Shown: positions 1 through 64,000 of the stretch, in pieces | How the letters are laid out: every line of letters begins with the position of its first letter | Position numbering within the stretch: position 1 is the stretch's first letter | Source: Macrostomum lignano | Lineage: Eukaryota | DNA: 64,000 nt | Assembly (NCBI GenBank): GCA_002269645.1 | Contig: NIVC01002252.1 | Span: forward strand, 1-64,000 | Direction: 5' to 3' | The notes under the pieces: model-generated | What the model saw: only the letters and a program-made list of their open reading frames with translations | What the model was told of the DNA's origin: nothing | The model's database searches: none | Position numbers and translations under genes: made by a program

Positions 1-572
1 GCATATTGATGTAAACAAAGCAGGCAGTCATAAAATCTTCAAGTCCAAGCTGCATCCATCGCACACTGCGTAAAACTTTTAAGTAAAAATCGACATTAGC
101 GAAAGCTTTCTTTAGCTAAATATTAGATTTTCAAGAAGGATTTTTACAAATTGCTGCAGTTGTTGGTGCTATGCAACACGAGATTCACCGCCAGCAACCC
201 AGACTGCTCCTCCACGAGTCAAGCCGGTGAGGCAGCGAAATTTAGCACGTAAAATGCATATCAACTCCAGCTAACACAGAGATTGAAAGTAAAGCACTAT
301 CTACTCTTTTCAGTGACAGTGCAGCTGAGCAGGGCTGACGTTCTGCGCACCTGGCAACCCAGCGGCGCGCACTGCCGTTGGTGGGAGAGTCGCAGTCAGA
401 GACAAACCGATTCCCTGCTGCTGTGCGGCCCGGGCCTCGTGGCTTGTGATGCAGCTGACGCAAGCCGATGATGCTGGAGGCGGTAAGCGTGCGAGACTGG
501 GGTGAGTGACGCTGACCGACTCATTCTCATGATGCATGATGAGGCAGAGGGAGCCTTGGACCCAAAGTGTGA

Positions 573-1455
573 GACAGTGTGATGCTAGCATCTAATTAGC
601 ACTCTGAGACAGTGTGAGACCAGCTAGTATCTAATTAGCACTCTGAGACAGTGTGAGACCAGCTAGCATCTAATTAGCACTCTGAGACAGTGTGAGACCA
701 GCTAGCATCTAATTAGCACTCTGAGACAGTGTGAGACCAGCTAGCATCTAATTAGCACTCTGAGACGGTGTGAGACCAGCTAGCATCTAATCAGCACTCT
801 GAGACAGTGTGAGATCAGCTAGCATCTAATTAGCACTCTGAGACAGTGTGAGACCAGCTAGCATCTAATTAGCACTCTGAGACAGTGTGAGACCAGCTAG
901 CATCTAATTAGCATCTAATTAGCACTCTGAGACAGTGTAAGACCAGCTAGCATCTAATTAGCACTCTGAGACACTATGATACCAGCTAGCATCTAATTAG
1001 CACTCTGAGACAGTGTGAGACCAGCTAGCATCTAATTAAGCACTCTGAGACAGTGTGAGACCAGCTAGCATCTAATTAGCACTCTGAGACAGTGTGAGAC
1101 CAGCTAGCATCTAAATTAGCACTCTGAGACAGTGTAAGACAGCTAGCATCTAATTAGCACTCTGAGACAGTAGACCAGCTAGTATCTAATTAGCACTCTG
1201 AGACAGTGTGAGACCAGCTAGCATCTAATTAGCACTCTGAGACAGTGTGAGACCAGCTAGCATAATTAGCACTCTGAGACAGTGTGAGACCAGCTAGCAT
1301 CTAATTAGCACTCTGAGACAGTGTGAGACCAGCTAGCATCTAATTAGCACTCTGAGACAGTGTGAGACCAGCTAGCATCTAATTAGCACTCTGAGACAGT
1401 GTGAGACCAGCTAGCATCTAATTAGCACTCTGAGACAGTGTGAGACCAGCTAGCA
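573..1455. repeat. 39-bp minisatellite (GCACTCTGAGACAGTGTGAGACCAGCTAGCATCTAATTA), about 22 units, A1 intron 2
   Basis: Direct tandem units read from sequence, with a few 1-11 nt indel variants; the last unit merges into the exon-3 acceptor GTGTTGCAG. Confidence 0.97.
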
Positions 1456-3299
1456 GCCAAGCACTCGTGTTGCAGATGGCCAGTGGCACGCAGCAGCTCC
1501 GGTCGGCTCGCCTGTGTCAGCGGTCGGAGCCTCGAGCCTCCCGCTGGAGCTGCAGCTGGAGGATCCGTGCCGCGCCAGCTGGGAGGCCTTCGGCAGCAGC
1601 GACCGCTGGAGGCAGATTGGGGTGAACGGAGTAGATCAAGTAAGCTGCTTCATTTGAATTATCTTATCATAATAATGAAATTAATAAATCCATCCATTTC
1701 ACACTTCAGCCGTAGTTCGTTTCCTTGTGCTAAGTAGCTGAGAACTGCTGGACTTAGCTGGAGGGCCGCGTCTCATTAACAGGTTCCAAAGAGACTTTTA
1801 AATTTTATGAAGTTATCACTGAATCATAGCTTATTGTGAATTAAGTGCTTTAGAAGCAGGTGCAATTTTTCTTGTAGGTCGCTTTCTACCGCTGAGCCTC
1901 ACAGTAACTGACAACCGTTTTTGCCCTCTGAGAGACCTGTCCGCCTTGCACGATGGAGTTGAAGCCTGCTTCTCTGTTTCAAGATGTACCAGCGAATCAA
2001 TTCAATGCTTCTTTAACCTAAGCAATGGCGCAACTCTGGAGCCGAGACTGGTCTGCTCAACTCTTCTTTATAGCGTGCTATCAATACTTCTTGCACTGAC
2101 TTGATACAAAATTCGCTTTTTCAGCTACGAAGCCAAAAGCAGCAAGCTGAATTCGAGTTCACAGCCAATTTCTCGCTGCACGGAGCACTGCTCACCTGTC
2201 TTCTGCCTGATCGGCCAGGGATTCGAATCGAGCAGACCATTGGAATCGTTGGTGAGAAAGAAGTGTCTGCCTGAGTTAAAAAATGTATTTTAAGTCCGCT
2301 TTGAAGATTACAAAGCGAAACATGCACTTTTCAGTCACACCAAGTGTTGAACTGTCGTTATCAACCGTGTGGGTGATTGGTCGCAGAGCCAAGGTGTACT
2401 TTTTCTCAAGCCCAGCTTATCCTCCTCAGCAGCACAGGTGCCAAATTATCTCTGGCAGCAGCACCTGGGAACTGAATGAGCATTTTAGTAAGGTAAGTAG
2501 TATTATATTATTGTTGAAAATGCTGTACCTTGCCCAATCATGTACTTTTCCATGAAATAAACTTCCAGACTAGACAGGCTTATATCAGGAACAGCATCAA
2601 CATGTCGCTAACTGAAGTAAAGTCTGAATTTGTTGTCACAGTCACGTCAGACATGCTGAATGGCACCGTGAGATGCAGTAGCAGCTATAAAAGTACAAGT
2701 CAAGGAGAAGTCATGAAAGATATCGATATTTCAAGCATCAGCGGTAAGTGCTTGCATTAGAGAATCTCCTATACGCCCGATTGGAAGAGCCATAAAATCT
2801 CCTCATTTCAGAGCCTTGCACAACTGCCATTCATGTAGACAACATCCAGTACTCGTATCAGGTTGTACAAGTGACGTCACTGAAGTGCAGCATTTGGAAT
2901 GTTCAGCACAGCTGCTGGCTTGTCAAGCCCAAAGAAGATGTCCTGGAGCATCTAATTAAGCTTGCTGTACGGTTCTTTGATTTTGTAATAATGCTTTTTA
3001 TTCAGAAGTTACTGCAACAATATCTGATGTCTTCTATTGCAGCAAGACGGCTTCAGCAGCACTCACAGGTTGAATATTATGAAACAAGAGCAGAAAAGAG
3101 ACTGGCTAGTGAGATGCAGCGTTAATCAGTCGGGAGTGACATACCCGGATGTGGAAATTGAGTTAGCAAGCGATGCTGACAGTGAGTCAAACGATGCATT
3201 CAATCACTGTTAATTGTTCCAATGCAAGTTCAAAGGTTTTTTACCACTTAAATCTACACTACACGTTGCTACATTTGTACTCGTATTAATACGAGCGTA

Positions 3300-3545
3300 A
3301 TGCAAGAGACCTGCGAGCACCCCGACGCTACGTCTTCGGCGACCTTGTCCGCAATCAGCTGCCGCGTTCCGCTCACTCCTGATCACATACGAGCGTACGA
3401 GCGCCTCAATACTGCACACAGGCACGCACTCATACGCACGCTCCCACAAGGTGTACTGCGGCCCTGACTTTCTAAGCGTCAGGCATGTACCTCTCTGGGC
3501 CTTAAGGGCTGGTCCTCATGAGCACTGAGCACGTTTGCTCTACTC
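3300..3545 (-). mobile_element. Diverged fragment related to SINE family 2
   Basis: GTGTACTGCGGCCCTGACTTT...AGGCATGTAC resembles 31400-31450 (GTGTACAGCGGCCCCTGACTTT...AGGCATGTAC); absent from the homologous A5 intron. Confidence 0.45.
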
Positions 3546-4551
3546 ACACTCCAGAATAAAAACAAATGAGCGTTTTTAATATTATAAACTGTACTCGTTC
3601 GTATTCTGTTGGCTGCCATTAAAGCGACTTTTGATAACAGTCAACCCACAGCCAGCGTGGAGTCGACCCAAATTAATTGGTCATTCCACATGTAAGCACT
3701 CGAGAGTGCTTACTTAAGCAACTATTCTTAATCGTTAAATTTTCAGGTAGTGTATCTTCATTTGCTTATTACCCCTCGTAACTTTGAGGTTGTAACTGTT
3801 GCGAGCCTAAGTGTTCGATGTGTAACTACTCTGCCACTTACTAACCCCACTTTCTTCAGCTTTCTACTATCAGTGTGGACTGAGTTGCATAATTTTGCCG
3901 ATTTTATCTGCCCTCGGCCTCATCCTGAGCTGCATGATTATTCGAAGAATTCGCCGCGCTAAATCAGCAAAGCCAAACTCGACTTCAAGTAGAAGTTCGA
4001 CATTTAGAGGACGACGTACCCTCCTCTCGAGTGCGGCCACCTCGCCGCAGGCACAGGTAGGGTTAGCCACAGATTTAGTTTGTACATTAGGGCACGCATG
4101 TAAGTGTCAAATACTGGTGTTTTGATGAAGAATAGCTTTAAACTTAAAAGAAAATTCTAGCTACCAGGGTTGTTTTGGCTATTCGCTCAAGCACTTTTGC
4201 TATGGCTTTTGCCTGAAACTGAAGCTATTTCTTAGATTAGCCTGGACACAGATTGCCTGGTAAATAGCGCTGCTTATCTGATCAGATTTCAGGTGTGCAC
4301 AGAAGCACAGTTCTAATTAGAACTTCCCTCAGCCTGAACGGCAATATTACATAAGTCCATGTGACTAAAATTTAGCAGTGAATTTCGGTGCATCTAATAC
4401 CAGCTTTTCTAGAGCTAGATCCACTTTTGTTTCTTTAAAAGTTTAATTCCCATTCTAAATAGCAATATAGTAGAGATATTCTGTTGAGTTTGTGAAATGA
4501 ATTGCGATCGCTTTCAATCAAGCGTGCTATGGCCTGCACGAGTATTCTATG

Positions 4552-4945
4552 AAGCCGTAGCCCATTGGTCAATCATGGATGAATAAAACCTTTGGTCTAG
4601 TGCGGCGCTCTGATGTGCCAGCGGCCCAGGCTCGATTCCAAGTGCAGTCATTAATTTGGGGCTAAATTGGAATCTCGGCTTGGCTCTGCTCGTGCAATTA
4701 ACGCCCCTGATCAGGGCCAACCCCCAAGGCACAGTGAAGTGCACATGTCTAAGATAAAGTTAGGGCCGCTGTAAACTCCTGTGTGAGTGAGTGCCTGTGC
4801 GTATGACTGCGTACGTATCCGCGCGCTTGTGTGCCTGCTCAGGGGAGTCGGGGAATGGGCAGCAATGCCTCTCGCCGGTTGTGACAATGTCGCCTAAAGT
4901 GCATCATGGGTGCAAACAGCTCCTTGCCTGTAACAAAAAAATGGC
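4552..4945 (+). mobile_element. tRNA-derived SINE, family 2
   Basis: A-box-like TAGCCCATTGG and B-box-like GGCTCGATTCC in the head; about 390-bp body repeated at 41200 (+) and 31236 (-). Confidence 0.7.
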
Positions 4946-6430
4946 CCTTATATTCCGTAGCCCAGAATCATGAGCAGGCTGAACTGCTAGATAGACAAGG
5001 AAGAAGCTGGCGTGATCAAAGCAATCTGTTAACTTTCTCACCTTTAAGGCCTATTAAAGTATCATGTTAAAATTCTTCAAAAGAAATGACTCTGAATAAC
5101 AGAAATCAATCGTTTCCACCCCCAGCGAGCGGCACCACAGCTCACTCATCATCAGGTTGATTCCTCGGCGTCAGTGAGCACAGGTGGTCCACCACCTGCA
5201 GAAAGCAGCAGCCGCGGCAATGAAAACAAGTCAATTAGCAGTCAAGAGACCGACCCAGTGTACGAAGAAGTATCTTTGTGTGTCTACAGGCCGGTGCACC
5301 CGCTGCCACGGTACTCACGGCAGTTCTCAGAAAAAAATTGTCGACGCGCCCACGACTCCAGTCGGTTTGATTGAAACTCTTGATCACATTCTGTAGGAAC
5401 CATTGAATAGAATGCACTGCAAACGGCACTTCGAGTATGTTCAGTAAACATTCTGATTCTACAAAAATAGGGATTGCTTCATCACTATTTGTATTACTAA
5501 TATTATCATTATTAAATGCACACACCCAGTGTTTTGAGTTTTATTTTTTACGATATTATTTGAGGCAACCTTATAAACACAGCGAAATAAGAAATTAAAA
5601 AAAGCTAGTGCGCAACGTTTTTTGGCGCAAATCGAAATTTAAAATAGAATCTCATATGCGCAAACAAATTATTCGAGATTCTTTTCGGTACCGATATGAA
5701 GCCTCAGGGCAGTTGCATTCTGGCCTGCGTCATGCCTTTGATGTATTTTTTGGGATTTCCATTATAAGAAGGGCCAGATAGAGAATCTAGCGCATTACTG
5801 TGGAGAGAGGAGAGGGAGAGAAAGAAAAGGGAGAGAAAAAGAGAAGAGATAATACAGTTGAGAGAGACAAGCTTTGTGCGGACTGCATTGCTATTTTGAA
5901 GTTTCAAAGGACCAGATGCGTATTAGATAGAGAGACTTCGCAGGTCGCATGTTACCTGGGAACCGCAGTTTGCCAACCCCTGTTTTAGAGTTATTACGTA
6001 AAGTACTTTATCCTCTGTAGGAAGTCGCTGTTAAATTCGAAACTTTATCCATGATTTCCTGTTCAAACTTATAACAGGAGCACAATAAAAGTTCCCACTA
6101 CACCTAAGCAGGAAACGAACTTCACTTCCTACACAGCACCCACATGGCATTTTGGGCAGGTCCTGTTCTCATAAGATATCTTTGGTCTCGCAGTCCTCAT
6201 ATATTGCTTTGCAGGCCAGTTTGTGGTTCGCTAATCTAAACTGTAACAGGGTGTGCTTAAATTCAATTCCAGCTCAAAAGCCAGCTCTGTGTGCTCTGAT
6301 TGATTTTGCTACTCGTCCATGCTGACAGTTTCGCATCATTTTGCTGTTGACTTTAGCTGCAATGCCAGCCTCTGTAGCTATATTGTTGACTATATATGGT
6401 TAGCTATATATGGTTAGCTATATATGGTTA

Positions 6431-6760
6431 GCGGTTGTAGTTTTAGTGGTTAGGGTTTCAGACTCACGACTTGAAGGTTGGGGGTTTGATTCCCGATCGG
6501 ACTGGAACAATTTGTGTCGCTTGATTGAATTTGAATTTTGAATTTGAATTTTGCATTGCTTCATAGTTCACCCAGCTGTAAAATGGGTGCCAGCATTACT
6601 GGGGTAATTGAGGGTGTGTGGCGACCCCAGTCCTTGGACTGAACAGCCGTACGCAGCCTTCAGATGCACCGCGAAATAGCTGCGGCTGAGCTGTCGGTTG
6701 CACATCTGGCCCCATTGGGGCAGGTGTAGTCAATAGTTATTGTTATTATTTATTTATTAC
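6431..6760 (+). mobile_element. tRNA-derived CORE-type SINE, family 1
   Basis: tRNA-like head (AGTGGTTAG...CAGACTCACGACTTGAAGG...GGTTTGATTCCC), CORE-like CACCCAGCTGTAAAATGGG, TTA-rich tail; copies at 9345 and 43535. Confidence 0.7.
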
Positions 6761-7365
6761 GCAGTTATATGTAGTATTCACTGCTATCTGAAGACTTAGC
6801 AACTGAATAACTTTTTTCAAGTTTTTGCAAAATCTATTGTACATTCAATTGTATCGTCTAAAACTTTCGCTGTACTGTAAATAAAAAAATCGTAAAATGG
6901 TAAGTTGTACTTGCTTTAGGATTAGATAATTTAGACTCATACCTCGTTTCTGCGGAATCTGAATTTAAAATTATAGAGAAGTTGATTTCAGTAGTCCCGA
7001 AGGAACATGCACGATCGTCTTTGCAACTATAGAATCATCCTGACGCATCTGAAACTTGTAATTTTAGCTTCAATATTGCAAACTAGACAGCGCAACGGCG
7101 ACTATAATCAAATTCATAACTACAAAAAAGCGTACAACCAGAAATTCAGTTTGGGTTGTTCCTGCCTCGATGCTGCTTTCGAATTAAAGGTTACATAATG
7201 ATCTGGCTGTCACAAACAGTAAGCATCTGTGACGGCAAGAAACACTGAACTTCGCTAGCTGCAGGTAAATTTAAGGCGTGATAAATTTCTGCCATCCAAC
7301 AATATTATCAGCTGAAAGCATAATCCAAGCCAAGTTGCTCAACAAGAAACGAAAAAGAATACCAG

Positions 7366-9135
7366 ATGGATCACAATCTTGTATGCATTCTGGTGCTGTT
7401 ACTGAGCTCAAGAATTGCATGCAATGCTCTGCTCTGCACTGATGCAAGTCACGAGAAGGGTCAGCTGAGTTACTTACTGCCTTTTGAGCCTTTCATTCAT
7501 GCCTCAGAAAATTTAGCGAATCCTTTGCGATAAATGTTTTAGTGACAGTGCAGCTGAGCAGGGCTGACGTTCTGCGCACCTGGCAACCCAGCGGTGCGCA
7601 CTGCCGTTGGTGGGAGAGTCGGCAGTGCTGGAGGCGGTGAGCTTGCGAGACCGGGGTGAGTGACGCTGACCGACTCATTCTCATGATGCATGATGAGGCA
7701 GAGGGAGTTTGAGACACAAAGTGTGAGACAGTGTGAGACCAGCTAGCATCTACGAGCGTAATTAGCACTCTGAGACAGTGTGAGACCAGCTAGCAGCCAA
7801 GCACTCGTGTTGCAGATGGCCAGTGGCGCCAAACACTCGTGTTGCAGATGGCCAGTGGCTCGCAGCAGCTCCGGTCGGCTCGCCCGTGTCAGCGGTCGGA
7901 GCCTCGAGCCTCCCGCTGGAGCTGCAGCTGGAGGATCCGTGCCGCGCCAGCTGGGAGGCCTTCGGCAGCAGCGACCGCTGGAGGCACCTTGGAAGATCTT
8001 ACAACAAGGTAGCAATGTTTACCTCGAACCCGTTGTGTATCTTTGCGGGATCGAGTATTTTAATAAAAGCAAGATCGAGGGAAATTTTTGCTTCAGGGTA
8101 AGGTCCGGTACATACTGGTCAGGAGCTGGACGAATGTTCCGCTAAGTTGGAGTGCCATGAAACTGTCAGGTCTTTTATTAAATTATTAAATCATCCTACT
8201 TATAATGGATGCGTTAAATTTTGTGACAATCGAGGCGCAAGACTAGTGAGTTATCTTTTTTAGGACCTTATGCTCCACTGAACCTCACCGTGATGAACAT
8301 TATGCAATGTTGGTTTAAAAACGTGGAAGCCATGAAGGCTGGGACCTTTGCCTGCCTCTTAGTTTCGAGCTGTCTTAACGGCTCGCTTGGCTGCCTCTTG
8401 AAGTATAGCAACGGGTCAACTCATCACCTGAGACAGGTGTGCCAATCTTTTTAAATAGATTTCGAATTGTCTGGAGCTTTGCTAAATTTTCTTATAAAAC
8501 TCTCCATCATGGCAGCTGAACAACCAGACGCAGCCTGCAGTGTTCGAACTCAGAGCCACCTCGGCAATGCACGATGCGACGCTCAGCTGCTTTCTGACAG
8601 ACTGACCTGCTGAGCGCATTGAGCAGACTATTGGCATTATTCGTGAGAGCGTTTTAATGAGAATGTTTCTGTTTCAGTTGACCCTGCCAGTCTGTCAGTA
8701 TCGGTGTCACCCGTGTGGGTCAGCGGCAGCAGCGTTACTGTGAATGTCACATCAGCTCCGGTTTACCCAGCACTGCATCACAGCTGCAGCATCATTTCTG
8801 CCAGCTCTGATTGGCGTCTGGATGAAAACCGCACAGATGTGAGATGAACTCATGACTTCTCTTTCTGCAGGACATCCTGTGAGATCAACTGTGCCTGACA
8901 ATTCTTATCTTTACTGTTACTCATTGTTGACGTTCAAACAACTTCCAGGTAAAAACGGCTGTCGCAAAAAATGACAAAAATCAGGCCCTGGTGGCGGTGG
9001 CGTCTCAGTTCAGATTCCAGGTCAGCGCCGAGATGCTGAACGGCACGTTGGAATGCGAGGGCAGATTTAGAGACCAAGTGAGGGAAACCGTTGCAGTGCA
9101 AACCAATGAGCGCTTTTTCATATCAGCAATAAGTG
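7366..9135 (+). pseudogene. Family A copy A2, truncated paralogue of A6
   Basis: Signal exon 7366-7459 (MDHNLVCILVLLLSSRIACNA). Exon 2 is 113 nt (76-nt deletion), CGA>TGA at 8603, and no Ig3, TM or tail exons are found after 9135. Confidence 0.8.
7720..7795. repeat. Residual 39-bp minisatellite (about 2 degenerate units), A2 intron 2
   Basis: Same unit as at 573-1455, collapsed. Confidence 0.8.
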
Positions 9136-9344
9136 GTGAGCTTCTTCAGAAAAAAGTTTCCATACTGAATGTAGACATAATTGCGTTTTTATTTGCAATT
9201 CAGCCGTCTAATTTGGTACCCTTTGATGAACTGCCTGTCTGCAAAAAATTCAAACTCCAAATATTTTCAAACTGCTATTATCCTTCTAAAACAGAACAGT
9301 TGACAGAATTATAGGGTCAATCGTACATTCCAAATGTCCGGGTT

Positions 9345-9492
9345 TGTAGCCTGGTGTTTAGAGCGTCGGACTCACAACTTGAAGAACGGGGGTTCGATTC
9401 TCGATCGCACTGGAATAATTTCTATCCTTGAGCAATACACTCAACTCTGCATTGCTTCAGTTCACCCAGCTGTAAAATGGGTGCCAGCATTA
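9345..9492 (+). mobile_element. SINE family 1, partial copy
   Basis: GGACTCACAACTTGAAG...GGTTCGATTCTCG...CCTTGAGCAATACACTCAAC...CACCCAGCTGTAAAATGGGTGCCAGCA. Confidence 0.7.
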
Positions 9493-10114
9493 TGAAAGCT
9501 TGGGCGTATCTCTATCTGATCCGGCGCAACTGCAGAAGTTACCAACATTTGTAAACAGTAGACAGATTCTAGGAAAATCAGTGGTCTGCTATAATTAATT
9601 ATAATCTTGCAATTCTTACATGAATTTCGTCCATCAAAGCAGCCTTTGACTAACTGTGAGGCTAGCAAAGGCAAGCGTGTCAGAGGTCGCTTATAAAAGC
9701 TAATAAAAGCCATGGATTATTGAATACGCTCGTGCAACGAGAAATTATGATCACTGTGACGTTACACCGATCCGCCCAAAAAGCTTCTGAACAATCGCTT
9801 GAAAAAACCATAGTTTACGTGTATATCCAAGTTTTAATCGCATTTCTGCTTGTAGCACCAGATTTTTTTGCTGTTTTAGATTTTAGTAGTTTTGAAGAAC
9901 TTGGAGCCCTAACGCACTTGAAAACCTGCAACCTGCAATCTACCGTAAATACCTAGAAACAACTTCTTTTTAGCGTATCGGACTGGCCGAAAGCGCCACA
10001 GCGATTCTAATCAGATTTATAACTTGAACCGGAATGTGATGTCTCTCACCAAAGCGTACAACCAGAAACTTACCGGCTGGGTCCTTCCTGGCTCGATGCT
10101 TCTTCCGAAAAAAG

Positions 10115-11730
10115 GGTCGGATAAAAAGCTCTTAGCATCTCTCTCTGACTATTCCGATATTTTTAACTGACAACCGTTGAGACAAGTCGGAAAAGCGTGA
10201 CTGAATACAGTAACAAGGTCGGATAAAAAGCTCTTAGCATCTCTCTCTGACTATTCCGATGTTTTTAACTGACAACCGCTGAGACAAGTCGGAAAAGCGT
10301 GACTGAATACAGTAACAAGGTCGGATAAAAAGCTCTTAGCATCTCTCTCTGACTATTCCGATGTTTTTAACTGACAACCGCTGAGACAAGTCGGAAAAGC
10401 GTGACTGAATACAGTAGCAAGGTCGGATAAAAAGCTCTTAGCATCTCTCTCTGACTAGTCCGATGTTTTTAACTGACAACCGTTGAGACAAGTCGGAAAA
10501 GCGTGACTGAATACAGTAACAAGGTCGGATAAAAAGCTCTTAGCATCTCCCTCTGACTATTCCGATGTTTTTAACTGACAACCGCTGAGACAAGTCGGAA
10601 AAGCGTGACTGAATACAGTAACAAGGTCGGATAAAAAGCTCTTAGCATCTCCCTCTGACTATTCCGATGTTTTTAACTGACAACCGCTGAGACAAGTCGG
10701 AAAAGCGTGACTGAATACAGTAACAAGGTCGGATAAAAAGCTCTTAGCATCTCTCTCTGACTAGTCCGATGTTTTTAACTGACAACCGCTGAGACAAGTC
10801 GGAAAAGCGTGACTGAATACAGTAACAAGGTCGGATAAAAAGCTCTTAGCATCTCTCTGACTATTCCGATGTTTTTAACTGACAACCGTTGAGACAAGTC
10901 GGAAAAGCGTGACTGAATACAGTAACAAGGTCTGATAAAAAGCTCTTAGCATCTCTCTGACTATTCCGATGTTTTTAACTGACAACCGTTGAGACAAGTC
11001 GGAAAAGCGTGACTGAATACAGTAACAAGGTCGGATAAAAAGCTCTTAGCATCTCTCTCTGACTAGTCCGATGTTTTTAACTGACAACCGCTGAGACAAG
11101 TCGGAAAAGCGTGACTGAATACAGTAACAAGGTCTGATAAAAAGCTCTTAGCATCTCTCTGACTATTCCGATGTTTTTAACTGACAACCGTTGAGACAAG
11201 TCGGAAAAGCGTGACTGAATACAGTAACAAGGTCTGATAAAAAGCTCTTAGCATCTCTCTGACTATTCCGATGTTTTTAACTGACAACCGTTGAGACAAG
11301 TCGGAAAAGCGTGACTGAATACAGTAACAAGGTCGGATAAAAAGCTCTTAGCATCTCTCTCTGACTAGTCCGATGTTTTTAACTGACAACCGCTGAGACA
11401 AGTCGGAAAAGCGTGACTGAATACAGTAACAAGGTCTGATAAAAAGCTCTTAGCATCTCTCTGACTATTCCGATGTTTTTAACTGACAACCGCTGAGACA
11501 AGTCGGAAAAGCGTGACTGAATACAGTAACAAGGTCTGATAAAAAGCTCTTAGCATCTCTCTGACTATTCCGATGTTTTTAACTGACAACCGCTGAGACA
11601 AGTCGGAAAAGCGTGACTGAATACAGTAACAAGGTCGGATAAAAAGCTCTTAGCATCTCTCTGACTATTCCGATGTTTTTAACTGACAACCGCTGAGACA
11701 AGTCGGAAAAGCGTGACTAAATAGAGTAAC
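10115..11730. repeat. 100/102-bp tandem array, about 16 units, upstream of A3
   Basis: GGTCGGATAAAAAGCTC recurs at 10115, 10217, 10319 and onward; units differ mainly by (CT)n length and a few substitutions; no spacers. Confidence 0.97.
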
Positions 11731-12253
11731 AAAGACAATCCTAACTAGGAAAACGCCACTGCTCCGTATGCTAGACCGAACAGATATTGGTAATCCGCAA
11801 CAGATTGGGAATATACTGGGGATAGGCAATTCATAATAACATCTTCTTTCATAAGAACTATTTAAATCTAAATTGAATTTCTCATCTTAAAGTTCCACAA
11901 TAATCAAATTTTAATAAAAATTTCACAGCTAGAAATGTCTGAGCTGAGCTAAAAAAACTGTCGCCTCTGTCTCTCCTACTAGTGGCAATGGGTAGGGGTA
12001 GAGAATTTCTATTCTACTAGTGGCAAGAAATCAGAAACGTGGAAAACTTGCCATGAAAGCACCAAAACACCAGATGGAGTGAATGCCAGTACAGTCCATT
12101 GCATGCGATCAGATATGATGGGCTTTTATGCTGCTTGCTTAGTGAACACGTCACTTAAAATATAAAAGAAGCTGAATTAAGTCTGCGATTGTAACTTTAA
12201 AACCGGATAGCCAGCAACAGACTCGTAGCAGCAAAGATTTTAATAAAAGACCA

Positions 12254-15200
12254 ATGAAAATTTCGCTTTGGCAGTTGCTGCCTCTGCTGCTGAGCATGCG
12301 AGTTGCTGCATCTTTGGACTGCTCCGCTGCGAATCGCACGGGTGAGTCAGCTGCTTTTAGGGGCAACTCAAAGTCTGGCAAGGCAAAGCTGCAAATCCTT
12401 TGCGCTAAATGTTCCAGTGACAGTGCAGCTGAGCAGGGCTGACGTTCTGCGCACCTGGCAACCCAGCGGTGCGCACTGCCGTTGGTGGGAGAGTCGTCAG
12501 TCAGAGACAAACCGTTTCCCTGCTGCTGTGCGGTCCGGGCCTCGGTGGCTTGTGATGCAGCTGAGGCAGCCGATGATGCTGGAGGCGGTGAGCGTGCGAG
12601 ACTGGGGTGAGTGACGCTGACTGACTCATTCTGATGGTTCTCATTCTCATGATGCATGATGAGGCAGAGGGAGTCTGGGACACAGTGTGAGACAGTGTGA
12701 GACCAGCTCGCATCTAATTAGCACTCTGAGACAGTGTGAGACCAGCTAGCATCTAATTAGCATCTAATTAGCACTCTGAGACAGTGTGAGACCAGCTAGC
12801 ATCTAATTAGCATCTAATTAGCACTCTGAGACAGTGTGAGACCAGCTAGCATCTAATTAGCATCTAATTAGCACTCTGAGACAGTGTGAGACCAGCTAGC
12901 ATCTAATTAGCATCTAATTAGCACTCTGAGACAGTGTGAGACCAGCTAGCATCTAATTAGCACTCTGAGACAGTGTGAGACCAGCTAGCATCTAATTAGC
13001 ACTCTGAGACAGTGTGAGACCAGCTAGCAGCCAAGCACTCGTGTTGCAGATGGCCAGTGGCACGCAGCAGCTCCGGTCGACTCGCCCGTGTCAGCGGTCG
13101 GAGTCACGAGCCTCCCGCTGGAGCTGCAGCTGGAGGATCCGTGCCGCGCCAGCTGGGAGGCCTTCGGCAGCAGCGACCGCTGGAGGCCGATCGGGCGTGG
13201 CGAAGCGGTGAGGCAGATGCAGCAAATGTTTGATTTTCTTTCCACCTCAAGCCAATCACGTTTCACTCCAGGCTTTGACAACGTTTATCCGGCTACTCAG
13301 CGAGAGTTCGCTTGCTTGGCAGGCCATAAGTATCTCAGGAAGGTTGCTCATTTCTCTTTACTAATTTCATTCAGTCTTTTATGTATCGGTGATAAATATT
13401 TCCAGGCCGCTATGCCGTAATGCGCATCAACATGAGCCTGTCCAGTCACCTGCTTTTCCATCGGCTCGGCCTCTTCGTCAGCGAAGACGCTCAACGTTCG
13501 ACTTCCTTGTTCTTCCTAGACAGCTGCAGCTTCGACAAGGCCGCCTGCTGGCTTTCCGATTCTTCTGGAAGAATTGTCAGCGCCCCGCTGGTGAGCTTCC
13601 ATGCTTTCAAGCATGCATTTGATTGTGCATTCAGTAGGCTAAGAAATTTCTCAACTGTCTTCAGGTTGGCTCATCTCCAGCTGATGCCAATGGGATTCGG
13701 ACTCACAAGTTCGTGTTTAGAACTCCCCCTAATTACCACGGCAAGCTTCTGCAGTGCGGCTTGAGCACTTCTCATGGCGCTATTCTGCTTGAGAAGCTGC
13801 TGTTGTGGGAAGGTGCTCTTCTTTTGCTTTTCTAAACTTACCGGCAGTTAGAATTGCGGATCGTAGCTCGCATTGCTACTGAAGTTTAGGGACAGACTCA
13901 GATGTACCCTTGACAGCCTAGTTATCTTAACGCCATGGTAAATATAATTATTTTTAGTTCCAGTCAAAGTTCTGCACGTCTCACCAGTCCTGGTTGCTGG
14001 GCAGCTGGCAAAGCTCAGCGTGTTCTCAGACTCCCTGCCTGAGGCTCAGCACCGCTGCTCCATCGAGAGGCCGGGGTCGCAGCGAAGAAGACACCTCACT
14101 GTTCTCAGCACTGTAACGTCCTGTCGAATTCAAATGCATTGCGTACGCATTTCCAGGAAATGAACTTTGATTATTGATTTTCAATTTCAGAGCCAGTCAA
14201 AAACAATCGACAGCACGAACAGAATACTCGTCAGAGTGCGCTCAGGGTTCAGTTTTAATGTATCGATGGCTGATAGAAATGCCGACATCGTGTGCAAAGG
14301 AACTGCTGGATCAGAAAGGAAGGACATTGTTGGGTCTCGAAGTATTTCAGAAATCAGTGGTATGCACATCCGAACTCTTTGGGGAAAACATGATAATAAA
14401 TCAAAAAATAAAAATAACTTTTTCAGTCTATGCTTCTATGCTAAATCAGTCTATGCTTCATCTTTCAGAGCCCTGCGAGACAGCCGTGGACTTGGGACCG
14501 GAGAAATTCTGGCTGGCGGGGCAGACCAAGCTGGTTCAGGTGATCTCTAAGCGCTGCAGCATCTGGAATGTGATCCACAGCTGCTGGCTGAAACTGAATG
14601 GTGACGCTGCAGTCAACACGCCGCTTCAGAAAGTGCAAGTGAGTGAAAATCACCTTGGGAAAATTCTCAATCAACAAACTTCATTCAAGTCTAGAATATT
14701 TCAGCTGTCTTCACCTCTGCACCAATTGTGATTACAGCAGGGTGAGTTCAACAGTACTCACGAGCTTCGGGTAGTCGAGGCGATGACCCGTCAGAATTGG
14801 CAGGTTTTGTGCAGCGTCAGTCAGTCTGGAGTTGAGCACACTGACTCAGAGAGCAGTCTGAGCAGTGCACCAGCTGTTTTTAGTGAGTCCTTTTAGCCGA
14901 TTCGAGTCTGATTATAAAATTTGATGTTGCGACTCAATTGAATTGAAAGAAAATCAAAAGTCGAATCTTTCTTGCCATTGAAAAAACCTCAAGGCGAAGC
15001 CAGCAAGTCAACGCTTGAACTCGCGTTAGCCTACGTCGGTAACAGTCAGTCTGAAGTGAGCGTGCATGCAGTTGATCAAAATGAAAACCAAAACGCACTA
15101 CTTCCGGTCTACAGCATCAACTGCTCAGTTGCGGGGGATGAGGCGTCGACAGAGCTGAGCAGCAGCAATAGCAGTAGCACTGAGTGGCGTGCCTTACTGA

Positions 15201-16212
15201 AACTGAGATGGAACCGCTCATCTGTGAACGTCTGCTGCTCCAGTTACCAAACTTATGCCGGATTGACTGTCTTTCGGTCTCTGCAGTGCAAATCTTTAAC
15301 CCAACAGCCCATTGGTAAAGACGGTGAGCAGATGTTTGTGGTTAGTGATTCACAGTCATCGTCATTAACCGATGAGCAGCATTTGATCGGCTTCTATTAA
15401 GAGAATGCCCTAGCTCTGTTGGTAGTCAGCCTTTGGTGATTTTCTAAGAAACGGAGTGTCCTGTCCCTCTGCCATAGTCGTCTTTGACAGAAGCAGGAAG
15501 TTCTCAACTGGAAATACGAGCGTAATTGAAATATGGGTAGCTAAGATATGTTCTTAACATGACCTAATAGTAGCGCATAATGCTTCCCTGAAAATTGCAG
15601 CTCAGTGGGACGATCGCTCGGCAAGGTTTTTCTCGCTTCTATTGGCTTCTATACTGGCTTCACTAGTTGTGGGCTTCCTTCTGTCTGCAATATACCACAA
15701 ATCTGGTATGCTTTTTACCTGCGAAAGAAATCCTGTGAGTCATATTTAAGTCATTTCAAAATTCAATTTAAAATCTGCCAGAAAGTGTTTCACGTCATTA
15801 TTTCGTACCATTTATGGTGCTGTGTTCATGCATACTCCATAGATCAAAGTTCATCATGCATATTTTCTTAATGCTTCGACTATGAAATTGCGATTTTTAA
15901 TTCATCCTTGATACATGGAATGAATCCTGTAAGCTTGCAAAATTTCAGCCACAGAGAGGTCACACTGGACTTCGAAGTCAGCACAATGCAGGTCAGGCCG
16001 TCCCAATGCGAATGCGGAACAACTTCGCAGTGCAAAGTGACTCACACGGCAGTAGTGAATACGACTACCCAACCACTGAGCAGCCAGGAAGCTGCAAAAA
16101 TGAACAGTTGGGTAAAGAAGGTGCCTACACACAGGTGCTGCTGGTTCCTTTACAACAGGGACCACTGAATGAAGGTCGGGTTTACGTCAACCAGACTGAA
16201 AATGCTACTTGA
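12254..16212 (+). CDS. Family A receptor A3: signal peptide, discoidin-like domain, 4 Ig-like domains, TM, Tyr-motif tail (about 733 aa)
   Basis: Phase-consistent exons 12254-12341, 12418-12606, 13050-13207, 13272-13338, 13406-13590, 13665-13812, 13958-14112, 14191-14359, 14469-14638, 14738-14882, 14994-15323, 15601-15734, 15949-16212. TM FFSLLLASILASLVVGFLLSAIY; tail EYDYP, AYTQV, VYVNQ. The intron-4 donor at the homologous position is GA. Confidence 0.75.
12680..13030. repeat. 39/50-bp minisatellite, about 8 units, A3 intron 2
   Basis: Four consecutive units carry an 11-bp internal duplication (GCATCTAATTA). Confidence 0.95.
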
Positions 16213-17775
16213 GTCAGTTGAGCATTAAAGTAAAGAACTTGGGAGGCTGTGAGATCTATTTTGACATTGTTGCTTGCCGAGTGCACCAGTGTCCAATATT
16301 CAGTTATGCGAGCCATAATTAAACGCTTCAAACCGAGTCTGACTTGGCAACAAGTCGGTACTGCTATGCTTAATGATGACCAATACTGATTTATCACTGT
16401 GTGCACTATTAGCTCTGATTTGTAGATCTTTTTTGGAAAAAAATTATGTAAACTGAAGCCTCAGGATTCGGAATTGAGAGACAAGGAATCGATATATAAT
16501 CTAACTGTGGTAAAACGAGTGTTAATTTCACTATTGCTGTTATGCGTCTTATCATGCATGGCTGCTGGCTGCTTATCATACTCTTCGAAGTTATGCATAT
16601 AAGCGGCTTGACCAACCTCTCTGCTGCTTTGTCTGCAGTGGTCAGTTTGGTTTCCGTTCTTGCTTGCAGGAAAACAGAAAAACAGTAGTACAACTTTTTG
16701 TGTCTATTAGGAAGTAACTTTTTCAAACGGCCCTTTATCTGATGTTATTCGAGTGCTCCCATAACAATAATTAAACTCGATTTTCTTGGTCAAGAACCCA
16801 AATATTTCTTTGTTTCGAGTTCAAAACTCATTTAACAGGTTTATTTTTTGATTCTTGCAAACACTTTGAAAAAGTGCCGAAGCGTTTAGAAGTGAAATCT
16901 TTAAAGGCCACTCGACCCACTGCATTACAGCGCTGCACATCTCGCGCGTGCTTTTACTTGAACGATTGCTCTAACTGTTCTCAATAAATTTGTAGCCAAC
17001 TGTCTTGAGCCTTTGAGACGCTGAACTGATAGCTGTAGTTTTTCGTTGCGGTCGGATTCTTCATTGGCAGACTGTAGATCCGGTTTATAGTACTTGTACT
17101 GTCAGTAGCAGTGGACCGGTCACTTTCTGGGAAATGCGCTCGTAGCTATGTGCTCGGGTTATTATTATTATAAACGGACTTTTTTTCGACACAGGAGGGT
17201 TGGACAAATCAAGTCCTAATCGAAGGACTTACGACAGCCTTAAACATCCTTGGAAGCACTGAGCACGTGATTGCGTAAGGTTTTGTTACTCGTTAAGATT
17301 GCTCATTTACAGGTGTGAAACGCTAAGGGCTTTCGGCAACCTAGTCTACTGTAAGCGTGCGTGATTGATACCATTTTAGGGGATCGATGGGTGCGCACAG
17401 TATGATGGATTAAAATTTATGCAACGATTATGTCGGTCTCTAGAGGTCAACTGAATTTTTGATTGCTTATGTGGAGCTAATATTAGTCATATTATATTTT
17501 CAGCAGATTTACAAACGCATTTTCTTACCTTTCTGTTGTCACTGCACTCTACATGGGTTTTTCTTGTGCTTTGGATCGACTCTTATCTCTTTTGCTTAAA
17601 AATGTGCAGTATATGCTGAAGCAAAGATTGCAAGGTAGAATTTTTGTATAAAATACAGAAAAGCCAGACAATGATACTTGATTTAGACAAAAGTAAATTG
17701 GTAAAAGCTAACACTAACTAAAATAAAGTGCGGCTTTTGGATTCAAGTACGTCTACGGACTCGAATCGTTTTGCA

Positions 17776-18808
17776 ATGTCTGATAAGTTAAACAGCGGAA
17801 ATTTCAAACTGACATTTGCACTTTTGAATCTGCAAGTCTTCATCTTGTTGTCATTGGTTTCAGAGTATGTAGCAAATAAAACACTTTTTCCAATGTTTCA
17901 TCCAATTGTACTTAAGAGTTTCTTGTTCCACATTTCAGACACCATGCCGCAAATCACTATTGTGTGAGCGGACTGACGCTGAGTCTGCGACTCGACGATT
18001 TCTACCACAGAGACGAGCTCATCATTCCGCAGCTGTCAGATGAGTCCGAGCAGAGTTTGATGAAGCGCAGGATCTGTAAGTGGGCCGTCAGAGCGGACTC
18101 CAGAAGGAGGGATCTTCAGCTCGTGCTGGAAGGGCGAACAGCGGGTTTTGGGAAAAACCCTGTCAGTTTAAACATTCGCTACTCACCGGGCTCAAAAGGA
18201 TGGGCGGCTGTGTCGCCTGGAATGTTTCGAGTATTTCCGTTGGCAAAAGGGCAAGTCTAATTTTGCTCATGTCATCATTACACTGTTTGCGCAACCTACA
18301 CAGCTGCATGTAGCAGGCCGTATCATACATATAAACGGCATGGCATGCTAAATATAGAGATTTGCTTAAATTTTGTATTGCTTTAATAAATAGACTCGCA
18401 AAACGCGTCATACATGCTATTGCTTGCTTCCATAGCATGATTTCGATTCCATGCAAATTTTTCTTTCCAGAAATCAGTTCAATGTGGAGACAAACTGGGA
18501 TACGAGATATCAGAATAGAAGCATGTCAAACCTGAGGATTGTCCTGCCACTTCCCGGGTTCTGCAGCCGGGAAATGCTCAGCTTCAATAGAAAATGCTAC
18601 GCCGTGAGCTCAGCAAAGCAGAATGCTTCAGCCGCAATGTCCAGCATTGAAGGCGATGCTCAGCTGGCCAGCTTCTCCAGCATGGCTGAGATCAGCGAGC
18701 TCATCGCTGCCAGTGAGTGAGCATCGTCTTAGATTGCAATGTAGGTTATGATTTCGAAATTCAATGATACTTTTCTCATCATATCAGACACCAAAAAGCT
18801 GCAGGAAG
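17776..18808 (+). pseudogene. Family B copy B1 (signal, CUB-like, N-half of CTLD), 3'-truncated and fused to a mariner remnant
   Basis: Exons 17776-17864, 17939-18250 (GC donor), 18471-18712 and 18788 onward match B3; similarity to B3 stops at AAGCTGCAGGA (about 18808). Confidence 0.8.
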
Positions 18809-19673
18809 ACCCACAGCAGTCTGTCAGTGAGCTAGCGGACTGCTTGGAGATTGATTTCGAGACAGTCCATCGCATCCTGACAGAGGATCTCCATCACCGC
18901 AATGTCTGCTCAGTCTGGGTGCCCCGCGACCTCACTGCGGAACAGCGGCAGCTTCTTGTGAACTGCCTCAAGCAGATGCGCAAGGTGCTCAGCAGCCGGT
19001 GCTTGAATGACATCCTAAATTGCCTGGTTGTTGAGGATGAAACCTGGCTCCACCTGGATGGCAAGGGCAGCAAGGCAGGCAATCGCTGCTGGCTGGGCGC
19101 TGGGGACTCCAGGAGGTCCATCTCAGACAAGAAGACCATGCTGCTGGTGGCCTTCAAACAAACGAGTCTCCATCCGCACAACTTCACCAAACACCAACCT
19201 CGATGGCCAGTATTTATCGATTTTGTCCTGCACACTGCGGACCTCTGGCGCACTCTCCAGTCAAATCAAATTCACCTGGAGTAGGTACTGTGGCAGATGG
19301 ACAACGCACAGCCGCACACCTGTAAGGCTGCTTCGGATTTTCTGCCTGGACGGCAAGTGAATCTGCTCTGGCAGTGTCCCTACAGCCTGGACTTCAACTT
19401 ATGCGACAGATTTCTGTTTAAATTGCTGACGGCTGACTTTTCTAAGAGGATTTTTGCAAACCATGAGAGTTCAAACACGTGGCGTTGCACTGGTTCCGGC
19501 AGCTGAAGGAAAAACACTGCAGGCTGAGGTGGAGAAGCTGTATGAGCACTACTGCCAGAGGGCGATTGAGAATGGGGGACTCTGTGTTGCTGAGTGATAC
19601 AGTTTTGTTTATCTGTGATTGCAAGTTCGTCTGTTTTCACATCAGTGGCATTACTTATGACACACCCGAAGTA
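18809..19673 (+). mobile_element. Mariner (DD34D) transposon remnant, 5'-truncated
   Basis: WVPRDL, EDETW, MDNAQPH and YSLDFNLCD motifs, with 34 residues between the 2nd and 3rd Asp; in-frame TAG at 19282; probable right TIR (CATTACTTATGACACACCCGAAG) followed by TA. Confidence 0.88.
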
Positions 19674-20295
19674 CATTACATGTGAATTGCTAAACTCTCG
19701 TATGTAGCTAGATGAAAACGAATTCAAAACCGTACCTACAGCAACTGAAATCAACTATAAGTTTATATTTAGCTTTCACTTGACTATTTTAATTTGAATT
19801 ACTTTTATTTGTGTTTCAAAGTTAATACCTACATGTTTGATACCACAATGCACAATATACCGCAACATGCCTTCACAGGACACTCTAAATTATATACATT
19901 TTTTAATTTGTTAAAATCTGTCCTTTCTAACTGGAAGCAGCTTCTTATTGTAAATAATATCTGGGCAAACGCAGGCTCTTCTGTGTTGTTTATCGGGTCA
20001 CATGACAGCCACCATCCAAGAGTAGAGTTCCTATAGTTTAGTGGTAAAAAACCATAAGCATGCCAAAACTTGCATGGAAACCACACAGACATAAGGAATA
20101 GATTGACTGCTACTGCAGTTCTGGATGCGATCTGATATGATGGGGCTGAAGTTCTGCAGCTGCCGAACTTCTACAAGCTATATTTAAGACAGTTAATATA
20201 AAATTAAATACCAAAGACATCCAGTTTTAAATTTTCAAATACAAGCTAACAAGCAAGAAGCAAAAAGGTAATCATACTAGCGTATTTAAAAAACT

Positions 20296-23200
20296 ATGAA
20301 AAGTACGCTTTGGCAGTTGCTGCCTATGCTGCTGAGCATGCGAGTTGCTGCATCACTGGACTGCTCCGCTGTAAATCGCACGGGTGAGTCAGCTGCTGTT
20401 AGGGGCAGCTCAAAGACCAGCAATGCAAGGCTGCAAATACTTTGCGATAAATTTTTCAGTCACAGTGCAGCTGAGCAGGGCTGACGTTCTGCGCACCTGG
20501 CAACCCAGCGGTGCGCACTGCCGTTGGTGGGAGAGTCTGCAGTCAGAGACAAACCGTTTCCCTGCTGCTGTGCGGTCCGGGCCTCGGTGGCTTGTGATGC
20601 AGCTGAGGCAGCCGATGATGCTGGAGGTGGTGAGCGTTCGAGACTGGGGTGAGTGACGCTGACCGACTCATTCTCATGATGCATGATGAGGCAGAGGTAG
20701 TCTGGGACTCAAAGTGTGAGACAGTGTGAGACCAGCCAATAACTAGCACTCTGAGACAGTGTGAGGACCAGATACTGTAGCATTCAAGCACTCTGAGACA
20801 GTATGAGGACCAGCTACTGTAGCATTCAAGCACTCTGAGACAGTATGAGGACCAGATACTGTAGCATTCAAGCACTCTGAGACAGTATGAGGACCAGCTA
20901 CTGTAGCATTCAAGCACTCTGAGACAGTATGAGGACCAGCTACTGTAGCATTCAAGCACTCTGAGACAGTGTGAGAGCAGCTACTGTAGTCTTCAAGCAC
21001 TCTGAGACAGTGTGAGACCAGCTACTGTAGCCTTAAAGCACTCTGAGACAGTGTGAGACCAGCTACTGTAGCCTTAAAGCACTCTGAGACAGTGTGAGAC
21101 CAGCTACTGTAGCATTCAAGCACTCTGAGACAGTGTGAGACCAGCTACTGTAGCATTCAAGCACTCTGAGACAGTGTGAGACCAGCTACTGTAGCATTCA
21201 AGCACTCTGAGACAGTGTGAGACCAGCTACTGTAGCATTCAAGCACTCTGAGACAGTGTGAGACCAGCTACTGTAGCATTCAAGCACTCTGAGACAGTGT
21301 GAGACCAGCTACTGTAGCATTCAAGCACTCTGAGACAGTGTGAGACCAGCTACTGTAGCATTCAAGCACTCGTATTGCAGGTTTCTTGTGGCACCCAGCA
21401 CCTCCAGGGGTCGGAGTCGGAGTCTCGAGCCTCCCGCTGGAGCTGCAGCTCGAGGATCCGTGCAGCGCCAGCGGGGATGCCTTCTGCATCGATCGCTTGC
21501 GGAGTCATGATGGCTCCAGTGGCACCGCCGTGGTGAGTGAAAGAGAAAATTTGCTGTTTGTACGAGCGCATGCTGCACACTGTCTTCCACATTGTGAAGA
21601 ACTCTGACATTCTGAGCACCCCTCTCACTAGCAGCCAGCGGCCTTCTTTCTGTTTAGCGGCTACATGTGCCGGCAGCCTCTCCAATGGAACGGTCTCCTT
21701 CTGCATGGTGAGGTCTTTCAATTTAGTGCTTTGATTCGCGGGTTATTGAGTTCGTTTTGCAGCGCCGCGAAACCGCTGTTCGCTGCTCAGTGCAGTGAAA
21801 CGGCTGATGGCGCTTCATTCGCAGTAAAAAATATTCGTCCCACCGCACCCTCAGGCCGCACGGCCCCAATGCAGCTGAAGGAGACCAGAAACTCATTTTG
21901 CCTGAACTGCGAGCCCCTCACATGGAGACCCGGAGATCGCATTGGCTTCTCAGTGAGCAGCTGCGGCTCCCAGACTCCAGGCTGCTCAGTTCGACTCGCG
22001 GATGGCAGCAGGCGGGAGGCTCAGTTGGTGAGCGACTGGCCGGTCTTGCCTGACAGATTTTCCACTTTGAGTCTGAGATCTCAGGGCATTCTGTGAATTT
22101 TAGCTGATCTCAAGACCGGGCGCTGGTCGGATTCGAGTCACCCATTTTGAGTACTTTGTGGAGGAGAGCGACATTCCGCGGACTCTGACCTGCTGGCAGG
22201 GGGACCCAGCGGCTCTGCAGATTGAGAGGAAAATCGCTGTAGCATGCAAGTCTTGGGCAGCCAATTCTGGTATCCAAGGCTTCGTATAGTTTTGCACCTG
22301 CTTAAACCTCTTGATTTTACTTTTATTTCAGCTTCGATGGAAGCTGTACTCTATCGGTCTCTCCGGTGTGGGTCTCAGGCAGGAAGATTTTCTTAGAAGC
22401 CGAAGCGCAGCGATTCTTTCCGGAGCCCAGGATTCAGTGTTCGATCAGGGCGGTGACGGAGCAGCCTTTGAAAGTTGAGAGTCAGGTGAGGACAGGTGCA
22501 CTGTCTTTGAGTGGGCAAATTTGGGTGAGCAGGACCGCTAACAGATCACAAATTGGGGTTGAAAATCTGACCTCCACGTGATCCACCCAATTTTCCAGTC
22601 ACTTGCCAACCCAAACACTTTGCGCGCGACCTACATGTATCCTCACACAGACACTTAAACTTTGGGTGCCACTTAGTTTACATGTATATCTTGTATATTC
22701 TTCAACTTTCAGAGCCGGTCTGTAGTGAAGGACAATGAAAACAGGGTTCTGCTGTCAGTTCGCTCAAGGTTCAGCTTTCACGCCTCGCTCTCGATGGTTG
22801 GAGGCCGAATTCTGTGCTGGGTGAATCTGACTGGAGGCGAAAATCGTGTTAGAAGTACTGTGAAGATAAAATTAAATCACAATATAACGTTGATAAGCGG
22901 TGAGAAATTCTAAAAATAATTAGATTTACATATTTTATAGATATGAGCCACCCAGCCACCCCTCACCTAGCCACCCCTCACCCAGCCACCCCTCACCCAG
23001 CCGCCCCTCACCCAGCCACCCCTCACCCAGCCACCCCTCACCCAGCAACCCCTCACTCAGCCACCCCTCACCCAGCCACCCCTCACCCAGCCACCCCTCA
23101 CCCAGCCACCCCTCACCCAGCCACCCCTCACCCAGCCACTCACTCGCACTGCAGAGCCGTGCCAGACGGCTGTTGATCTGGGCTCGAGTCCGCACTGGGA

Positions 23201-24701
23201 GGTGGGCCAGACCCGCCACATCGCAGTGACCTCCAGCGCCTGCAGCATCTGGAATGTGAGCCACAGCTGCCGGCTGCTGCAGGCTGATGGCGCTTCACCC
23301 GTGCCGCTCCGCAGAGTTGAAGTACGCTTGCACTGAGACTGGCCAAAGTGCTCAGAGAAGTGCAGAGCCTCACCTGTCCCCATCTGCACCCTCATTCGCA
23401 TTGCAGCAGAGCAGCTTCAGCAGCGCTCACCAGCTGCAGGTGAGCAGGTCGATGGCTCACCAGAACTGGTCGGTTCGCTGCAGCGTCAACCAGTCAGGTG
23501 TGGTGTATGATAAGGCTGAGAGTCTGGAGCAGCTGCGACCGCCGATTTTCTGTGAGTGCCGAACAGTGAATGAAGCGAGTCAGCTGTGAACGCTTTGCTT
23601 GAATGCGATTTCCAATTTCACTGCAGACCCGGCAAGCATTCAGGTAAATGGCAGCATTGAGAGCTCGCGACTGCACCTGGCTGTGGCTGCCTCCGACGCT
23701 CGGCCTCCGGTGACATCCGTGAAATGCTTAATTTCGAGTTCTATTGTGAGCAGTAGCTTTGATATTTGTTGTTGGTTTTTCTGCTTGAAATTATTCGCAA
23801 AAATTCGAACAATTTATTTTCTTCCTGTCTCCAGCAAGTGACTCTGCACAAGCAAAGCGATGCCAACACGTGGAGTTTTGATAGCGATGGAGGTCCAATG
23901 AATGTTTTTTACAGAAGGCAGCACCTCGCTGCATCGAACATCACTATCTACTGCACTGCCCATCAGGTGTCAACGAATGGCAACCTGATATTTCAGAGCC
24001 ACAGCTCGAAACAAATTTACGTAGCTGAATCGATTGGCACTACGGATCTGCCAAGCACTCAATCAGTGAAGGCTGTTGAGTCAAAGGGTATGGGGCTTGA
24101 GTCGCACTCACTGTTCTAACATGTTTATTGAGAACATCGGAGCTAATCAACCTTCAAGAAACACACTAGCTGGTAAAATTATTGCTGCAGGTCCATTCTC
24201 AACCGTGTACGCCTTTCCACTGTCGCACCTGCTCGTTGCGTCCGCTTCGGTGATAGCCGTAATTGTGATGGTTGGCATTGCCTCAGCTGGGATTGCCTGG
24301 GTAAATAATACCTTTTCTGGATAGGTACAGTGGTAGCTATCACTGTCAGTCAGTCAGTCAGTCAGTCAGTCAGTCAGTCAGTCAGTCAGTCAGTCAGTCA
24401 GTCAGTCAGTCAGTCAGTCAGTCAGTCAGTCAGTCAGTCAGTCAGTCAGCTGTTACCCTTGCAGAGAGTGTCCCGGTCCAGATTAGTCGCACTGGCTGCT
24501 CAGCGCAGAGGCGGCGGTGCTCTTCAGATGCAGCCGCTGGCAGCCGCGACCTCCGCGGGCGCCGGCAGCAGCGCGTACGACTACCCGTCCACGAATGCGA
24601 CAGTTCAGGGCAGCAGGAGCCACAGCGAGGCCGGAGAGTCCAACAACATACCCAGTGTCTACCTGGTGCTCACTCCGTCGAGGAGGTCTCAGCAGCAGTA
24701 G
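20296..24701 (+). CDS. Family A receptor A4: signal peptide, discoidin-like domain, 4 Ig-like domains, TM, ITIM-like tail (about 740 aa)
   Basis: 14 GT-AG, phase-consistent, stop-free exons: 20296-20383, 20460-20648, 21381-21532, 21635-21707, 21825-22027, 22104-22249, 22332-22485, 22713-22899, 23155-23321, 23407-23551, 23627-23745, 23835-24087, 24191-24300, 24465-24701. TM LLVASASVIAVIVMVGIASAGIAW; tail AYDYP and SVYLVL. Confidence 0.8.
20712..21370. repeat. Diverged 41/42-bp version of the intron-2 minisatellite, about 16 units
   Basis: Unit GCACTCTGAGACAGTGTGAGACCAGCTACTGTAGCATTCAA; the 5' units are 42 bp (GAGGACC). Confidence 0.95.
22948..23142. repeat. 15-bp tandem repeat (CCCAGCCACCCCTCA) x about 13, A4 intron 8
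   Basis: Direct tandem units; reads (PATPH)n on the + strand. Confidence 0.95.
24345..24450. repeat. (CAGT)n microsatellite just upstream of the last A4 acceptor
   Basis: Perfect tetranucleotide run. Confidence 0.97.
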
Positions 24702-25489
24702 CAGCTGGTCAGCAGCTTTGAGCCGAGGCAGCAGAGCTGAGAGATGCTGAAAGCAGGGAATAAACTGATTTTTTCTACGACCTACTTTGAAGTTATTTTC
24801 CACTCAAAAACTACAATATAAAGCTTTTAGTTCGTCAATTTTATAGTTCGACTGGTTATCAGAGTTTGTAGCGGCGAAAAAAGGATTCTTGTGAGTCTTT
24901 AAGTGAAACTTTTTTGCTTCTTGAAAGGATTATTTTAACAATAGCATTAATTTATGATAAAAATTAAATACAATAAAATAAATTATTGCAGAAAATTGTC
25001 CTTCCAGACAAAAAGAGAAGAAAATAAAATTTGATCAAGAAAGGAGACAGATTCTATCGCAAAATCAAAGGTGCACAAACTCAAAATTCGAGACTGAAAG
25101 CTTATTTAATAATTTCAGCTGAAGGTGCGTGTTGAACATTTTGTCTGTTACCCTCTGTCAGTAGCAGGTAGCCTGATTATGCCAGTGTAGTTTTCGTCTA
25201 TGATGACAGCAGAAACTTCAATAGTTTCGATCGGTAGCGGCAGTTGTGTGTCCTTTTTTGTTTTTTTGTTTGTCTGGTTCAGTAACGCAGTGCAGAATTA
25301 TACATGCGAATGTTTTATATGAGCAGTGCAACAACAAGCCTGAACGTGTCTCAATATTTTGAGTTCTCGGAGAACACGGTGCTTACTTAGACTTAGCTGC
25401 AGGGTGGTCCGTAGACACAGCGGGGAGGCGAGGGTCGCCCATTCCGCTAGCCCCTGAAGGCCCGCAGATAGGCAGAGGCGTGGGGCCGG

Positions 25490-28400
25490 TCAGGGTGGTC
25501 CGCCGGTCCGTCCTGCAGCGTGATCTTCCGTAGGGAAGAAAGTGGCTCGTCTAGTCGCCCGAAGGAACTGGATGAGCCGTGGGATGCTGTCGGGCTGGCA
25601 GACCTCGTCAATGGACGGGTTCGGCCCGAGGTAGCGTAGCCGGTCTCTGTTAAAGAAGGGGCAGTGACAGACAAAGTGCTGAGCATCTTCATTGTCGCAC
25701 TCGCAAAAGGGGCAAATTTCGCTCTCGAGGTCGCCTCGGAGGAAGCAGTGCCTGGCGAGGTAGCCATGGCCGGTAAGGGTCATGACAAGGGCTCGAATAT
25801 CCTTCCGATTCTGGTTCAGAAGGATGTTTCTGAGCCTGTGAGACGGGCAAGGAACCGCGGCACGAGATTGCCGGCAGTTTTGGGTGCCCGCCCATCTGTC
25901 CCTGTGGAGGGAGTCAGCCCAGTCGTCGATCTGACGATTGATGACTGTCAAGGGCATAGGGACCAGGGGGGCAGGGCCGAAGAAAGAGCCAGAGCCGCCC
26001 CTCTTGGCGAGGGTGTCTGCCAGCTCGTTCCCCGGAAACCCTGCGTGCCCTGGGATCCACTTCAGCCTGACAGTATTGCTTCTGGCCAGGAGGTTGAGCT
26101 GCCGGGCGCAGTCGGCGACTGTCCGGGAGTTCGTTGTGGTGTGGCAAAGGGCCTGTAAGGCCGCTTGGCTGTCGGAGTGGATGACAATAGTCTTTCCTCT
26201 CGTAACCTTGGCGTTCAGCTCTGCAGCGCAAGAGCTGATGGCAAGGACTTCGTTCTGGAAGACTGTGGAGAGTCTACCAGTGTGCTGGGCATGCGTGGCA
26301 ATTACGCGGCCGTTGATGATGGTGCAGACCCCAAAACCGGCGCGACCGTCTTTGATGGATCCGTCCGTGTAGCAATGGACCTCCTGGAAATTCCAGTGGT
26401 CATTGGCAGCATCCCTAGAGGGGATGGTGACCTTGTAGCGCTGAAAGAGGTTGAGAGTGCGGGGTTCGCCGTCAGATAGGACGTGGAGCCCGCCGCTGTC
26501 TCTCAAGTCCTTGAGGCAGAGGTCAGCGTGGGGCAGAAGCTTGCGCTTAGCCATGGCCCTATGGGGCTGGATTCGAATACCAGCGTCAGCTAGACGGCGG
26601 GCAGTCTTAGCCGCTTCCCTGCGGACAAAGATGTCCAGCGGAGGAATGTTGAGGAAGGCGTTGAGGCCATCGTAAGGAGCAGACGGAGGGGCGCTCATGA
26701 TCGTGCGACATGCGCGCCCTTGTGCTCTCCTGAGAGCCTCTAGACAGGTCTTTATCTGCAGGGCGCTAGCCCAGATCAGGCCGCCATACGAGATAGCGGG
26801 CCTAACCATTGCAGTGTAGATCCACCAGAGGCGCTTGGGGGTGAGCCCCCAGGTGGTGCCGACAGCCCTGCGCAGTTGCGCGAGGACTGTGAAGGCCTTT
26901 TTGGCTTTTGTTTGAACGTGGGGTGACCAGTTCAGCCTGTGGTCCAGGGTAATACCCAGACATTTAGTCTGCTTGCAGAAGGGGATTTCCCTTCCGTAAA
27001 GCGTGAGCGGCCGAATCTGCCACTTGGTCCTGCTGGTGAACATGATCGCTGCGGTCTTAGTCTCAGAGAGCCTTAAACCACAGCGGTCCGCCCATTGCTC
27101 AGCGGCGTAGATAAAGTTCTGAAGAAGGTCCCTGAGGGTATCAGGGGACGGACCAGATGCCACCGCGGTGACATCGTCCGCATATCCAACTTTCAGAATG
27201 GGGTCAGGCCGAACATCCCGGAGGAGCTCATCGATGACCATATTCCAGAGAACTGGAGACAGCACCCCACCTTGCGGGCTACCTTTGCAGACGGGGACCG
27301 TCCTCTGGTAGCCCAGCAGACTGGCGGTGGCCGTGCGATGGCTGATCATGTACATGATCCACTGGTGAGATGTGAGTGCGTTTGCCTCTCACAAAGAGCT
27401 CTTCGGAACGCCTCAAAGAGGACGTTATCGAAGGCGCCAATGATGTCCAGGAAGATCCCCAGAGCAATGCCATTACCAAGCACGACCTTCTCGAGTTTAT
27501 CGACCAGGACGTGCAGCGCGCTTTCAGTGGAGCGACCCGCCCGAAAAGCGTGCTGGTTCTCGCTGAGAGGTGCGCCAAAGCACCAGTCTCTCCATCAGCT
27601 TGACCAGGGAGGAGGTCAAGCTGATCGGTCTGAAGGATTTGTTAGAATGGTAGTCCGGGCGGCCTGGCTTAGGGATAAAGATCACCTTTGCCTCGGTCCA
27701 TGCCTGTGGGACATAACCAAGCGAGCGTGATGCATGCCCGAAGAAGGCTGCAAAGTTTGCGCAGGAAGCCTGGGCATTTAACCGCCTCTCTTAGGAGGGT
27801 CGGTACAATGCCGTCGGGTCCTGGGGCTTTGAAAGGCTTGAAGGAATTTGCCGCTCTCACGATGCAGTCCTCCGTGATGATAGAGGCAGCCAGCGCGTGA
27901 CCTCCCTCCGAGTGATCCGGAGTGGTCTGGTTAGCTGGCTCGTTGGGGAAAAACGCAGTGAGCATTACATCAAGCGTTTCCCCTGGGTTGTCCGTGGACG
28001 TACCGTCGGTGCGTTTGACCGAGGAGAGCTTAGACATTTTGTCCAGCGTGAGCGCTTTCACAACTCTGGAGGTGGGGCGTGAGCCCTCTAGCTCCTCACA
28101 GTATTGTCGCCATTTTTGAGCCTTTGCATTCCTAACCTGCCTTTTAAACTCATGGATTGCTTCATGATAGGCGTTGGTCTGCAGGGCTCTTAGTTTTAGT
28201 TGCTCTGCGGTGGAGTCTCTTAGCCCTGCGACGGAGGTTGCCGAGCTCGGGATTCCACCACGGCGCCGATTTTTTCCCTTTATAGGCTTTTAAAGGGCAG
28301 GACGCCTCAAAGGCGGCGGTTAGCGTCTCTGTCAAAACAGTCGCGCACTCATCCGCCTCTCGGCACGACGTGATCGTGAATGGTTGGCCAGGAGACCGAT

Positions 28401-29180
28401 GGAATTCCTTCAGGGCGAGCCCGAAGGTTTCCCAATCAGTATTTCTGGCGTTCCGTCTCCACGTAACACGAGTTGCGCTACGCGCGGCCATTAGGTTGAA
28501 GGAGATGAACTTGTGATCCGAGAGTGAGGACACTGGAAGCACCCGCCACGCCCCAATACTCTGGTAGAGTCTGGGCGTTGCGAGCGTAGCGTCGATCACC
28601 TCCGACCACCGTCCGTTGTCAAAGGTAGGGGTGGACCCAGAGTTGCAGAACTCGAGGGTCGTAGAGGCAACGTAGGCTAGGAGGTCTTCGCCTCTCTGAT
28701 TAATGCCAGTGCTGCCCCAGTGAGTGTGGTGGGCGTTGATGTCGCCGGCAACCATGAGCTCGTAGTTTTACCAGAGCTACCAGAGCAGAGCTCTACCAGC
28801 GTAGCGAGGGCTCTGGGGACGACCGCAGCATCGCCTGGTAGGTAAACCGAGGCAATGAGGGTGGTCTTCCCAGGAAGAAGGTCCTCGGATTGGATGACGC
28901 AGATGTCCCTGTTGGACAGGTCCGATCTGAGCCACGCACTGAGCGTTTTGCTCGCAAAGATGCAAGCTCTGGGAGGCTGGTTGGCCTCGCGAGGGTAAGT
29001 ATAAAAACAATTGTAGCCAGCAGGGGCGTTTTGAGGCTTACCTCTGAGAGTCCAGGGTTCCTGGACGAGGATGAGCCCCGGCTTGTCGAGCTCGGCGTAA
29101 CGCATAAGGTTGACCGAGGCTGCGACGCAGTGCTGCAGATTAATCTGCAGGCAATGGATTCCCTGGTTGCTGATCATTAT
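25490..29180 (-). pseudogene. LINE ORF2 (endonuclease, reverse transcriptase, RNase H), split by several frameshifts
   Basis: Fragments 29183-28677, 28755-28162, 28061-27669, 27578-27279 and 27355-25490 lie in changing frames. Confidence 0.88.
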
Positions 29181-29454
29181 CACGCAGTTGGGGAATCGTT
29201 GAGCAGGTCATCCTCCTCCTTTTCAGTGGTGGGTGACCCGCAGACCTCCATGGGAGTTTCAGCGTCCTCAGCAGTTAGGGTGGCTGTGGAGTCCTCCGCG
29301 GACGTGAGCCCAGCGTGGACGTTACCGTCGCCTCCCCTGCGTGCTTCGGTGCTGTCACTGCCCGTCCCCTCTGCCTCGTCGGTCAGGTCGATGCGGGTGG
29401 CGCCAGCCTCCTGGTGAGTCACAGACTCGAACCAGTCGGTCGGAGCCTCCCCGC

Positions 29455-30650
29455 TTAGAGTCTGGCCTTCTGGCTGTTGGGTGGAGCGCGAGAAGCGCGG
29501 GCCCGCTCACGATGCGCACGAAGGTTCTTGGCCTGGTCCAGCGCGCGCTGGATCAGGCCGGACCTCCGGGTGCTCCTGGCGGGTCTGCGATTGCGATTTC
29601 CGGTTTCAGCAGCGCGAACTGCCTTACCGGGCATAGGATCGGCCGTTTGCCTCGGCTTCTTTGCCGGAGGAGCCTGGGCCCCAGTTCCGGTTTCGGAAGC
29701 TTTGGCATTCTTGGCTTCATCAGCTTTCCGCTCCTCGCAACGGAGGATGGTCAGCTGAGTCAGACCAATATGAATTGTGGACTTAGGCGGCAAGCGCTTA
29801 GCCCAGTCATCAGAGAGCCCTAGGATCACCGTAGCCCCCTTCTCCTTGCGGGAAGTGGCGTGGTGTAGGAGCCCGTTGACCTCAAGGTCGGGGTGCAGCT
29901 TTAGCAATATTTGCCTAAGCTGATCTCCGGACTTAATGGCACTGCCGGCCGGGATCCAGACGCGAAAGCGCTGGGTCTTCTGTCGTTCGCCCTCGCTGGC
30001 GAAGACGAGCTTGCCGAGCTTCTTGGGCCAGTTCAGCTTTGGCAGAAGCTCGCGTAGATTGCGGCTGCTCTCCTCCGAGCTGCACCAGATGAAGATGCAG
30101 CCGTCGGTCTTGGCAGACTTGACCACGCTCACAGGGCGGCCCGCCAGGAGCTGGTCGATGAGCGCAGCATCGATGGTGCGCCAGGCACTGTCGAGCCCGT
30201 CGGCCGTGAGGTCCTGCTCTTCCCCGAAGACGATGACCGCCGGTTGGAGCTTGACCTTTGAGGCGTAGTTGGTGGCGGCGGTTCCCGAAGGCCCGGCCGC
30301 GCTTGTAGCATGTATACTGGGTGGCTCACCAGCGGGGGTTGTATCCTGGGGGGCAGGGGTTGCTGTGGTTCCTTTCGGCCCAACAGCAGCCCGCCCTCCC
30401 TAGGTTTCCCCTCCGCCGGTGGCCGGCCCGCAGTACCCCGTAGTCGCCGTCGCCGCTCGTTGCGGCGTTGGTTGCGGGTGCGTCGGGCTTCAGCGGAGGG
30501 CCCGGTTGCGCGTGCGGGCATGTCACCGGCCGAGCCGGCGGCAAGCCCATCTGCCCCCGGTGGGGCGGCGCTGGTGCCAGAGTCACCGGCCGGAGTTGCC
30601 GGGGCCCCGGCTTCAGCGGGGTTGAAAGAGGCGGATGACGCCATAGCTGA
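29455..30650 (-). pseudogene. LINE ORF1 (gag-like, no clear zinc knuckle), one frameshift near 30300
   Basis: MASSASFNPAE... ORF continues in another frame into ...RFRVWIP...GATVILGLSDDW...; sits upstream of ORF2. Confidence 0.7.
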
Positions 30651-31235
30651 AAGCGGGAAGGAGTGAGCTGAGTCACAAAAGAAAGAGGAAAGAAGAAAAA
30701 GAAAAGGACCGCTAGCGACCGGACAACCCCCGGCCTTCCAGCCCATCGGCACGGTCAAACACCTTAGGCATTAGGGGGTACGTTAAGCAGTACCACGGCC
30801 TGCAGGCTGGCAAGCCAGACCCGCATACCCAAGTTCGGCCGAAGCCACTGGATGGGTCGCCAGCGTCGGAGCCCAGTCTGTCCAGCAGCCCTAGGGTCTG
30901 CCTTGAACACACGCGGGGACGAGTACCCTGGGTCGACTTGTGAAACAGCGTGAGGGGGGGGTCTGCGGCTGCCAGCGGCAAATAGCGGGTGCAGACCTCC
31001 CTCTCCAGCCTTGACCTGCTGAAGATAGGGGCAGGCGCGAAGCATCGCAGACCGTAGCCCATAGGCCTGGTCTGTCTCATACTTCACTGGCGTGCTGAAT
31101 ACACCTTCGCGTGCGAACACGAACACGGTACGACATTATGAATTATGAATATTTTAATGAAACATAGGATTAATGTTTGAGATGATTAGAGTTAGTTTTG
31201 CGTCTGGTTTCATTTTTTTACGTTAGAATTGTACC

Positions 31236-31612
31236 ATTTTCTATTATAGGCAAAAGGCTGTGTGCACCCTGGCGCACTTGAAGCGACATTGTCACACAAC
31301 CGGCGAGAGGCATTGCTGCCCATTGCGCCAACTCCCCTGAGCTGCAGGCACACAAGCGCGCGGATACGTACGCAGTCATACGCACAAGCACACACTCACA
31401 CGGGAGTGTACAGCGGCCCCTGACTTTATTTATCGTTAGGCATGTACACTTCACTGCGCCTTGGGGGTTGGCCCTCAAGGGCGTTAATTGCACGAGCAGA
31501 GCCAAGCCGAGATTCCAATTTAGCGACAAATATTAATGTGACTGGAATTGGAATCGAGCCTGGGCCGCTGGCACATCAGAGCGCCCACGCTAAACCAGTG
31601 GGCTACGGCCCC
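31236..31612 (-). mobile_element. SINE family 2 copy
   Basis: Reverse complement begins GGGGCCGTAGCCCACTGGTTTAGCG...GGCTCGATTCC; body matches 4552-4945. Confidence 0.7.
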
Positions 31613-32534
31613 CTTGAAATGATACTACTGTGTCATGCAGTCCTGTCACGCTGAATACACAGGCTTAAAGCAGTAGTGTTTTTTATGATTTTGCAGTTTT
31701 TAAAGATTTTTACTTTTTGCGTTTGTCAATTTAATCTTATCAATTATATTGGCCTGTCGAGTCTTAAAATACAGCTGACTTGTTTTCCAGTTTGAAAAAA
31801 CAGAGAAAACTGTAAAACTGCTTAAACTACTTTTTAGTTACAGAAACATGCATTGCACTGCACTATTTCACGAAGAAAATTCATGCCCAATGTACAAATT
31901 TTTGCATAAAGTGCGAACTACTCATAACATGGTCAGGTGATTTGCAACTCATTTGAGCCTGAATGTTATTAACAATCCATAAAAAGTCCATAATTATGTA
32001 TTCAACTCCATAGTATCACGAGTGAATATTTATTTTCGAGCTCATAATCAAGTCCAGCTGCCGTTATGGTAAGTTGGTAGGCACTCATAACTTGAAAGAT
32101 TTGAGCATCTTACGTAATTTAAAACTATCGAAATACCTTAATAATTCCCTCTATTCTCTGATTTCGCATGTGTCAGCCAATATGTCTGCTGTCTTTCGCC
32201 ACTCATTTAGAACTGATTGATGAATGATGATCTCAGTTGAGTGCATTTTGGTAAAGCTTGTGTCTTGTTCAGTGCTTTCAGTAATATTTTGTGGTTTCTG
32301 CTTGATTTATTAGTCACTGATCGTTGTGAACGTACTCATGCTTGGATTCTTATTAATACGAGCAGTGACTGTTCTAGTGGCCATTGCGTAAAAGCTTTGT
32401 TAATTGTTTGTTTGAGATTTGAGATCTGAGATTGCGATTGAGATTTTAGGGAATTGCTGAGATGTGAAGGCTGAGGTCAAAAGCTGATTTGACCACTGAT
32501 AATATAAACAACGCGTTTATGGTAATCGGTGGAT

Positions 32535-32652
32535 TTGACCAGGAAATTGAGCAGAAATTTGAGCAGGGATTTGAGCAGAAATTTGAGCAGGAATTTGAGC
32601 AGGGATTTGAGCAGGGATTCGAGCAGGAATTTGAGCAGGGATTTGAGCACAT
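32535..32652. repeat. 12-bp tandem repeat (TTTGAGCAGG[G/A]A) x about 9
   Basis: Direct units read from sequence. Confidence 0.9.
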
Positions 32653-33682
32653 GTTGTTAAGTAAAAACATTTTAACTCTTTGTTAGCTACCCAAGGTGGG
32701 GCGCTGATTGCTAATTTGGAATATAGTTGGATACTCTGACAGCACTGGCAGCAATGGAACCCGCTCAGAGCTAGGCAGACTGCCTTTATTGCATACTCAG
32801 CATCAACACTGAAAATTCGCCACTCTCTGCGCCAGTGAGCAATTTCTCTTGGACTGTTCTGAAATAAAAGATGCGAGAAAACTGATCGGGGCAGCTTTAA
32901 TCCGTCCAACCCTCGCACACCGCTTCCCCACCTCATTCCTCAACTCAAGTCTGCCGGCGTAGCTGAGTTGCGTCACTCGCAAAGATTGAGAAACTTTACC
33001 TGCACTCCCAAAAGTGGCGACCACAGACGGGGTCTTCTGTGATGGCGACTTTTCGATGTTGCTGAGCATACAATATCCAAACAAGAATTCAGTACCAGGC
33101 CTCACTAGGAAATCGCCCAGACTCCATCATCTCGAGAGTGCGTTTTAGTTCTTAATTTGTTAGTTTCAGTTATTTGTACTCATTCAATGTGTGCTGAGCT
33201 GCAGGAAATGTGCGAATTGCGTTCCAATTATTCTTAGAAAAGGTGACTTCTGGTGCGCCCAATCCTCGAAGTACGATTATGTAAAGATGTACAAGCAAAT
33301 GTCAATGATTTAGTCAGTTGAATCACTAGGGATCTCAAAATCCGCTCTAGACAACATCTGCTCCATCTGGAAAATAAATCATGCCAATGCGACAGCTAAA
33401 TAGTTCCAACTTCGAGTACAAGTAGTGCATAGCTTACCTGTTCACAGTTTCTTACTGCATAGTCGATGTCTGTATTGTAAATATAAAATTAGAGAGACTA
33501 TATATCCACAAGACTTCTATATGACGTGCAAAGAGCATATTTCTGATCTTGGTAATTACTCGTAGATCGTTGAATTACCATCAAGCTAAGTTAATGGATC
33601 TCTTGAAAAACTGCAGAGAGCAGTAATTCTATCTATGTGTAGCTCAGCACATTCACTTGAGTTGTTTGAATCGCCCATTTGC

Positions 33683-33777
33683 AGAACTTCGAATTCCATT
33701 TTCTGTTGGTCGGTCTACTGGTATCGGCATTGCAGTGAGTAGTGCGAATTTCATCAAGTTTGTTCTCGGAAAGATAC

Positions 33778-33812
<35 letters not shown>

Positions 33813-33837
33813 GAGACAGACAGACAGACAGACAGTC

Positions 33838-33874
<37 letters not shown>

Positions 33875-33913
33875 GGCAGACAGACAGACAGGCAGACAGA
33901 CAGACAGACAGAC

Positions 33914-33958
<45 letters not shown>

Positions 33959-33960
33959 GT

Positions 33961-33998
<38 letters not shown>

Positions 33999-36970
33999 GG
34001 CAGACAGACAGACAGACAGACAGATAGACAGACAGACAGACGACACTAATGTTATGATAAATGCCAAGTCATGTTTGCGAGCGAGCGAGAAAACTCTTAG
34101 ACCCAGACACTGGGTAAACACCGATATATATTGTTGAGAACTTGACTGTACATAGAAGGGGTGGGGGCCAGTGTACAAAGATGTACACGAAATTGCGAGA
34201 GTAAATATTAGTGCACACAAGCCACACACAACAACTAAGACAGACAGACAGACAGACAGACAGACCCCACCTAAGCTGCAATAATTTCAACGCAAAAATG
34301 AACAAAATTTCAATCAGAATCAAAGCCGCCAATCACTACTGCGTGAACCAGCTGACGCTAAAAATCAGTCTGGACGATTTCTATCACCGAGACGAGATTT
34401 TGATTCCGCAACTGCCGCACGAGACTGAGGTTAGTCAGGCACGACATCGCAAGTGCAGGTGGATTGTAAGCTTCAACACCGGCAACAAATGCACGCAGCT
34501 GGTACTGGCTGGGTTGCCAGCTCAGGGAAACTCCAGTTTCTGGTCGACTGACAGCCGTTTAAGATTCACCTCGATGTCGAATGTCGAAACGACCGTCTTA
34601 CCTGGAATATTCCAGGTCGTCCCGTTAGAGAGCAAGTACGTTACCTGTAGTCAGCACTTTCCGCTTTATGATTTCGTCCAACACAAGTGAAATGGGAAGT
34701 TTGCATAAAGACCCTCTACGGGGAGGCGGCCTCTCCTGCCCTGCGTCCTGCCCTGTGCTCTGTGCTGATTGGCTGCGGCCAGCCCGTCTGTGATACGAGG
34801 GCTGCGTCCTGCCCCATGCGGGGTTCTGATTGGCTGGCCTTATGCGCTATTGGCGAGCTTCGCCGATGGGGCTGCCTGCCGTCCCCATTGTAAGGGTTTT
34901 TCTTTATTATTTATTACTTTTTTTGCTTCCCGGTGTTTCTTGATGCCATGGTGACAACTCGTTCACGGTAGCTGACTTTGGGGGTCAGGTAAGCAGGCTA
35001 TTCAGCTGTGTCAAACCGAGGCCAACTCTGCTTAACCTGCAGCGTTAGCGGCACTTCAGACTAATTTTCATTCGAAATTTAATTTACATGTACAAACATA
35101 TTTGTATAAAAAACATGCTTTCTTTTGCATAATAAATAAACTGATTGTAGTAGAAAAGCAGCTGCTCTAAGCTTTAAATCTAACTTCTAGGTTGCACACC
35201 GCTTGCAGCAAAATTTTTCTGGTGGAGGCCAGCTGGGATCCGCGGACTGATGGCCAAAACGCGGCAAACTTGAGATTTCTGCTGCCACTTCCCAGCATGT
35301 GCAGCCGCGACATGCTGAGCTACCGGAGCAGCTGCTTTGCTGTCAGCTTACTTCAGCAGAGCTTGACAGATGCGCTGCCCAGCATCAGAGGTGACGCTCA
35401 GCTAGCCAGCTTCACCAGTTGGTCTGCGATCGAGGAGTTCATCGCATCCAGTGAGTGGTTTTTACATGTAGTTTTGGGTGAACTCAAGTAAAAGAACGTC
35501 ACACACTTTGCAAGTAGCATCGAGTGCATGTAGACTATATCTCAATTTGTCTTACGAACTGCAAAGTTTAGCAGAAATCTCTATTGTATTTTGTGTTAAT
35601 GATAACCTTTTTATTCGGTCGGGTTATAACTGCAGAGAGTTCCGTGGTGAGACCAAGTTTTGCTCGAACCGTAATGCAAACTTCTATTCTAACAATCCTT
35701 TTAAAGGAAAGGAAAATAATATTGATAAACTTGTGAATCTCGGAGTATAACAACACTCTTCTCTTGTCAATTTGGAAGTTACAAAATGTGTGACGTACCC
35801 GTAATTAAGTCTGGAAAAACCGGGAACTTCCCATCTAGGAAAGTCAGCCTCCATAAAAATTTGCGGGATTTGCGAGGTAGCATATTGCCAGTTCTTTAAT
35901 GATTTATATAATTCTGTTTCACACTTCAAACTTGCTTTTCTCAAATAAGGGTGTAAATTTCCGGTGCATTCGATGCCTCCCTTTGAATTTCAGACGAAGC
36001 CAGAGCGCATAAATTTCCATACAGGCAGCCGCTGAGCTTTGACCAGCCGGTTCGTCTTGGCATGTTTCGTAACGCCTCCAATGACGGCTTGCTGTCCATC
36101 GCTAGGACTCCATCGGGCTGTGAATTGCAGCCTGCGTCTGTGTGAGTCCAATTCAGCTCTGGTGGCTCTCACGCATGAAAAAATAAATAGAAGGACTCTA
36201 CTTTGAATACATGAGCGACATAGGAATTTCCATGTTTGTTTAGCAGAGCAAGCATGTATTTTGTTCGAGGTCAATTCCCAAGTGCTTTTTGCACAGCACT
36301 AAGTGAGTAAAGACACTGGGTGGATATGAAATCGTGAAAAAACTTGCTGGAAGACGGAAGTTTATCAAGTCGAAATTCCAGAAAGAGAGGATTTTCAACT
36401 ATTGTTAAAACTAGAAATAAAGGCCTCCAGCGAAATTCACACGGCTTGCTAGTGCAGAAGTCTTTATGTTTGAGTTGTTCATGCTCCCAACAGTTATCAC
36501 ACAGAAAGTCGCATCAACATTGCAGGAAGATTGCAGATGCCTTTGGCGGTGACTGAGTTTCATTGACAGTCGACTCAAACGGACCTGTTATTGCCTTTGT
36601 TAACTGCAACATCCCGATGCTGTCGCTAATCAGCTTCCCAGAGACTCATTCCGGTCTCAGCCAGTTGGACTGCAATCTACCAGGCAGATTGTCTGACTTG
36701 TTTTCCGGGAATGAGGCTGTGAACCAGGCGAAAGCGGATGCTTCAATGAAGTTGCAGAGTGATGAAGAAGAGCAGGTGCCACCACGAGTGTCAACTTTCG
36801 AGCTCAATGCAGACACGATAGTGTCTGAGAATCAACCTTCAGCCAGCAATCAGAAGGCTGCCCTTGTCATACCGGTCATTGCGACAATAATAATCGTTTT
36901 TATTCTACTGTTAGTCACACGCTCACTCGCATTTATACCGCCTCTACATTGCGATACCGCCTCTGCATAG
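33683..36970 (+). pseudogene. Family B copy B2, nonsense codon in the last exon, start codon not found
   Basis: Hydrophobic exon ending CA|GTGAGT (about 33755), then exons 34318-34635, 35209-35450, 35994-36141 and 36526-36970. TGA at 36554 replaces the Cys of GxCVSL; the TM LVIPVIATIIIVFILLLV lies downstream of it. Confidence 0.72.
33775..34042. repeat. (GACA)n microsatellite, B2 intron
   Basis: Imperfect tetranucleotide run; a short second run at about 34238-34264. Confidence 0.97.
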
Positions 36971-37713
36971 TTGCATGCTGCAAGGGTAATTATTCTCAAT
37001 TATCAGCGTTGAGGCACTAAAGACTAAGATAAGTAGAAAAGGCGATACAATACAATGTGGTCAGCCATGATTTGTTTAATTGCTCGTTACGTGAATACCT
37101 AGTATTAAATCTAAAATGATTATGTTTTTAAAGTATTGATTTATAATTTTAGTGCCAATCATTTGGCGTTCATCACGAGACAGTTGGTGTTTATCAATCC
37201 TTTTTTCACCAAACACACAACTTCACTTCACCTTTACAGTGTAAGCGAGTTCACTTTTCTTTATTAGCTTGTAAAGTATTCGAAGCACTGAGAGAAACCA
37301 TATATTGCAACTGTAATTTCGTCCTCACGGGACAGTTTATCACGAACATGCTTGGCTTGAAGTGAAACAAATTGAATAAAAATATCTTGACTGCTGTGTC
37401 AGTTGCTTTGGCTATTACAAAATACAGGAGTTACAGAGTTTTAAATAAGCCAAACTGATTGAAGTCAAATGTAAGGATTTAAATATTCACTTGAGTACTT
37501 AAAATAGCCTTAGTAAGAACAGTCCATTTTTCATGGACATTAACTGTAGCAGCAGTTCAAGGCAATCGTCGGGGAGGCGGCATTTGATGTAAACAAAGCA
37601 GGCAGTCATAAAATCTTCAAGTCTCGAGGCTGCGTCCATCGCACACTGCGTTAAACTTCTGTTAGAAAATTAGCATCCATGAAAGTTTTCTTTACCTGAA
37701 TATTCGACTTTAA

Positions 37714-40700
37714 ATGAAGGATTTTTACAAAATTTTGCTGTGGCTGCTGCTCTGCAACACAAAATTCACCGCCGGCAACTCAGACTGCTCCTCCACGCGC
37801 CAAGCCGGTGAGGCAAGCGAAATTGAAATGCATATCAACTCCAGCTAACAGGAAGACTGAAAGTAAGCAGTATCTACTACATTTTCCAGTGACAGTGCAG
37901 CTGAGCAGGGCTGACGTTCTGCGCACCTGGCAACCCAGCGGTGCGCACTGCCGTTGGTGGGAGAGTCGGCAGTCAGAGACAAACCGATTCTCTGCTGCTG
38001 TGCGGTCCGGGCCTCGGTGGCTTGTGATGCAGCTGAGGCAGCCGATGATGCTGGAGTCAGTTAGCGTGCGAGACTGGGGTGAGTGACGCTGACCGACTCA
38101 TTCTCATGATGCAGGATGAGGCAGAGGGAGTCTGGGACACAGAGTGTGAGACAGTGTGAGACCAGCTAGCATCTAATTAGCACTCTGAGACAGTGTGAGA
38201 CCAGCTAGCGTCTAATTAGCACTGTGAGACAGTGTGAGACCAGCTAGCATCTAATTAGCACTGTGAGACAGTGTGAGACCAGCTAGCATCTAATTAGCAC
38301 TCTGAGAAAGTGTGAGACCAGCTAGCATCTAATTAGCACTCTGAGACAGTGTGAGACCAGCTAGCAGCCAATTAGCACTCTGAGACAGTGTGAGACCAGC
38401 TAGCATCTAATTAGCACTCTGAGACAGTGTGAGACCAGCTAGCAGCCAAGCACTTGTGTTGCAGATGGCCAGTGGCTCGCAGCAGCTCCGGTCGGCTCGC
38501 CCGTGTCAGCGGTCGGAGCCTCGAGCCTCCCGCTGGAGCTGCAGCTGGAGGATCCGTGCCGCGCCAGCTGGGAGGCGTTCGGCCGCAGCGACCGCTGGAG
38601 GCAGATTGGGGTGAAACGAGTAGATCAAGTAAGCTGCTTCATTTGAATTATCTTATCATAATAATGAAATTGATAAATCCATCCATTTCACACTTCAGCC
38701 CCTAGTTCGTTTCCTTGTGCTAAGTAGCTTGAGTACTACTGGACTGAGCTGGAGGGCCGTCTCATTAACAGGTCTCAGAGAGATTTTGAAATTTTATGAA
38801 GTTATCACTGAATCATAGCTTATTGTGAATTAAGTGCTTTAGAAGCAGGTTACAATTTTTCTTGTAGGTCGCTTTCTACCGCTGAGCCTCACAGTAACTG
38901 ACAACAGACTGTGCCCTCTGAGAGACCTGTCCGCCTTGCACGATGGAGATGAAGCCTGCTTCTCTGTTTCAAGATGTACCAGCGGATCGATTCGATGCTT
39001 TTTTAACCTTAGCAATGGCGCAACTCTGGAGCCGAGACTGGTCTGCTCAACTCTTCTTTATAGCGTGCTATCAATAATTTTTCTTGCACTGACTTGATAC
39101 AAAATTCGCTTTTTCAGCTACGAAGCCAAAAGCTGCAAGCTAAATTCGAGTTCACAGCCAATTTCTCGCTGCACGGAGCACTGCTCACCTGTCTTCTGCC
39201 TGATCGGCCAGTGATTCGAATCGAGCAGACCATTGGAATCGTTGGTGAGAAAGAAGTGTCTGCCTGAGTTAAAAAATGTATTTTAAGTCCGCTTTGAAGA
39301 TTACAAAGCGAAACATGCACTTTTCAGTCACACCAAGTGTTGAACTGTCGTTATCAACCGTGTGGGTGATTGGTCGCAGAGCCAAGGTGTACTTTTTCTC
39401 AAGCCCAGCTTATCCTCCTCAGCAGCACAGGTGCCAAATTATCTCTGGCAGCAGCACCTGGGAACTGAATGAGCATTTTAGTAAGGTAAGTAGTATTATA
39501 TTATTGTTGAAAATGCTGTACCTTGCCCAATCATGTACTTTTCCATGAAATAAACTTCCAGACTAGACAGGCTTACATCAGGAACAGCATCAACATGTCG
39601 CTAACTGAAGTGAAGTCTGAATTTGTAGTCACAGTCACGTCAGCCATGCTGAGGGGCACCGTGAGATGCAGTAGCAGCTATAAAAGTACGAGTCAAGGAG
39701 AAGTCAAGAAAGATATCGATATTTCAAGCATCAGCGGTAAGTGCTTGCATTAGAGAATCTCCTATACGCCCGATTGGAAGAGCCATAAAGATCTCCTCAT
39801 TTCAGAGCCTTGCACAACTGCCATTCATGTAGACAACATCCAGTACTCGTATCAGGTTGTACAAGTGACGTCACTGAGATGCAGCATTTGGAATGTTCAG
39901 CACATCTGCTGGCTTGTCAAGCCCAAAGAAGATATCAAACAGCGTCTAATTAAGCTATCTGTACGATTTTTGCTATTGTAATAATTCCTATTATTCAGAA
40001 GTTACTGCAACAATATTTGATGTCTTCTATTGCAGCAAGACGGCTTTAGCAGCACTCACAGGTTGAATATTATGAAACAAGAGCAGAAAACAGACTGGCT
40101 AGTGAGATGCAGCGTTAATCAGTCGGGAGTGACGTACCCGGATGTGGAAACTGAGTTAGCAAGCGATGATGACAGTGAGTCAAGATTTAAAGGTTTTTAC
40201 CACTTTAATCTACACTGCACGTTGCTTCGTTTATATTATTAACGAACTTATACAGCTTGTATTCGTTAGTATTCTGTTTATTGTCATTTGTGAGACTTTT
40301 GGTAGCACTTGGGTAGCGAGTAGGCCATCTAAACTGGCCAGTCCACTGACATCTTAAACAACTATCCTTAATCGTAAAATTGTCAGGAATTGCAACTTAC
40401 ACTAGCTCATTACATTTGGGGTTGTGTAACTGTTGCGAGCCTAAGGGTTCGATGTGTAACTACTCTGCTACTTATCAACCCCACTGTCTTCAGCTTTCTA
40501 CTATCAGTGGGGATTGAGTTGCATAATTTTGCTGATTTTATCTGCCCTCGGCCTCATCGTGAGCTGCATGATTATTCGAAGAATTCGCCGCGCTAGATCA
40601 ACAAAGCCAAACTCGACTTCAAGTAGAAGTTCGACATTTGGACGACGACGCGCCCTCCTCTCGAGTTCGGCCACCTCGCCGCAGGCACAGGTAGGGCTAG

Positions 40701-42036
40701 CCACAGATTTAGTTTGTACATTAGGGCACGCATGTAAGTGTCGAATACTGGTGTTTTGATGAAGAATAGCTTTAAACTTAAAAGAAAATTCTAGCTACCA
40801 TGGGTTGTTTTGGCTATTCGCTCAAGCACTTTTGCTTCTGGCTTTTGCCTGAAACTGAAGCTCTTTCTTAGATTAGCGTGGACACAGATTGCCTGGTAAA
40901 TGGCGCTGCTTATCTGATCAGATTTATGTGTGCACAAATGCAAACTACTAATTAGAACTTCCCTCAGCCTGAACCGCAATATTGCCCAAGTCCATATGAC
41001 TGTAAAATCCAGCAGTGAATTCCGGTGCATCTAATATCTGCTTTGTTACAGCTATATTTATTTTTGTTTCTTTAAAGGTTCAATTCCCATTCTAAATAGT
41101 AATATAGTAGAGATACTCGTATTCTGTTGAGTTTGTGAAATGAATTGCGATTGCTTTAACTCAAGCGTGCTATGGCCTGTACGAGCACGGGTATTGTATG
41201 AAGCCGTAGCCCATTGGTCAATCATGGATGAATAAAACCATGGGTCTAGTGCGGCGCTCTGATGTGTCAGCGGCCCAGGCTCGATTCCAAGTGCAGTCAC
41301 AATAATTCGGAGCTAAATTGGAATCTCGGCTTGGCTCTGCTCGTGCAAGTAACGCCCCTGATCAGGGCCAACCCCCAAAACACAGTGAAGTGTACATGCC
41401 TAACGATAGATAAAGTTAGGGCTGCTGTACACTCCTGTGTGAGTGAGTGCCTGTGCGTTTGACTGCGTACGTATCTGAGCGCTTGTGTGCATGCAGCTCA
41501 GGGGAGTCGGCGGAATGGGCAGTAATGCCTCTCGCCGGTTGTGTGACAATGTCGTCTAAAGTGCACCATGGGTGCAAACAGCTCCTTGCCTGTAACAAAA
41601 AAATGGCCCTTATATTCCGTAGCCCAGAATCATGAGCAGGCTGAACTGCTAGATAGACAAGGAAAAAGCTGGCGTGATCAAAGTAATCTGTTAAATTTCT
41701 CGCCTCTAAGGCCTACTAAAGTATCATGTTAAAATTCTTCGAAAGAAATGACTCTGAATAACATAAATCAATCGTTTCCACCCCCAGCGAGCGGCACCAC
41801 AGCTCAATCATCATCAGGTTGATTCCTCGCAGTCAGTGAGCAGAGGCGGTCCACCACCTGCAGAAAGCAGCTGCCGCGGCAATGAAAGCCAGCCAACCAG
41901 CAGTCAGGAGATCGACCCAGTGTACGAAGAAGTATCTTTGTGTGTCTACAGGCCGGTGCACCCTCTGCCGCGGTACCCACGGCAGTTCTCAGAAAAAAAT
42001 TGTCGACACGCCTACTATTCCAGTCGGTTTGATTGA
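37714..42036 (+). CDS. Family A receptor A5: signal peptide, discoidin-like domain, 3 Ig-like domains, TM, Tyr tail (about 620 aa)
   Basis: 12 GT-AG, phase-consistent, stop-free exons: 37714-37807, 37890-38078, 38465-38628, 38699-38771, 38868-39040, 39118-39244, 39328-39485, 39562-39736, 39806-39960, 40036-40174, 40494-40690, 41818-42036. TM followed by RRIRR; tail PVYEEV. Confidence 0.82.
38145..38445. repeat. 39-bp minisatellite, about 7-8 units, A5 intron 2
   Basis: Same unit as in A1. Confidence 0.95.
41200..41607 (+). mobile_element. SINE family 2 copy, last intron of A5
   Basis: Same position as the copy in A1, so it predates the block duplication. Confidence 0.7.
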
Positions 42037-42477
42037 GACTCTTGAGCACACTCTGTAGGAACCATTAAATGGAATGCACTGCAAACGGAACTACGAGTAT
42101 GTTCAGTAATCATTCTGATTCTACAAAAGTAGGGATTGCTTCATCACTTTTATTGGTAGCTATTTGTGTTACTAATATTATAATTATTAAATGCGACACA
42201 CCCAGTGTTTTGAGTTTTATTTTTTACGATATTATTTCAGGCAACCTTACATACACAGCGAAATAAGAAATTAGAAAAAAGCTTGTGCGTAACGTTTTTG
42301 GCGCAATTCAGAACTTAAATAGAATCTCATATGCGCAAACAAATTATTCGAGATTCTTTTCGGTACCGATATGAAGCCTCACCGCAGTTGCATTCTGGCC
42401 TGCGTCATGCCTTTGATGTATTTTTGGGATTTCCATTATAAGAAGGACCAGATAGAGAATCTAGCGCATGACTGCGG

Positions 42478-42650
42478 CGAGAGAGGAGATGCAAGAGAGA
42501 AGAGAGGAGAGAGAGTAGAGGAGAGAGAGTAGAGGAGAGAGAGTAGAGGAGAGAGAGTAGAGGAGAGAGAGTAGAGGAGAGAGTAGAGGAGAGAGAGTAG
42601 AGGAGAGAGAGTAGCGGAGAGAAGAGAGGAGAGAAGGGAGCTGAGAAGAG
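42478..42650. repeat. AG-rich low-complexity repeat (AGAGGAGAGAGAGT)n
   Basis: Expanded relative to the homologous tract at about 5805-5870. Confidence 0.9.
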
Positions 42651-43534
42651 ACACAAGCCTTGTGCGGACTGGATTGCTATTTTGATGTTTCAAAGGACCC
42701 TGATGTCTTGATAGAGAGACTTTGCAGGCCGCATGTGACTCAGGGGGCCGGATTTTTTCGACTCCTAGTTGTTCTATAGAGTAATTAGATAGAAAATATC
42801 CTCTGTTTTTTAAATTCGAAACTATATCTCAGATTTTCCGTTTAAGCTCATCACGGGAAGGAAATATAAAAGCTCCAACTGCACTTAAGAAACAGGGAGT
42901 GAACTTCACTTTCTCCCACCACATGGCACTTTGGGCAGGTCTTATTCTCGTATGGGAGAGGATGTTTTGACTCGCAGTTGTCATTGTTTCGCAGACCAGT
43001 TTATGGTTTTTAACAGCTAGGTTGCCCCAGAATTCTGGATTGTAAATTTCTAGAAAATATTGTACCTTTATGCAGTTGAGTAGTACCATTTGAAGCTTTA
43101 GTAAAAGTGACTTTGCAGAGTTCTCTACTCTTTAATTGTCTCCAGTGTCTCGTGAATTCCAGTTCAAAAGTTTCGCATCATTTCGCTGTTCATTTCAGTT
43201 TTAAAGTTAACCTCACTGTTAGCGATTTGCTAGAGAGACCCGGTACTGAATAATTCTCTCCTCAATATTTCATATTAAAGAGTCTGCCCAGCTCTGAACG
43301 GCCTCAGCTACTGTTAGTATTATGGCTAACTTGTCAAATTGCCTAGCAAGATCTGAAATTCATCCATTTAGTTCAACTTCCGTCGGTCCAAGGGTCCCCA
43401 CGTCGTCGAAGGCTAAGAGGAAATTATGACATAAAATTTTGATTCCGGAAATTTGAGATGCCAGAAAACATCACACAGGCCCATAGAACATCAATATGAT
43501 TGGTTTCATGTTCTGCAGCTATAGTGTTAGCCTA

Positions 43535-43735
43535 GGGGTGTAGCCTAGTGATTAGAGTTTCAGACTCACGACTGCAAGGTCGGGGGTTCGATTCCCGATT
43601 ATACTAGAACAACTGGTGTTCTTGAACATGACACTTAACTCTATATTGTTTCAGTTCACCCAGCTGTAAAATGGATGCCAGCATTAGCTGGGTGATTGAG
43701 GGTGTGTGTGGCGACCCCCCAGTCCTTGGACTGAT
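43535..43735 (+). mobile_element. SINE family 1 copy
   Basis: CAGACTCACGACTGCAAGGTCGGGGGTTCGATTCCCG and CACCCAGCTGTAAAATGG; position homologous to the 6431 copy. Confidence 0.7.
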
Positions 43736-44667
43736 CTTTATGTACGTAAATGGGTCTAGAAACAACTTCTTGTTCGTATAAATTATTATTTGCTATTAGT
43801 ACTTTTGATTTAAGATAAAGAGCTACATTTTAATAGTCCTAAAAGAACTTCCAAGATCGTATTATCAAAATTAAATACAAAGCTTCTCTGACGCACCTGC
43901 AATTGGCTCCAATACTCTCTGAAAGCGCAACAGCGATTCTAATCAAATTTAAGACCAAAACCGAAATGTGACATGTCTCGTCAAAGCGTACACCCAGAGA
44001 TTCAGTTCGTCTCTAATGCCTCGATGCTGCTTCCGAATGAACGGTTGCTTAACGGACTGTGCCAATCTGTGTCACAAACAGGAGAATCTGTGAAGACAAG
44101 AAACACTGAACTTCGCTAGCTGCAGGTAAATTTAAGGCTTAAAAAGATTCTACAATTACAAAATTATTAACAGCTGAAAAATATAATCCAACAAGCCAGT
44201 TTGCTCAACAAGAAACGAAAACGAATACCCGATGGAGCACGATCTTGGATTCATTCTGCTGCTGTTGCTGCTGAGCTCAAAACTTGCATGCAACGCTCAG
44301 GTCTGCACTGATGCAACTCACCGGGGTCGGTCGAGTTACTCACTGCCTTTTGATACTTTTTTTCATGCCTCATACGAGTGAAATTGAGCGAATCTTTTGC
44401 GATAAATATTTCAGTCACAGTGCTGCTGAGCAGGGCTGACGTTCTGCGCACCTGGCAACCCAGCGGTGCGCACTGCCGTTGGTGGGAGAGTCGGCAGTCA
44501 GAGACAAACCGATTCCCTGCTGCTGTGCGGTCCGGGCCTCGGTGGCTTGTGATGCAGCTGAGGCAGCCGATGATGCTGGAGGCGGTGAGCGTACGAGACT
44601 GGGGTGAGTGACGCTGACCGACTCATTCTCATGATGCATGATGAGGCAGAGGGAGTCTGGGACACAA

Positions 44668-45850
44668 AGTGTGGGACAGTGTGAGACCAGCTAGCATCTA
44701 ATTAGCACTCTGAGACAGTGTGAGACCAGCTAGCATCTAATTAGCACTCTGAGACAGTGTGAGACCAGCTAGCATCTAATTAGCACTCTGAGACAGTGTG
44801 AGACCAGCTAGCATCTAATTAGCATCTAATTAGCACTCTGAGACAGTGTGAGACCAGCTAGCATCTAATTAGCACTCTGAGACAGTGTGAGACCAGCTAG
44901 CATCTAATAGCACTCTGAGACAGTGTGAGACCAGCTAGCATCTAATTAGCACTCTGAGACAGTGTGAGACCAGCTAGCATCTAATTAGCATCTAATTAGC
45001 ACTCTGAGACAGTGCGTGAGACCAGCTAGCATCTAATTAGCACTCTGAGACAGTGTGAGACCAGCTAGCATCTAATTAGCACTCTGAGACAGTGTGAGAC
45101 CAGCTAGCTGCCAATTAGCACTCTGAGACAGTGTGAGACCAGCTAGCATCTAATTAGCACTCTGAGACAGTGTGAGACCAGCTAGCATCTAATTAGCACT
45201 CTGAGACAGTGTGAGACCAGCTAGCATCTAATTAGCACTCTGAGACAGTGTGAGACCAGCTAGCATCTAATTGGCACTCTGAGACAGTGTGAGACCAGCT
45301 AGCATCTAATTAGCACTCTGAGACAGTGTGAGACCAGCTAGCATCTAATTAGCACTCTGAGACAGTGTGAGACCAGCTAGCATCTAATTAGCACTCTGAG
45401 ACAGTGTGAGACCAGCTAGCATCTAATTAGCACTCTGAGACAGTGTGAGACCAGCTAGCATCTAATTAGCACTCTGAGACAGTGTGAGACCAGCTAGCAT
45501 CTAATTAGCACTCTGAGACAGTGTGAGACCAGCTAGCATCTAATTAGCACTCTGAGACAGTGTGAGACCAGCTAGCATCTAATCAGCACTCTGAGACAGT
45601 GTGAGACCAGCTAGCATCTAATTAGCACTCTGAGACAGTGTGAGACAAGCTAGCATCTAATTAGCACTCTGAGACAGTGTGAGACCAGCTAGCATCTAAT
45701 TAGCACTCTGAGACAGTGTGAGACCAGCTAGCATCTAATGAACACTCTGAGACAGTGAGAGACCAGCTAGCATCTAATTAGCACTCTGAGACAGTATGAG
45801 ACCAGCTAGCATCTAATTAGCACTCTGAGACAGTGTGAGACCAGCTAGCA
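44668..45850. repeat. 39-bp minisatellite, about 30 units, A6 intron 2
   Basis: Longest copy of the intron-2 array. Confidence 0.97.
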
Positions 45851-46959
45851 GCCAAACACTCGTGTTGCAGATGGCCAGTGGCTCGCAGCAGCTCCGGTCG
45901 GCTCGCCCGTGTCAGCGGTCGGAGCCTCGAGCCTCCCGCTGGAGCTGCAGCTGGAGGATCCGTGCCGCGCCAGCTGGGAGGCCTTCGGCAGCAATGACCG
46001 CTGGAGGCACCTTGGAAGAGCTTACAATAAGGTAGCAATGTTTACCTCGAACCCGTAGTGTACCTTTGCGGGATCGAGTATTTTAATAAAAGCAAGAAAG
46101 GGTATTTTTCTGCTTCAGAGCACAGTTCGGTACATACTGATCAAGACCCGGACGAATGCTCCGCTAAGTTGGAGTGCCATGAAACTGTCAGGTCTTTAAT
46201 TAAAATATTAATAGAATACCTACTTCTAATTGATGGGTTAAATTTTGTGATAATTGAGTCGCAAGACGTCACTTTATTTTTAGGACCTGCCGGTCCACTG
46301 AACCTCACCGTGATGAACAGCACGCAATGTCCGTTTAAAAATCTGCAAGCCATGAAAGCTGGGAGCTTGGCCTGCCTCTTAGTTTCGAGCTGCAGTCTTG
46401 ACGGCTCACTTGGCTGCCTTTTGAACTACAGCAACGGGTCAACTCAGCACCTGAGACAGGTGCGCCAATCGTTTTAAGTAGAACTTGAATTGTGTACACT
46501 TGCTAAATTACCTCAAAAACTCTCCATCACGGCAGCTGAACAGCCAGGCACAGCCCGCAGTGTTCAAACTCAATGCCACCTCGGCAATGCACGATGCGAC
46601 GCTCAGCTGCTTTCTGACAGACCGACCTGCTGAGCGCATTGAGCAGACTATTGGGGTTTTATGTGAGAGCGTTTTAATCAGGGATGGGTTTCTGTTGAGG
46701 AAGTTATGTTGCAATTACTTCAACATGTTTATGTTTCAGTTCCCCCTGCCAGCCTGTCAGTATCGGTGTCACCCGTGTGGGTCAGCGGCAGCAGCGTCAC
46801 TGTGAATGTCACATCAGCTCCGGCTTACCCAGCACTGCATCACAGCTGCAGCATCATTTCTGCCAGCTCTGAGTGGCGTCTGGATGAAAACCGCACGAAT
46901 GTGAGATGAACTCATGACTTTCTGCAGATCATCCCTATGAGATCAGCTGTGACTTACAG

Positions 46960-49770
46960 TTTTGCTGCTGACTGTTAATTGCTGCTGACTGTTAATTACT
47001 GCTGACTGTTAATTACTGCTGACTGTTAATTACTGCTGACTGTTAATTACTGCTGACTGTTAATTATTGCTGACTGTTAATTACTGCTGACTGTTAATTA
47101 CTGCTGACTGTTAATTACTGCTGACTGTTAATTACTGCTGACTGTTAATTACTGCTGACTGTTAATTACTGCTGACTGTTAATTACTGCTGACTGTTAAT
47201 TACTGCTGACTGTTAATTATTGCTGACTGTTAATTACTGCTGACTGTTAATTACTGCTGACTGTTAATTACTGCTGACTGTTAATTACTGCTGACTGTTA
47301 ATTACTGCTGACTGTTAATTGCTGCTGACTGTTAATTACTGCTGACTGTTAATTACTGCTGACTGTTAATTACTGCTGACTGTTAATTACTGCTGACTGT
47401 TAATTACTGCTGACTGTTAATTACTGCTGACTGTTAATTACTGCTGACTGTTAATTACTGCTGACTGTTAATTACTGCTGACTGTTAATTATTGCTGACT
47501 GTTAATTACTGCTGACTGTTAATTACTGCTGACTGTTAATTACTGCTGACTGTTAATTACTGCTGACTGTTAATTACTGCTGACTGTTAATTACTGCTGA
47601 CTGTTAATTACTGCTGACTGTTAATTACTGCTGACTGTTAATTATTGCTGACTGTTAATTACTGCTGACTGTTAATTACTGCTGACTGTTAATTACTGCT
47701 GACTGTTAATTACTGCTGACTGTTAATTACTGCTGACTGTTAATTGCTGCTGACTGTTAATTACTGCTGACTGTTAATTACTGCTGACTGTTAATTACTG
47801 CTGACTGTTAATTACTGCTGACTGTTAATTACTGCTGACTGTTAATTACTGCTGACTGTTAATTACTGCTGACTGTTAATTACTGCTGACTGTTAATTGC
47901 TGCTGACTGTTAATTACTGCTGACTGTTAATTACTGCTGACAGTTTTACTGCTGACTGTTAATTACTGCTGACTGTTAATTGCTGCTGACTGTTAATTAC
48001 TGCTGACTGTTAATTACTGCTGACAGTTTTACTGCTGACTGTTAATTGCTGCTGACTGTTAATTATTGCTGACTGTTAATTACTGCTGACTGTTAATTAC
48101 TGCTGACTGTTAATTACTGCTGACAGTTTTACTGCTGACTGTTAATTACTGCTGACAGTTTTACTGCTGACTGTTAATTACTGCTGACTGTTAATTACTG
48201 CTGACTGTTAATTGCTGCTGACTGTTAATTACTGCTGACTGTTAATTACTGCTGACTGTTAATTACTGCTGACTGTTAATTACTGCTGACAGTTTTACTG
48301 CTGACTGTTAATTGCTGCTGACTGTTAATTACTGCTGACTGTTAATTACTGCTGACTGTTAATTACTGCTGACTGTTAATTACTGCTGACTGTTAATTAC
48401 TGCTGACTGTTAATTACTGCTGACTGTTAATTACTGCTGACTGTTAATTACTGCTGACAGTTTTACTGCTGACTGTTAATTACTGCTGACTGTTAATTAC
48501 TGCTGACTGTTAATTACTGCTGACAGTTTTACTGCTGACTGTTAATTACTGCTGACTGTTAATTACTGCTGACTGTTAATTGCTGCTGACTGTTAATTAC
48601 TGCTGACTGTTAATTACTGCTGACTGTTAATTACTGCTGACTGTTAATTACTGCTGACTGTTAATTACTGCTGACTGTTAATTACTGCTGACTGTTAATT
48701 ACTGCTGACTGTTAATTGCTGCTGACTGTTAATTACTGCTGACTGTTAATTACTGCTGACTGTTAATTACTGCTGACAGTTTTACTGCTGACTGTTAATT
48801 GCTGCTGACTGTTAATTACTGCTGACTGTTAATTACTGCTGACTGTTAATTACTGCTGACTGTTAATTACTGCTGACTGTTAATTACTGCTGACTGTTAA
48901 TTACTGCTGACTGTTAATTACTGCTGACTGTTAATTACTGCTGACTGTTAATTGCTGCTGACTGTTAATTACTGCTGACTGTTAATTACTGCTGACAGTT
49001 TTACTGCTGACTGTTAATTACTGCTGACTGTTAATTACTGCTGACTGTTAATTACTGCTGACAGTTTTACTGCTGACTGTTAATTACTGCTGACTGTTAA
49101 TTACTGCTGACTGTTAATTGCTGCTGACTGTTAATTACTGCTGACTGTTAATTACTGCTGACTGTTAATTACTGCTGACTGTTAATTACTGCTGACTGTT
49201 AATTACTGCTGACTGTTAATTACTGCTGACTGTTAATTACTGCTGACTGTTAATTGCTGCTGACTGTTAATTACTGCTGACTGTTAATTACTGCTGACTG
49301 TTAATTACTGCTGACTGTTAATTACTGCTGACTGTTAATTACTGCTGACTGTTAATTACTGCTGACTGTTAATTACTGCTGACTGTTAATTACTGCTGAC
49401 TGTTAATTGCTGCTGACTGTTAATTACTGCTGACTGTTAATTACTGCTGACTGTTAATTACTGCTGACAGTTTTACTGCTGACTGTTAATTACTGCTGAC
49501 TGTTAATTATTGCTGACTGTTAATTACTGCTGACTGTTAATTACTGCTGACAGTTTTACTGCTGACTGTTAATTACTGCTGACTGTTAATTACTGCTGAC
49601 TGTTAATTACTGCTGACTGTTAATTGCTGCTGACTGTTAATTACTGCTGACTGTTAATTACTGCTGACTGTTAATTACTGCTGACAGTTTTACTGCTGAC
49701 TGTTAATTACTGCTGACTGTTAATTACTGCTGACTGTTAATTGCTGCTGACTGTTTAATTACTGCTGACA
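46960..49770. repeat. 17-bp satellite (CTGTTAATTACTGCTGA) x about 165, A6 intron 7
   Basis: Near-perfect array with recurring A>G, C>T and 15-bp (CAGTTTTACTGCTGA) variants. Confidence 0.98.
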
Positions 49771-50004
49771 TTTAAACGACTTCCAGCTAGAAACAGCTGT
49801 CGCAAAAAATCACAACAATCAGACCCTGGTGGCGGTGGCGTCTCAGTTCAGATTCCAGGTCAGCGCCGCGATGCTGAACGGCACATTAAAATGCGAGGGC
49901 AGGTTTACAGACCAAGTGAGGGAAATTGTTCCAGTGCAGACCAATTTGCGCTATTTTCTATCAGCAATAAGTGGTAAGCTTTTTTAGAAAAATATTTCAT
50001 AACT

Positions 50005-50276
50005 ATCAACAATAACAAAAAATACGCGGCCCCGCAAGCAAAGGCCACACGAAGTCCGCTCCGTTGGCAGTGTCGGGCGCTCTAGCATCGCACAGCAGGC
50101 AGTCCACGTATCGACGGGTTCGGGCCTGACCCCGCCTGAACGGGTCCTGCAAGGTGAGCAGCAGGACGTCCTGAATCGGTTGGGGCCAGTAGCCCTCGGC
50201 CCGGATCACGTGGCCCGCCAGTTGTCCCGACGGTGGCCCGACGTGGCCCGACGGTCTCTTACTGCGAGGACTCTTA
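50005..50276. mobile_element. GC-rich 272-bp insertion of unknown class with a 6-bp TSD
   Basis: ATAACT at 49999-50004 and 50277-50282; the insert is absent from the homologous A2 intron. Confidence 0.55.
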
Positions 50277-50408
50277 ATAACTGGATGCTTACATTTTTGT
50301 TTTCAATTCAGCTGTCTAATTTTGGTACCCTATGATTCCCCGTCTGTCTGCATAAGATTCGAGCTCCAAACCTTTAAAAAACTGCTGCTTTTTAATTCTT
50401 TAAGTCTT

Positions 50409-50492
50409 TGACTTACTTGACTTAGCTGCCGGGGGCTCCGTGCGTTCGGAAACAGCGAGGAGGCGTTGCCGCCCGTTTCGCTAACCCCTGGC
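50409..50492 (-). mobile_element. 5'-truncated 3' end of a LINE related to the 25-31 kb element
   Basis: CTTACTTGACTTAGCTGC...ACAGCGAGGAGGCG...CGCCCGTTTCGCTAACCCCTG aligns with 25382-25456. Confidence 0.65.
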
Positions 50493-51635
50493 GACGATTT
50501 TTCAAGTCAATTTTAATCCAAGCAAAATGGCAATCGTTACAGAGCCCTGCTTGACGGTCATCCACCTGATCAGCATCCACCATCGATGGCTCACAGTCAG
50601 AGTGACGTCACAGCAGTGCAGCGTATGGAATGTCAGCCACAGTTGCTGGCTAACTTAAATCGGTGGAGGTGCAGCCGCCAGTAATTCGTCAAAAATGAGC
50701 AGCGCACAGGTAAGTTCAGAGGAATCGCAATGCCTATTAGCAATTAATTGATGATTACAGAAACTCGCCAATGCAAACTGCAGCAGACCGGCTTTAGCAG
50801 CTCTCACTGGGCTCGGCTGCCTGGAGGTCAGGAAAGCCGGGACTGGCTGGTCAGGTGCAGCGTCAGTCAGTCAGGCCTCCCATACCCGGATGTTGAAGCC
50901 AATTTCTCAACTGGAAGTGAGTGCTGACCAAATAGCTGCAGATCTGATTTTACCTTAAAGATAGCACTAAAATCAATGGCCTCATTTCAATCGCACAGCG
51001 AAATCGTCCGCGAACGCCAAGCGAATATTCGTCAACATATTTCTGCTCGCAGTCGCAGCCTCCGCCATCGGTCTGGGCTGCAAGCTGGCTGTCAGATTCT
51101 CCAGAGTGAGAAGGACGTCCTCGCCATGTGATGAGTCGAATGATGACGAGCTTAGCAGCAAAACCTGGGTAAGTGAGCACAGCACAGTCTCCAAAACAGT
51201 CTCAGGGGCCTATCATTGGGCATGGTGCATCCAAGGATTATGTAACTTATCTCGGAATGGTTATGTTGCCAATGCGACGCACTCAAGCGTACAATCAAAT
51301 ATGCTATCATACGGTCGTACCAGTAGCCATCAACTTTATGGGCATGTTGCAATGATGGTAAAAGTACTGCACAAGCTGCTTACAACTGAAGTTCTACTTT
51401 GCAAAAACTGCAAGCCATTCCATTAATAACTTTAAGGGCTCGCAAAATTGACAATGTCATTGAAAAGCGAACTTCAATTGCAAATTCGGATGAAAACTGG
51501 CTTATGTTACCTGCTTTATTCTGCAATGCGTTTTTAACAGTAAAAACTAAATTTATTGCTATCTACTGGAACTTCGCTACGAGCGTATTGAAAGTGAAAC
51601 AGTTAACTGGCTAAAACTAATAGGTTTATTGATGT

Positions 51636-51636
<1 letters not shown>

Positions 51637-51686
<50 letters not shown>
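51637..51686. repeat. (TG)n microsatellite
   Basis: Perfect dinucleotide run in the last intron of A6. Confidence 0.97.
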
Positions 51687-51687
<1 letters not shown>

Positions 51688-53889
51688 CTTTTGAAAATCT
51701 GTGATTCACGTGTTAGACATCAATGTGTCAGTCTGCTGTTTTAGTGCTGATTGAAATGCTTTAAATTTGTAGGCCAAGCAATTAATTTGTTATACTTGTA
51801 AATTCCCCTAGCTCTCAAGGCCGAATTTTAGATTCAAAACGGGATGGTCTTTATTTATTTGAGACCGACATTTTATTACGAGTATTCCATTAAATCAAGA
51901 CATAACTATTCACCAATCAGTACAACCCTATTTACTTCGTATATAATAGCAATCTTTTGATATTGGAGATCATAAAGATTTTGGATTCATGCTGTAGCAT
52001 GAAATTGATGGACTTTATTTGGCTTGCCTACGTAATTTCTCAACTGTGCACATTCATGCTACTACAGGTAGCATCCCAGCGCGATGCTGTCGAGACCTTC
52101 CAGATGCCAACTCTGCTGAACGAATTCGCAATTCACGGCGACGGAGTGTCCGCTGGCAGCAGCGAATACGACTACCCAACCCAATGAGAAACTGGAGACC
52201 TGCAAAAATGCGACTCATTGGGCCTACCAACAGGGGCCGTTACTTCCATCACGCCTCAAACTACTGATTAAGAGTTAGGTGTACAGCCTGGAAGTGAAAC
52301 TTGAGTCTTCTTTTAACTTTACTGGTGACCTTGGTGCATGCAGGGTTTATCCACGCTATTATATATTCAGTAGTAAGCTTGCATATGAGCTCTGTGTGTA
52401 TTGCAGCTCGATATGGTTATTTAATGCTGATTTGATCCACTAGTCTGTACATGTATTTTCTCTGATAATTTGCAATACAGTGTCTGTGAACACCATCCAT
52501 CTATTCACGTGATTTAAACCTAAGAAATAATAACACCCAAATATCTGATTCTCCTATCATAGAGCAACTCATCTCAATGCATGAAATCGCGATTCAAAAC
52601 ACGACAGATATCTGAGATACTCTAGGATAGAAAGCCAGATCTGAAAGCTTGGGCGTATCTCTGGCTCACCAGGCGCGACTGACGCTACAATAAAAACAGT
52701 AGTAAGCAATGGAAAGGTTCTAGTGAAATCGGCAGTTTGCAATTAATAAATATACGAGCGTAATTTTGCACAAATCTGATCGAGCGTACATGTATTTAGG
52801 TCATCAAAAATTTATTTTCAGCATATCGGACTGGCCGAAAGCGCCACACGATTCTCATCAAATTTATAACTTCGACAAGAATGCAGCATCTCTCACCAAA
52901 GCGTTCAACCGGAAACTCACAGCTCTTCCTGCCTCGATGCTTCTTCCGAATGAACTGTCGAGAAAAAGCTGATATCTACTTGTATACACGTTAGCAAACC
53001 GGGCCGCAGAAGGGGGGGCGAAAAATCGGGCCAAACGAGCCCGGCGAGAGCGAGAGCATTTTACGCGAAATCAAAGTGTCACAAGCAAAGTTACCGGTAA
53101 TTCGCTAAGTAAACAGACTTTCAGATTGCAATCCACAACATTGAGCTAAAGGATATCCCACATAAAGTGCTAGATTTTAAAATGGAATCTTTTTTATCAC
53201 AAGTTAGGCACGCATATTGTCTGTATAGTTAGTTTCATCAAATTTGGCTCAAGTTCAGCTCAGTTTGACATTTTAAAATGGCCTCCGACCCATTATTCTC
53301 CGTGTGCGATTCTCCATAAACCCTTGTAAAATCTAGTAAGACGTTGGTCAAAAAAGTTTTACTAAACAGATTAACAAAAGACAGTCCCAAACTGAGGATC
53401 AAAACCCACTGGAGATATAAGCATATCCTCAAAAAAGCGTGAAGACAAGTCCCAATAACATCTGATTTCGTTACAGCTTTTTAAAATTTAAATTGAGTTG
53501 TTCCTCATTTGAAAGTTCGACAATAATCTAATTTTCATAAAACTTTCATATCAATAAAGGGAAAACAACCACCGTCTAACGTCACTCTGGTGCTACGATG
53601 GCCAGTTTAGGTAGAGAATTTCTACCAGGCAACAGAGTTAGAAAGGTAGAGAGATTTGCCTCATGGCAAAATCAGCATTTAAAGCACCAAACACCAGATA
53701 GAGGGAATGCTAGTGCAGTTCACTGCATGCAATCAGATATGATGGCCTTTTATGCTGATTGCCGCATGCAACGCAACAATTTATATACCACTGAATATAA
53801 AACAAGCTGACCAAAGTCTCCGATTGTCAATCTTCAACCGGAAAACCAGAAACAGAGTTGTAACAATACAGATTCTTATTAGAAGAATA

Positions 53890-56800
53890 ATGAAAAATTC
53901 ACTTTGGCATCTGCTGCCTCTGCTGCTGAGCATGCGAGTTGCTGAATCATTGAACTGCTCCGCTGTGAATCGCACGGGTGAGTCAGTGGCTCTTTAGGAG
54001 CAGCTCAAGCCTACATGTAGCAAAGCAATAAGGCTGCAAATATTTAGCGATACATTTCCAGTGACAGTGCAGCTGAGCAGGGCTGACGTTCTGCGCACCT
54101 GGCAACCCAGCGGTGCGCACTGCCGTTGGTGGGAGAGTCGGCAGTCAGAGACAAACCGATTCCCTGCTGCTGTGCGGTCCGGGCCTCGGTGGCTTGTGAT
54201 GCAGCTGAGGCAGCCGATGATGCTGGAGGCGGTGAGCGTGCGAGACTGGGGTGAGTGATGTTGACCGACTCATTCTCATGATGCATGATGAGGCAGAGGG
54301 AGTCTGGGATACAGTGTGTGAGACAGTGTGAGACCAGCTAGCATCTAATTAGCACTCTGAGACAGTGTGAGACCAGCTAGCATCTAATTAGCACTCTGAG
54401 ACAGTGTGAGACCAGCTAGCATCTAATTAGCACTCTGACACAGTGTGAGACCAGCTAGCATCTAATTAGCACTCTGAGACAGTGTGAGACCAGCTAGCAT
54501 CTAATTAGCACTCTGAGACAGTGTGAGACCAGCTAGCAGCCAAGCACTCGTGTTGCAGATGGCCAGTGGCTCGCAGCAGCTCCGGTCGGCTCGCCCGTGT
54601 CAGCGGTCGGAGCCTCGAGCCTCCCGCTGGAGCTGCAGCTGGAGGATCCGTGCCGCGCCAGCTGGGAGGCCTTCGGCAGCAGCGACCGCTGGAGGCAGGT
54701 CGGACATGGCGAAGCGGTAATGCGGGTGCAGCAAATGTTTGATTTTATTGCCGCCTCAAGCAGATCATGTTGCACTTCAGGTTTTGACAACGTTTATCCG
54801 GCTACTCAGCGAGAGTTCGCTTGCTTGGCAGGCCATAAATATCTCAGGAAAGTTTGCTAATTTCACTTTGCTGATCTCATTTAGTCTGTTTTCTATTGAC
54901 AATAAATATTTCCAGGCCGCCATGCATTGATGTGCATCAACATGAACCTGTTCAGTAACCTTCTCTTCCATCGGCTCGGCCTCTTCGTCAGCGAAGACGC
55001 TCAACATTCGATTTCTTGGATCAACCTCTTTGTAGATAGCTGCAGCTTCGGCAATGCCGCCTGCTGGCTTTCCGATTCTTCTGGAAGAATTGTCAGCGCA
55101 ACGCTGGTGAGCGGGCCATCAAGGACCTTGGTTTTCAAGCATGCATTCGATTGTGCATTCAGTAGGCTGAGGAAGTACTCAACTGGCTTTAGGTTGGCTC
55201 GTCTCGAGCTGATGAAAGTGGGATTCGGACTCACAAGCTCGAGTTTGGAGCTCTTCCTGATGACCACGGAAAGCTGCTGCAGTGCGGCTTGAGCACTTCT
55301 CAAGGCGCTGTTCTGCTCAAGAAGCTGCTGTTGTGGGAAGGTGCTCTTCTTTTGCTTTTCTTTGTTTTCGCAGCGGTGATTGAACTGCAGATCATATTGC
55401 AACTGGAGTTTAGTTTAGGGATGGATGGAGACGCTGATGGATCGCAGACTCAGGTGTACCCTCGACAGTCTCAGATTAAGTTTTAAGCTTTTTATTTAAC
55501 GCCATGTTAAAAATATTTATTTTTAGTTTCAGTCAAAGCTCTGCACATCTCAGCTTTGCCAGTCCTGGTTGCTGGGCAGCTGGCAAAGCTCAGCGTGTTC
55601 TCAGATTCTTTGCCTGAGGCTCAGCACCGCTGCTTCATCGGGAGGCCGGGGTCGCAGCGAAGTCGAAACCTCACTGCTCTGAGCACTGTAATTTCCTGAT
55701 AATTGCGAATGCATTGCCTGCGCGTTCCATGAAATGAACTTTCCTTCTTGATTTTCAATTTCAGAGCGAGTCAAAAACCATCGACAGCTGGAACAGAACA
55801 CTCGTCAGAGTTCGCTCAGAGTTCGGTTTTAATGTATCCATGGCTGATCAAAATTCCATCATCATGTGCAAAGGAACTGCTGGATCAGAAAGGAAGGAGG
55901 CTACTTGGTATCAAAGCATTTCAGAAATCAGTGGTATGAATATTTAAAAGAATTTTGGGGAACTATGATAATAAATCAAAAAAGAAGAATAACTTTAAGA
56001 GGATTTTTTCTTTATTCGCTGACATCTTTGGCAACCTAGCATGCGCCGTGTAGTCCTCATTGGCCCTTAAAGTCCTCTTGACTGCCCTAACAAGCCGGAA
56101 CATAAGTATGCTTCATCAGTCTGTGCTTCATCTTTCAGAGCCCTGCGAGACAGCCGTGGACTTGGGACCGGAGAAATTCTGGCTGGTGGGGCAGATCAAG
56201 CTGGTTCAGGTGATCTCTAAGCGCTGCAGCATCTGGAATGTGAGCCACAGCTGCTGGCTGAAACTGAATGGTGATGCTGCAGTCAGCACACCGCTTCAGA
56301 AAGTGCAAGTGAGTGAAAATCACCTTTGGTAAATTCTTAATGAACAAACTTCATTCAGGTCTAGAATATGTCAGCTGTCTTCACCTTTGCACCAATTTCG
56401 GTTACAGCAGGGTGAGTTCAACAGCACTCACGAGCTTCGGGTATTCGAGGCGATGACCCGTCAGAATTGGCAGGTTTTGTGCAGCGTCAATCAGTCTGGA
56501 GTTGAGCACAGTGACTCAGAAAGCAGTCTGAGCAGTGCACCAGCTGTTTTTTGTGAGTCATTTAAAGTTTTTAACGTTTCTGTTCAATTTGAATCGAAAA
56601 AATCAAAAGCCGAATCTTTCTTGTCATTGGAAAAACCTCAAGGCAAAGCCAGCAGGTCAACGCTTGAACTCGCGTTAGCCTACGTCTTTAACAGCCATTC
56701 TGAAGTTCACGTGCGTGCAGTTTATCAAAATAAAAACCAAAACCTACTACTTCCTGTGCACAGCATCAACTGCTCAGTTGCAGATGAGGCATCGTCAAAG

Positions 56801-57795
56801 CTTAGCAATATCAGCAAGACTGAATGGTACGGTTTACTGAAACTGAGATGGAGCCGCTCATCTGTGAATGTCTGCTGCTCCAGTTACCAAACTTATGCTG
56901 GATTGACTGTCTTTAAGTCTCTGCAGTGCAAATCTTTAACCCAACAGCCCGTTGGTAAAGACGGTGAGCAGATGTTTGTGGTTACTAATCTACAGTCATC
57001 TTCATTAACAGATGAGCAGCATTTGACAAGATTCTAATAAAGACTTTCTTAGCTCTGTTAATAGCCAGCCTTCATACCGGTAGGATTTAAAAAATGGAAT
57101 GTCTGGTTCTTTTAACAGAGTCGTCTTAGATTGAAACAGGAAATTCTCAACCGGAAATAATTAGAATATGTTATCATGACTTAAATGTAATACACTCGTG
57201 GGACACAATACTTCGTTGACGATTTGCAGCTCATAGCGACGATCGCTTGACAATGTTTTTCTCGCTTCTATTGGCTTCTGTACTGGCTTCACTAGTTGTG
57301 GGCTTTCTTCTGTCTGCAATATACCACAAATTTGATATACTTTTTACTTGCGAGAGAAATTCGGTGAGTCATATAGAAGCATGAAATTCAATTTTAAGTC
57401 TGCCCCTAAGGGTTCCACGTCACCATTCGTACCATTTTTGTACTATGCTCAAACATAACCCATGTATAGTTCAATTTCCCTAGTATGTGTTCTTAGTGCT
57501 TCGACAATGACATGGTAATTTTTAATTGATACTTCGGGAACGGATGTATTTTCAGCCACGGAGAGGTCACGCTGGACAATGTCCAAGTCAGCACAATGCA
57601 GGTCAGGCCGTCCCAATGCGAATACGGAACAACTTCGCAGTGCAAAGTGACTCACGTGGCAGCAGTGAATACGACTACCCAATAACTGAGCAGTCAGGAA
57701 GCTACGAAAATGAGCAGTTGGGTCACGAAGGTGCCTACACGCAGGTGCTGCTGGCTCCTTTACAGGGATTACTGAATGAAGGTCAATCAGACTGA
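53890..57795 (+). CDS. Family A receptor A7, paralogue of A3 (about 726 aa)
   Basis: Exons 53890-53977, 54062-54250, 54559-54716, 54781-54847 (GA donor), 54916-55106, 55193-55340, 55527-55687, 55765-55933, 56139-56308, 56408-56552, 56643-56963, 57230-57363, 57556-57795; stop-free; tail EYDYP, SYENE, AYTQV. Confidence 0.75.
54312..54540. repeat. 39-bp minisatellite, about 6 units, A7 intron 2
   Basis: Same unit as in A1. Confidence 0.95.
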
Positions 57796-58180
57796 AAATA
57801 CTACTTGAGTCAGTAGAGTATTCCAGTAAGAACTCGAGAGGCTGTGGGATAGATTTTGACATTGTTGCTTGCCGAGTGCACCAGTGTCAAATATTCAGCC
57901 ATGCGAGTCATAATTAAACACTTCAAACCGAATCTGACTTGGCCACAAGTCGGTAATTCTGATGCTTAATACTGTCCAGTACTGATTTATCACTTTGTGC
58001 ACTACTTAATAGCTCTGATTCTTATCGTTTTTAGAGTAGTAAAAAGTGAAAAGTAAAAATTAGAATTTTTTGTGGCTATAGAATTTTACTTTTTTTAAGC
58101 GACTTATTGAAGCGGCCCTTCCTCTGGTGCTATTCCAGTTCAAACTTTGCTTCTTTAACAGTAATTAAACTTGATTTTGA

Positions 58181-58732
58181 GTAACTCCCTATTTTGATTA
58201 ATAAAACAATGTACATTATATTTTTTTATTCTCAAAAAATTAATCATAAAAGGTAGGCATAAATGGTAAGTTATCTCTAAAATTCAATATGTGCCCCAGA
58301 TCTTTCCACCAGCTGCTGCAAACGTTCAGGAATGGCATCCACTGACTTTCTCAGAAACTCCGCTGGGATGGTGGACATGACTCCCCTAATTCGATCCTCC
58401 AGTTCTTCGAGTGTCGTTGGTTTCGAGCGGTAGACTTCTTCCTTTACCCAACCCCAAAGAAAAAAGTCGCAGGGTGTCAAATCCGGGCTCCTGGATGGCC
58501 ATTCATATGGACCACGACGTCCCAACCAACGCCCCGGAAAGCGAGCATCCAGCGCTCCTGAAGTGTTAACTGCTGAGCCATGTTACAGTTTTATCTGAAA
58601 TAAAAAACAAAACTATCAATCAAATTATACCCTTTGAGAGAATTAATCATAAAAATATGACAATGCAGTAACAAATTATATACAATTTATAAGTAATTTA
58701 AAATAGGGAGTTACTTTCCGCCCACCCTGTAT
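58181..58732 (-). mobile_element. Internally deleted Tc1/mariner element
   Basis: Transposase C-terminus FPGRWLGRRGPYEWPSRSPDLTPCDFFLWG...VY. TIR TACAGGGTGGGCGGAAAGTAACTCCCTATTTT at the right end (minus strand) and a partial copy GTAACTCCCTATTTT at 58181. Absent from the homologous region near 16.8 kb. Confidence 0.85.
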
Positions 58733-59542
58733 ATATTTTTCCGAGTCAAAATTCAGTCAACCTGTTTGTTTTCTGATGCTAGCTAACAGTTTAAAGAAGT
58801 TTTCGAAGAACAAGTGCAATTCTTTATATATGTAGGCCCTATGTACCTCTGAAATGGTGAATTGATAGATCTGGTCTTTGGTTGCGGTCGGGTTTTTCGT
58901 TAAGAGTAGACTTACTACTCGTAGTAGGCTTATAATATTGATTTTTGTACTTCCAGTAGCAGAGGCCCTGCAATGAGATTCTGGGAAATAGCTATGTGCT
59001 CCAAGGATCATAAGCCAGGCAGTATGTCATAGTCTAGCTGAACAGGTTACTAATACTGGTATCCCAAGCGGACTGATTCATGATTCATGCTATGCAGTTT
59101 CTAGCGATCAACCGAATTCTTGATTGCTTATGTAGATGTAACATTAATCATATTCTACGAGCTATTTTAAGAATTTTTAGATTTGCAAGCGCATGTCGTT
59201 ACCTTCATACTAGCCGTACAAAAACAATTTGTATTCCCTGTACATGAAAGTCGCTTTGTAGGTTGTTACTATACTCACATGGGTTTTTACTTGTATTTTC
59301 GCTTTACTCTTATCCCTTCCGCTCAGAAATTTGCAGCCTAGAAGTACGCATTTTGCTGAAATTGAGACTGAAGGGTAGAATTTTTGTATAAATTGCAGGA
59401 AAGCCACATACTGATACATGTACTTGATTTAGAAAGAAATTTAATGGTTAAAAGTTAGTACCAAATAAAAAATTACTAAAATTAATTCGATTCAATTACG
59501 TTTCTAGTCTTAGTATAGCTTCATAGCTTGAATAGTTTTGCA

Positions 59543-61233
59543 ATGTCTGATAAGTTGAACAATGGAATTTTCAAACTTTCTTTTGCGCTTCTGCATGTGA
59601 AAGTCTTCATCTTGTTGTTATTGGTTTCAAAGTAAGAACCGAACAAAATACTTTTTTTTAAAATATTGCATCCGATTGGACGTCAAACCTTATTGTGCCG
59701 AATTTCAGACACCATGCCGCAAATCACTATTGTGTGAGCGGACTGACGCTGAGTCTGCGACTCGACGATTTCTACCACAGAGACGAGCTCATCATTCCGC
59801 AACTGACAGATGAGTCTGAGCGAAGTTTGATAAAGCACAGGACCTGTAAGTGGGCCGTCAAAGCGGACTCCCGAAGGAGGGATCTTCAACTCGTGCTGGA
59901 AGGGCGACCAGCTGGTTCTGGGAAAAACCCTGTCAGTTTAAACATTCACTACTCGCCAGGTTCAAGAGGATGGGCGGCTGTGTCGCCTGGAATGTTTCGA
60001 GTATTTCCGTTGGCAAAGGGGCAAGTTTTATTTTGCTGACGTCATACAGTGTTTGCATGTAGCAGGTCATACCTATATAGATAAACGGAATAGCACATGC
60101 TAAATATAGAGCTTTGCTTTCATTTTGCTTAAAACGCGTGTAATAAAAGTGAGCCACTAAACACGTCATACAAACAAAATAATGTCTTGCTTGGTGCCTT
60201 AGGATGATATCGATTCTAATGAAAATTTTCTTTCCAGCAATCAGTTCAATGTGGAGACAAACTGGGATACGAGATACCAGAATAGAAGCATGTCAAACCT
60301 GAGGATTGTCCTGCCACTTCCCGGGTTCTGCAGCCGGGAAATGCTCAGCTTCAATAGAAAATGCTACGCCGTGAGCTCAGCAAAGCAGAATGCTTCAGCC
60401 GCAATGTCCAGCATTGAAGGCGATGCTCAGCTGGCCAGCTTCTCCAGCATGGTTGAGATCAGCGACTTCATTGCTGCCAGTGAGTGAGCATCGTCTTAGA
60501 TTAAAATATAGGCTATGATTTCGAAATTCAATAATACTGTTTTCATCATTTCAGACAGCGAAAAGCTGCAGGAGTTTCCCTACAGAAGGCCCCTGAGCCT
60601 GGGCCAGCCGGTCCGTCTCGGGATGTTTCTGAACGCATCCGCTGCCACAATGCTGTCCTTAGTCAAGAGTGACAGCGGCTGCCTGCTGCTACAGCCTGTG
60701 ACAGATTTCAAGGACTTTCTGTAAACTTTTACTTTATCTTTATTTTGTTCTTAAAAATGAAAGAATGACAGAAAGAGTATTAATAATTTTTCTTCAGACT
60801 ATCGGACAAAGTGGCGGGACCATGCGTGTCGCTGAGTGTGACCGAGTCAGAAACAGCGGTTGTCGAGCTCGTTAACTGCAGCAGCCCGATGCTGTCGCTG
60901 CTGAGCTTCCCGGAGACTGCGCGCTCCGTGCCAAGCTCAGTGAAGTGCAGGGATATGGAGCTTGAGAATCTTATTCGTCTGAAAAGCTGTCATCAAGAAA
61001 CAGCCTCAGCTACTTCCACAGTAACTGTCAATGCTCCAATACAACCCGTTTTTTTCGACGAATCCCATGCCTCAGATTTTAGTTTTCAAATCCTGATTTT
61101 GGCCTTGTGTTTGACTTTCCTGCTGATTTCGGGCATCGCATACTTTGTTGTCGCAAAGTCTGACTCTAGTAATACTCGCGAAGTTCTCAAAGTATTTGTT
61201 CGCCGAGATCTTAAAGGCATTGAAAATTTATAA
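59543..61233 (+). CDS. Family B receptor B3: signal peptide, CUB-like domain, degenerate C-type-lectin-like domain, stalk, TM, short tail (about 414 aa)
   Basis: Exons 59543-59631, 59709-60020 (GC donor), 60238-60479, 60555-60720, 60798-61233; stop-free. CTLD-like C..MLSFNRKCYAVS...AQLASFSS...E, RLG, CVSL...NC; TM ILILALCLTFLLISGIAYFVVA. Confidence 0.78.
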
Positions 61234-62294
61234 TCTATACGAAGAAAAAACTTGCTGCATTTTTACTAACGGCGTAGCTGTGATGGCTAAATAAATTCAG
61301 TAGGTGAGCCTAGTCGTCCGAGTACTGTAGACTAGAGAATCAAACTTCTACCCGAGATCCCTAGCTCGTCAGCCGCAAAACTAATCTTGTCTAGGTATAG
61401 TAGCTCTATGCAGCGTCTCTAAAAATAATAAATGTTATTTTTTCTTCTGAACCTTTATCAATTCACATGATGATGTCTTTTTTAATGATAGCAAGTACGT
61501 AGTAATTAAACAAATTGCAAAATTTAAATACAATTTAAATTGTTTACGCTGCGGTCTGGGATTCTTGTTACTATGGCTCTGACTATGATTTCTATGACGA
61601 GTAGTTTGAGCCAAAATAACTGAGACGGCCGATTTCAGCTCAATCTGATCTGGAGATGTTTGAGAACGGGTGCTCTTTGCTAGATTGACTGAGTCAGTCT
61701 GCTAAATCTGAGTAGTTCGGTTATCTTATGAAAGTGTCTATTCAGGTCGGAGATTACTTAGTGCAATAGAGCTAGGGCGAGAGAGCGAGAATCTTATGTG
61801 TCCAGTCCTATTCTTTGTAAAAACAACTAAAAGCACAGGTTGGCCATTGATGCTGCCTGCAGCAGCCACTGTTTTACGTCGCAATTAACATTTTCGTCTC
61901 TGTCAGTTTTCTGCGTACATTTTTTGTCTCTGCAATGCATGACAATCTGGATAGAGTGTTACGGTCTAGCTATATATATGTACAGATAAAGCATATTGAG
62001 TCTTTTCTAACTGTGTAAGTACTCATTTGCGGTAGCTAACTACCTTAAATTTAATTATTTTTTCGGACTTACAAGCTACCATTTTCTGTCTCAGCTGGGC
62101 AAGACCGAATCTGGAGCTAAATTTTAACTGAGGCAATTCCAAAGACCAAGGGAATTCCACACTATATATATATAAAGTCCATATATATGCATAAGCCATT
62201 AATTTTTACCTTTGAATTGTCTTATCTGTTCTAATTGCACTAATTGGTTTGAATCTCAGAGTTTTGAAAACACAAGACCTAACTAGAAAGCGAC

Positions 62295-64000
62295 ATGCCA
62301 GAAGAAGTTGGCAGATCACTGTGGTCAGCATCAGTTCTACTTCTCTGCTTGTTCTCAGTCTGCAAGCTTAAACCGTAAGTTCAGAAAAGCTCTTTTCCCT
62401 TTAACTGTTGCTGAGAAGCTCGAACGAGCGTATATTTTTTGAAAAAAAGAACATTATTCTAGTTATTTGTGATAATATTTTTGATATACGTCATAAGTTA
62501 TATACGATATATGACATACATGTATTTGATATATGTCATACGTCTAGTTTATGTTTGCGCTAGTAGTTTTGATTAAGTTTATTTGAATTGCTGTGACTCT
62601 TAGAATCTGACGTGCATGTAATAATCTAGCGTACGCGCTATAACAAAAAGTAGATAAATGCCACAAATTAAGTATCGAATCGTTATAAAAGTTTCAAAAA
62701 ACCAACCTGCTCGTCAAAAACCTGACAGGTGCCTATCAGAGAATCATTACTGCCCAATGGCCACCGAATTTACGGTTCTGCTTGATGATTACAGCCACAG
62801 AAATGCGACATTCATTCCGAGAAGTCAAGATGGAATTAACGATGGTCCTATTGTAACGGGGCGCTGCAAGTGGACCGTTAAAATCAAAGCGCCAGAAAAT
62901 CAGCAAGTTTTGGTGCAAAGACTTCCCGGAATTCCAGCTAAAAATTCTATCAAGCGAAATTCTAGCCTCCTACAGAATGTACTAATCTCCAACCAAAAAG
63001 GACTCAACGACGAGATACGTAGCGCTTCATTTTCTGTGCATTCAGCGCAAAAAAGGTAAGCATGTACAAAAAACTCCTATCAAAAAATTTCCTAAATAAT
63101 TTTTGCGCATCTTTCTTGTCATAATTTAGAAGCAAGTTTGAAATTTCAATCACCTGGGAGGCGGGCAGCTTAAAATCTTACGGCGACTTAGACAATGTTA
63201 GAGTCATGCTACCAATACCTGGATACTGCAGTCGCACCATGCTGGCCTTCAATGGGAAGTGCTATGCTATGAGTGCAGTTGAACAAAATGTCACCGACGC
63301 CATGTCCAGCGTCAGGGGCGATGCTCAGCTGGCCAGCTTCTCAAGCATGACTGACATCTGCGAGTTCGTTGCAGCCAGTGAGAAAATGTTTGGTTCAAAT
63401 GTCAGAGCCGGTGTTTTATTTCATTTATTGTACACATTGAAAATAAAAAAATAACTTTTTCAGACAAAGCAAGAGCAAATGAGTATCCATACAGACGGCC
63501 TCTCCATCTGAGCCAGCGGGTCCGTCTCGGCATGTTTCTCGATTCAGCCGATGCGACAGTGCTGTCCGTGGTCAGGAGTGACAGCGGCTGCCTGCTGAAG
63601 CCTGTAGCTAACTTGGATGAATTCAGGTGAGACTCAAGCTCAATTATTGATTTACTCGCATACCCGATTGTAATAAAATGTATCTTCGAAACTTTTTCAG
63701 AGTAACTGGCGGAGTGACAGGTTCATGTCTGTCTCTCAGAGCGACCGAGTCAGACACGGTGATAGTCGAGCTCGGCGACTGCAGCAGCCCGATGCTGTCG
63801 CTACTGAGCTTCCCGGAGACTGCGCGCTCCGTGCCGAGCTCAGCGCACTGCAATGGCAGCGAGCTGATTGGCCTGATCCACCAACTGCTCAGTCCTGCTG
63901 CAAGTCTGTTCTCTGCAAGTCTGAGAATTTCTGCTGTCACGACTAGTCCAGATATTAAAGCTGCAGCCATACCATTTGAACTCATAATTGTTTCTGGGTG
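62295..64000 (+). CDS. Family B receptor B4, partial (runs off the window)
   Basis: Exons 62295-62374, 62729-63055, 63130-63377, 63464-63626, 63701-end; all GT-AG and stop-free; CKWTVKIKAPENQQVLV is CUB-like. Confidence 0.75.

What the first reader, a model, noticed from the sequence alone, without database searches (positions are those of the whole stretch)
133..57795. Unrecognised family of discoidin-like + atypical-Ig + tyrosine-tail receptors, 7 tandem copies
Seen: seven plus-strand genes share one exon/phase skeleton (signal; a domain over exons 2-4; 3-4 domains bounded by phase-1 introns and mostly split by a phase-0 intron; TM; Tyr tail). Motifs RWLVMQLRQPMMLEAVSV and VRYILVRSW..LSWSAMKLSG resemble F5/8C strands; GFSSTHRL...WLVRCSVNQSG resembles Ig E-F strands. 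Known: invertebrate lectin+Ig variable families (snail FREP/CREP/GREP) and clustered Ig-like Alr genes of Hydractinia. Inference: this is a separate lectin-like+Ig membrane family with birth-and-death evolution, a candidate immune or allorecognition receptor complex. I do not recognise this architecture from any described family.
Basis: partly seen in the sequence, partly recalled or inferred. Interest (0 to 1): 0.88.

Follow-up and report, generated by a model that had tools for sequence, protein, structure and literature searches.

The report
Flatworm-specific Ig-like receptor gene cluster
This stretch of the flatworm Macrostomum lignano genome holds seven tandem copies (two fully intact, two open but with an odd splice site, three damaged) of a membrane-receptor family found only in this species so far, built from an unidentifiable N-terminal domain, three or four immunoglobulin-like domains and a tyrosine-bearing tail; it is a new kind of Ig-superfamily cluster whose function is not known.

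Summary
The window is Macrostomum lignano DNA.

Copy status:
- Copies 4 and 5 are fully canonical.
- Copies 3 and 7 are open 13-exon genes, but both have GA in place of the exon-4 GT donor.
- Copy 6 carries one TAA.
- Copies 1 and 2 are pseudogenes. Position 133 is AAG, not ATG.

The array is a ~20-kb segmental duplication (1,2,3 = 5,6,7) with copy 4 and a LINE between the halves.

AlphaFold and Foldseek support the Ig-like domains (best PDB matches SYG-2, CD22, RAGE, SIRP, nectins). The "discoidin-like" N-terminal domain is not supported: no Pfam or PDB match, pLDDT ~30, hhalign probability 1%.

An exhaustive HMMER search of 1.84 billion representatives found 35 relatives, all M. lignano, and no paper describes them.

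This is a sharp gene-conversion tract around a 39-bp minisatellite.

An immune or allorecognition role remains speculation.

The parts
133..5374 (+). Copy 1 (type A), 12 exon equivalents. 5' part is disrupted: AAG for ATG at 133-135, three 1-nt indels in exon 2 (314-501), and exon 4 (1710-1782) closed in all frames. Exons 5-12 are intact, including the tail exon 5126-5374 (..DPVYEEVSLCVYRPV..). Likely pseudogene.
7366..9135 (+). Copy 2 (type B), truncated pseudogene. Exon 2 (7543-7722) has an out-of-frame internal deletion. There is a TGA at 8603 in Ig1b. Exons for Ig3, TM and tail are absent.
12254..16212 (+). Copy 3 (type C), 13 exons, 741-742 aa, open frame: signal, N-domain, Ig1-Ig4, TM, tail (EYDYP, AYTQV, VYVNQ). 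Exon-4 donor is cag|GA (13339). An in-phase GT lies 6 nt upstream.
20296..24701 (+). Copy 4 (type D), 14 exons, 731 aa, all GT-AG, open. Exon 3 is diverged, Ig4 is split, and the tail has AYDYP and an ITIM-like PSVYLVL.
37714..42036 (+). Copy 5 (type A), 12 exons, 627 aa, all GT-AG, open: signal, N-domain, Ig1-Ig3, TM, tail exon 41788-42036 (DPVYEEV, LCVYRPV).
44232..52187 (+). Copy 6 (type B), 12 exons, 585 codons, with one in-frame TAA at 50656 in Ig3a. A paralog elsewhere (P0021) has Gln at that position. Tail ends ..GSSEYDYPTQ. Intron 7 holds a 2.8-kb array of a 17-bp repeat.
53890..57795 (+). Copy 7 (type C), 13 exons, 738 aa, open. Exon-4 donor is cag|GA (54848) with no nearby in-phase GT. 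Tail has EYDYP, SYENE and AYTQV.
54062..54725 (+). Homogenised block in copy 7: exon 2, intron 2 with the 39-bp minisatellite (54319-54538), and exon 3. Equivalent blocks in the other copies: 314-1630, 7543-8008, 12418-13207, 20460-21532, 37890-38619, 44415-46031.
1..19300 (.). Segmental duplicate I: copies 1, 2, 3 plus one gene of the second family. Colinear with 37580-61300 at 72-96% DNA identity.
37580..61300 (.). Segmental duplicate II: copies 5, 6, 7 plus one gene of the second family.

Best explanation
The window carries part of a tandem array of a Macrostomum lignano-restricted family of type I membrane glycoproteins.

Each intact member has:
- a signal peptide;
- a ~145-residue beta-rich N-terminal domain of unknown fold;
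- three or four Ig-like domains;
- one transmembrane helix;
- a 65-120-residue cytoplasmic tail with two to five tyrosines in SH2-type contexts. A shared (E/A)YDYP motif occurs in types B, C and D. Copy 4 has an ITIM-like SVYLVL. Type A has YEEV. Type C has YxN.

The most likely working mode, which is inferred, is a cell-surface recognition receptor: the ectodomain binds a ligand and the tail signals through tyrosine phosphorylation.

The array evolves in three ways, all shown here:
- tandem and segmental duplication;
- loss (three of seven copies are damaged);
- gene conversion that keeps exon 2-intron 2-exon 3, the core of the N-terminal domain, almost identical in all paralogs while the Ig domains and tails diverge.

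By analogy with paired leukocyte receptors and CEACAMs, whose ligand-binding domains are homogenised in the same way, the invariant N-terminal domain may bind one common ligand while stalks and tails vary the output. This last step is inference only.
For: Gene models:
- Splice-validated models exist for five copies.
- Transcript-based GenBank paralogs P0016, P0029 and P0033 have the same junctions and architecture.

Ig fold:
- AlphaFold pLDDT is 74-94 for Ig2 and Ig3 and 57-77 for Ig1.
- Foldseek PDB top hits are SYG-2 D1-D4 (E 6.5e-10), CD22 d1-3, RAGE, SIRP, nectins, DIPs and KIT.
- A weak Pfam C2-set_2 hit falls in Ig2.

TM helix and tails.

Constraint:
- Between copies 3 and 7, exons have 3.6 indels/kb (7 of 8 are multiples of 3) against 41.8/kb in introns (14 of 50). 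dN is 0.085 against intron K of 0.20.

Lineage restriction: 35 hits, all M. lignano.

Duplication and decay.

Conversion tract:
- Exon 2 is 96-99% and the intron-2 flanks 91-98% identical in DNA between paralog types.
- Introns 1 and 3 sit at 57-85% (57-75% in all pairs but copies 4 and 7), and the other domains are 14-52% identical in protein.

Analogy: abstracts of PMC3210942 and PMC7042247, listed.
Against: - There is no expression or junction evidence for the window's own copies.
- Only two of seven copies are fully canonical.
- Copies 3 and 7 need a GA donor, or in copy 3 a GT 6 nt upstream, to join the N-domain to Ig1.
- dN/dS between sister copies is high (0.57-0.69), which fits relaxed constraint as well as diversifying selection.
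- The N-terminal domain and Ig4 have no confident structure.
- Signal peptide, TM segment and tyrosine motifs are read from sequence only.
- No activating-type charged TM residue was seen, so a paired activating/inhibitory system is not shown.
- Ligand, tissue and function are unknown.
Confidence: 0.7

Rival explanations
1. The N-terminal domain is a divergent discoidin (F5/8 type C, galactose-binding-like) lectin domain, so the proteins are lectin-plus-Ig pattern-recognition receptors.
For: - The domain is ~145 residues with scattered predicted beta-strands.
- The single hhalign local alignment pairs ADVLRTWQPSG...RWLVMQLRQPM with TNMFATWSPSK...EWLQVDFQKTM of factor VIII C2. These are the equivalent strands, with pairwise P = 0.044.
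- UniRef's automatic names for two fragments mention F5/8 type C and Bgal_small_N.
Against: - hhalign probability is 1.2%.
- There is no Pfam hit at E<=10 and no PDB sequence hit with a domain profile.
- AlphaFold gives pLDDT 25-50 in two runs.
- There is no Cys pair at the two ends of the domain.
- UniRef names for this family are erratic (DUF2531, Spatacsin_C, Mediator 16, Agenet and others), so they carry no weight.
Confidence: 0.2
2. The proteins are homophilic or heterophilic cell-adhesion or wiring molecules of the nephrin/SYG, nectin or DIP/Dpr type, not immune receptors. The multigene diversity would serve tissue or neuronal specificity.
For: - The best structural matches are adhesion IgSF ectodomains: SYG-2, nectins, DIPs and Rst.
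- The tails carry SH2-type tyrosines, as in nephrin (nephrin tail from general knowledge).
Against: - There is no sequence relationship to those conserved families.
- Rapid turnover, pseudogenes and dN/dS of 0.6-0.7 are unusual for conserved adhesion systems.
- Foldseek ranks CD22, SIRP and RAGE equally high.
Confidence: 0.25
3. The family serves mate or gamete recognition in this outcrossing hermaphrodite, evolving fast under sexual selection.
For: - Lineage restriction and elevated dN/dS.
- Reproduction-related genes evolve rapidly in Macrostomum (PMC7336406, abstract).
Against: - No family ID was found in the supplementary tables of that paper.
- There are no expression data.
- The invariant N-terminal domain is not what a fast co-evolving recognition surface would look like.
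Confidence: 0.1
4. The array is mostly dead DNA: a decaying cluster of pseudogenes whose apparent open frames reflect youth, not function.
For: - Three of seven copies are damaged and two more lack a canonical exon-4 donor.
- dN/dS is 0.57-0.69.
Against: - Exon indels are 12-fold depleted and in-frame between copies 3 and 7.
- Copies 4 and 5 are fully canonical.
- Transcript-based full-length paralogs exist.
Confidence: 0.07

Closest known systems
Clustered paired Ig-superfamily receptors of vertebrates (KIR/LILR, SIRP, Siglec/CD22, CEACAM)
   Same: - Type I membrane proteins with tandem Ig-like domains, in tandem gene clusters with pseudogenes.
- Tyrosine motifs in the tails, including one ITIM-like motif.
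- Gene conversion that homogenises the membrane-distal domain while tails differ (PMC3210942 and PMC7042247).
   Different: - No sequence homology.
- The membrane-distal domain here is not an Ig domain but an orphan domain.
- No activating partners with a charged TM residue were seen.
- Ligand and cell type are unknown.
Nephrin/SYG-2, Kirre/SYG-1, nectins and DIP/Dpr adhesion IgSF
   Same: - Best Foldseek matches (4ofy_D E 6.5e-10; 4fom, 4fmf, 6efy).
- Multi-Ig ectodomain, single TM, tyrosine-bearing tail.
   Different: - Those are conserved bilaterian families. This one has no detectable relatives outside M. lignano.
- It has an extra N-terminal non-Ig domain.
- TM-scores are low (0.2-0.5) because only the domain folds match.
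Hydractinia Alr1/Alr2 allorecognition complex
   Same: Clustered type I membrane proteins with Ig-like domains and lineage-restricted sequences (general knowledge).
   Different: - Alr specificity lies in a hypervariable N-terminal domain. Here the N-terminal domain is the least variable part.
- M. lignano is solitary.
- Polymorphism was not testable.
Snail FREP/CREP/GREP lectin-plus-Ig families
   Same: Invertebrate, diversified, Ig-like domains combined with another domain (general knowledge).
   Different: - FREPs are secreted, with N-terminal IgSF domains and a C-terminal fibrinogen, C-type lectin or galectin domain recognisable by Pfam.
- Here the order is reversed, a TM segment and tail are present, and no lectin domain is detectable.
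Discoidin-domain membrane proteins (DDR, neuropilin, CASPR)
   Same: An N-terminal ~150-residue beta-rich domain on a type I membrane protein, with weak motif resemblance.
   Different: - No significant match to F5/8C by Pfam, PDB profile or hhalign.
- No kinase, CUB, MAM or laminin-G domains.

Membership tests
Immunoglobulin superfamily (Ig-like fold domains) | Beta-sandwich Ig fold | tested here: met
   AlphaFold model of paralog P0016: Ig2 pLDDT 85-94, Ig3 74-86, Ig1 57-77. Foldseek PDB top 50 are Ig-domain arrays, prob 1.00. Ig4 is not confident (<50).
Immunoglobulin superfamily (Ig-like fold domains) | Sequence match to an Ig-family profile above threshold | tested here: not met
   Pfam gives only C2-set_2 at 13-17 bits against a cutoff of 21. 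PDB hmmsearch found nothing.
Immunoglobulin superfamily (Ig-like fold domains) | Domain exons bounded by phase-1 introns | tested here: met
   Exon tables for copies 3-7. One exception: a phase-2 junction in copy 4.
Discoidin / F5/8 type C domain | Match to PF00754 or to a solved discoidin domain by sequence | tested here: not met
   No Pfam hit at E<=10. No PDB hit with the N-domain profile. hhalign against FVIII C2 gives prob 1.2%.
Discoidin / F5/8 type C domain | Eight-stranded distorted jelly-roll fold | tested here: inconclusive
   Two AlphaFold runs give pLDDT 25-50 for this domain. The alignment is too invariant to inform the model.
Discoidin / F5/8 type C domain | Disulfide joining the N- and C-terminal ends of the domain | tested here: not met
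   Conserved Cys residues sit at the start, at ~27 and at ~104 of the 151-residue domain, with none at its C-terminal end.
Paired inhibitory/activating immune receptors | ITIM (S/I/V/L)xYxx(I/V/L) in some members | tested here: met
   Copy 4 has PSVYLVL. This is a pattern match only; other tails do not fit strictly.
Paired inhibitory/activating immune receptors | Activating partners with a short tail and a charged TM residue | tested here: not met
   None of the five TM segments shows a mid-membrane K, R, D or E. Only copy 6's TM window ends in ...GCKL, at the cytoplasmic edge.
Paired inhibitory/activating immune receptors | Homogenised ligand-binding domain between paralogs | tested here: met
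   Exon 2-3 block is 91-99% identical in DNA between types, including the intron flanks. That it binds ligand is not shown.
Hydractinia Alr-type allorecognition genes | Hypervariable membrane-distal domain, extreme allelic polymorphism | tested here: not met
   The membrane-distal domain is 95-98% identical between paralogs. Allelic polymorphism is not testable with these tools.
Snail FREP family | C-terminal fibrinogen-related domain, secreted | tested here: not met
   No FBG domain in Pfam. A TM segment and cytoplasmic tail are present.
Nephrin/SYG-2 orthologues | Sequence orthology across Bilateria | tested here: not met
   A profile of 30 members found only M. lignano proteins in 1.84 billion representatives.

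The most novel reading that the evidence does not exclude
A flatworm has independently evolved a paired-receptor-like complex. An orphan, conversion-homogenised N-terminal domain binds one common self or microbial ligand. Divergent Ig stalks and tyrosine tails (ITIM-like, YEEV, YxN) give different signalling outputs. The complex is interleaved with a second family of lectin-like membrane proteins. This would be a convergent counterpart of the vertebrate leukocyte receptor and NK complexes.
Probability: 0.15. Interest if true: 0.75.

Novelty: new variant of a known kind. Interest (0 to 1): 0.48.

Why it matters
Flatworm surface recognition and immune receptors are almost unknown. This is a large, species-restricted Ig-superfamily family with at least 35 clusters at 50% identity. 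It has an N-terminal domain with no detectable relatives, clear tyrosine-signalling tails, and a textbook-sharp gene-conversion tract centred on a minisatellite intron. M. lignano allows transgenesis and RNAi, so function can be tested directly. The locus is also a compact natural example of birth-and-death and concerted evolution acting on different exons of the same genes. The sequences already sit in public databases under misleading automatic names and as chimeric gene models, which this analysis corrects for this locus.

Tried and rejected
- Pfam on single exons and on full-length models found nothing above threshold.
- PDB sequence searches with family and N-domain profiles found nothing.
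- Two AlphaFold runs failed to fold the N-terminal domain. I did not run Foldseek on the second, low-confidence model because its matches would be meaningless.
- hhalign against factor VIII C2 was not significant.
- My first reading that copies 3 and 7 lack Ig1 was wrong. The Ig1 exons are there (54916-55340 and 13406-13812), and the long minus-strand ORF at 55004-55414 is a by-product of them.
- I considered that copy 1's frameshifts are assembly errors. All six lie in exons 1, 2 and 4 while 1.4 kb of downstream exons have none, so uniform error is unlikely, but it is not excluded.
- Literature and supplement searches for family gene IDs or an Ig-like family in Macrostomum found nothing.
- My by-eye reading of the neighbouring family as CUB plus C-type lectin got no Pfam support. 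It got only E~1.2 hits to the CD69 C-type lectin-like domain.


Full report
**Source and reality of the observation.** An all-against-all comparison of open frames and a self-blastn show seven paralogous plus-strand copies. Database searches with the N-terminal exons and then with an alignment of the paralogs return only Macrostomum lignano proteins. Two of them, the chimeric UniRef models P0010 and P0011, reproduce copy 3 and copy 4 of this window almost residue for residue. The window is therefore M. lignano nuclear DNA.

**Gene models.** I wrote a spliced protein-to-genome aligner (GT-AG introns, phases, frameshift states). I combined it with three-frame reading and validated explicit exon tables.
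- Copy 7 (53890-57795) has 13 exons and 738 aa.
- Copy 3 (12254-16212) has 13 exons and about 741 aa.
- Copy 4 (20296-24701) has 14 exons and 731 aa.
- Copy 5 (37714-42036) has 12 exons and 627 aa.
- Copy 6 (44232-52187) has 12 exons and 585 codons.

It consists of a signal-like exon ending in phase 1; an N-terminal domain over exons 2-4 (phases 1, 0, 1); Ig-like domains bounded by phase-1 introns and split by a phase-0 intron; a TM exon; and a last exon with tyrosines. There are exceptions. In copy 4 the Ig1/Ig2 junction is phase 2. Ig4 is one exon in copies 3 and 7 and two exons in copy 4. Types A and B have three Ig-like domains.

**Not all seven are genes.**
- *Copy 1.* It has AAG at 133-135 where copy 5 has ATG, and three 1-nt indels in exon 2. 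Its exon 4 is closed in all three frames. Its exons 5-12 have no indel and keep the Tyr tail.
- *Copy 2.* It has an out-of-frame deletion in exon 2 and a TGA at 8603, and it lacks Ig3, TM and tail.
- *Copy 6.* It has one TAA at 50656. A paralog elsewhere (P0021) reads Gln there, so this is a nonsense substitution.
- *Copies 3 and 7.* Both have cag|GA where the other five copies have G|GT at the exon-4 donor. Copy 3 has an in-phase GT 6 nt upstream, which the UniRef model P0010 uses (…WQAIS|RYAVM…). Copy 7 has no such GT.
- Only copies 4 and 5 are fully canonical.

**Are copies 3 and 7 functional?** Between them, exons carry 3.6 indel events per kb, and 7 of 8 are multiples of three. The one exception lies at the extreme 3' end. 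Introns carry 41.8 per kb, and 14 of 50 are multiples of three. dN is 0.085, dS is 0.12 and intron divergence is 0.20, giving dN/dS of 0.69. The reading frame has therefore been maintained in both genes across both sides of the odd donor. How exon 4 is joined to exon 5 remains unexplained. dN/dS is 0.62 for copies 1 and 5 (exons 5-12) and 0.57 for copies 2 and 6.

**Large-scale structure.** Positions 1-19300 and 37580-61300 are colinear at 72-96% identity. That is, copies 1, 2, 3 plus a gene of a second family correspond to copies 5, 6, 7 plus a gene of that family. Between the two blocks lie copy 4, a decayed non-LTR retrotransposon on the minus strand (RVT_1, RNase_H and Exo_endo_phos_2), and another second-family gene.

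**Concerted evolution of the N-terminal domain.** Between the four paralog types, exon 2 is 95-98% identical in protein and 96-99% in DNA. The first and last 60 nt of intron 2 are 91-98% identical, and exon 3 is 76-95% identical in DNA. By contrast, introns 1 and 3 are at 57-75% in nearly all pairs, which is alignment background. Exon 4 is 14-36% identical in protein, the Ig domains 23-52% and the tails 21-49%. Intron 2 holds a 39-bp minisatellite of 5.6 to 29.6 units, with 41- and 50-bp variants in copies 4 and 3. Because intron sequence is homogenised as strongly as exon sequence, and the boundaries are sharp, this is a gene-conversion tract rather than purifying selection alone. One divergent paralog (P0053) keeps the core motifs (FPA…GPSWLVLQLKQPM…LPL…FEDPC). 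This supports the region being a genuine protein domain.

**Folds.** Pfam gives nothing above threshold for full-length models. The only hits are C2-set_2 at 13-17 bits in Ig2. PDB sequence profiles give nothing.

AlphaFold2 was run on the transcript-based paralog P0016 with a 30-sequence family alignment. It gives confident beta-sandwiches for Ig2 (pLDDT 85-94) and Ig3 (74-86), moderate confidence for Ig1 (57-77), and a TM helix. It gives no fold for the N-terminal domain (~30) or for Ig4. Foldseek against the PDB returns tandem Ig ectodomains: SYG-2 D1-D4 (E 6.5e-10), CD22 d1-3, RAGE VC1C2, SIRP, nectins, DIPs and KIT. The Ig-like reading is supported at fold level.

A second AlphaFold run centred on the N-terminal domain again gave pLDDT 25-50, with scattered strands. 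The discoidin idea is a lead without a passing test.

**Distribution.** A profile of 30 members was searched with HMMER against 1.84 billion cluster representatives. It found 35 proteins at E <= 0.001. Every one that I looked up, including the ten I looked up at the weak end of the list, is from M. lignano. GenBank BOX15_Mlig models derive from a genome-guided RNA-seq transcriptome (PMC5730564). P0016, P0029 and P0033 are therefore transcript evidence for the architecture and for the canonical exon 4-Ig1 junction in paralogs. At the P0016 locus the family gene is again flanked on both sides by second-family genes. No paper or supplement searched mentions the family.

**Tails.**
- Types B, C and D share (E/A)YDYP.
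- Copy 4 adds PSVYLVL, which fits the ITIM consensus.
- Type A has DPVYEEV and LCVYRPV.
- Type C has AYTQV plus YENE (copy 7) or YVNQ (copy 3), which are YxN motifs.

These are pattern matches read against well-known SH2-binding consensus motifs. Phosphorylation has not been shown.

**Interpretation.** The best-supported reading is a lineage-restricted family of type I Ig-superfamily receptors with an orphan membrane-distal domain and tyrosine-based signalling. The family evolves by duplication, loss and localised gene conversion. The homogenised distal domain combined with divergent tails resembles vertebrate paired receptors and CEACAMs (PMC3210942 and PMC7042247, abstracts). However, no activating-type members were seen, and the ligand-binding role of the domain is assumed. 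Adhesion or wiring, or mate and gamete recognition, are live alternatives. Allorecognition of the Hydractinia type is disfavoured because the distal domain is the least variable part. The family is not a member of any described family by homology. As a kind, it is a new variant of clustered IgSF receptors.

Noticed in passing
window 17535-19300, 34205-36970, 59563-61233, 62658-64000 (plus strand); L001:5732-6336 and L001:23843-24631: A second repeated family of ~415-aa type I membrane proteins is interleaved with the Ig-like genes, both here and at the P0016 locus. It has no Pfam hit. It gives only E~1.2 hits to the first strands of the CD69 C-type lectin-like domain (FCSREMLSFNRKCYAVSS...). 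The UniRef models P0010 and P0011 wrongly fuse one of its exons between copies 3 and 4.
   Followed up: partly
window 25490-31100, minus strand: A GC-rich (55-59%) decayed non-LTR retrotransposon with Exo_endo_phos_2, RVT_1 and RNase_H ORFs broken into several frames. It lies between copy 4 and the next second-family gene.
   Followed up: yes
window 13339 and 54848: Copies 3 and 7 share GA instead of GT at the exon-4 donor, yet both keep 2.2-kb open frames under clear indel constraint. Either a rare GA-AG intron is used, or an alternative donor (present only in copy 3), or the N-domain and the Ig part are expressed separately.
   Followed up: partly
L001:4510-5578: The same 39-bp minisatellite that fills intron 2 of every family copy also occurs outside a family gene at another locus, just upstream of a second-family exon. 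It is therefore a dispersed repeat, not private to this intron.
   Followed up: no
window 10115-11732; 46965-49769; 24345-24449; 33776-34045; 22949-23139: Large tandem arrays:
- a 102-bp unit x16 where the 3' half of copy 2 should be;
- a 17-bp unit x166 filling intron 7 of copy 6;
- (GTCA)26 in the last intron of copy 4;
- (ACAG)68 upstream of a second-family gene;
- a 15-bp unit x12.7 in intron 8 of copy 4.
   Followed up: no
window 4604-4940, 41253-41602 and, inverted, 31237-31585: A ~350-bp dispersed repeat sits in the last intron of both type A copies and next to the end of the retrotransposon. It is probably a mobile-element fragment.
   Followed up: no
database proteins P0001-P0043: UniRef's automatic names for members of this one family are mutually inconsistent: DUF2531, Spatacsin_C, Mediator subunit 16, Agenet, VWFD, RHD, SRCR, PLAT, F5/8 type C, NPHN. 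Several models are fragments with frameshifted translations of exon 2 (P0004, P0009). Names and models for this family should not be trusted.
   Followed up: partly
window 20460-21532 (copy 4 exons 2-3): Copy 4's exon 3 has escaped the homogenised block in part. DGQWLAAAPVGSPVSAVGAS is replaced by GFLWHPAPPGVGVGVS and two conserved Trp are lost, while its exon 2 is still 95-97% identical to the others. The conversion tract therefore seems to end inside the intron-2 minisatellite for this copy.
   Followed up: partly

What the first reader, a model, noticed from the sequence alone, without database searches (positions are those of the whole stretch)
314..54716. Minisatellite-anchored homogenised cassette: exon 2 and most of exon 3 are near-identical in otherwise divergent paralogues
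Seen: the 189-nt exon 2 differs at only about 2-5 sites among A3-A7, including silent sites. The adjoining intron (GTGAGTGACGCTGACCGACTCATTCTCATGATGCATGATGAGGCAGAGG) and exon 3 up to GACCGCTGGAGG are also near-identical. Identity drops abruptly at the exon-2 acceptor and after CGCTGGAGG; signal exons and Ig exons differ strongly even at protein level. The tract is centred on the 39-bp array, whose copy number runs about 22, 2, 8, 16, 7, 30 and 6. Known: simple repeats flanking sea-urchin SpTransformer genes are proposed to promote conversion and duplication. Inference: the array seeds interlocus gene conversion, giving one shared N-terminal module on variable Ig stalks and tails.
Basis: partly seen in the sequence, partly recalled or inferred. 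Interest (0 to 1): 0.85.

Follow-up and report, generated by a model that had tools for sequence, protein, structure and literature searches.

The report
Gene-conversion block in flatworm receptor genes
In a tandem cluster of otherwise very different flatworm (Macrostomum lignano) cell-surface receptor genes, one short block is kept almost identical in every copy by repeated copying between genes; this process is well known, and the claim that the repeat array inside the block triggers it is not shown.

Summary
Seven + strand paralogues share a block of exon 2 (189 nt), intron 2 with a 39-bp array, and the first 138 nt of exon 3. The block is 95-100% identical between genes whose flanks cannot be aligned. 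Silent-site divergence (dS) is 0-0.10 in the block and 1.1 to saturated in the later exons. Nine more copies on two other M. lignano contigs show the same pattern.

The cause is interlocus gene conversion, not selection alone. The first 49 intron bases are as uniform as the exon. Block and flank relationships disagree. Mosaic genes exist (A4, B6; MaxChi P<=0.0005). The block is a GC island (63-74% against 42-55%).

The genes encode receptors with an unclassified N-terminal domain, three Ig-like domains, a membrane anchor and tails with tyrosine motifs. The family was found only in M. lignano.

The "array seeds conversion" idea is unproven. For it: the array is central, one mosaic junction lies at its edge, and the one unhomogenised relative lacks an array. 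Against it: diversity is highest beside the array, array length has no effect, and 2-4-unit copies stay uniform. A4's exon 3 is not homogenised, and A2 is damaged (A1 possibly). This is a new member of a known kind, comparable to CEACAM and Siglec paired receptors.

The parts
314..501 (+). A1 exon 2. It is 188 nt, with three 1-nt indels in homopolymer contexts, so it is either a possible pseudogene or carries read errors.
570..1455 (+). A1 intron-2 array: 22 units of 39 bp, one of them the 50-bp variant.
1476..1613 (+). A1 exon-3 core (homogenised part). Exon 3 runs on to 1639.
7543..7655 (+). A2 exon 2, with a 76-nt deletion that shifts the frame.
7724..7859 (+). A2 array remnant (2 units), followed by a 32-nt tandem duplication of the exon-3 acceptor.
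7848..7985 (+). A2 exon-3 core, 100% identical to that of A7.
12254..12677 (+). A3 exon 1, intron 1, exon 2 (12418-12606) and the 5' intron flank. This is the partner of the A4 tract.
12678..13029 (+). A3 array: 8 units, four of them the 50-bp variant.
13050..13187 (+). A3 exon-3 core.
20296..20716 (+). A4 exon 1, intron 1, exon 2 (20460-20648) and the 5' flank. It is 89-94% identical to A3 from the ATG onward and unrelated upstream, which marks a converted tract ending at the array edge.
20717..21371 (+). A4 array of its own 41-42-bp unit (16 units). It is not exchanged with the other arrays.
21381..21506 (+). A4 exon-3 first part. It is divergent (73-74%) with a 12-nt in-frame deletion, so it is not homogenised.
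37714..42036 (+). A5 complete intact gene of 12 exons. It includes exon 2 (37890-38078), the array (38147-38444) and the exon-3 core (38465-38602).
44415..44603 (+). A6 exon 2.
44672..45850 (+). A6 array: 30 units, two of them the 50-bp variant.
45871..46008 (+). A6 exon-3 core.
54062..54250 (+). A7 exon 2.
54319..54538 (+). A7 array of 6 units.
54559..54696 (+). A7 exon-3 core.

Best explanation
The window is a tandem cluster of Macrostomum lignano genes for type-I membrane receptors. Each protein has a signal peptide, an unclassified beta-rich N-terminal domain of about 145 residues, three Ig-like domains, a transmembrane segment and a cytoplasmic tail with tyrosine motifs.

One sub-genic block evolves in concert across at least 16 copies on three contigs. 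It consists of exon 2, intron 2 with its 39-bp minisatellite, and the first 138 nt of exon 3. Repeated non-reciprocal copying between paralogues keeps overwriting it (interlocus gene conversion, possibly with some unequal exchange). The rest of each gene is anciently diverged.

The sharp edges are probably self-reinforcing (inferred). Heteroduplex DNA cannot extend into flanks that no longer align, and purifying selection (dN/dS about 0.3 in exon 2) removes damaging imports. Long-term conversion has left a GC island.

The array is part of the exchanged block, varies in length, and sometimes marks a tract end. Its role as initiator is an open sub-hypothesis, not a result.

Shown: the identity pattern, the dS contrast, the disagreement between block and flanks, the mosaics and the GC island. 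Inferred: the molecular mechanism, the reason for the sharp edges, and receptor function.
For: Organism and family:
- M. lignano only.

Identity and divergence:
- Block 95-100% against unalignable flanks.
- Block dS is 0-0.10 between non-sisters. Sister-pair dS in other exons is 0.059-0.142, and non-sister dS is 1.09 to saturated, with 43-52% amino-acid identity.
- Intron 2's first 49 nt has pi 0.015-0.034, as low as exon 2 (0.020-0.052). Intron 1 has pi 0.50.

Conversion after duplication:
- The sister signal is erased inside the block. A2 exon-3 core is 100% identical to A7 but 98.6% to its sister A6.
- Variants are shared across lineages and contigs: A1+B6 GCCTTGGACCC, A4+A6+B1, A6+B4+B5, A5+B3, A4+B2.

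Mosaic genes:
- A4 is A3-like from the ATG to the array edge, and then has its own array and exon 3.
- B6 is A4-like downstream but has the consensus array and exon 3. MaxChi chi-square is 73.6, with the breakpoint at exon-3 nt ~134 and P<=0.0005.

Composition:
- Exon 2 is 63% GC and the exon-3 core 73.9%. The exon-3 tail is 42% and other exons 45-55%.
- The unhomogenised relative P0037 is 47% GC in the equivalent exon.

Other loci and proteins:
- Nine further copies lie on NIVC01001776.1 and NIVC01003341.1.
- In predicted proteins the block is 87-100% identical where the remainder is 27-51%.

Fold:
- The stalk is Ig-like.
Against: - No conversion event was observed directly.
- All DNA comes from long-read assemblies of one species. 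Short-read polishing across near-identical paralogues could inflate the identity.
- The block has few polymorphic sites, so the number, timing and direction of events cannot be resolved.
- The edges fall within about 10-40 nt in six lineages. That is tighter than random tract ends predict, so selection or a cis element may also be involved.
Confidence: 0.8

Rival explanations
1. The 39-bp array is the initiator: breaks or replication slippage in the array start ectopic repair, and the tracts spread outward into exon 2 and exon 3.
For: - The array sits roughly centrally, with about 260 nt of block on its 5' side and about 160 nt on its 3' side.
- The A4/B3 junction between homogenised and private sequence lies at the 5' edge of the array.
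- The exact 39-mer unit is shared by arrays of six lineages on three contigs.
- Array length differs 1.3-4-fold between homeologues.
- The only unhomogenised family member, P0037, has the homologous intron with no array.
Against: - Diversity is highest in the 18 nt next to the array (pi 0.158) and lowest further away. This is the opposite of a hotspot gradient.
- Array length does not track homogeneity (rho +0.37, p 0.21). B2 has the longest array (34 units) and the most divergent exon 2.
- A2 (2 units) and B3 (4 units) remain near-identical to the others.
- Large arrays in other introns do not homogenise their flanking exons. Examples are the 17-bp x166 array in A6 and the 15-bp x77 array in the P0037 gene.
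- The P0037 control is a single case. It is also confounded, because that gene is too diverged everywhere for conversion to occur.
Confidence: 0.3
2. Purifying selection alone, on the protein or on an RNA or DNA element, keeps the block identical without any exchange.
For: dN is lower than dS in exon 2 (dN 0-0.029, dS 0.023-0.097), so there is some constraint.
Against: - Silent sites and 49 intron bases are as uniform as replacement sites.
- The array consensus is shared between genes.
- The sister signal is erased, and mosaics have sharp breakpoints.
- P0037 shows that the domain tolerates 36-42% identity.
- The GC island fits biased conversion.
Confidence: 0.02
3. Assembly or polishing artefact. 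Reads from many paralogues were pooled, which made the copies look alike.
For: - The genome is repeat-rich and recently duplicated (PMC12869490).
- A1 and several array units carry homopolymer-type 1-nt indels typical of long-read error.
Against: - Each copy keeps private substitutions, indels and its own array length.
- A4's divergent exon 3 and array recur in its homeologue B3 on another contig.
- UniRef proteins under accession series separate from the NCBI PAA set show the same invariant peptide on different signal exons.
- Cross-mapping of reads would itself require the copies to be near-identical already.
Confidence: 0.05
4. One-off spread. The block was copied into each gene once, recently (a burst, or exon shuffling by a mobile element), and is not being exchanged now.
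For: Most variants in the block are private, giving a star-like pattern. The edges are sharp.
Against: - The distant relative P0037 has the same exon-intron-exon layout at the same position, so the block is ancestral and not an insertion.
- Tract ends differ between lineages: exon 1 for A3/A4, and about 10 nt earlier in exon 3 for B1/B2 and within it for B6.
- Several conflicting shared variants exist.
- A GC island implies long-term activity.
- No terminal repeats or target-site duplications were seen at the edges on reading.
Confidence: 0.1

Closest known systems
Paired-receptor families: CEACAM1-related genes, Siglec-5/14 and Siglec-11/16 (PMC2832619, PMC7042247, PMC5112662, PMC5701461, PMC4042635)
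   Same: Gene conversion keeps the membrane-distal, presumably ligand-binding head of IgSF receptors near-identical, while the stalks and signalling tails differ. In CEACAM the high-similarity region barely extends into the flanking introns. Pseudogenes take part in the exchange in the Siglec-11/16 case.
   Different: - Here there are 16 or more copies rather than pairs.
- The head is not a recognisable Ig V domain.
- The block ends inside an exon and covers only about three quarters of the domain.
- It includes a whole intron with a minisatellite.
- No opposing ITIM/ITAM logic has been shown.
Human fetal G-gamma/A-gamma globin conversion bounded by a simple (TG)n stretch in IVS2 (Slightom, Blechl and Smithies 1980; from my own knowledge, not checked here)
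   Same: An intronic simple repeat lies at the edge of a converted tract between tandem paralogues and was proposed as a recombination hotspot.
   Different: That case has two genes and a dinucleotide repeat at the tract boundary. This one has many genes and a 39-bp array inside the tract.
SpTransformer (Sp185/333) clusters of the sea urchin (PMC3091723)
   Same: A tandem, diverse gene family in which simple repeats were proposed to promote duplication and/or conversion.
   Different: The SpTrf microsatellites bound whole genes and segmental duplications and are linked to diversification. Here the array is intronic and internal, and the result is homogenisation.
Human minisatellite-associated meiotic hotspots such as MS32 (from my own knowledge)
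   Same: A length-unstable tandem array of tens of base pairs is associated with conversion.
   Different: In those cases the hotspot lies in the flank and drives array instability, with polarity. No polarity or gradient was detected here.
Trypanosome VSG 70-bp repeats (from my own knowledge)
   Same: A repeat array next to a gene cassette supplies homology and a boundary for gene conversion.
   Different: There it serves programmed antigenic switching into an expression site. Nothing here suggests a programmed or somatic process.

Membership tests
Concerted evolution by interlocus gene conversion | Paralogues are more alike in the block than in the flanks, including at silent and intronic sites | tested here: met
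   Block 95-100% against unalignable flanks; dS 0-0.10 against >1.1; intron pi 0.015-0.034.
Concerted evolution by interlocus gene conversion | Relationships inside the block conflict with those of the flanks | tested here: met
   Sister pairs are not closest inside the block, and variants are shared across lineages and contigs.
Concerted evolution by interlocus gene conversion | Mosaic genes with statistically supported breakpoints | tested here: met
   For B6 against A7 and A4, MaxChi is 73.6 with P<=0.0005. The A4/A3 tract runs from the ATG to the array edge.
Concerted evolution by interlocus gene conversion | Direct observation of exchange events (pedigree, sperm or population data) | not testable with these tools
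   No reads or population data were available.
GC-biased gene conversion footprint | GC and GC3 are raised in the converted tract relative to neighbouring exons and to an unconverted homologue | tested here: met
   Block exons are 63-74% GC (GC3 71-76). The exon-3 tail is 42% and other exons 45-55%. P0037's equivalent exon is 47%.
Minisatellite-driven recombination hotspot | A tandem array of 10-100-bp units that varies in length between copies | tested here: met
   Between 2 and 34 units; homeologues compare as 16/4, 8/6 and 30/8.
Minisatellite-driven recombination hotspot | A gradient or polarity of exchange centred on the array or its flank | tested here: not met
   pi is highest (0.158) right next to the array; variant units are scattered, with no clear polarity.
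Minisatellite-driven recombination hotspot | Exchange depends on the presence or size of the array | tested here: inconclusive
   rho +0.37, p 0.21. Copies with 2-4 units are still homogenised. One array-less relative is unhomogenised, but that comparison is confounded.
SpTransformer-type repeat-bounded units | Simple repeats lie at the edges of the duplicated or converted segment | tested here: not met
   The edges are the exon-2 acceptor and a point inside exon 3. The array is internal.
Paired receptors (CEACAM/Siglec type) | The same extracellular head on receptors with opposing signalling tails | tested here: inconclusive
   The heads are identical. The tails differ and carry tyrosine motifs: YEEV in A5, SVYLVL in A4, and SSEYDYP and YENE in A7. 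No ITAM or charged transmembrane residue was identified.
Immunoglobulin superfamily | Ig-like beta-sandwich domains | tested here: met
   Residues 146-390 have pLDDT 72-93. Foldseek matches nectin, Necl, RAGE, SIRP-alpha and SYG ectodomains at E 1e-9 to 1e-7. Pfam Ig models give no hit.
F5/8 type C (discoidin) domain, the UniRef name of fragment P0006 | A match to the family profile or fold | tested here: not met
   There is no Pfam hit and no PDB sequence match. AF2 gives pLDDT <50 for the N-terminal domain in two runs.

The most novel reading that the evidence does not exclude
The 39-bp array is a dedicated cis-acting recombination signal, comparable to VSG 70-bp repeats or immunoglobulin switch regions. 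On this reading it targets breaks to this intron so that heads (exons 1-2) and bodies (exon 3 onward) of different receptor genes are swapped, possibly in somatic cells as well, creating chimeric receptors. The homogenised block would then be the footprint of that system. The evidence does not exclude it, because A4 and B6 are natural head/body chimeras with junctions at or near the array. Nothing specifically supports it either.
Probability: 0.06. Interest if true: 0.85.

Novelty: new member of a known kind. Interest (0 to 1): 0.45.

Why it matters
This is a clean, many-copy example of sub-genic concerted evolution in a lophotrochozoan. It involves a large receptor family that is found only in M. 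lignano and has not been described. The heads of the receptors are kept uniform while the stalks and signalling tails diversify, which suggests one common ligand or partner read out in many ways. At least 16 natural replicates carry arrays of 2 to 34 units, and M. lignano can be made transgenic (my own knowledge). The long-standing question of whether minisatellites start ectopic conversion could therefore be tested here. There is also a practical point: predicted proteins often begin at exon 3 or fuse neighbouring genes, so the annotation of the family needs repair.

Tried and rejected
- Rfam scan of the window: no family.
- Pfam: no hit on the block peptide, the full A5 protein or the second gene family.
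- PDB sequence search with the N-terminal domain: only a chance hit.
- AF2, two runs: the N-terminal domain stays below pLDDT 50, probably because the paralogue alignment has almost no variation there. Its fold is unknown, and the UniRef names (F5/8 type C, DUF2531, Bgal_small_N, ASH, RHD, ZP) are not credible.
- Contig look-ups for UniRef-only fragments P0001 and P0007 failed. NCBI proteins P0012, P0037 and P0032 worked.
- A literature search for M. lignano with immunoglobulin or gene conversion found nothing on this family.
- I first read exon 2 as closed in all frames. That was A1's indels. A3-A7 are open in the frame that joins exon 1 and exon 3.
- I considered the array as coding sequence, because 39 is 13 codons. 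By my reading of the 39-bp consensus unit, stop codons occur in all six frames.
- I considered a mobile exon-carrying element. P0037 keeps the same intron position, which rules it out.
- Exact splice sites of A6 exons 9-10, and of several A3, A4 and A7 exons, were not resolved. In-frame homology blocks were used for dS instead.
Full report
**What the window is**

The 64-kb window is eukaryotic, 45.9% GC, and has no Rfam match. The peptide encoded by exons 2-3 is up to 100% identical to predicted protein fragments of the flatworm Macrostomum lignano. A search of 1.84 billion representative proteins found 26 relatives. Every one whose source was looked up is from M. lignano. [quoted passage not shown]

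**Checking the observation**

- TRF and my own parsing give 22, 2, 8, 16, 8, 30 and 6 units.
- The 49-nt intron start occurs six times with at most 2 mismatches, and none is expected by chance. A3 carries a 15-nt insertion.
- GACCGCTGGAGG occurs six times on the + strand.

Global pairwise identities:

| Segment | Non-sister pairs | Sister pairs |
|---|---|---|
| Last 150 nt of intron 1 | 53-60% (unrelated level; A4 excepted, see the mosaics section) | 78-81% |
| 150 nt after the exon-3 core | 44-54% (unrelated level) | 87-93% |
| Exon 2, both intron-2 flanks, 138-nt exon-3 core | 95-100% for nearly all pairs | same |

- Exon 2 differs at 2-9 sites among A3-A7.
- A4's exon 3 is not homogenised (73-74% identity, 12-nt in-frame deletion).
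- A3 and A4 carry 50-bp and 41-42-bp unit variants.
- A2 has a 76-nt deletion in exon 2 and a 32-nt duplication of the exon-3 acceptor.
- A1 has 1-nt indels in exons 2 and 4 and no ATG. Its indels sit in homopolymer contexts and could be long-read errors.
- The self-comparison shows a segmental duplication giving sister pairs A1~A5, A2~A6 and A3~A7.

**Gene model**

In A3-A7, exon 2 (189 nt) is open in the frame that takes one base from exon 1 and passes one base to exon 3. UniRef fragments confirm the exon 1-exon 2 junction.

I assembled an intact 12-exon A5 gene with canonical splice sites:
- a signal exon;
- exons 2-4, encoding an N-terminal domain of about 145 residues;
- three domains, each split over two exons;
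- a transmembrane exon;
- a tail exon carrying DPVYEEV.

Other tails carry SSEYDYP, YENE or SVYLVL.

Pfam finds nothing in the protein. AF2 predicts residues 146-390 with pLDDT 72-93 as three beta-sandwich domains. Foldseek matches them to nectin, Necl, RAGE, SIRP-alpha and SYG/Rst ectodomains at E 1e-9 to 1e-7.

The N-terminal domain stayed below pLDDT 50 in two runs and has no PDB sequence relative, so its fold is unknown. The block encodes only about 109 of its about 145 residues. The last 9-10 codons of exon 3 and all of exon 4 are gene-specific.

**Is it selection or exchange?**

Nei-Gojobori estimates:

| Comparison | dS |
|---|---|
| Block, non-sister pairs | 0-0.10 |
| Other exons, sister pairs | 0.059, 0.142, 0.135 |
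| Other exons, non-sister pairs | 1.09 to saturated (43-52% amino-acid identity) |

That is clearly not the case.

Nucleotide diversity across 13 copies:

| Region | pi |
|---|---|
| Intron 1 | 0.50 |
| Exon 2 | 0.020-0.052 |
| First 49 nt of intron 2 | 0.015-0.034 |

Non-coding sequence is therefore as uniform as coding sequence. Inside the block, sister genes are no closer than non-sisters. A2 is 100% identical to A7 in the exon-3 core but 98.6% to its sister A6. Exchange therefore continued after the segmental duplication.

**More copies elsewhere**

The NCBI assembly GCA_002269645.1 holds further loci.
- L001 (NIVC01001776.1) has six cassettes, B1-B6. Part of it is colinear with window 19.5-47 kb at 88-96% identity, which pairs B3 with A4, B4 with A5 and B5 with A6.
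- L003 (NIVC01003341.1) has three more cassettes.
- All copies show the same cliff at the exon-2 acceptor.
- Variants are shared across unrelated lineages and contigs: A1+B6, A4+A6+B1, A6+B4+B5, A5+B3 and A4+B2.
- In predicted proteins of ten or more subfamilies, the block is 87-100% identical while the remainder is 27-51%.

**Mosaic genes**

A4 is unrelated to A3 upstream of the ATG. It is then 91-94% identical through exon 1 and intron 1, closer than A3 is to its own sister A7. It is 96-100% identical through exon 2. From the 5' edge of the array onward it has its own 41-bp array and its own exon 3. Its homeologue B3 has the same private array units and exon 3, so these features are real.

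B6 matches A4 at 72-100% downstream but carries the consensus array and consensus exon 3. In the triplet B6/A7/A4, 25 consecutive informative sites favour A7 and then the signal switches to A4. MaxChi is 73.6, the breakpoint is at exon-3 nt ~134, and the permutation P is <=0.0005.

The 3' edge lies about 10 nt earlier in B1 and B2.

**GC island**

- A5 exon 2 is 63% GC (GC3 71%).
- The exon-3 core is 73.9% GC and the exon-3 tail is 42%.
- Other exons are 45-55% GC (GC3 46-57%).
- The first 49 nt of intron 2 are 55% GC, against 29-40% in the other introns measured.
- The unhomogenised relative P0037 has 47% GC in the equivalent exon.

This fits GC-biased gene conversion, an established consequence of frequent conversion.

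**The array**

The unit arose from the 3' end of intron 2. The last partial unit runs into the acceptor. The exact 39-mer is shared by arrays of six lineages: 27/34 units in B2, 13/16 in B6, 17/30 in A6, and 65 exact units in L003. The 50-bp variant occurs in A3, A1 and A6. The arrays themselves are therefore exchanged.

Evidence for an initiating role:
- the central position;
- the A4/B3 junction at the array edge;
- P0037 (BOX15_Mlig026732g2). Its block equivalent is only 36-42% identical, like the rest of the protein, and its homologous 517-bp intron has no array.

Evidence against:
- diversity is highest (0.158) in the 18 nt next to the array;
- array length does not predict homogeneity (rho +0.37, p 0.21, n 13);
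- A2 and B3, with 2-4 units, are still homogenised;
- large arrays in other introns leave their flanking exons divergent.

The P0037 control is a single case and is confounded by its overall divergence. I rate the seeding idea at about 0.3.

**Artefact?**

- Each copy keeps private variants and its own array length.
- The A4/B3 pair reproduces the exception on separate contigs.
- Predicted proteins under a second accession series (UniRef A0A1I8...) show the same invariant peptide on different signal exons.
- Polishing could still have trimmed real differences. Only raw reads can settle this.

**Comparison with what is known**

The closest analogues are vertebrate paired receptors. In CEACAM and Siglec families, conversion keeps the ligand-binding head alike on receptors with different tails. 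In CEACAM the similar region barely extends into the introns (PMC2832619; PMC5701461).

SpTransformer microsatellites bound whole units and are linked to diversification (PMC3091723). That resemblance is therefore loose.

The gamma-globin (TG)n boundary and human minisatellite hotspots are older precedents for the repeat idea (my own knowledge).

**Verdict**

Gene conversion is well supported. The array's causal role is not shown, and two tests argue against it. This is a new member of a known kind, in an undescribed receptor family found only in M. lignano. Interest is moderate.

Noticed in passing
window 25490-30760, minus strand: A non-LTR retrotransposon with reverse transcriptase, RNase H and endonuclease domains (Pfam). 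It is absent from the colinear segment of L001 (window 25384->31128 against L001 42729->42839), so it is a recent insertion between A4 and the next gene.
   Followed up: partly
window 17444-18748, 34211-36970, 59105-61233, 62658-63995: A second paralogous family interleaved with the A genes. Its ORFs carry NHYC...DDFYHRD...C.W motifs and a transmembrane segment, and have no Pfam hit. One copy follows each of A3, A4 and A7. The UniRef model P0018 wrongly fuses A3, this gene and A4.
   Followed up: partly
window 46965-49769: A 17-bp unit (CTGCTGACTGTTAATTA) repeated 166 times in the A6 intron between the two halves of the second Ig-like domain. The flanking exons are not homogenised.
   Followed up: partly
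window 10115-11732: A 102-bp unit repeated 16 times, with a 302-bp higher-order period, in the region after A2.
   Followed up: no
window 22949-23139, 24345-24449, 33776-34045: More tandem repeats: a 15-bp x12.7 array inside A4, (GTCA)26 just before A4's last exon, and (ACAG)68. Intronic repeats are common in this locus.
   Followed up: no
window 18748-19284: A 178-aa ORF that reads like the N-terminal half of a mariner/Tc1-type transposase (my recollection of the family; no significant Pfam hit). It lies where colinearity with the A7-side copy ends.
   Followed up: no
window 4600-4944 (inverted copy 31234-31588); 6434-6642, 9342-9491, 43545-43734: Short dispersed repeats. Some have a tRNA-like stretch, so they are probably SINE-type elements.
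   Followed up: no
L001 38078-38640 and 55680-55863: Homeologous copies are damaged. B3 has a mutated exon-2 donor region and a deletion removing the exon-3 acceptor. B5 has a 5-nt deletion in exon 2. Together with A2, and possibly A1, up to a quarter of the copies are likely pseudogenes that still stay in the exchange pool.
   Followed up: partly
window 502-550 and equivalents: The first 49 nt of intron 2 are as invariant as the exon (pi 0.015-0.034), while the next 18 nt are variable (0.158). A splicing or other cis function for this stretch cannot be excluded.
   Followed up: no
L002 11244-12411: The unhomogenised relative (P0037 gene) carries a 15-bp x77 array in a later intron. It also has exons 1 and 2 fused into one exon.
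   Followed up: partly

What the first reader, a model, noticed from the sequence alone, without database searches (positions are those of the whole stretch)
17776..64000. Second interleaved family: CUB-like + degenerate C-type-lectin membrane proteins
Seen: four copies sit between A genes in the same orientation; B3 has a short tail with no tyrosine motif. Known: in vertebrates, lectin-like receptors and their ligands are genetically linked (NKR-P1/Clr), and Ig-type and lectin-type receptor complexes play parallel roles. Inference: A (signalling) and B (non-signalling) could be co-inherited receptor-ligand or co-receptor partners; the duplication unit kept three A genes and one B gene together.
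Basis: partly seen in the sequence, partly recalled or inferred. Interest (0 to 1): 0.7.

Follow-up and report, generated by a model that had tools for sequence, protein, structure and literature searches.

The report
Flatworm CUB–lectin-like membrane gene family
The window is a Macrostomum lignano (flatworm) gene cluster in which four copies of an undescribed, species-restricted membrane-protein family (a CUB-like domain plus a sugar-site-less C-type-lectin-like domain) sit among immunoglobulin-type receptor-like genes; only one or two copies are intact, and a functional partnership with the neighbours is possible but unproven.

Summary
Four paralogous five-exon genes (B1-B4, + strand) lie among A genes. 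The source is Macrostomum lignano, not a vertebrate.

**Fold.** Pfam sees nothing, but AlphaFold plus Foldseek give a CUB-like N-terminal domain (moderate support) and a clear C-type-lectin-like fold (top 50 PDB hits all CTLDs). A family profile hits only CTLD chains in the PDB (best E 6e-5). The Ca2+/sugar motifs (EPN/QPD, WND) are absent.

**Integrity.**
- B4 is open to the window end.
- B1 is cut in exon 4 at a mariner-like fragment.
- B2 has lost its ATG and carries a TGA at a conserved Cys.

**Family.** About 40 clusters at 50% identity. All 20 checked are M. lignano.

**Duplication and linkage.** The collinear duplication (A-A-A-B twice) is real. A-B adjacency recurs at another contig (A-B-B-A) and in a fused B-B-A gene model. 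Six other B loci have no A gene within 10 kb.

**Verdict.** This is a birth-and-death cluster of lineage-specific surface-recognition genes. An A-B partnership is neither shown nor excluded. Interest is moderate.

The parts
17776..17864 (+). B1 exon 1 (signal peptide MSDKLNSGNFKLTFALLNLQVFILLSLVSE), GT donor
   Evidence: 84% nt identical to B3 exon 1
17939..18254 (+). B1 exon 2 (CUB-like domain, first part: HHAANHYC...CKW...PLAKGQ)
   Evidence: 90% aa identity to B3
18478..18712 (+). B1 exon 3 (end of CUB-like domain plus first half of the CTLD-like domain)
   Evidence: 95% aa identity to B3
18788..18807 (+). B1 exon 4 stump (N-TKKLQE). Similarity to B3 ends at ~18806. The rest of exon 4 and exon 5 are absent from the window, so B1 is a truncated copy.
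18808..19284 (+). Mariner-like transposase fragment read in frame from the B1 stump. This is the breakpoint of B1.
   Evidence: Resemblance to mariner transposases is my reading of the sequence; Pfam gave no hit.
33682..33734 (+). B2 exon 1 (QNFEFHFLLVGLLVSALQ). CAG stands where the close relative P0001 has the initiator Met, and there is no in-frame ATG upstream.
33740..34260 (.). (CAGA)n/(GACA)n microsatellite filling B2 intron 1
34318..34635 (+). B2 exon 2 (CUB-like)
   Evidence: 83-95% identity to P0001/P0006
35209..35450 (+). B2 exon 3
35994..36141 (+). B2 exon 4
36526..36970 (+). B2 exon 5 (CTLD end, stalk, TM, 17-aa tail). It carries an in-frame TGA at 36554-36556 where P0001 and all relatives have the conserved Cys (GGD*VSL versus GGDCVSL).
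59543..59631 (+). B3 exon 1 (signal peptide)
59709..60024 (+). B3 exon 2 (CUB-like domain, first part)
60245..60479 (+). B3 exon 3 (CUB-like end, LPLP linker, CTLD-like strands beta0/beta1 and helices)
60555..60720 (+). B3 exon 4 (CTLD-like middle: PYRRPL...VRLGMF...SGC)
60798..61233 (+). B3 exon 5 (CTLD-like end GPCVSL...NCSS...LLSFPE, stalk, TM FQILILALCLTFLLISGIAYFVV, 26-aa tail, stop). The complete ORF is 413 aa.
62295..62374 (+). B4 exon 1 candidate (MPEEVGRSLWSASVLLLCLFSVCKLK, GTAAGT donor, correct phase)
   Evidence: Inferred from phase, hydrophobicity and the donor site only.
62729..63055 (+). B4 exon 2 (CUB-like)
   Evidence: 98% identity to P0028
63130..63377 (+). B4 exon 3
63464..63626 (+). 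B4 exon 4
63701..64000 (+). B4 exon 5, open reading frame to the end of the window. TM and tail are not in the window.
12254..16212 (+). A3 (Ig-like-named type I TM gene; tail SSEYDYP...AYTQVL). It is the upstream neighbour of B1, with a ~1.5 kb gap. Ends are approximate.
20296..24701 (+). Ax (a different A subfamily; tail SSAYDYP...SVYLVL), between B1 and B2
53890..57795 (+). A6 (duplicate of A3), the upstream neighbour of B3 with a ~1.75 kb gap
25447..31126 (-). LINE-type retrotransposon (RT + RNase H, frameshifted) between Ax and B2

Best explanation
**What it is.** B1-B4 belong to a large gene family found so far only in Macrostomum. The proteins are single-pass type I membrane glycoproteins with this layout: signal peptide, CUB-like beta-sandwich, LPLP linker, C-type-lectin-like domain (CTLD), Ser/Thr-rich stalk, TM helix, short cytoplasmic tail.

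**The CTLD.** It keeps the N-terminal Cys hairpin (CxxxMLxFxGxCY) and the Cys pair at the expected beta3/beta4 positions (GxC...xC). It has lost the alpha1-beta5 disulfide and every Ca2+/sugar-ligating motif. It most likely binds a protein or other non-canonical ligand, as the NK-receptor-type CTLDs do, rather than acting as a Ca2+-dependent lectin.

**How the locus evolves.** The genes sit in a compact, same-strand cluster with A genes (named Ig-like; tails with tyrosine motifs). The cluster grows by tandem and segmental duplication and decays by transposon-associated truncation (B1) and point mutation (B2). This is classic birth-and-death evolution of a surface-recognition gene cluster. Here one copy is certainly intact (B3) and one is probably intact (B4).

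**Shown versus inferred.**
- Shown: gene structures, lesions, paralogy, the duplication, predicted folds, restriction to M. lignano in the searched databases, and recurrent but non-obligate A-B adjacency.
- Inferred: membrane topology, ligand type, and the role in cell-surface recognition.

With their short motif-less tails, B3 and B4 would act as a ligand or an accessory subunit rather than as signal transducers themselves.
For: **Gene models.**
- B3 has 5 exons, all GT-AG, and a 413-aa ORF.
- The same exon phases are found in B1, B2 and B4.

**Coding constraint.**
- B1 versus B3 exons: dN/dS 0.30, dS 0.105. Exons are ~95% identical against introns at 72-89%.
- Between subfamilies, omega is 0.38-0.45.

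**Fold.**
- The CTLD model (P0025, 36-sequence alignment) has pLDDT 77.5 and pTM 0.75.
- It gives 255 PDB hits at E <= 1e-3. The top 50 are all CTLDs (mincle, DCIR2, CD69, L-SIGN, NKR-P1B, Clr-11, LOX-1, CLEC5A) with probability 1.00 and target TM-scores of 0.51-0.74, mostly about 0.6 or higher.
- The family profile against PDB sequences gives 37 hits, all CTLDs, best E 6.4e-5, aligned in register over the Cys hairpin and helices. The shallower profile already gave only CTLDs.
- In the P0001 model the N-terminal domain has pLDDT ~53-83, mostly above 65. Its top hits are mainly CUB domains: neuropilin a1/a2, Neto2, MASP-1, C1r CUB2, TSG-6 and spermadhesin, at E 3e-4 to 7e-3 and target TM ~0.5.
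- Several relatives are named 'CUB domain-containing' by UniProt.
- No EPN/QPD with WND occurs anywhere in the family.

**Family size and range.** 40 representative clusters are found among 1.84 billion proteins. All 20 looked up are M. lignano.

**Lesions.**

**Duplication.**

**Tandem arrays elsewhere.**
Against: - No Pfam CUB or Lectin_C match at E <= 1 for B3 or any of 36 relatives.
- CUB support is only moderate. The model is of medium confidence, target TM is ~0.5, and other beta-sandwiches (C. perfringens enterotoxin C-domain, cupins) also appear.
- The structures were predicted for relatives (P0001, which is B2-like, and P0025), not for B3 itself.
- No expression evidence exists for the window's own B genes. 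Their close relatives exist only as ML2 gene predictions (UniRef-only). None is in the NCBI (GCA_002269645.1) annotation.
- Two of four copies are defective, so the local cluster may be decaying.
- Function is entirely inferred.
Confidence: 0.72

Rival explanations
1. A and B are co-inherited functional partners: either receptor and ligand, or a signalling chain plus a non-signalling co-receptor. Selection would keep them adjacent so that matching alleles are inherited together.
For: - A-B adjacency is seen for three divergent B subfamilies in the window.
- It is seen again in L002 (A-B-B-A, same strand, 1-2 kb spacing).
- It is seen in the fused model P0043 (B-B-A).
- A tails carry YxxL/V-type motifs, whereas the B2 and B3 tails do not.
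- UniProt accession adjacency pairs further A and B models. This is a lead only.
Against: - Six of seven other B loci sampled have no A gene within 10 kb.
- Adjacency follows automatically from duplication of a mixed cluster.
- Two of the four local B genes are broken while their A neighbours look open.
- There is no charged TM residue that would suggest subunit pairing.
- Some B relatives have Tyr-containing tails of their own.
- There are no binding or co-expression data.
- The Ig identity of A was not confirmed here.
Confidence: 0.2
2. The interleaving is a neutral by-product. Two unrelated, fast-expanding membrane-protein families happened to lie side by side. Repeated segmental duplication in the repeat-rich, recently duplicated M. 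lignano genome then copied them together, with no functional coupling.
For: - A collinear duplication of ~19-23 kb carries A-A-A-B.
- Satellites, a LINE and mariner fragments sit between and inside genes.
- Pseudogenisation of B1 and B2.
- B-only arrays elsewhere show that B does not need A nearby.
Against: - The association is older than the local duplication. It is present with B genes of ~28-44% identity and at a second contig.
- Chance alone is less likely to place the two families together at several independent sites. The number of independent sites is still small.
Confidence: 0.45
3. A and B are kept together because they are co-regulated. They could share a chromatin domain or enhancer, or be read through as polycistronic, trans-spliced transcripts. 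No direct contact between the proteins would be needed.
For: - All about 11 genes are on one strand with 1-1.75 kb spacers.
- ML2 gene predictions fuse neighbours (P0045 = A3-B1-Ax of this locus; P0043 = B-B-A; P0023 = B-B-B). Read-through RNA evidence could produce such fusions.
- Spliced-leader trans-splicing is known in M. lignano (my own knowledge, not checked here).
Against: - Fused models are a common prediction artefact in tandem arrays.
- No transcript data were available.
- A genes carry their own conserved 5' module, which suggests separate promoters.
Confidence: 0.15

Closest known systems
NK-receptor-type C-type lectin-like domains (CD69, NKR-P1/Clr, LOX-1, CLEC5A) in the vertebrate NK gene complex
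   Same: - The CTLD fold is among the best structural matches.
- The Ca2+/sugar-binding motifs are lost, implying protein rather than glycan ligands.
- The genes lie in rapidly duplicating clusters that contain pseudogenes.
   Different: - NKC proteins are type II (N-terminus inside the cell) and lack a CUB domain. B is type I with an N-terminal CUB-like domain.
- In the NKC, both receptor and ligand are CTLDs. Here the neighbour is an Ig-like-named protein.
- Sequence identity is only 12-17% in the Foldseek alignments, and Pfam Lectin_C is not matched.
- The host is a flatworm, so any similarity in locus logic would be convergent.
Caenorhabditis elegans CLEC proteins that combine CTLD and CUB domains (Drickamer & Dodd 1999; from my own knowledge, not checked here)
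   Same: - CUB and CTLD occur in one polypeptide.
- The families are large, lineage-specific and tandemly clustered.
- Many members lack sugar-binding residues.
   Different: - The nematode proteins are mostly secreted and are recognisable by Pfam. Domain order and number differ.
- No sequence relative outside M. lignano was found for B in 1.84 billion representatives.
CUB-containing single-pass co-receptors with short tails (neuropilins, NETO1/2)
   Same: - These are the best structural matches of the N-terminal domain.
- They are type I membrane proteins with short cytoplasmic tails that work by pairing with a signalling partner.
   Different: - The other domains differ (FA58C/MAM, LDLa, rather than a CTLD).
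- Only the first CUB disulfide (C...CxW) is kept in B.
- There is no evidence that B pairs with anything.
Type I single-CTLD membrane proteins (layilin, chondrolectin, CD302)
   Same: Signal peptide, one CTLD, TM and a short tail.
   Different: They have no CUB domain, canonical Cys patterns and Pfam-detectable domains, and they are single-copy conserved genes rather than an expanding family.

Membership tests
C-type lectin-like domain (CTLD) superfamily | CTLD fold (two helices, two beta-sheets, long-loop region) | tested here: met
   The AlphaFold2 model of family member P0025 has pLDDT 77.5 and pTM 0.75. Foldseek against the PDB gives 255 hits at E <= 1e-3. The top 50 are all CTLDs, with probability 1.00 and target TM up to 0.74.
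C-type lectin-like domain (CTLD) superfamily | Detectable sequence similarity to known CTLDs | tested here: met
   The family profile (A3) against PDB sequences gives 37 hits, all CTLDs. The best E is 6.4e-5, over profile positions 160-218 matching CTLD residues ~5-63. The similarity is weak and covers only the N-terminal half.
C-type lectin-like domain (CTLD) superfamily | Pfam Lectin_C (PF00059) at the gathering threshold | tested here: not met
   No hit at E <= 1 for B3, for any of 36 relatives, or for 5 further full-length relatives.
C-type lectin-like domain (CTLD) superfamily | Conserved cysteines (C0-C0' hairpin, C1-C4, C2-C3) and the WIGL motif | tested here: inconclusive
   Read from alignments.
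- The hairpin Cys pair (FCSREMLSFNRKCY) is present.
- The pair at the expected C2/C3 positions (GPCVSL...NCSS) is present.
- The C1 position is Ser (AMSSIEGDAQLASF) and C4 is absent (LLSFPE) in the window copies. A few relatives (P0037 group) have Cys at the C1 position.
- WIGL is replaced by VRLGMF/VRIGLF.
Ca2+-dependent carbohydrate-recognition domains (true C-type lectins) | EPN or QPD motif plus WND motif ligating Ca2+ and sugar | tested here: not met
   No WND occurs in any family member. There is no EPN or QPD in the CTLD region of B1-B4 or their relatives.
CUB domain | CUB beta-sandwich fold | tested here: inconclusive
   In the P0001 model, residues ~20-150 have pLDDT ~53-83, mostly above 65. 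The top Foldseek hits are mainly CUB domains (E 2.7e-4 to 7e-3, probability 0.95-1.0, target TM ~0.5). Other beta-sandwiches also appear.
CUB domain | Pfam CUB (PF00431), and four Cys forming two disulfides | tested here: not met
   There is no Pfam hit. Only the first pair is conserved (HYC...CxW[IV]); the second pair is absent. UniProt names several relatives 'CUB domain-containing'. That is a source's label and was not tested here.
Immunoglobulin superfamily (for the neighbouring A genes) | Ig-fold domains detectable by profile or structure | tested here: not met
   There is no Pfam Ig family at E <= 1 for P0012, P0018 or P0021. The A-family profile against PDB sequences gives no Ig hit. 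Only UniProt's 'Ig-like domain-containing' names and a C...W...C motif pattern support it. Structure-prediction jobs were exhausted.
NKR-P1/Clr-type linked receptor-ligand gene pairs | Type II CTLD receptor and CTLD ligand encoded side by side, with demonstrated binding | tested here: not met
   B is type I, with an N-terminal signal peptide and a C-terminal TM. The neighbour is not a CTLD. Adjacency is recurrent but not obligate. Binding cannot be tested with these tools.

The most novel reading that the evidence does not exclude
The mixed A/B clusters could be a flatworm-specific, convergently evolved counterpart of vertebrate NK/leukocyte receptor complexes. Under this reading, Ig-like signalling receptors and CUB-CTLD surface ligands or co-receptors are encoded as tightly linked, rapidly diversifying pairs. 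They would mediate self/non-self, mate or gamete recognition in a regenerating, outcrossing hermaphrodite.
Probability: 0.1. Interest if true: 0.8.

Novelty: new variant of a known kind. Interest (0 to 1): 0.38.

Why it matters
M. lignano is a laboratory model for regeneration, stem cells and sexual selection, yet its cell-surface recognition repertoire is essentially unannotated.

- **Hidden domains.** This family (about 40 clusters at 50% identity) is invisible to Pfam. It turns out to be built from two classical recognition folds in an arrangement not listed among known CTLD architectures: CUB, then CTLD, then TM, in type I orientation.
- **Better annotation.** Recognising the family improves annotation. 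Several database models are fusions of neighbouring genes or carry unrelated automatic names.
- **Testable candidates.** It gives concrete candidates for RNAi and in-situ screens.
- **Wider payoff.** If the recurrent adjacency to tyrosine-motif receptors reflects real pairing, it would be an independent invention of linked receptor-ligand loci outside deuterostomes.

As it stands, this is an ordinary though previously undescribed lineage-specific gene-family cluster.

Tried and rejected
1. **Pfam scans.** Scans of B3, 36 relatives and the A proteins gave nothing relevant.
2. I used database relatives plus single-exon translations instead (A2, A3).
3. **First structure model.** The whole P0001 ectodomain with a 25-row alignment gave a useless CTLD part (pLDDT 30-40). 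A domain-sized query with a deeper alignment fixed this.
4. **Locus look-ups.** The look-up of encoding contigs for the UniRef-only relatives P0001 and P0003 found no record. The closest paralogous loci could therefore not be inspected, and only NCBI-annotated distant subfamilies were reachable.
5. **A-family profile against PDB sequences.** No Ig hit, so 'Ig-type' stays unverified.
6. **Third homology search.** A search with the conserved A 5' module, meant to reach more A loci, returned only short ML2 models without contigs.
7. **Literature.** Searches for Macrostomum with C-type lectin, CUB or immunoglobulin, and for Mlig gene identifiers, found nothing on this family.
8. **Rejected: vertebrate or NK-complex origin.** All homologues are M. 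lignano.
9. **Rejected: the 39-nt minisatellite as a coding repeat.** No ORF >= 90 aa lies over the longest array, 44400-46000.
10. **Rejected: B2 as functional.** It has two independent lesions.

Full report
**What the window is.** It is eukaryotic DNA with short GT-AG introns, satellites, a LINE and mariner fragments. Every protein homologue of both gene families comes from the free-living flatworm Macrostomum lignano. One database gene model, P0045 (UniProt A0A1I8G6I6), is a fusion of the window's own A3, B1 and Ax exons. Its segments are 89-100% identical to the window. The window is therefore this locus of M. lignano or a near-identical copy, and the vertebrate framing of the finding does not apply.

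**Checking the observation.** tblastn with the B3 exon peptides finds four paralogous sets of exons, all on the + strand. I built the gene models by hand from homologue alignments and splice-site phases.
- **B3** (59543-61233) has five exons, all GT-AG, giving a 413-aa ORF. It has a signal peptide, four N-glycosylation sequons, a 23-residue TM segment and a 26-residue tail without tyrosine.
- **B4** (62295 to beyond 64000) has the same exon phases and stays open to the window end.
- **B1** starts at ATG 17776, exactly the finding's start coordinate. Exons 1-3 are intact. Exon 4 loses similarity to B3 after 'KLQE' at ~18806 and reads into a mariner-like ORF. No further exon 4 or exon 5 sequence exists in the window.
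- **B2** (33682-36970) has CAG where its close relative P0001 has the initiator Met, with no upstream in-frame ATG. It also has TGA at 36554-36556 in place of the conserved Cys of GxCVSL. A (CAGA)n array fills its first intron.

So four copies exist. One is complete, one is probably complete, and two are defective.

**Gene order and duplication.** The order is A1 A2 A3 B1 Ax [LINE] B2 A4 A5 A6 B3 B4, all on the + strand. Self-comparison shows a collinear duplication, with 1-18806 matching 37580-60573 at 78-96% identity.

**Are they real genes?** B1 and B3 exons 2-3 differ at dS 0.105 and dN 0.031, giving omega 0.30. Introns and upstream DNA are only 72-89% identical, against ~95% for exons. 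That indicates coding constraint after the duplication. Between subfamilies (B3/B4/B2, 35-44% aa identity) dS is saturated and omega is 0.38-0.45.

**What the domains are.** Pfam finds nothing at E <= 1 in B3 or in 36 relatives.

An exhaustive profile search of 1.84 billion representative proteins found 40 clusters. One (P0048) is a spurious bacterial repeat protein. The others I inspected belong to the family, and all 20 I looked up are M. lignano.

With this deeper alignment, the second domain (P0025) modelled well: pLDDT 77.5, pTM 0.75. Its Foldseek matches are uniformly C-type-lectin-like domains. There are 255 hits at E <= 1e-3, the top 50 are all CTLDs, and target-normalised TM-scores reach 0.74. 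Independently, the sequence profile hits only CTLD chains in the PDB: 37 of 37, best E 6.4e-5, in register over the N-terminal Cys hairpin and the helices.

The domain is indeed degenerate.
- The alpha1-beta5 disulfide is gone in the window copies.
- WIGL has become VRLGMF.
- No member has WND, or EPN/QPD at the right place.
- Ca2+-dependent sugar binding is therefore unlikely.

The N-terminal domain was modelled at medium confidence in P0001. Its best matches are CUB domains of neuropilin, Neto2, MASP-1, C1r, TSG-6 and spermadhesin, at E ~3e-4 and target TM ~0.5. Other beta-sandwiches rank further down. It keeps the first CUB disulfide motif (C...CxW[IV]). 'CUB-like' is reasonable but less secure than 'CTLD-like'.

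**The neighbours.** A genes encode ~560-aa type I proteins that UniProt names 'Ig-like domain-containing'. Their tails carry SS[EA]YDYP and YxxL/V motifs. I could not confirm the Ig fold.

**Testing the interpretation: linkage elsewhere.** Seven further B loci could be read from the NCBI assembly GCA_002269645.1.
- **L002** shows A-B-B-A on one strand with 1-2 kb spacers. Its B (P0037) is only ~28% identical to the window copies.
- **P0043**, a fused model, reads B-B-A.
- **L001 and L003-L007** are B-only tandem arrays with no A gene and no A 5' module within 10 kb.
- **UniProt accession numbers** of several A and B models are consecutive-looking. I treat this only as a lead.

The association is therefore older than the local duplication and is recurrent, but it is not obligate. 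It is what one expects from an old mixed cluster expanding by tandem duplication. It neither demonstrates nor excludes a functional partnership.

Some relatives have Tyr- or NPxY-like motifs in their tails. 'B = non-signalling' holds for B2 and B3 but not for the whole family.

**Most likely mechanism.** B proteins are cell-surface recognition molecules. Their CUB-like and CTLD-like ectodomain binds a protein or non-canonical ligand. With short motif-less tails, B3 and B4 would act as a ligand or accessory subunit. The locus evolves by birth and death.
- Confidence in identity, architecture and evolutionary mode is about 0.7-0.8.
- Confidence in a specific A-B partnership is about 0.2.
- Neutral co-duplication (about 0.45) and co-regulation (about 0.15) are the alternatives for the linkage.

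**Novelty.** No paper in the searchable library mentions this family. It is a new, Pfam-invisible variant built from known folds. Interest is moderate unless pairing with A is shown.

Noticed in passing
window 316-1620, 7545-7990, 12254-13190, 20296-21500, 37892-38610, 44417-46010, 53890-54700; also L002 600-1540 and 22900-23560: Every A gene is preceded by the same ~0.9-1.6 kb module.
- Three copies have a signal-peptide-like exon (MKxxLWxLLPxLLSMRVA).
- Next comes an exon-like block, TVQLSRADVLRTWQPSGAHCRWWES...VSVRDWGE, 97-100% aa identical in the six full-length copies (a seventh, at 7545, is partial).
- Next comes a 39-nt minisatellite of variable copy number with no long ORF.
- Last comes the block GQWLAAAPVGSPVSAVGASSLPLELQLEDPCRASWEAFGSSDRWR.

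The module is 84-97% nt identical between A genes whose bodies are only 30-45% aa identical. It is ~95% identical to copies on another contig. This could be concerted evolution of shared 5' exons or promoter, or a repeat element captured by the family. It remains unexplained.
   Followed up: partly
window 25447-31126 (- strand): A LINE-type retrotransposon with reverse transcriptase, RNase H and an upstream ORF1-like region. It is broken into several ORFs by frameshifts. Its GC content is ~58% against ~45% around it. It separates Ax from B2.
   Followed up: partly
window 18808-19284 (+) and 58277-58525 (-): Two mariner/Tc1-like transposase fragments. The first sits exactly at the B1 truncation point. 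The second lies in the A6-B3 spacer.
   Followed up: partly
window 46826-~49000; 10115-11732; 20700-21470; 33740-34260: Four tandem arrays: a large 17-nt satellite (>115 copies) in the A5 region; a 100/102-nt satellite at the corresponding place in the first duplication unit; a 41/42-nt array upstream of Ax; and a (CAGA)n microsatellite inside B2 intron 1. Different satellites occupy equivalent positions in the two duplication units.
   Followed up: no
database models P0045, P0043, P0023 (M. lignano ML2 annotation): Several public gene models are fusions of adjacent cluster genes (A3-B1-Ax, B-B-A, B-B-B). Many family members carry unrelated automatic names such as 'PilZ', 'Exostosin', 'Vitellogenin' or 'Protein kinase domain-containing'. 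The annotation of these clusters is unreliable.
   Followed up: partly
window 7545-9000 (A2) versus 44417-52250 (A5): In the first duplication unit, A2 seems to retain only the 5' module. The Ig-like body and tail found at 50536-52250 in the second unit have no counterpart. The A5 tail exon itself contains a stop (YPTQ*ET, ~52200). The A family therefore also contains defective copies.
   Followed up: no
UniProt accessions of A and B relatives: A and B models have near-consecutive accession numbers: G3U2/G3U7, G5L5/G5L9, J3S4/J3S9/J3T4 and J522/J534. This hints that further A-B neighbour pairs exist in the ML2 assembly. It could not be verified because those contigs were not retrievable.
   Followed up: no
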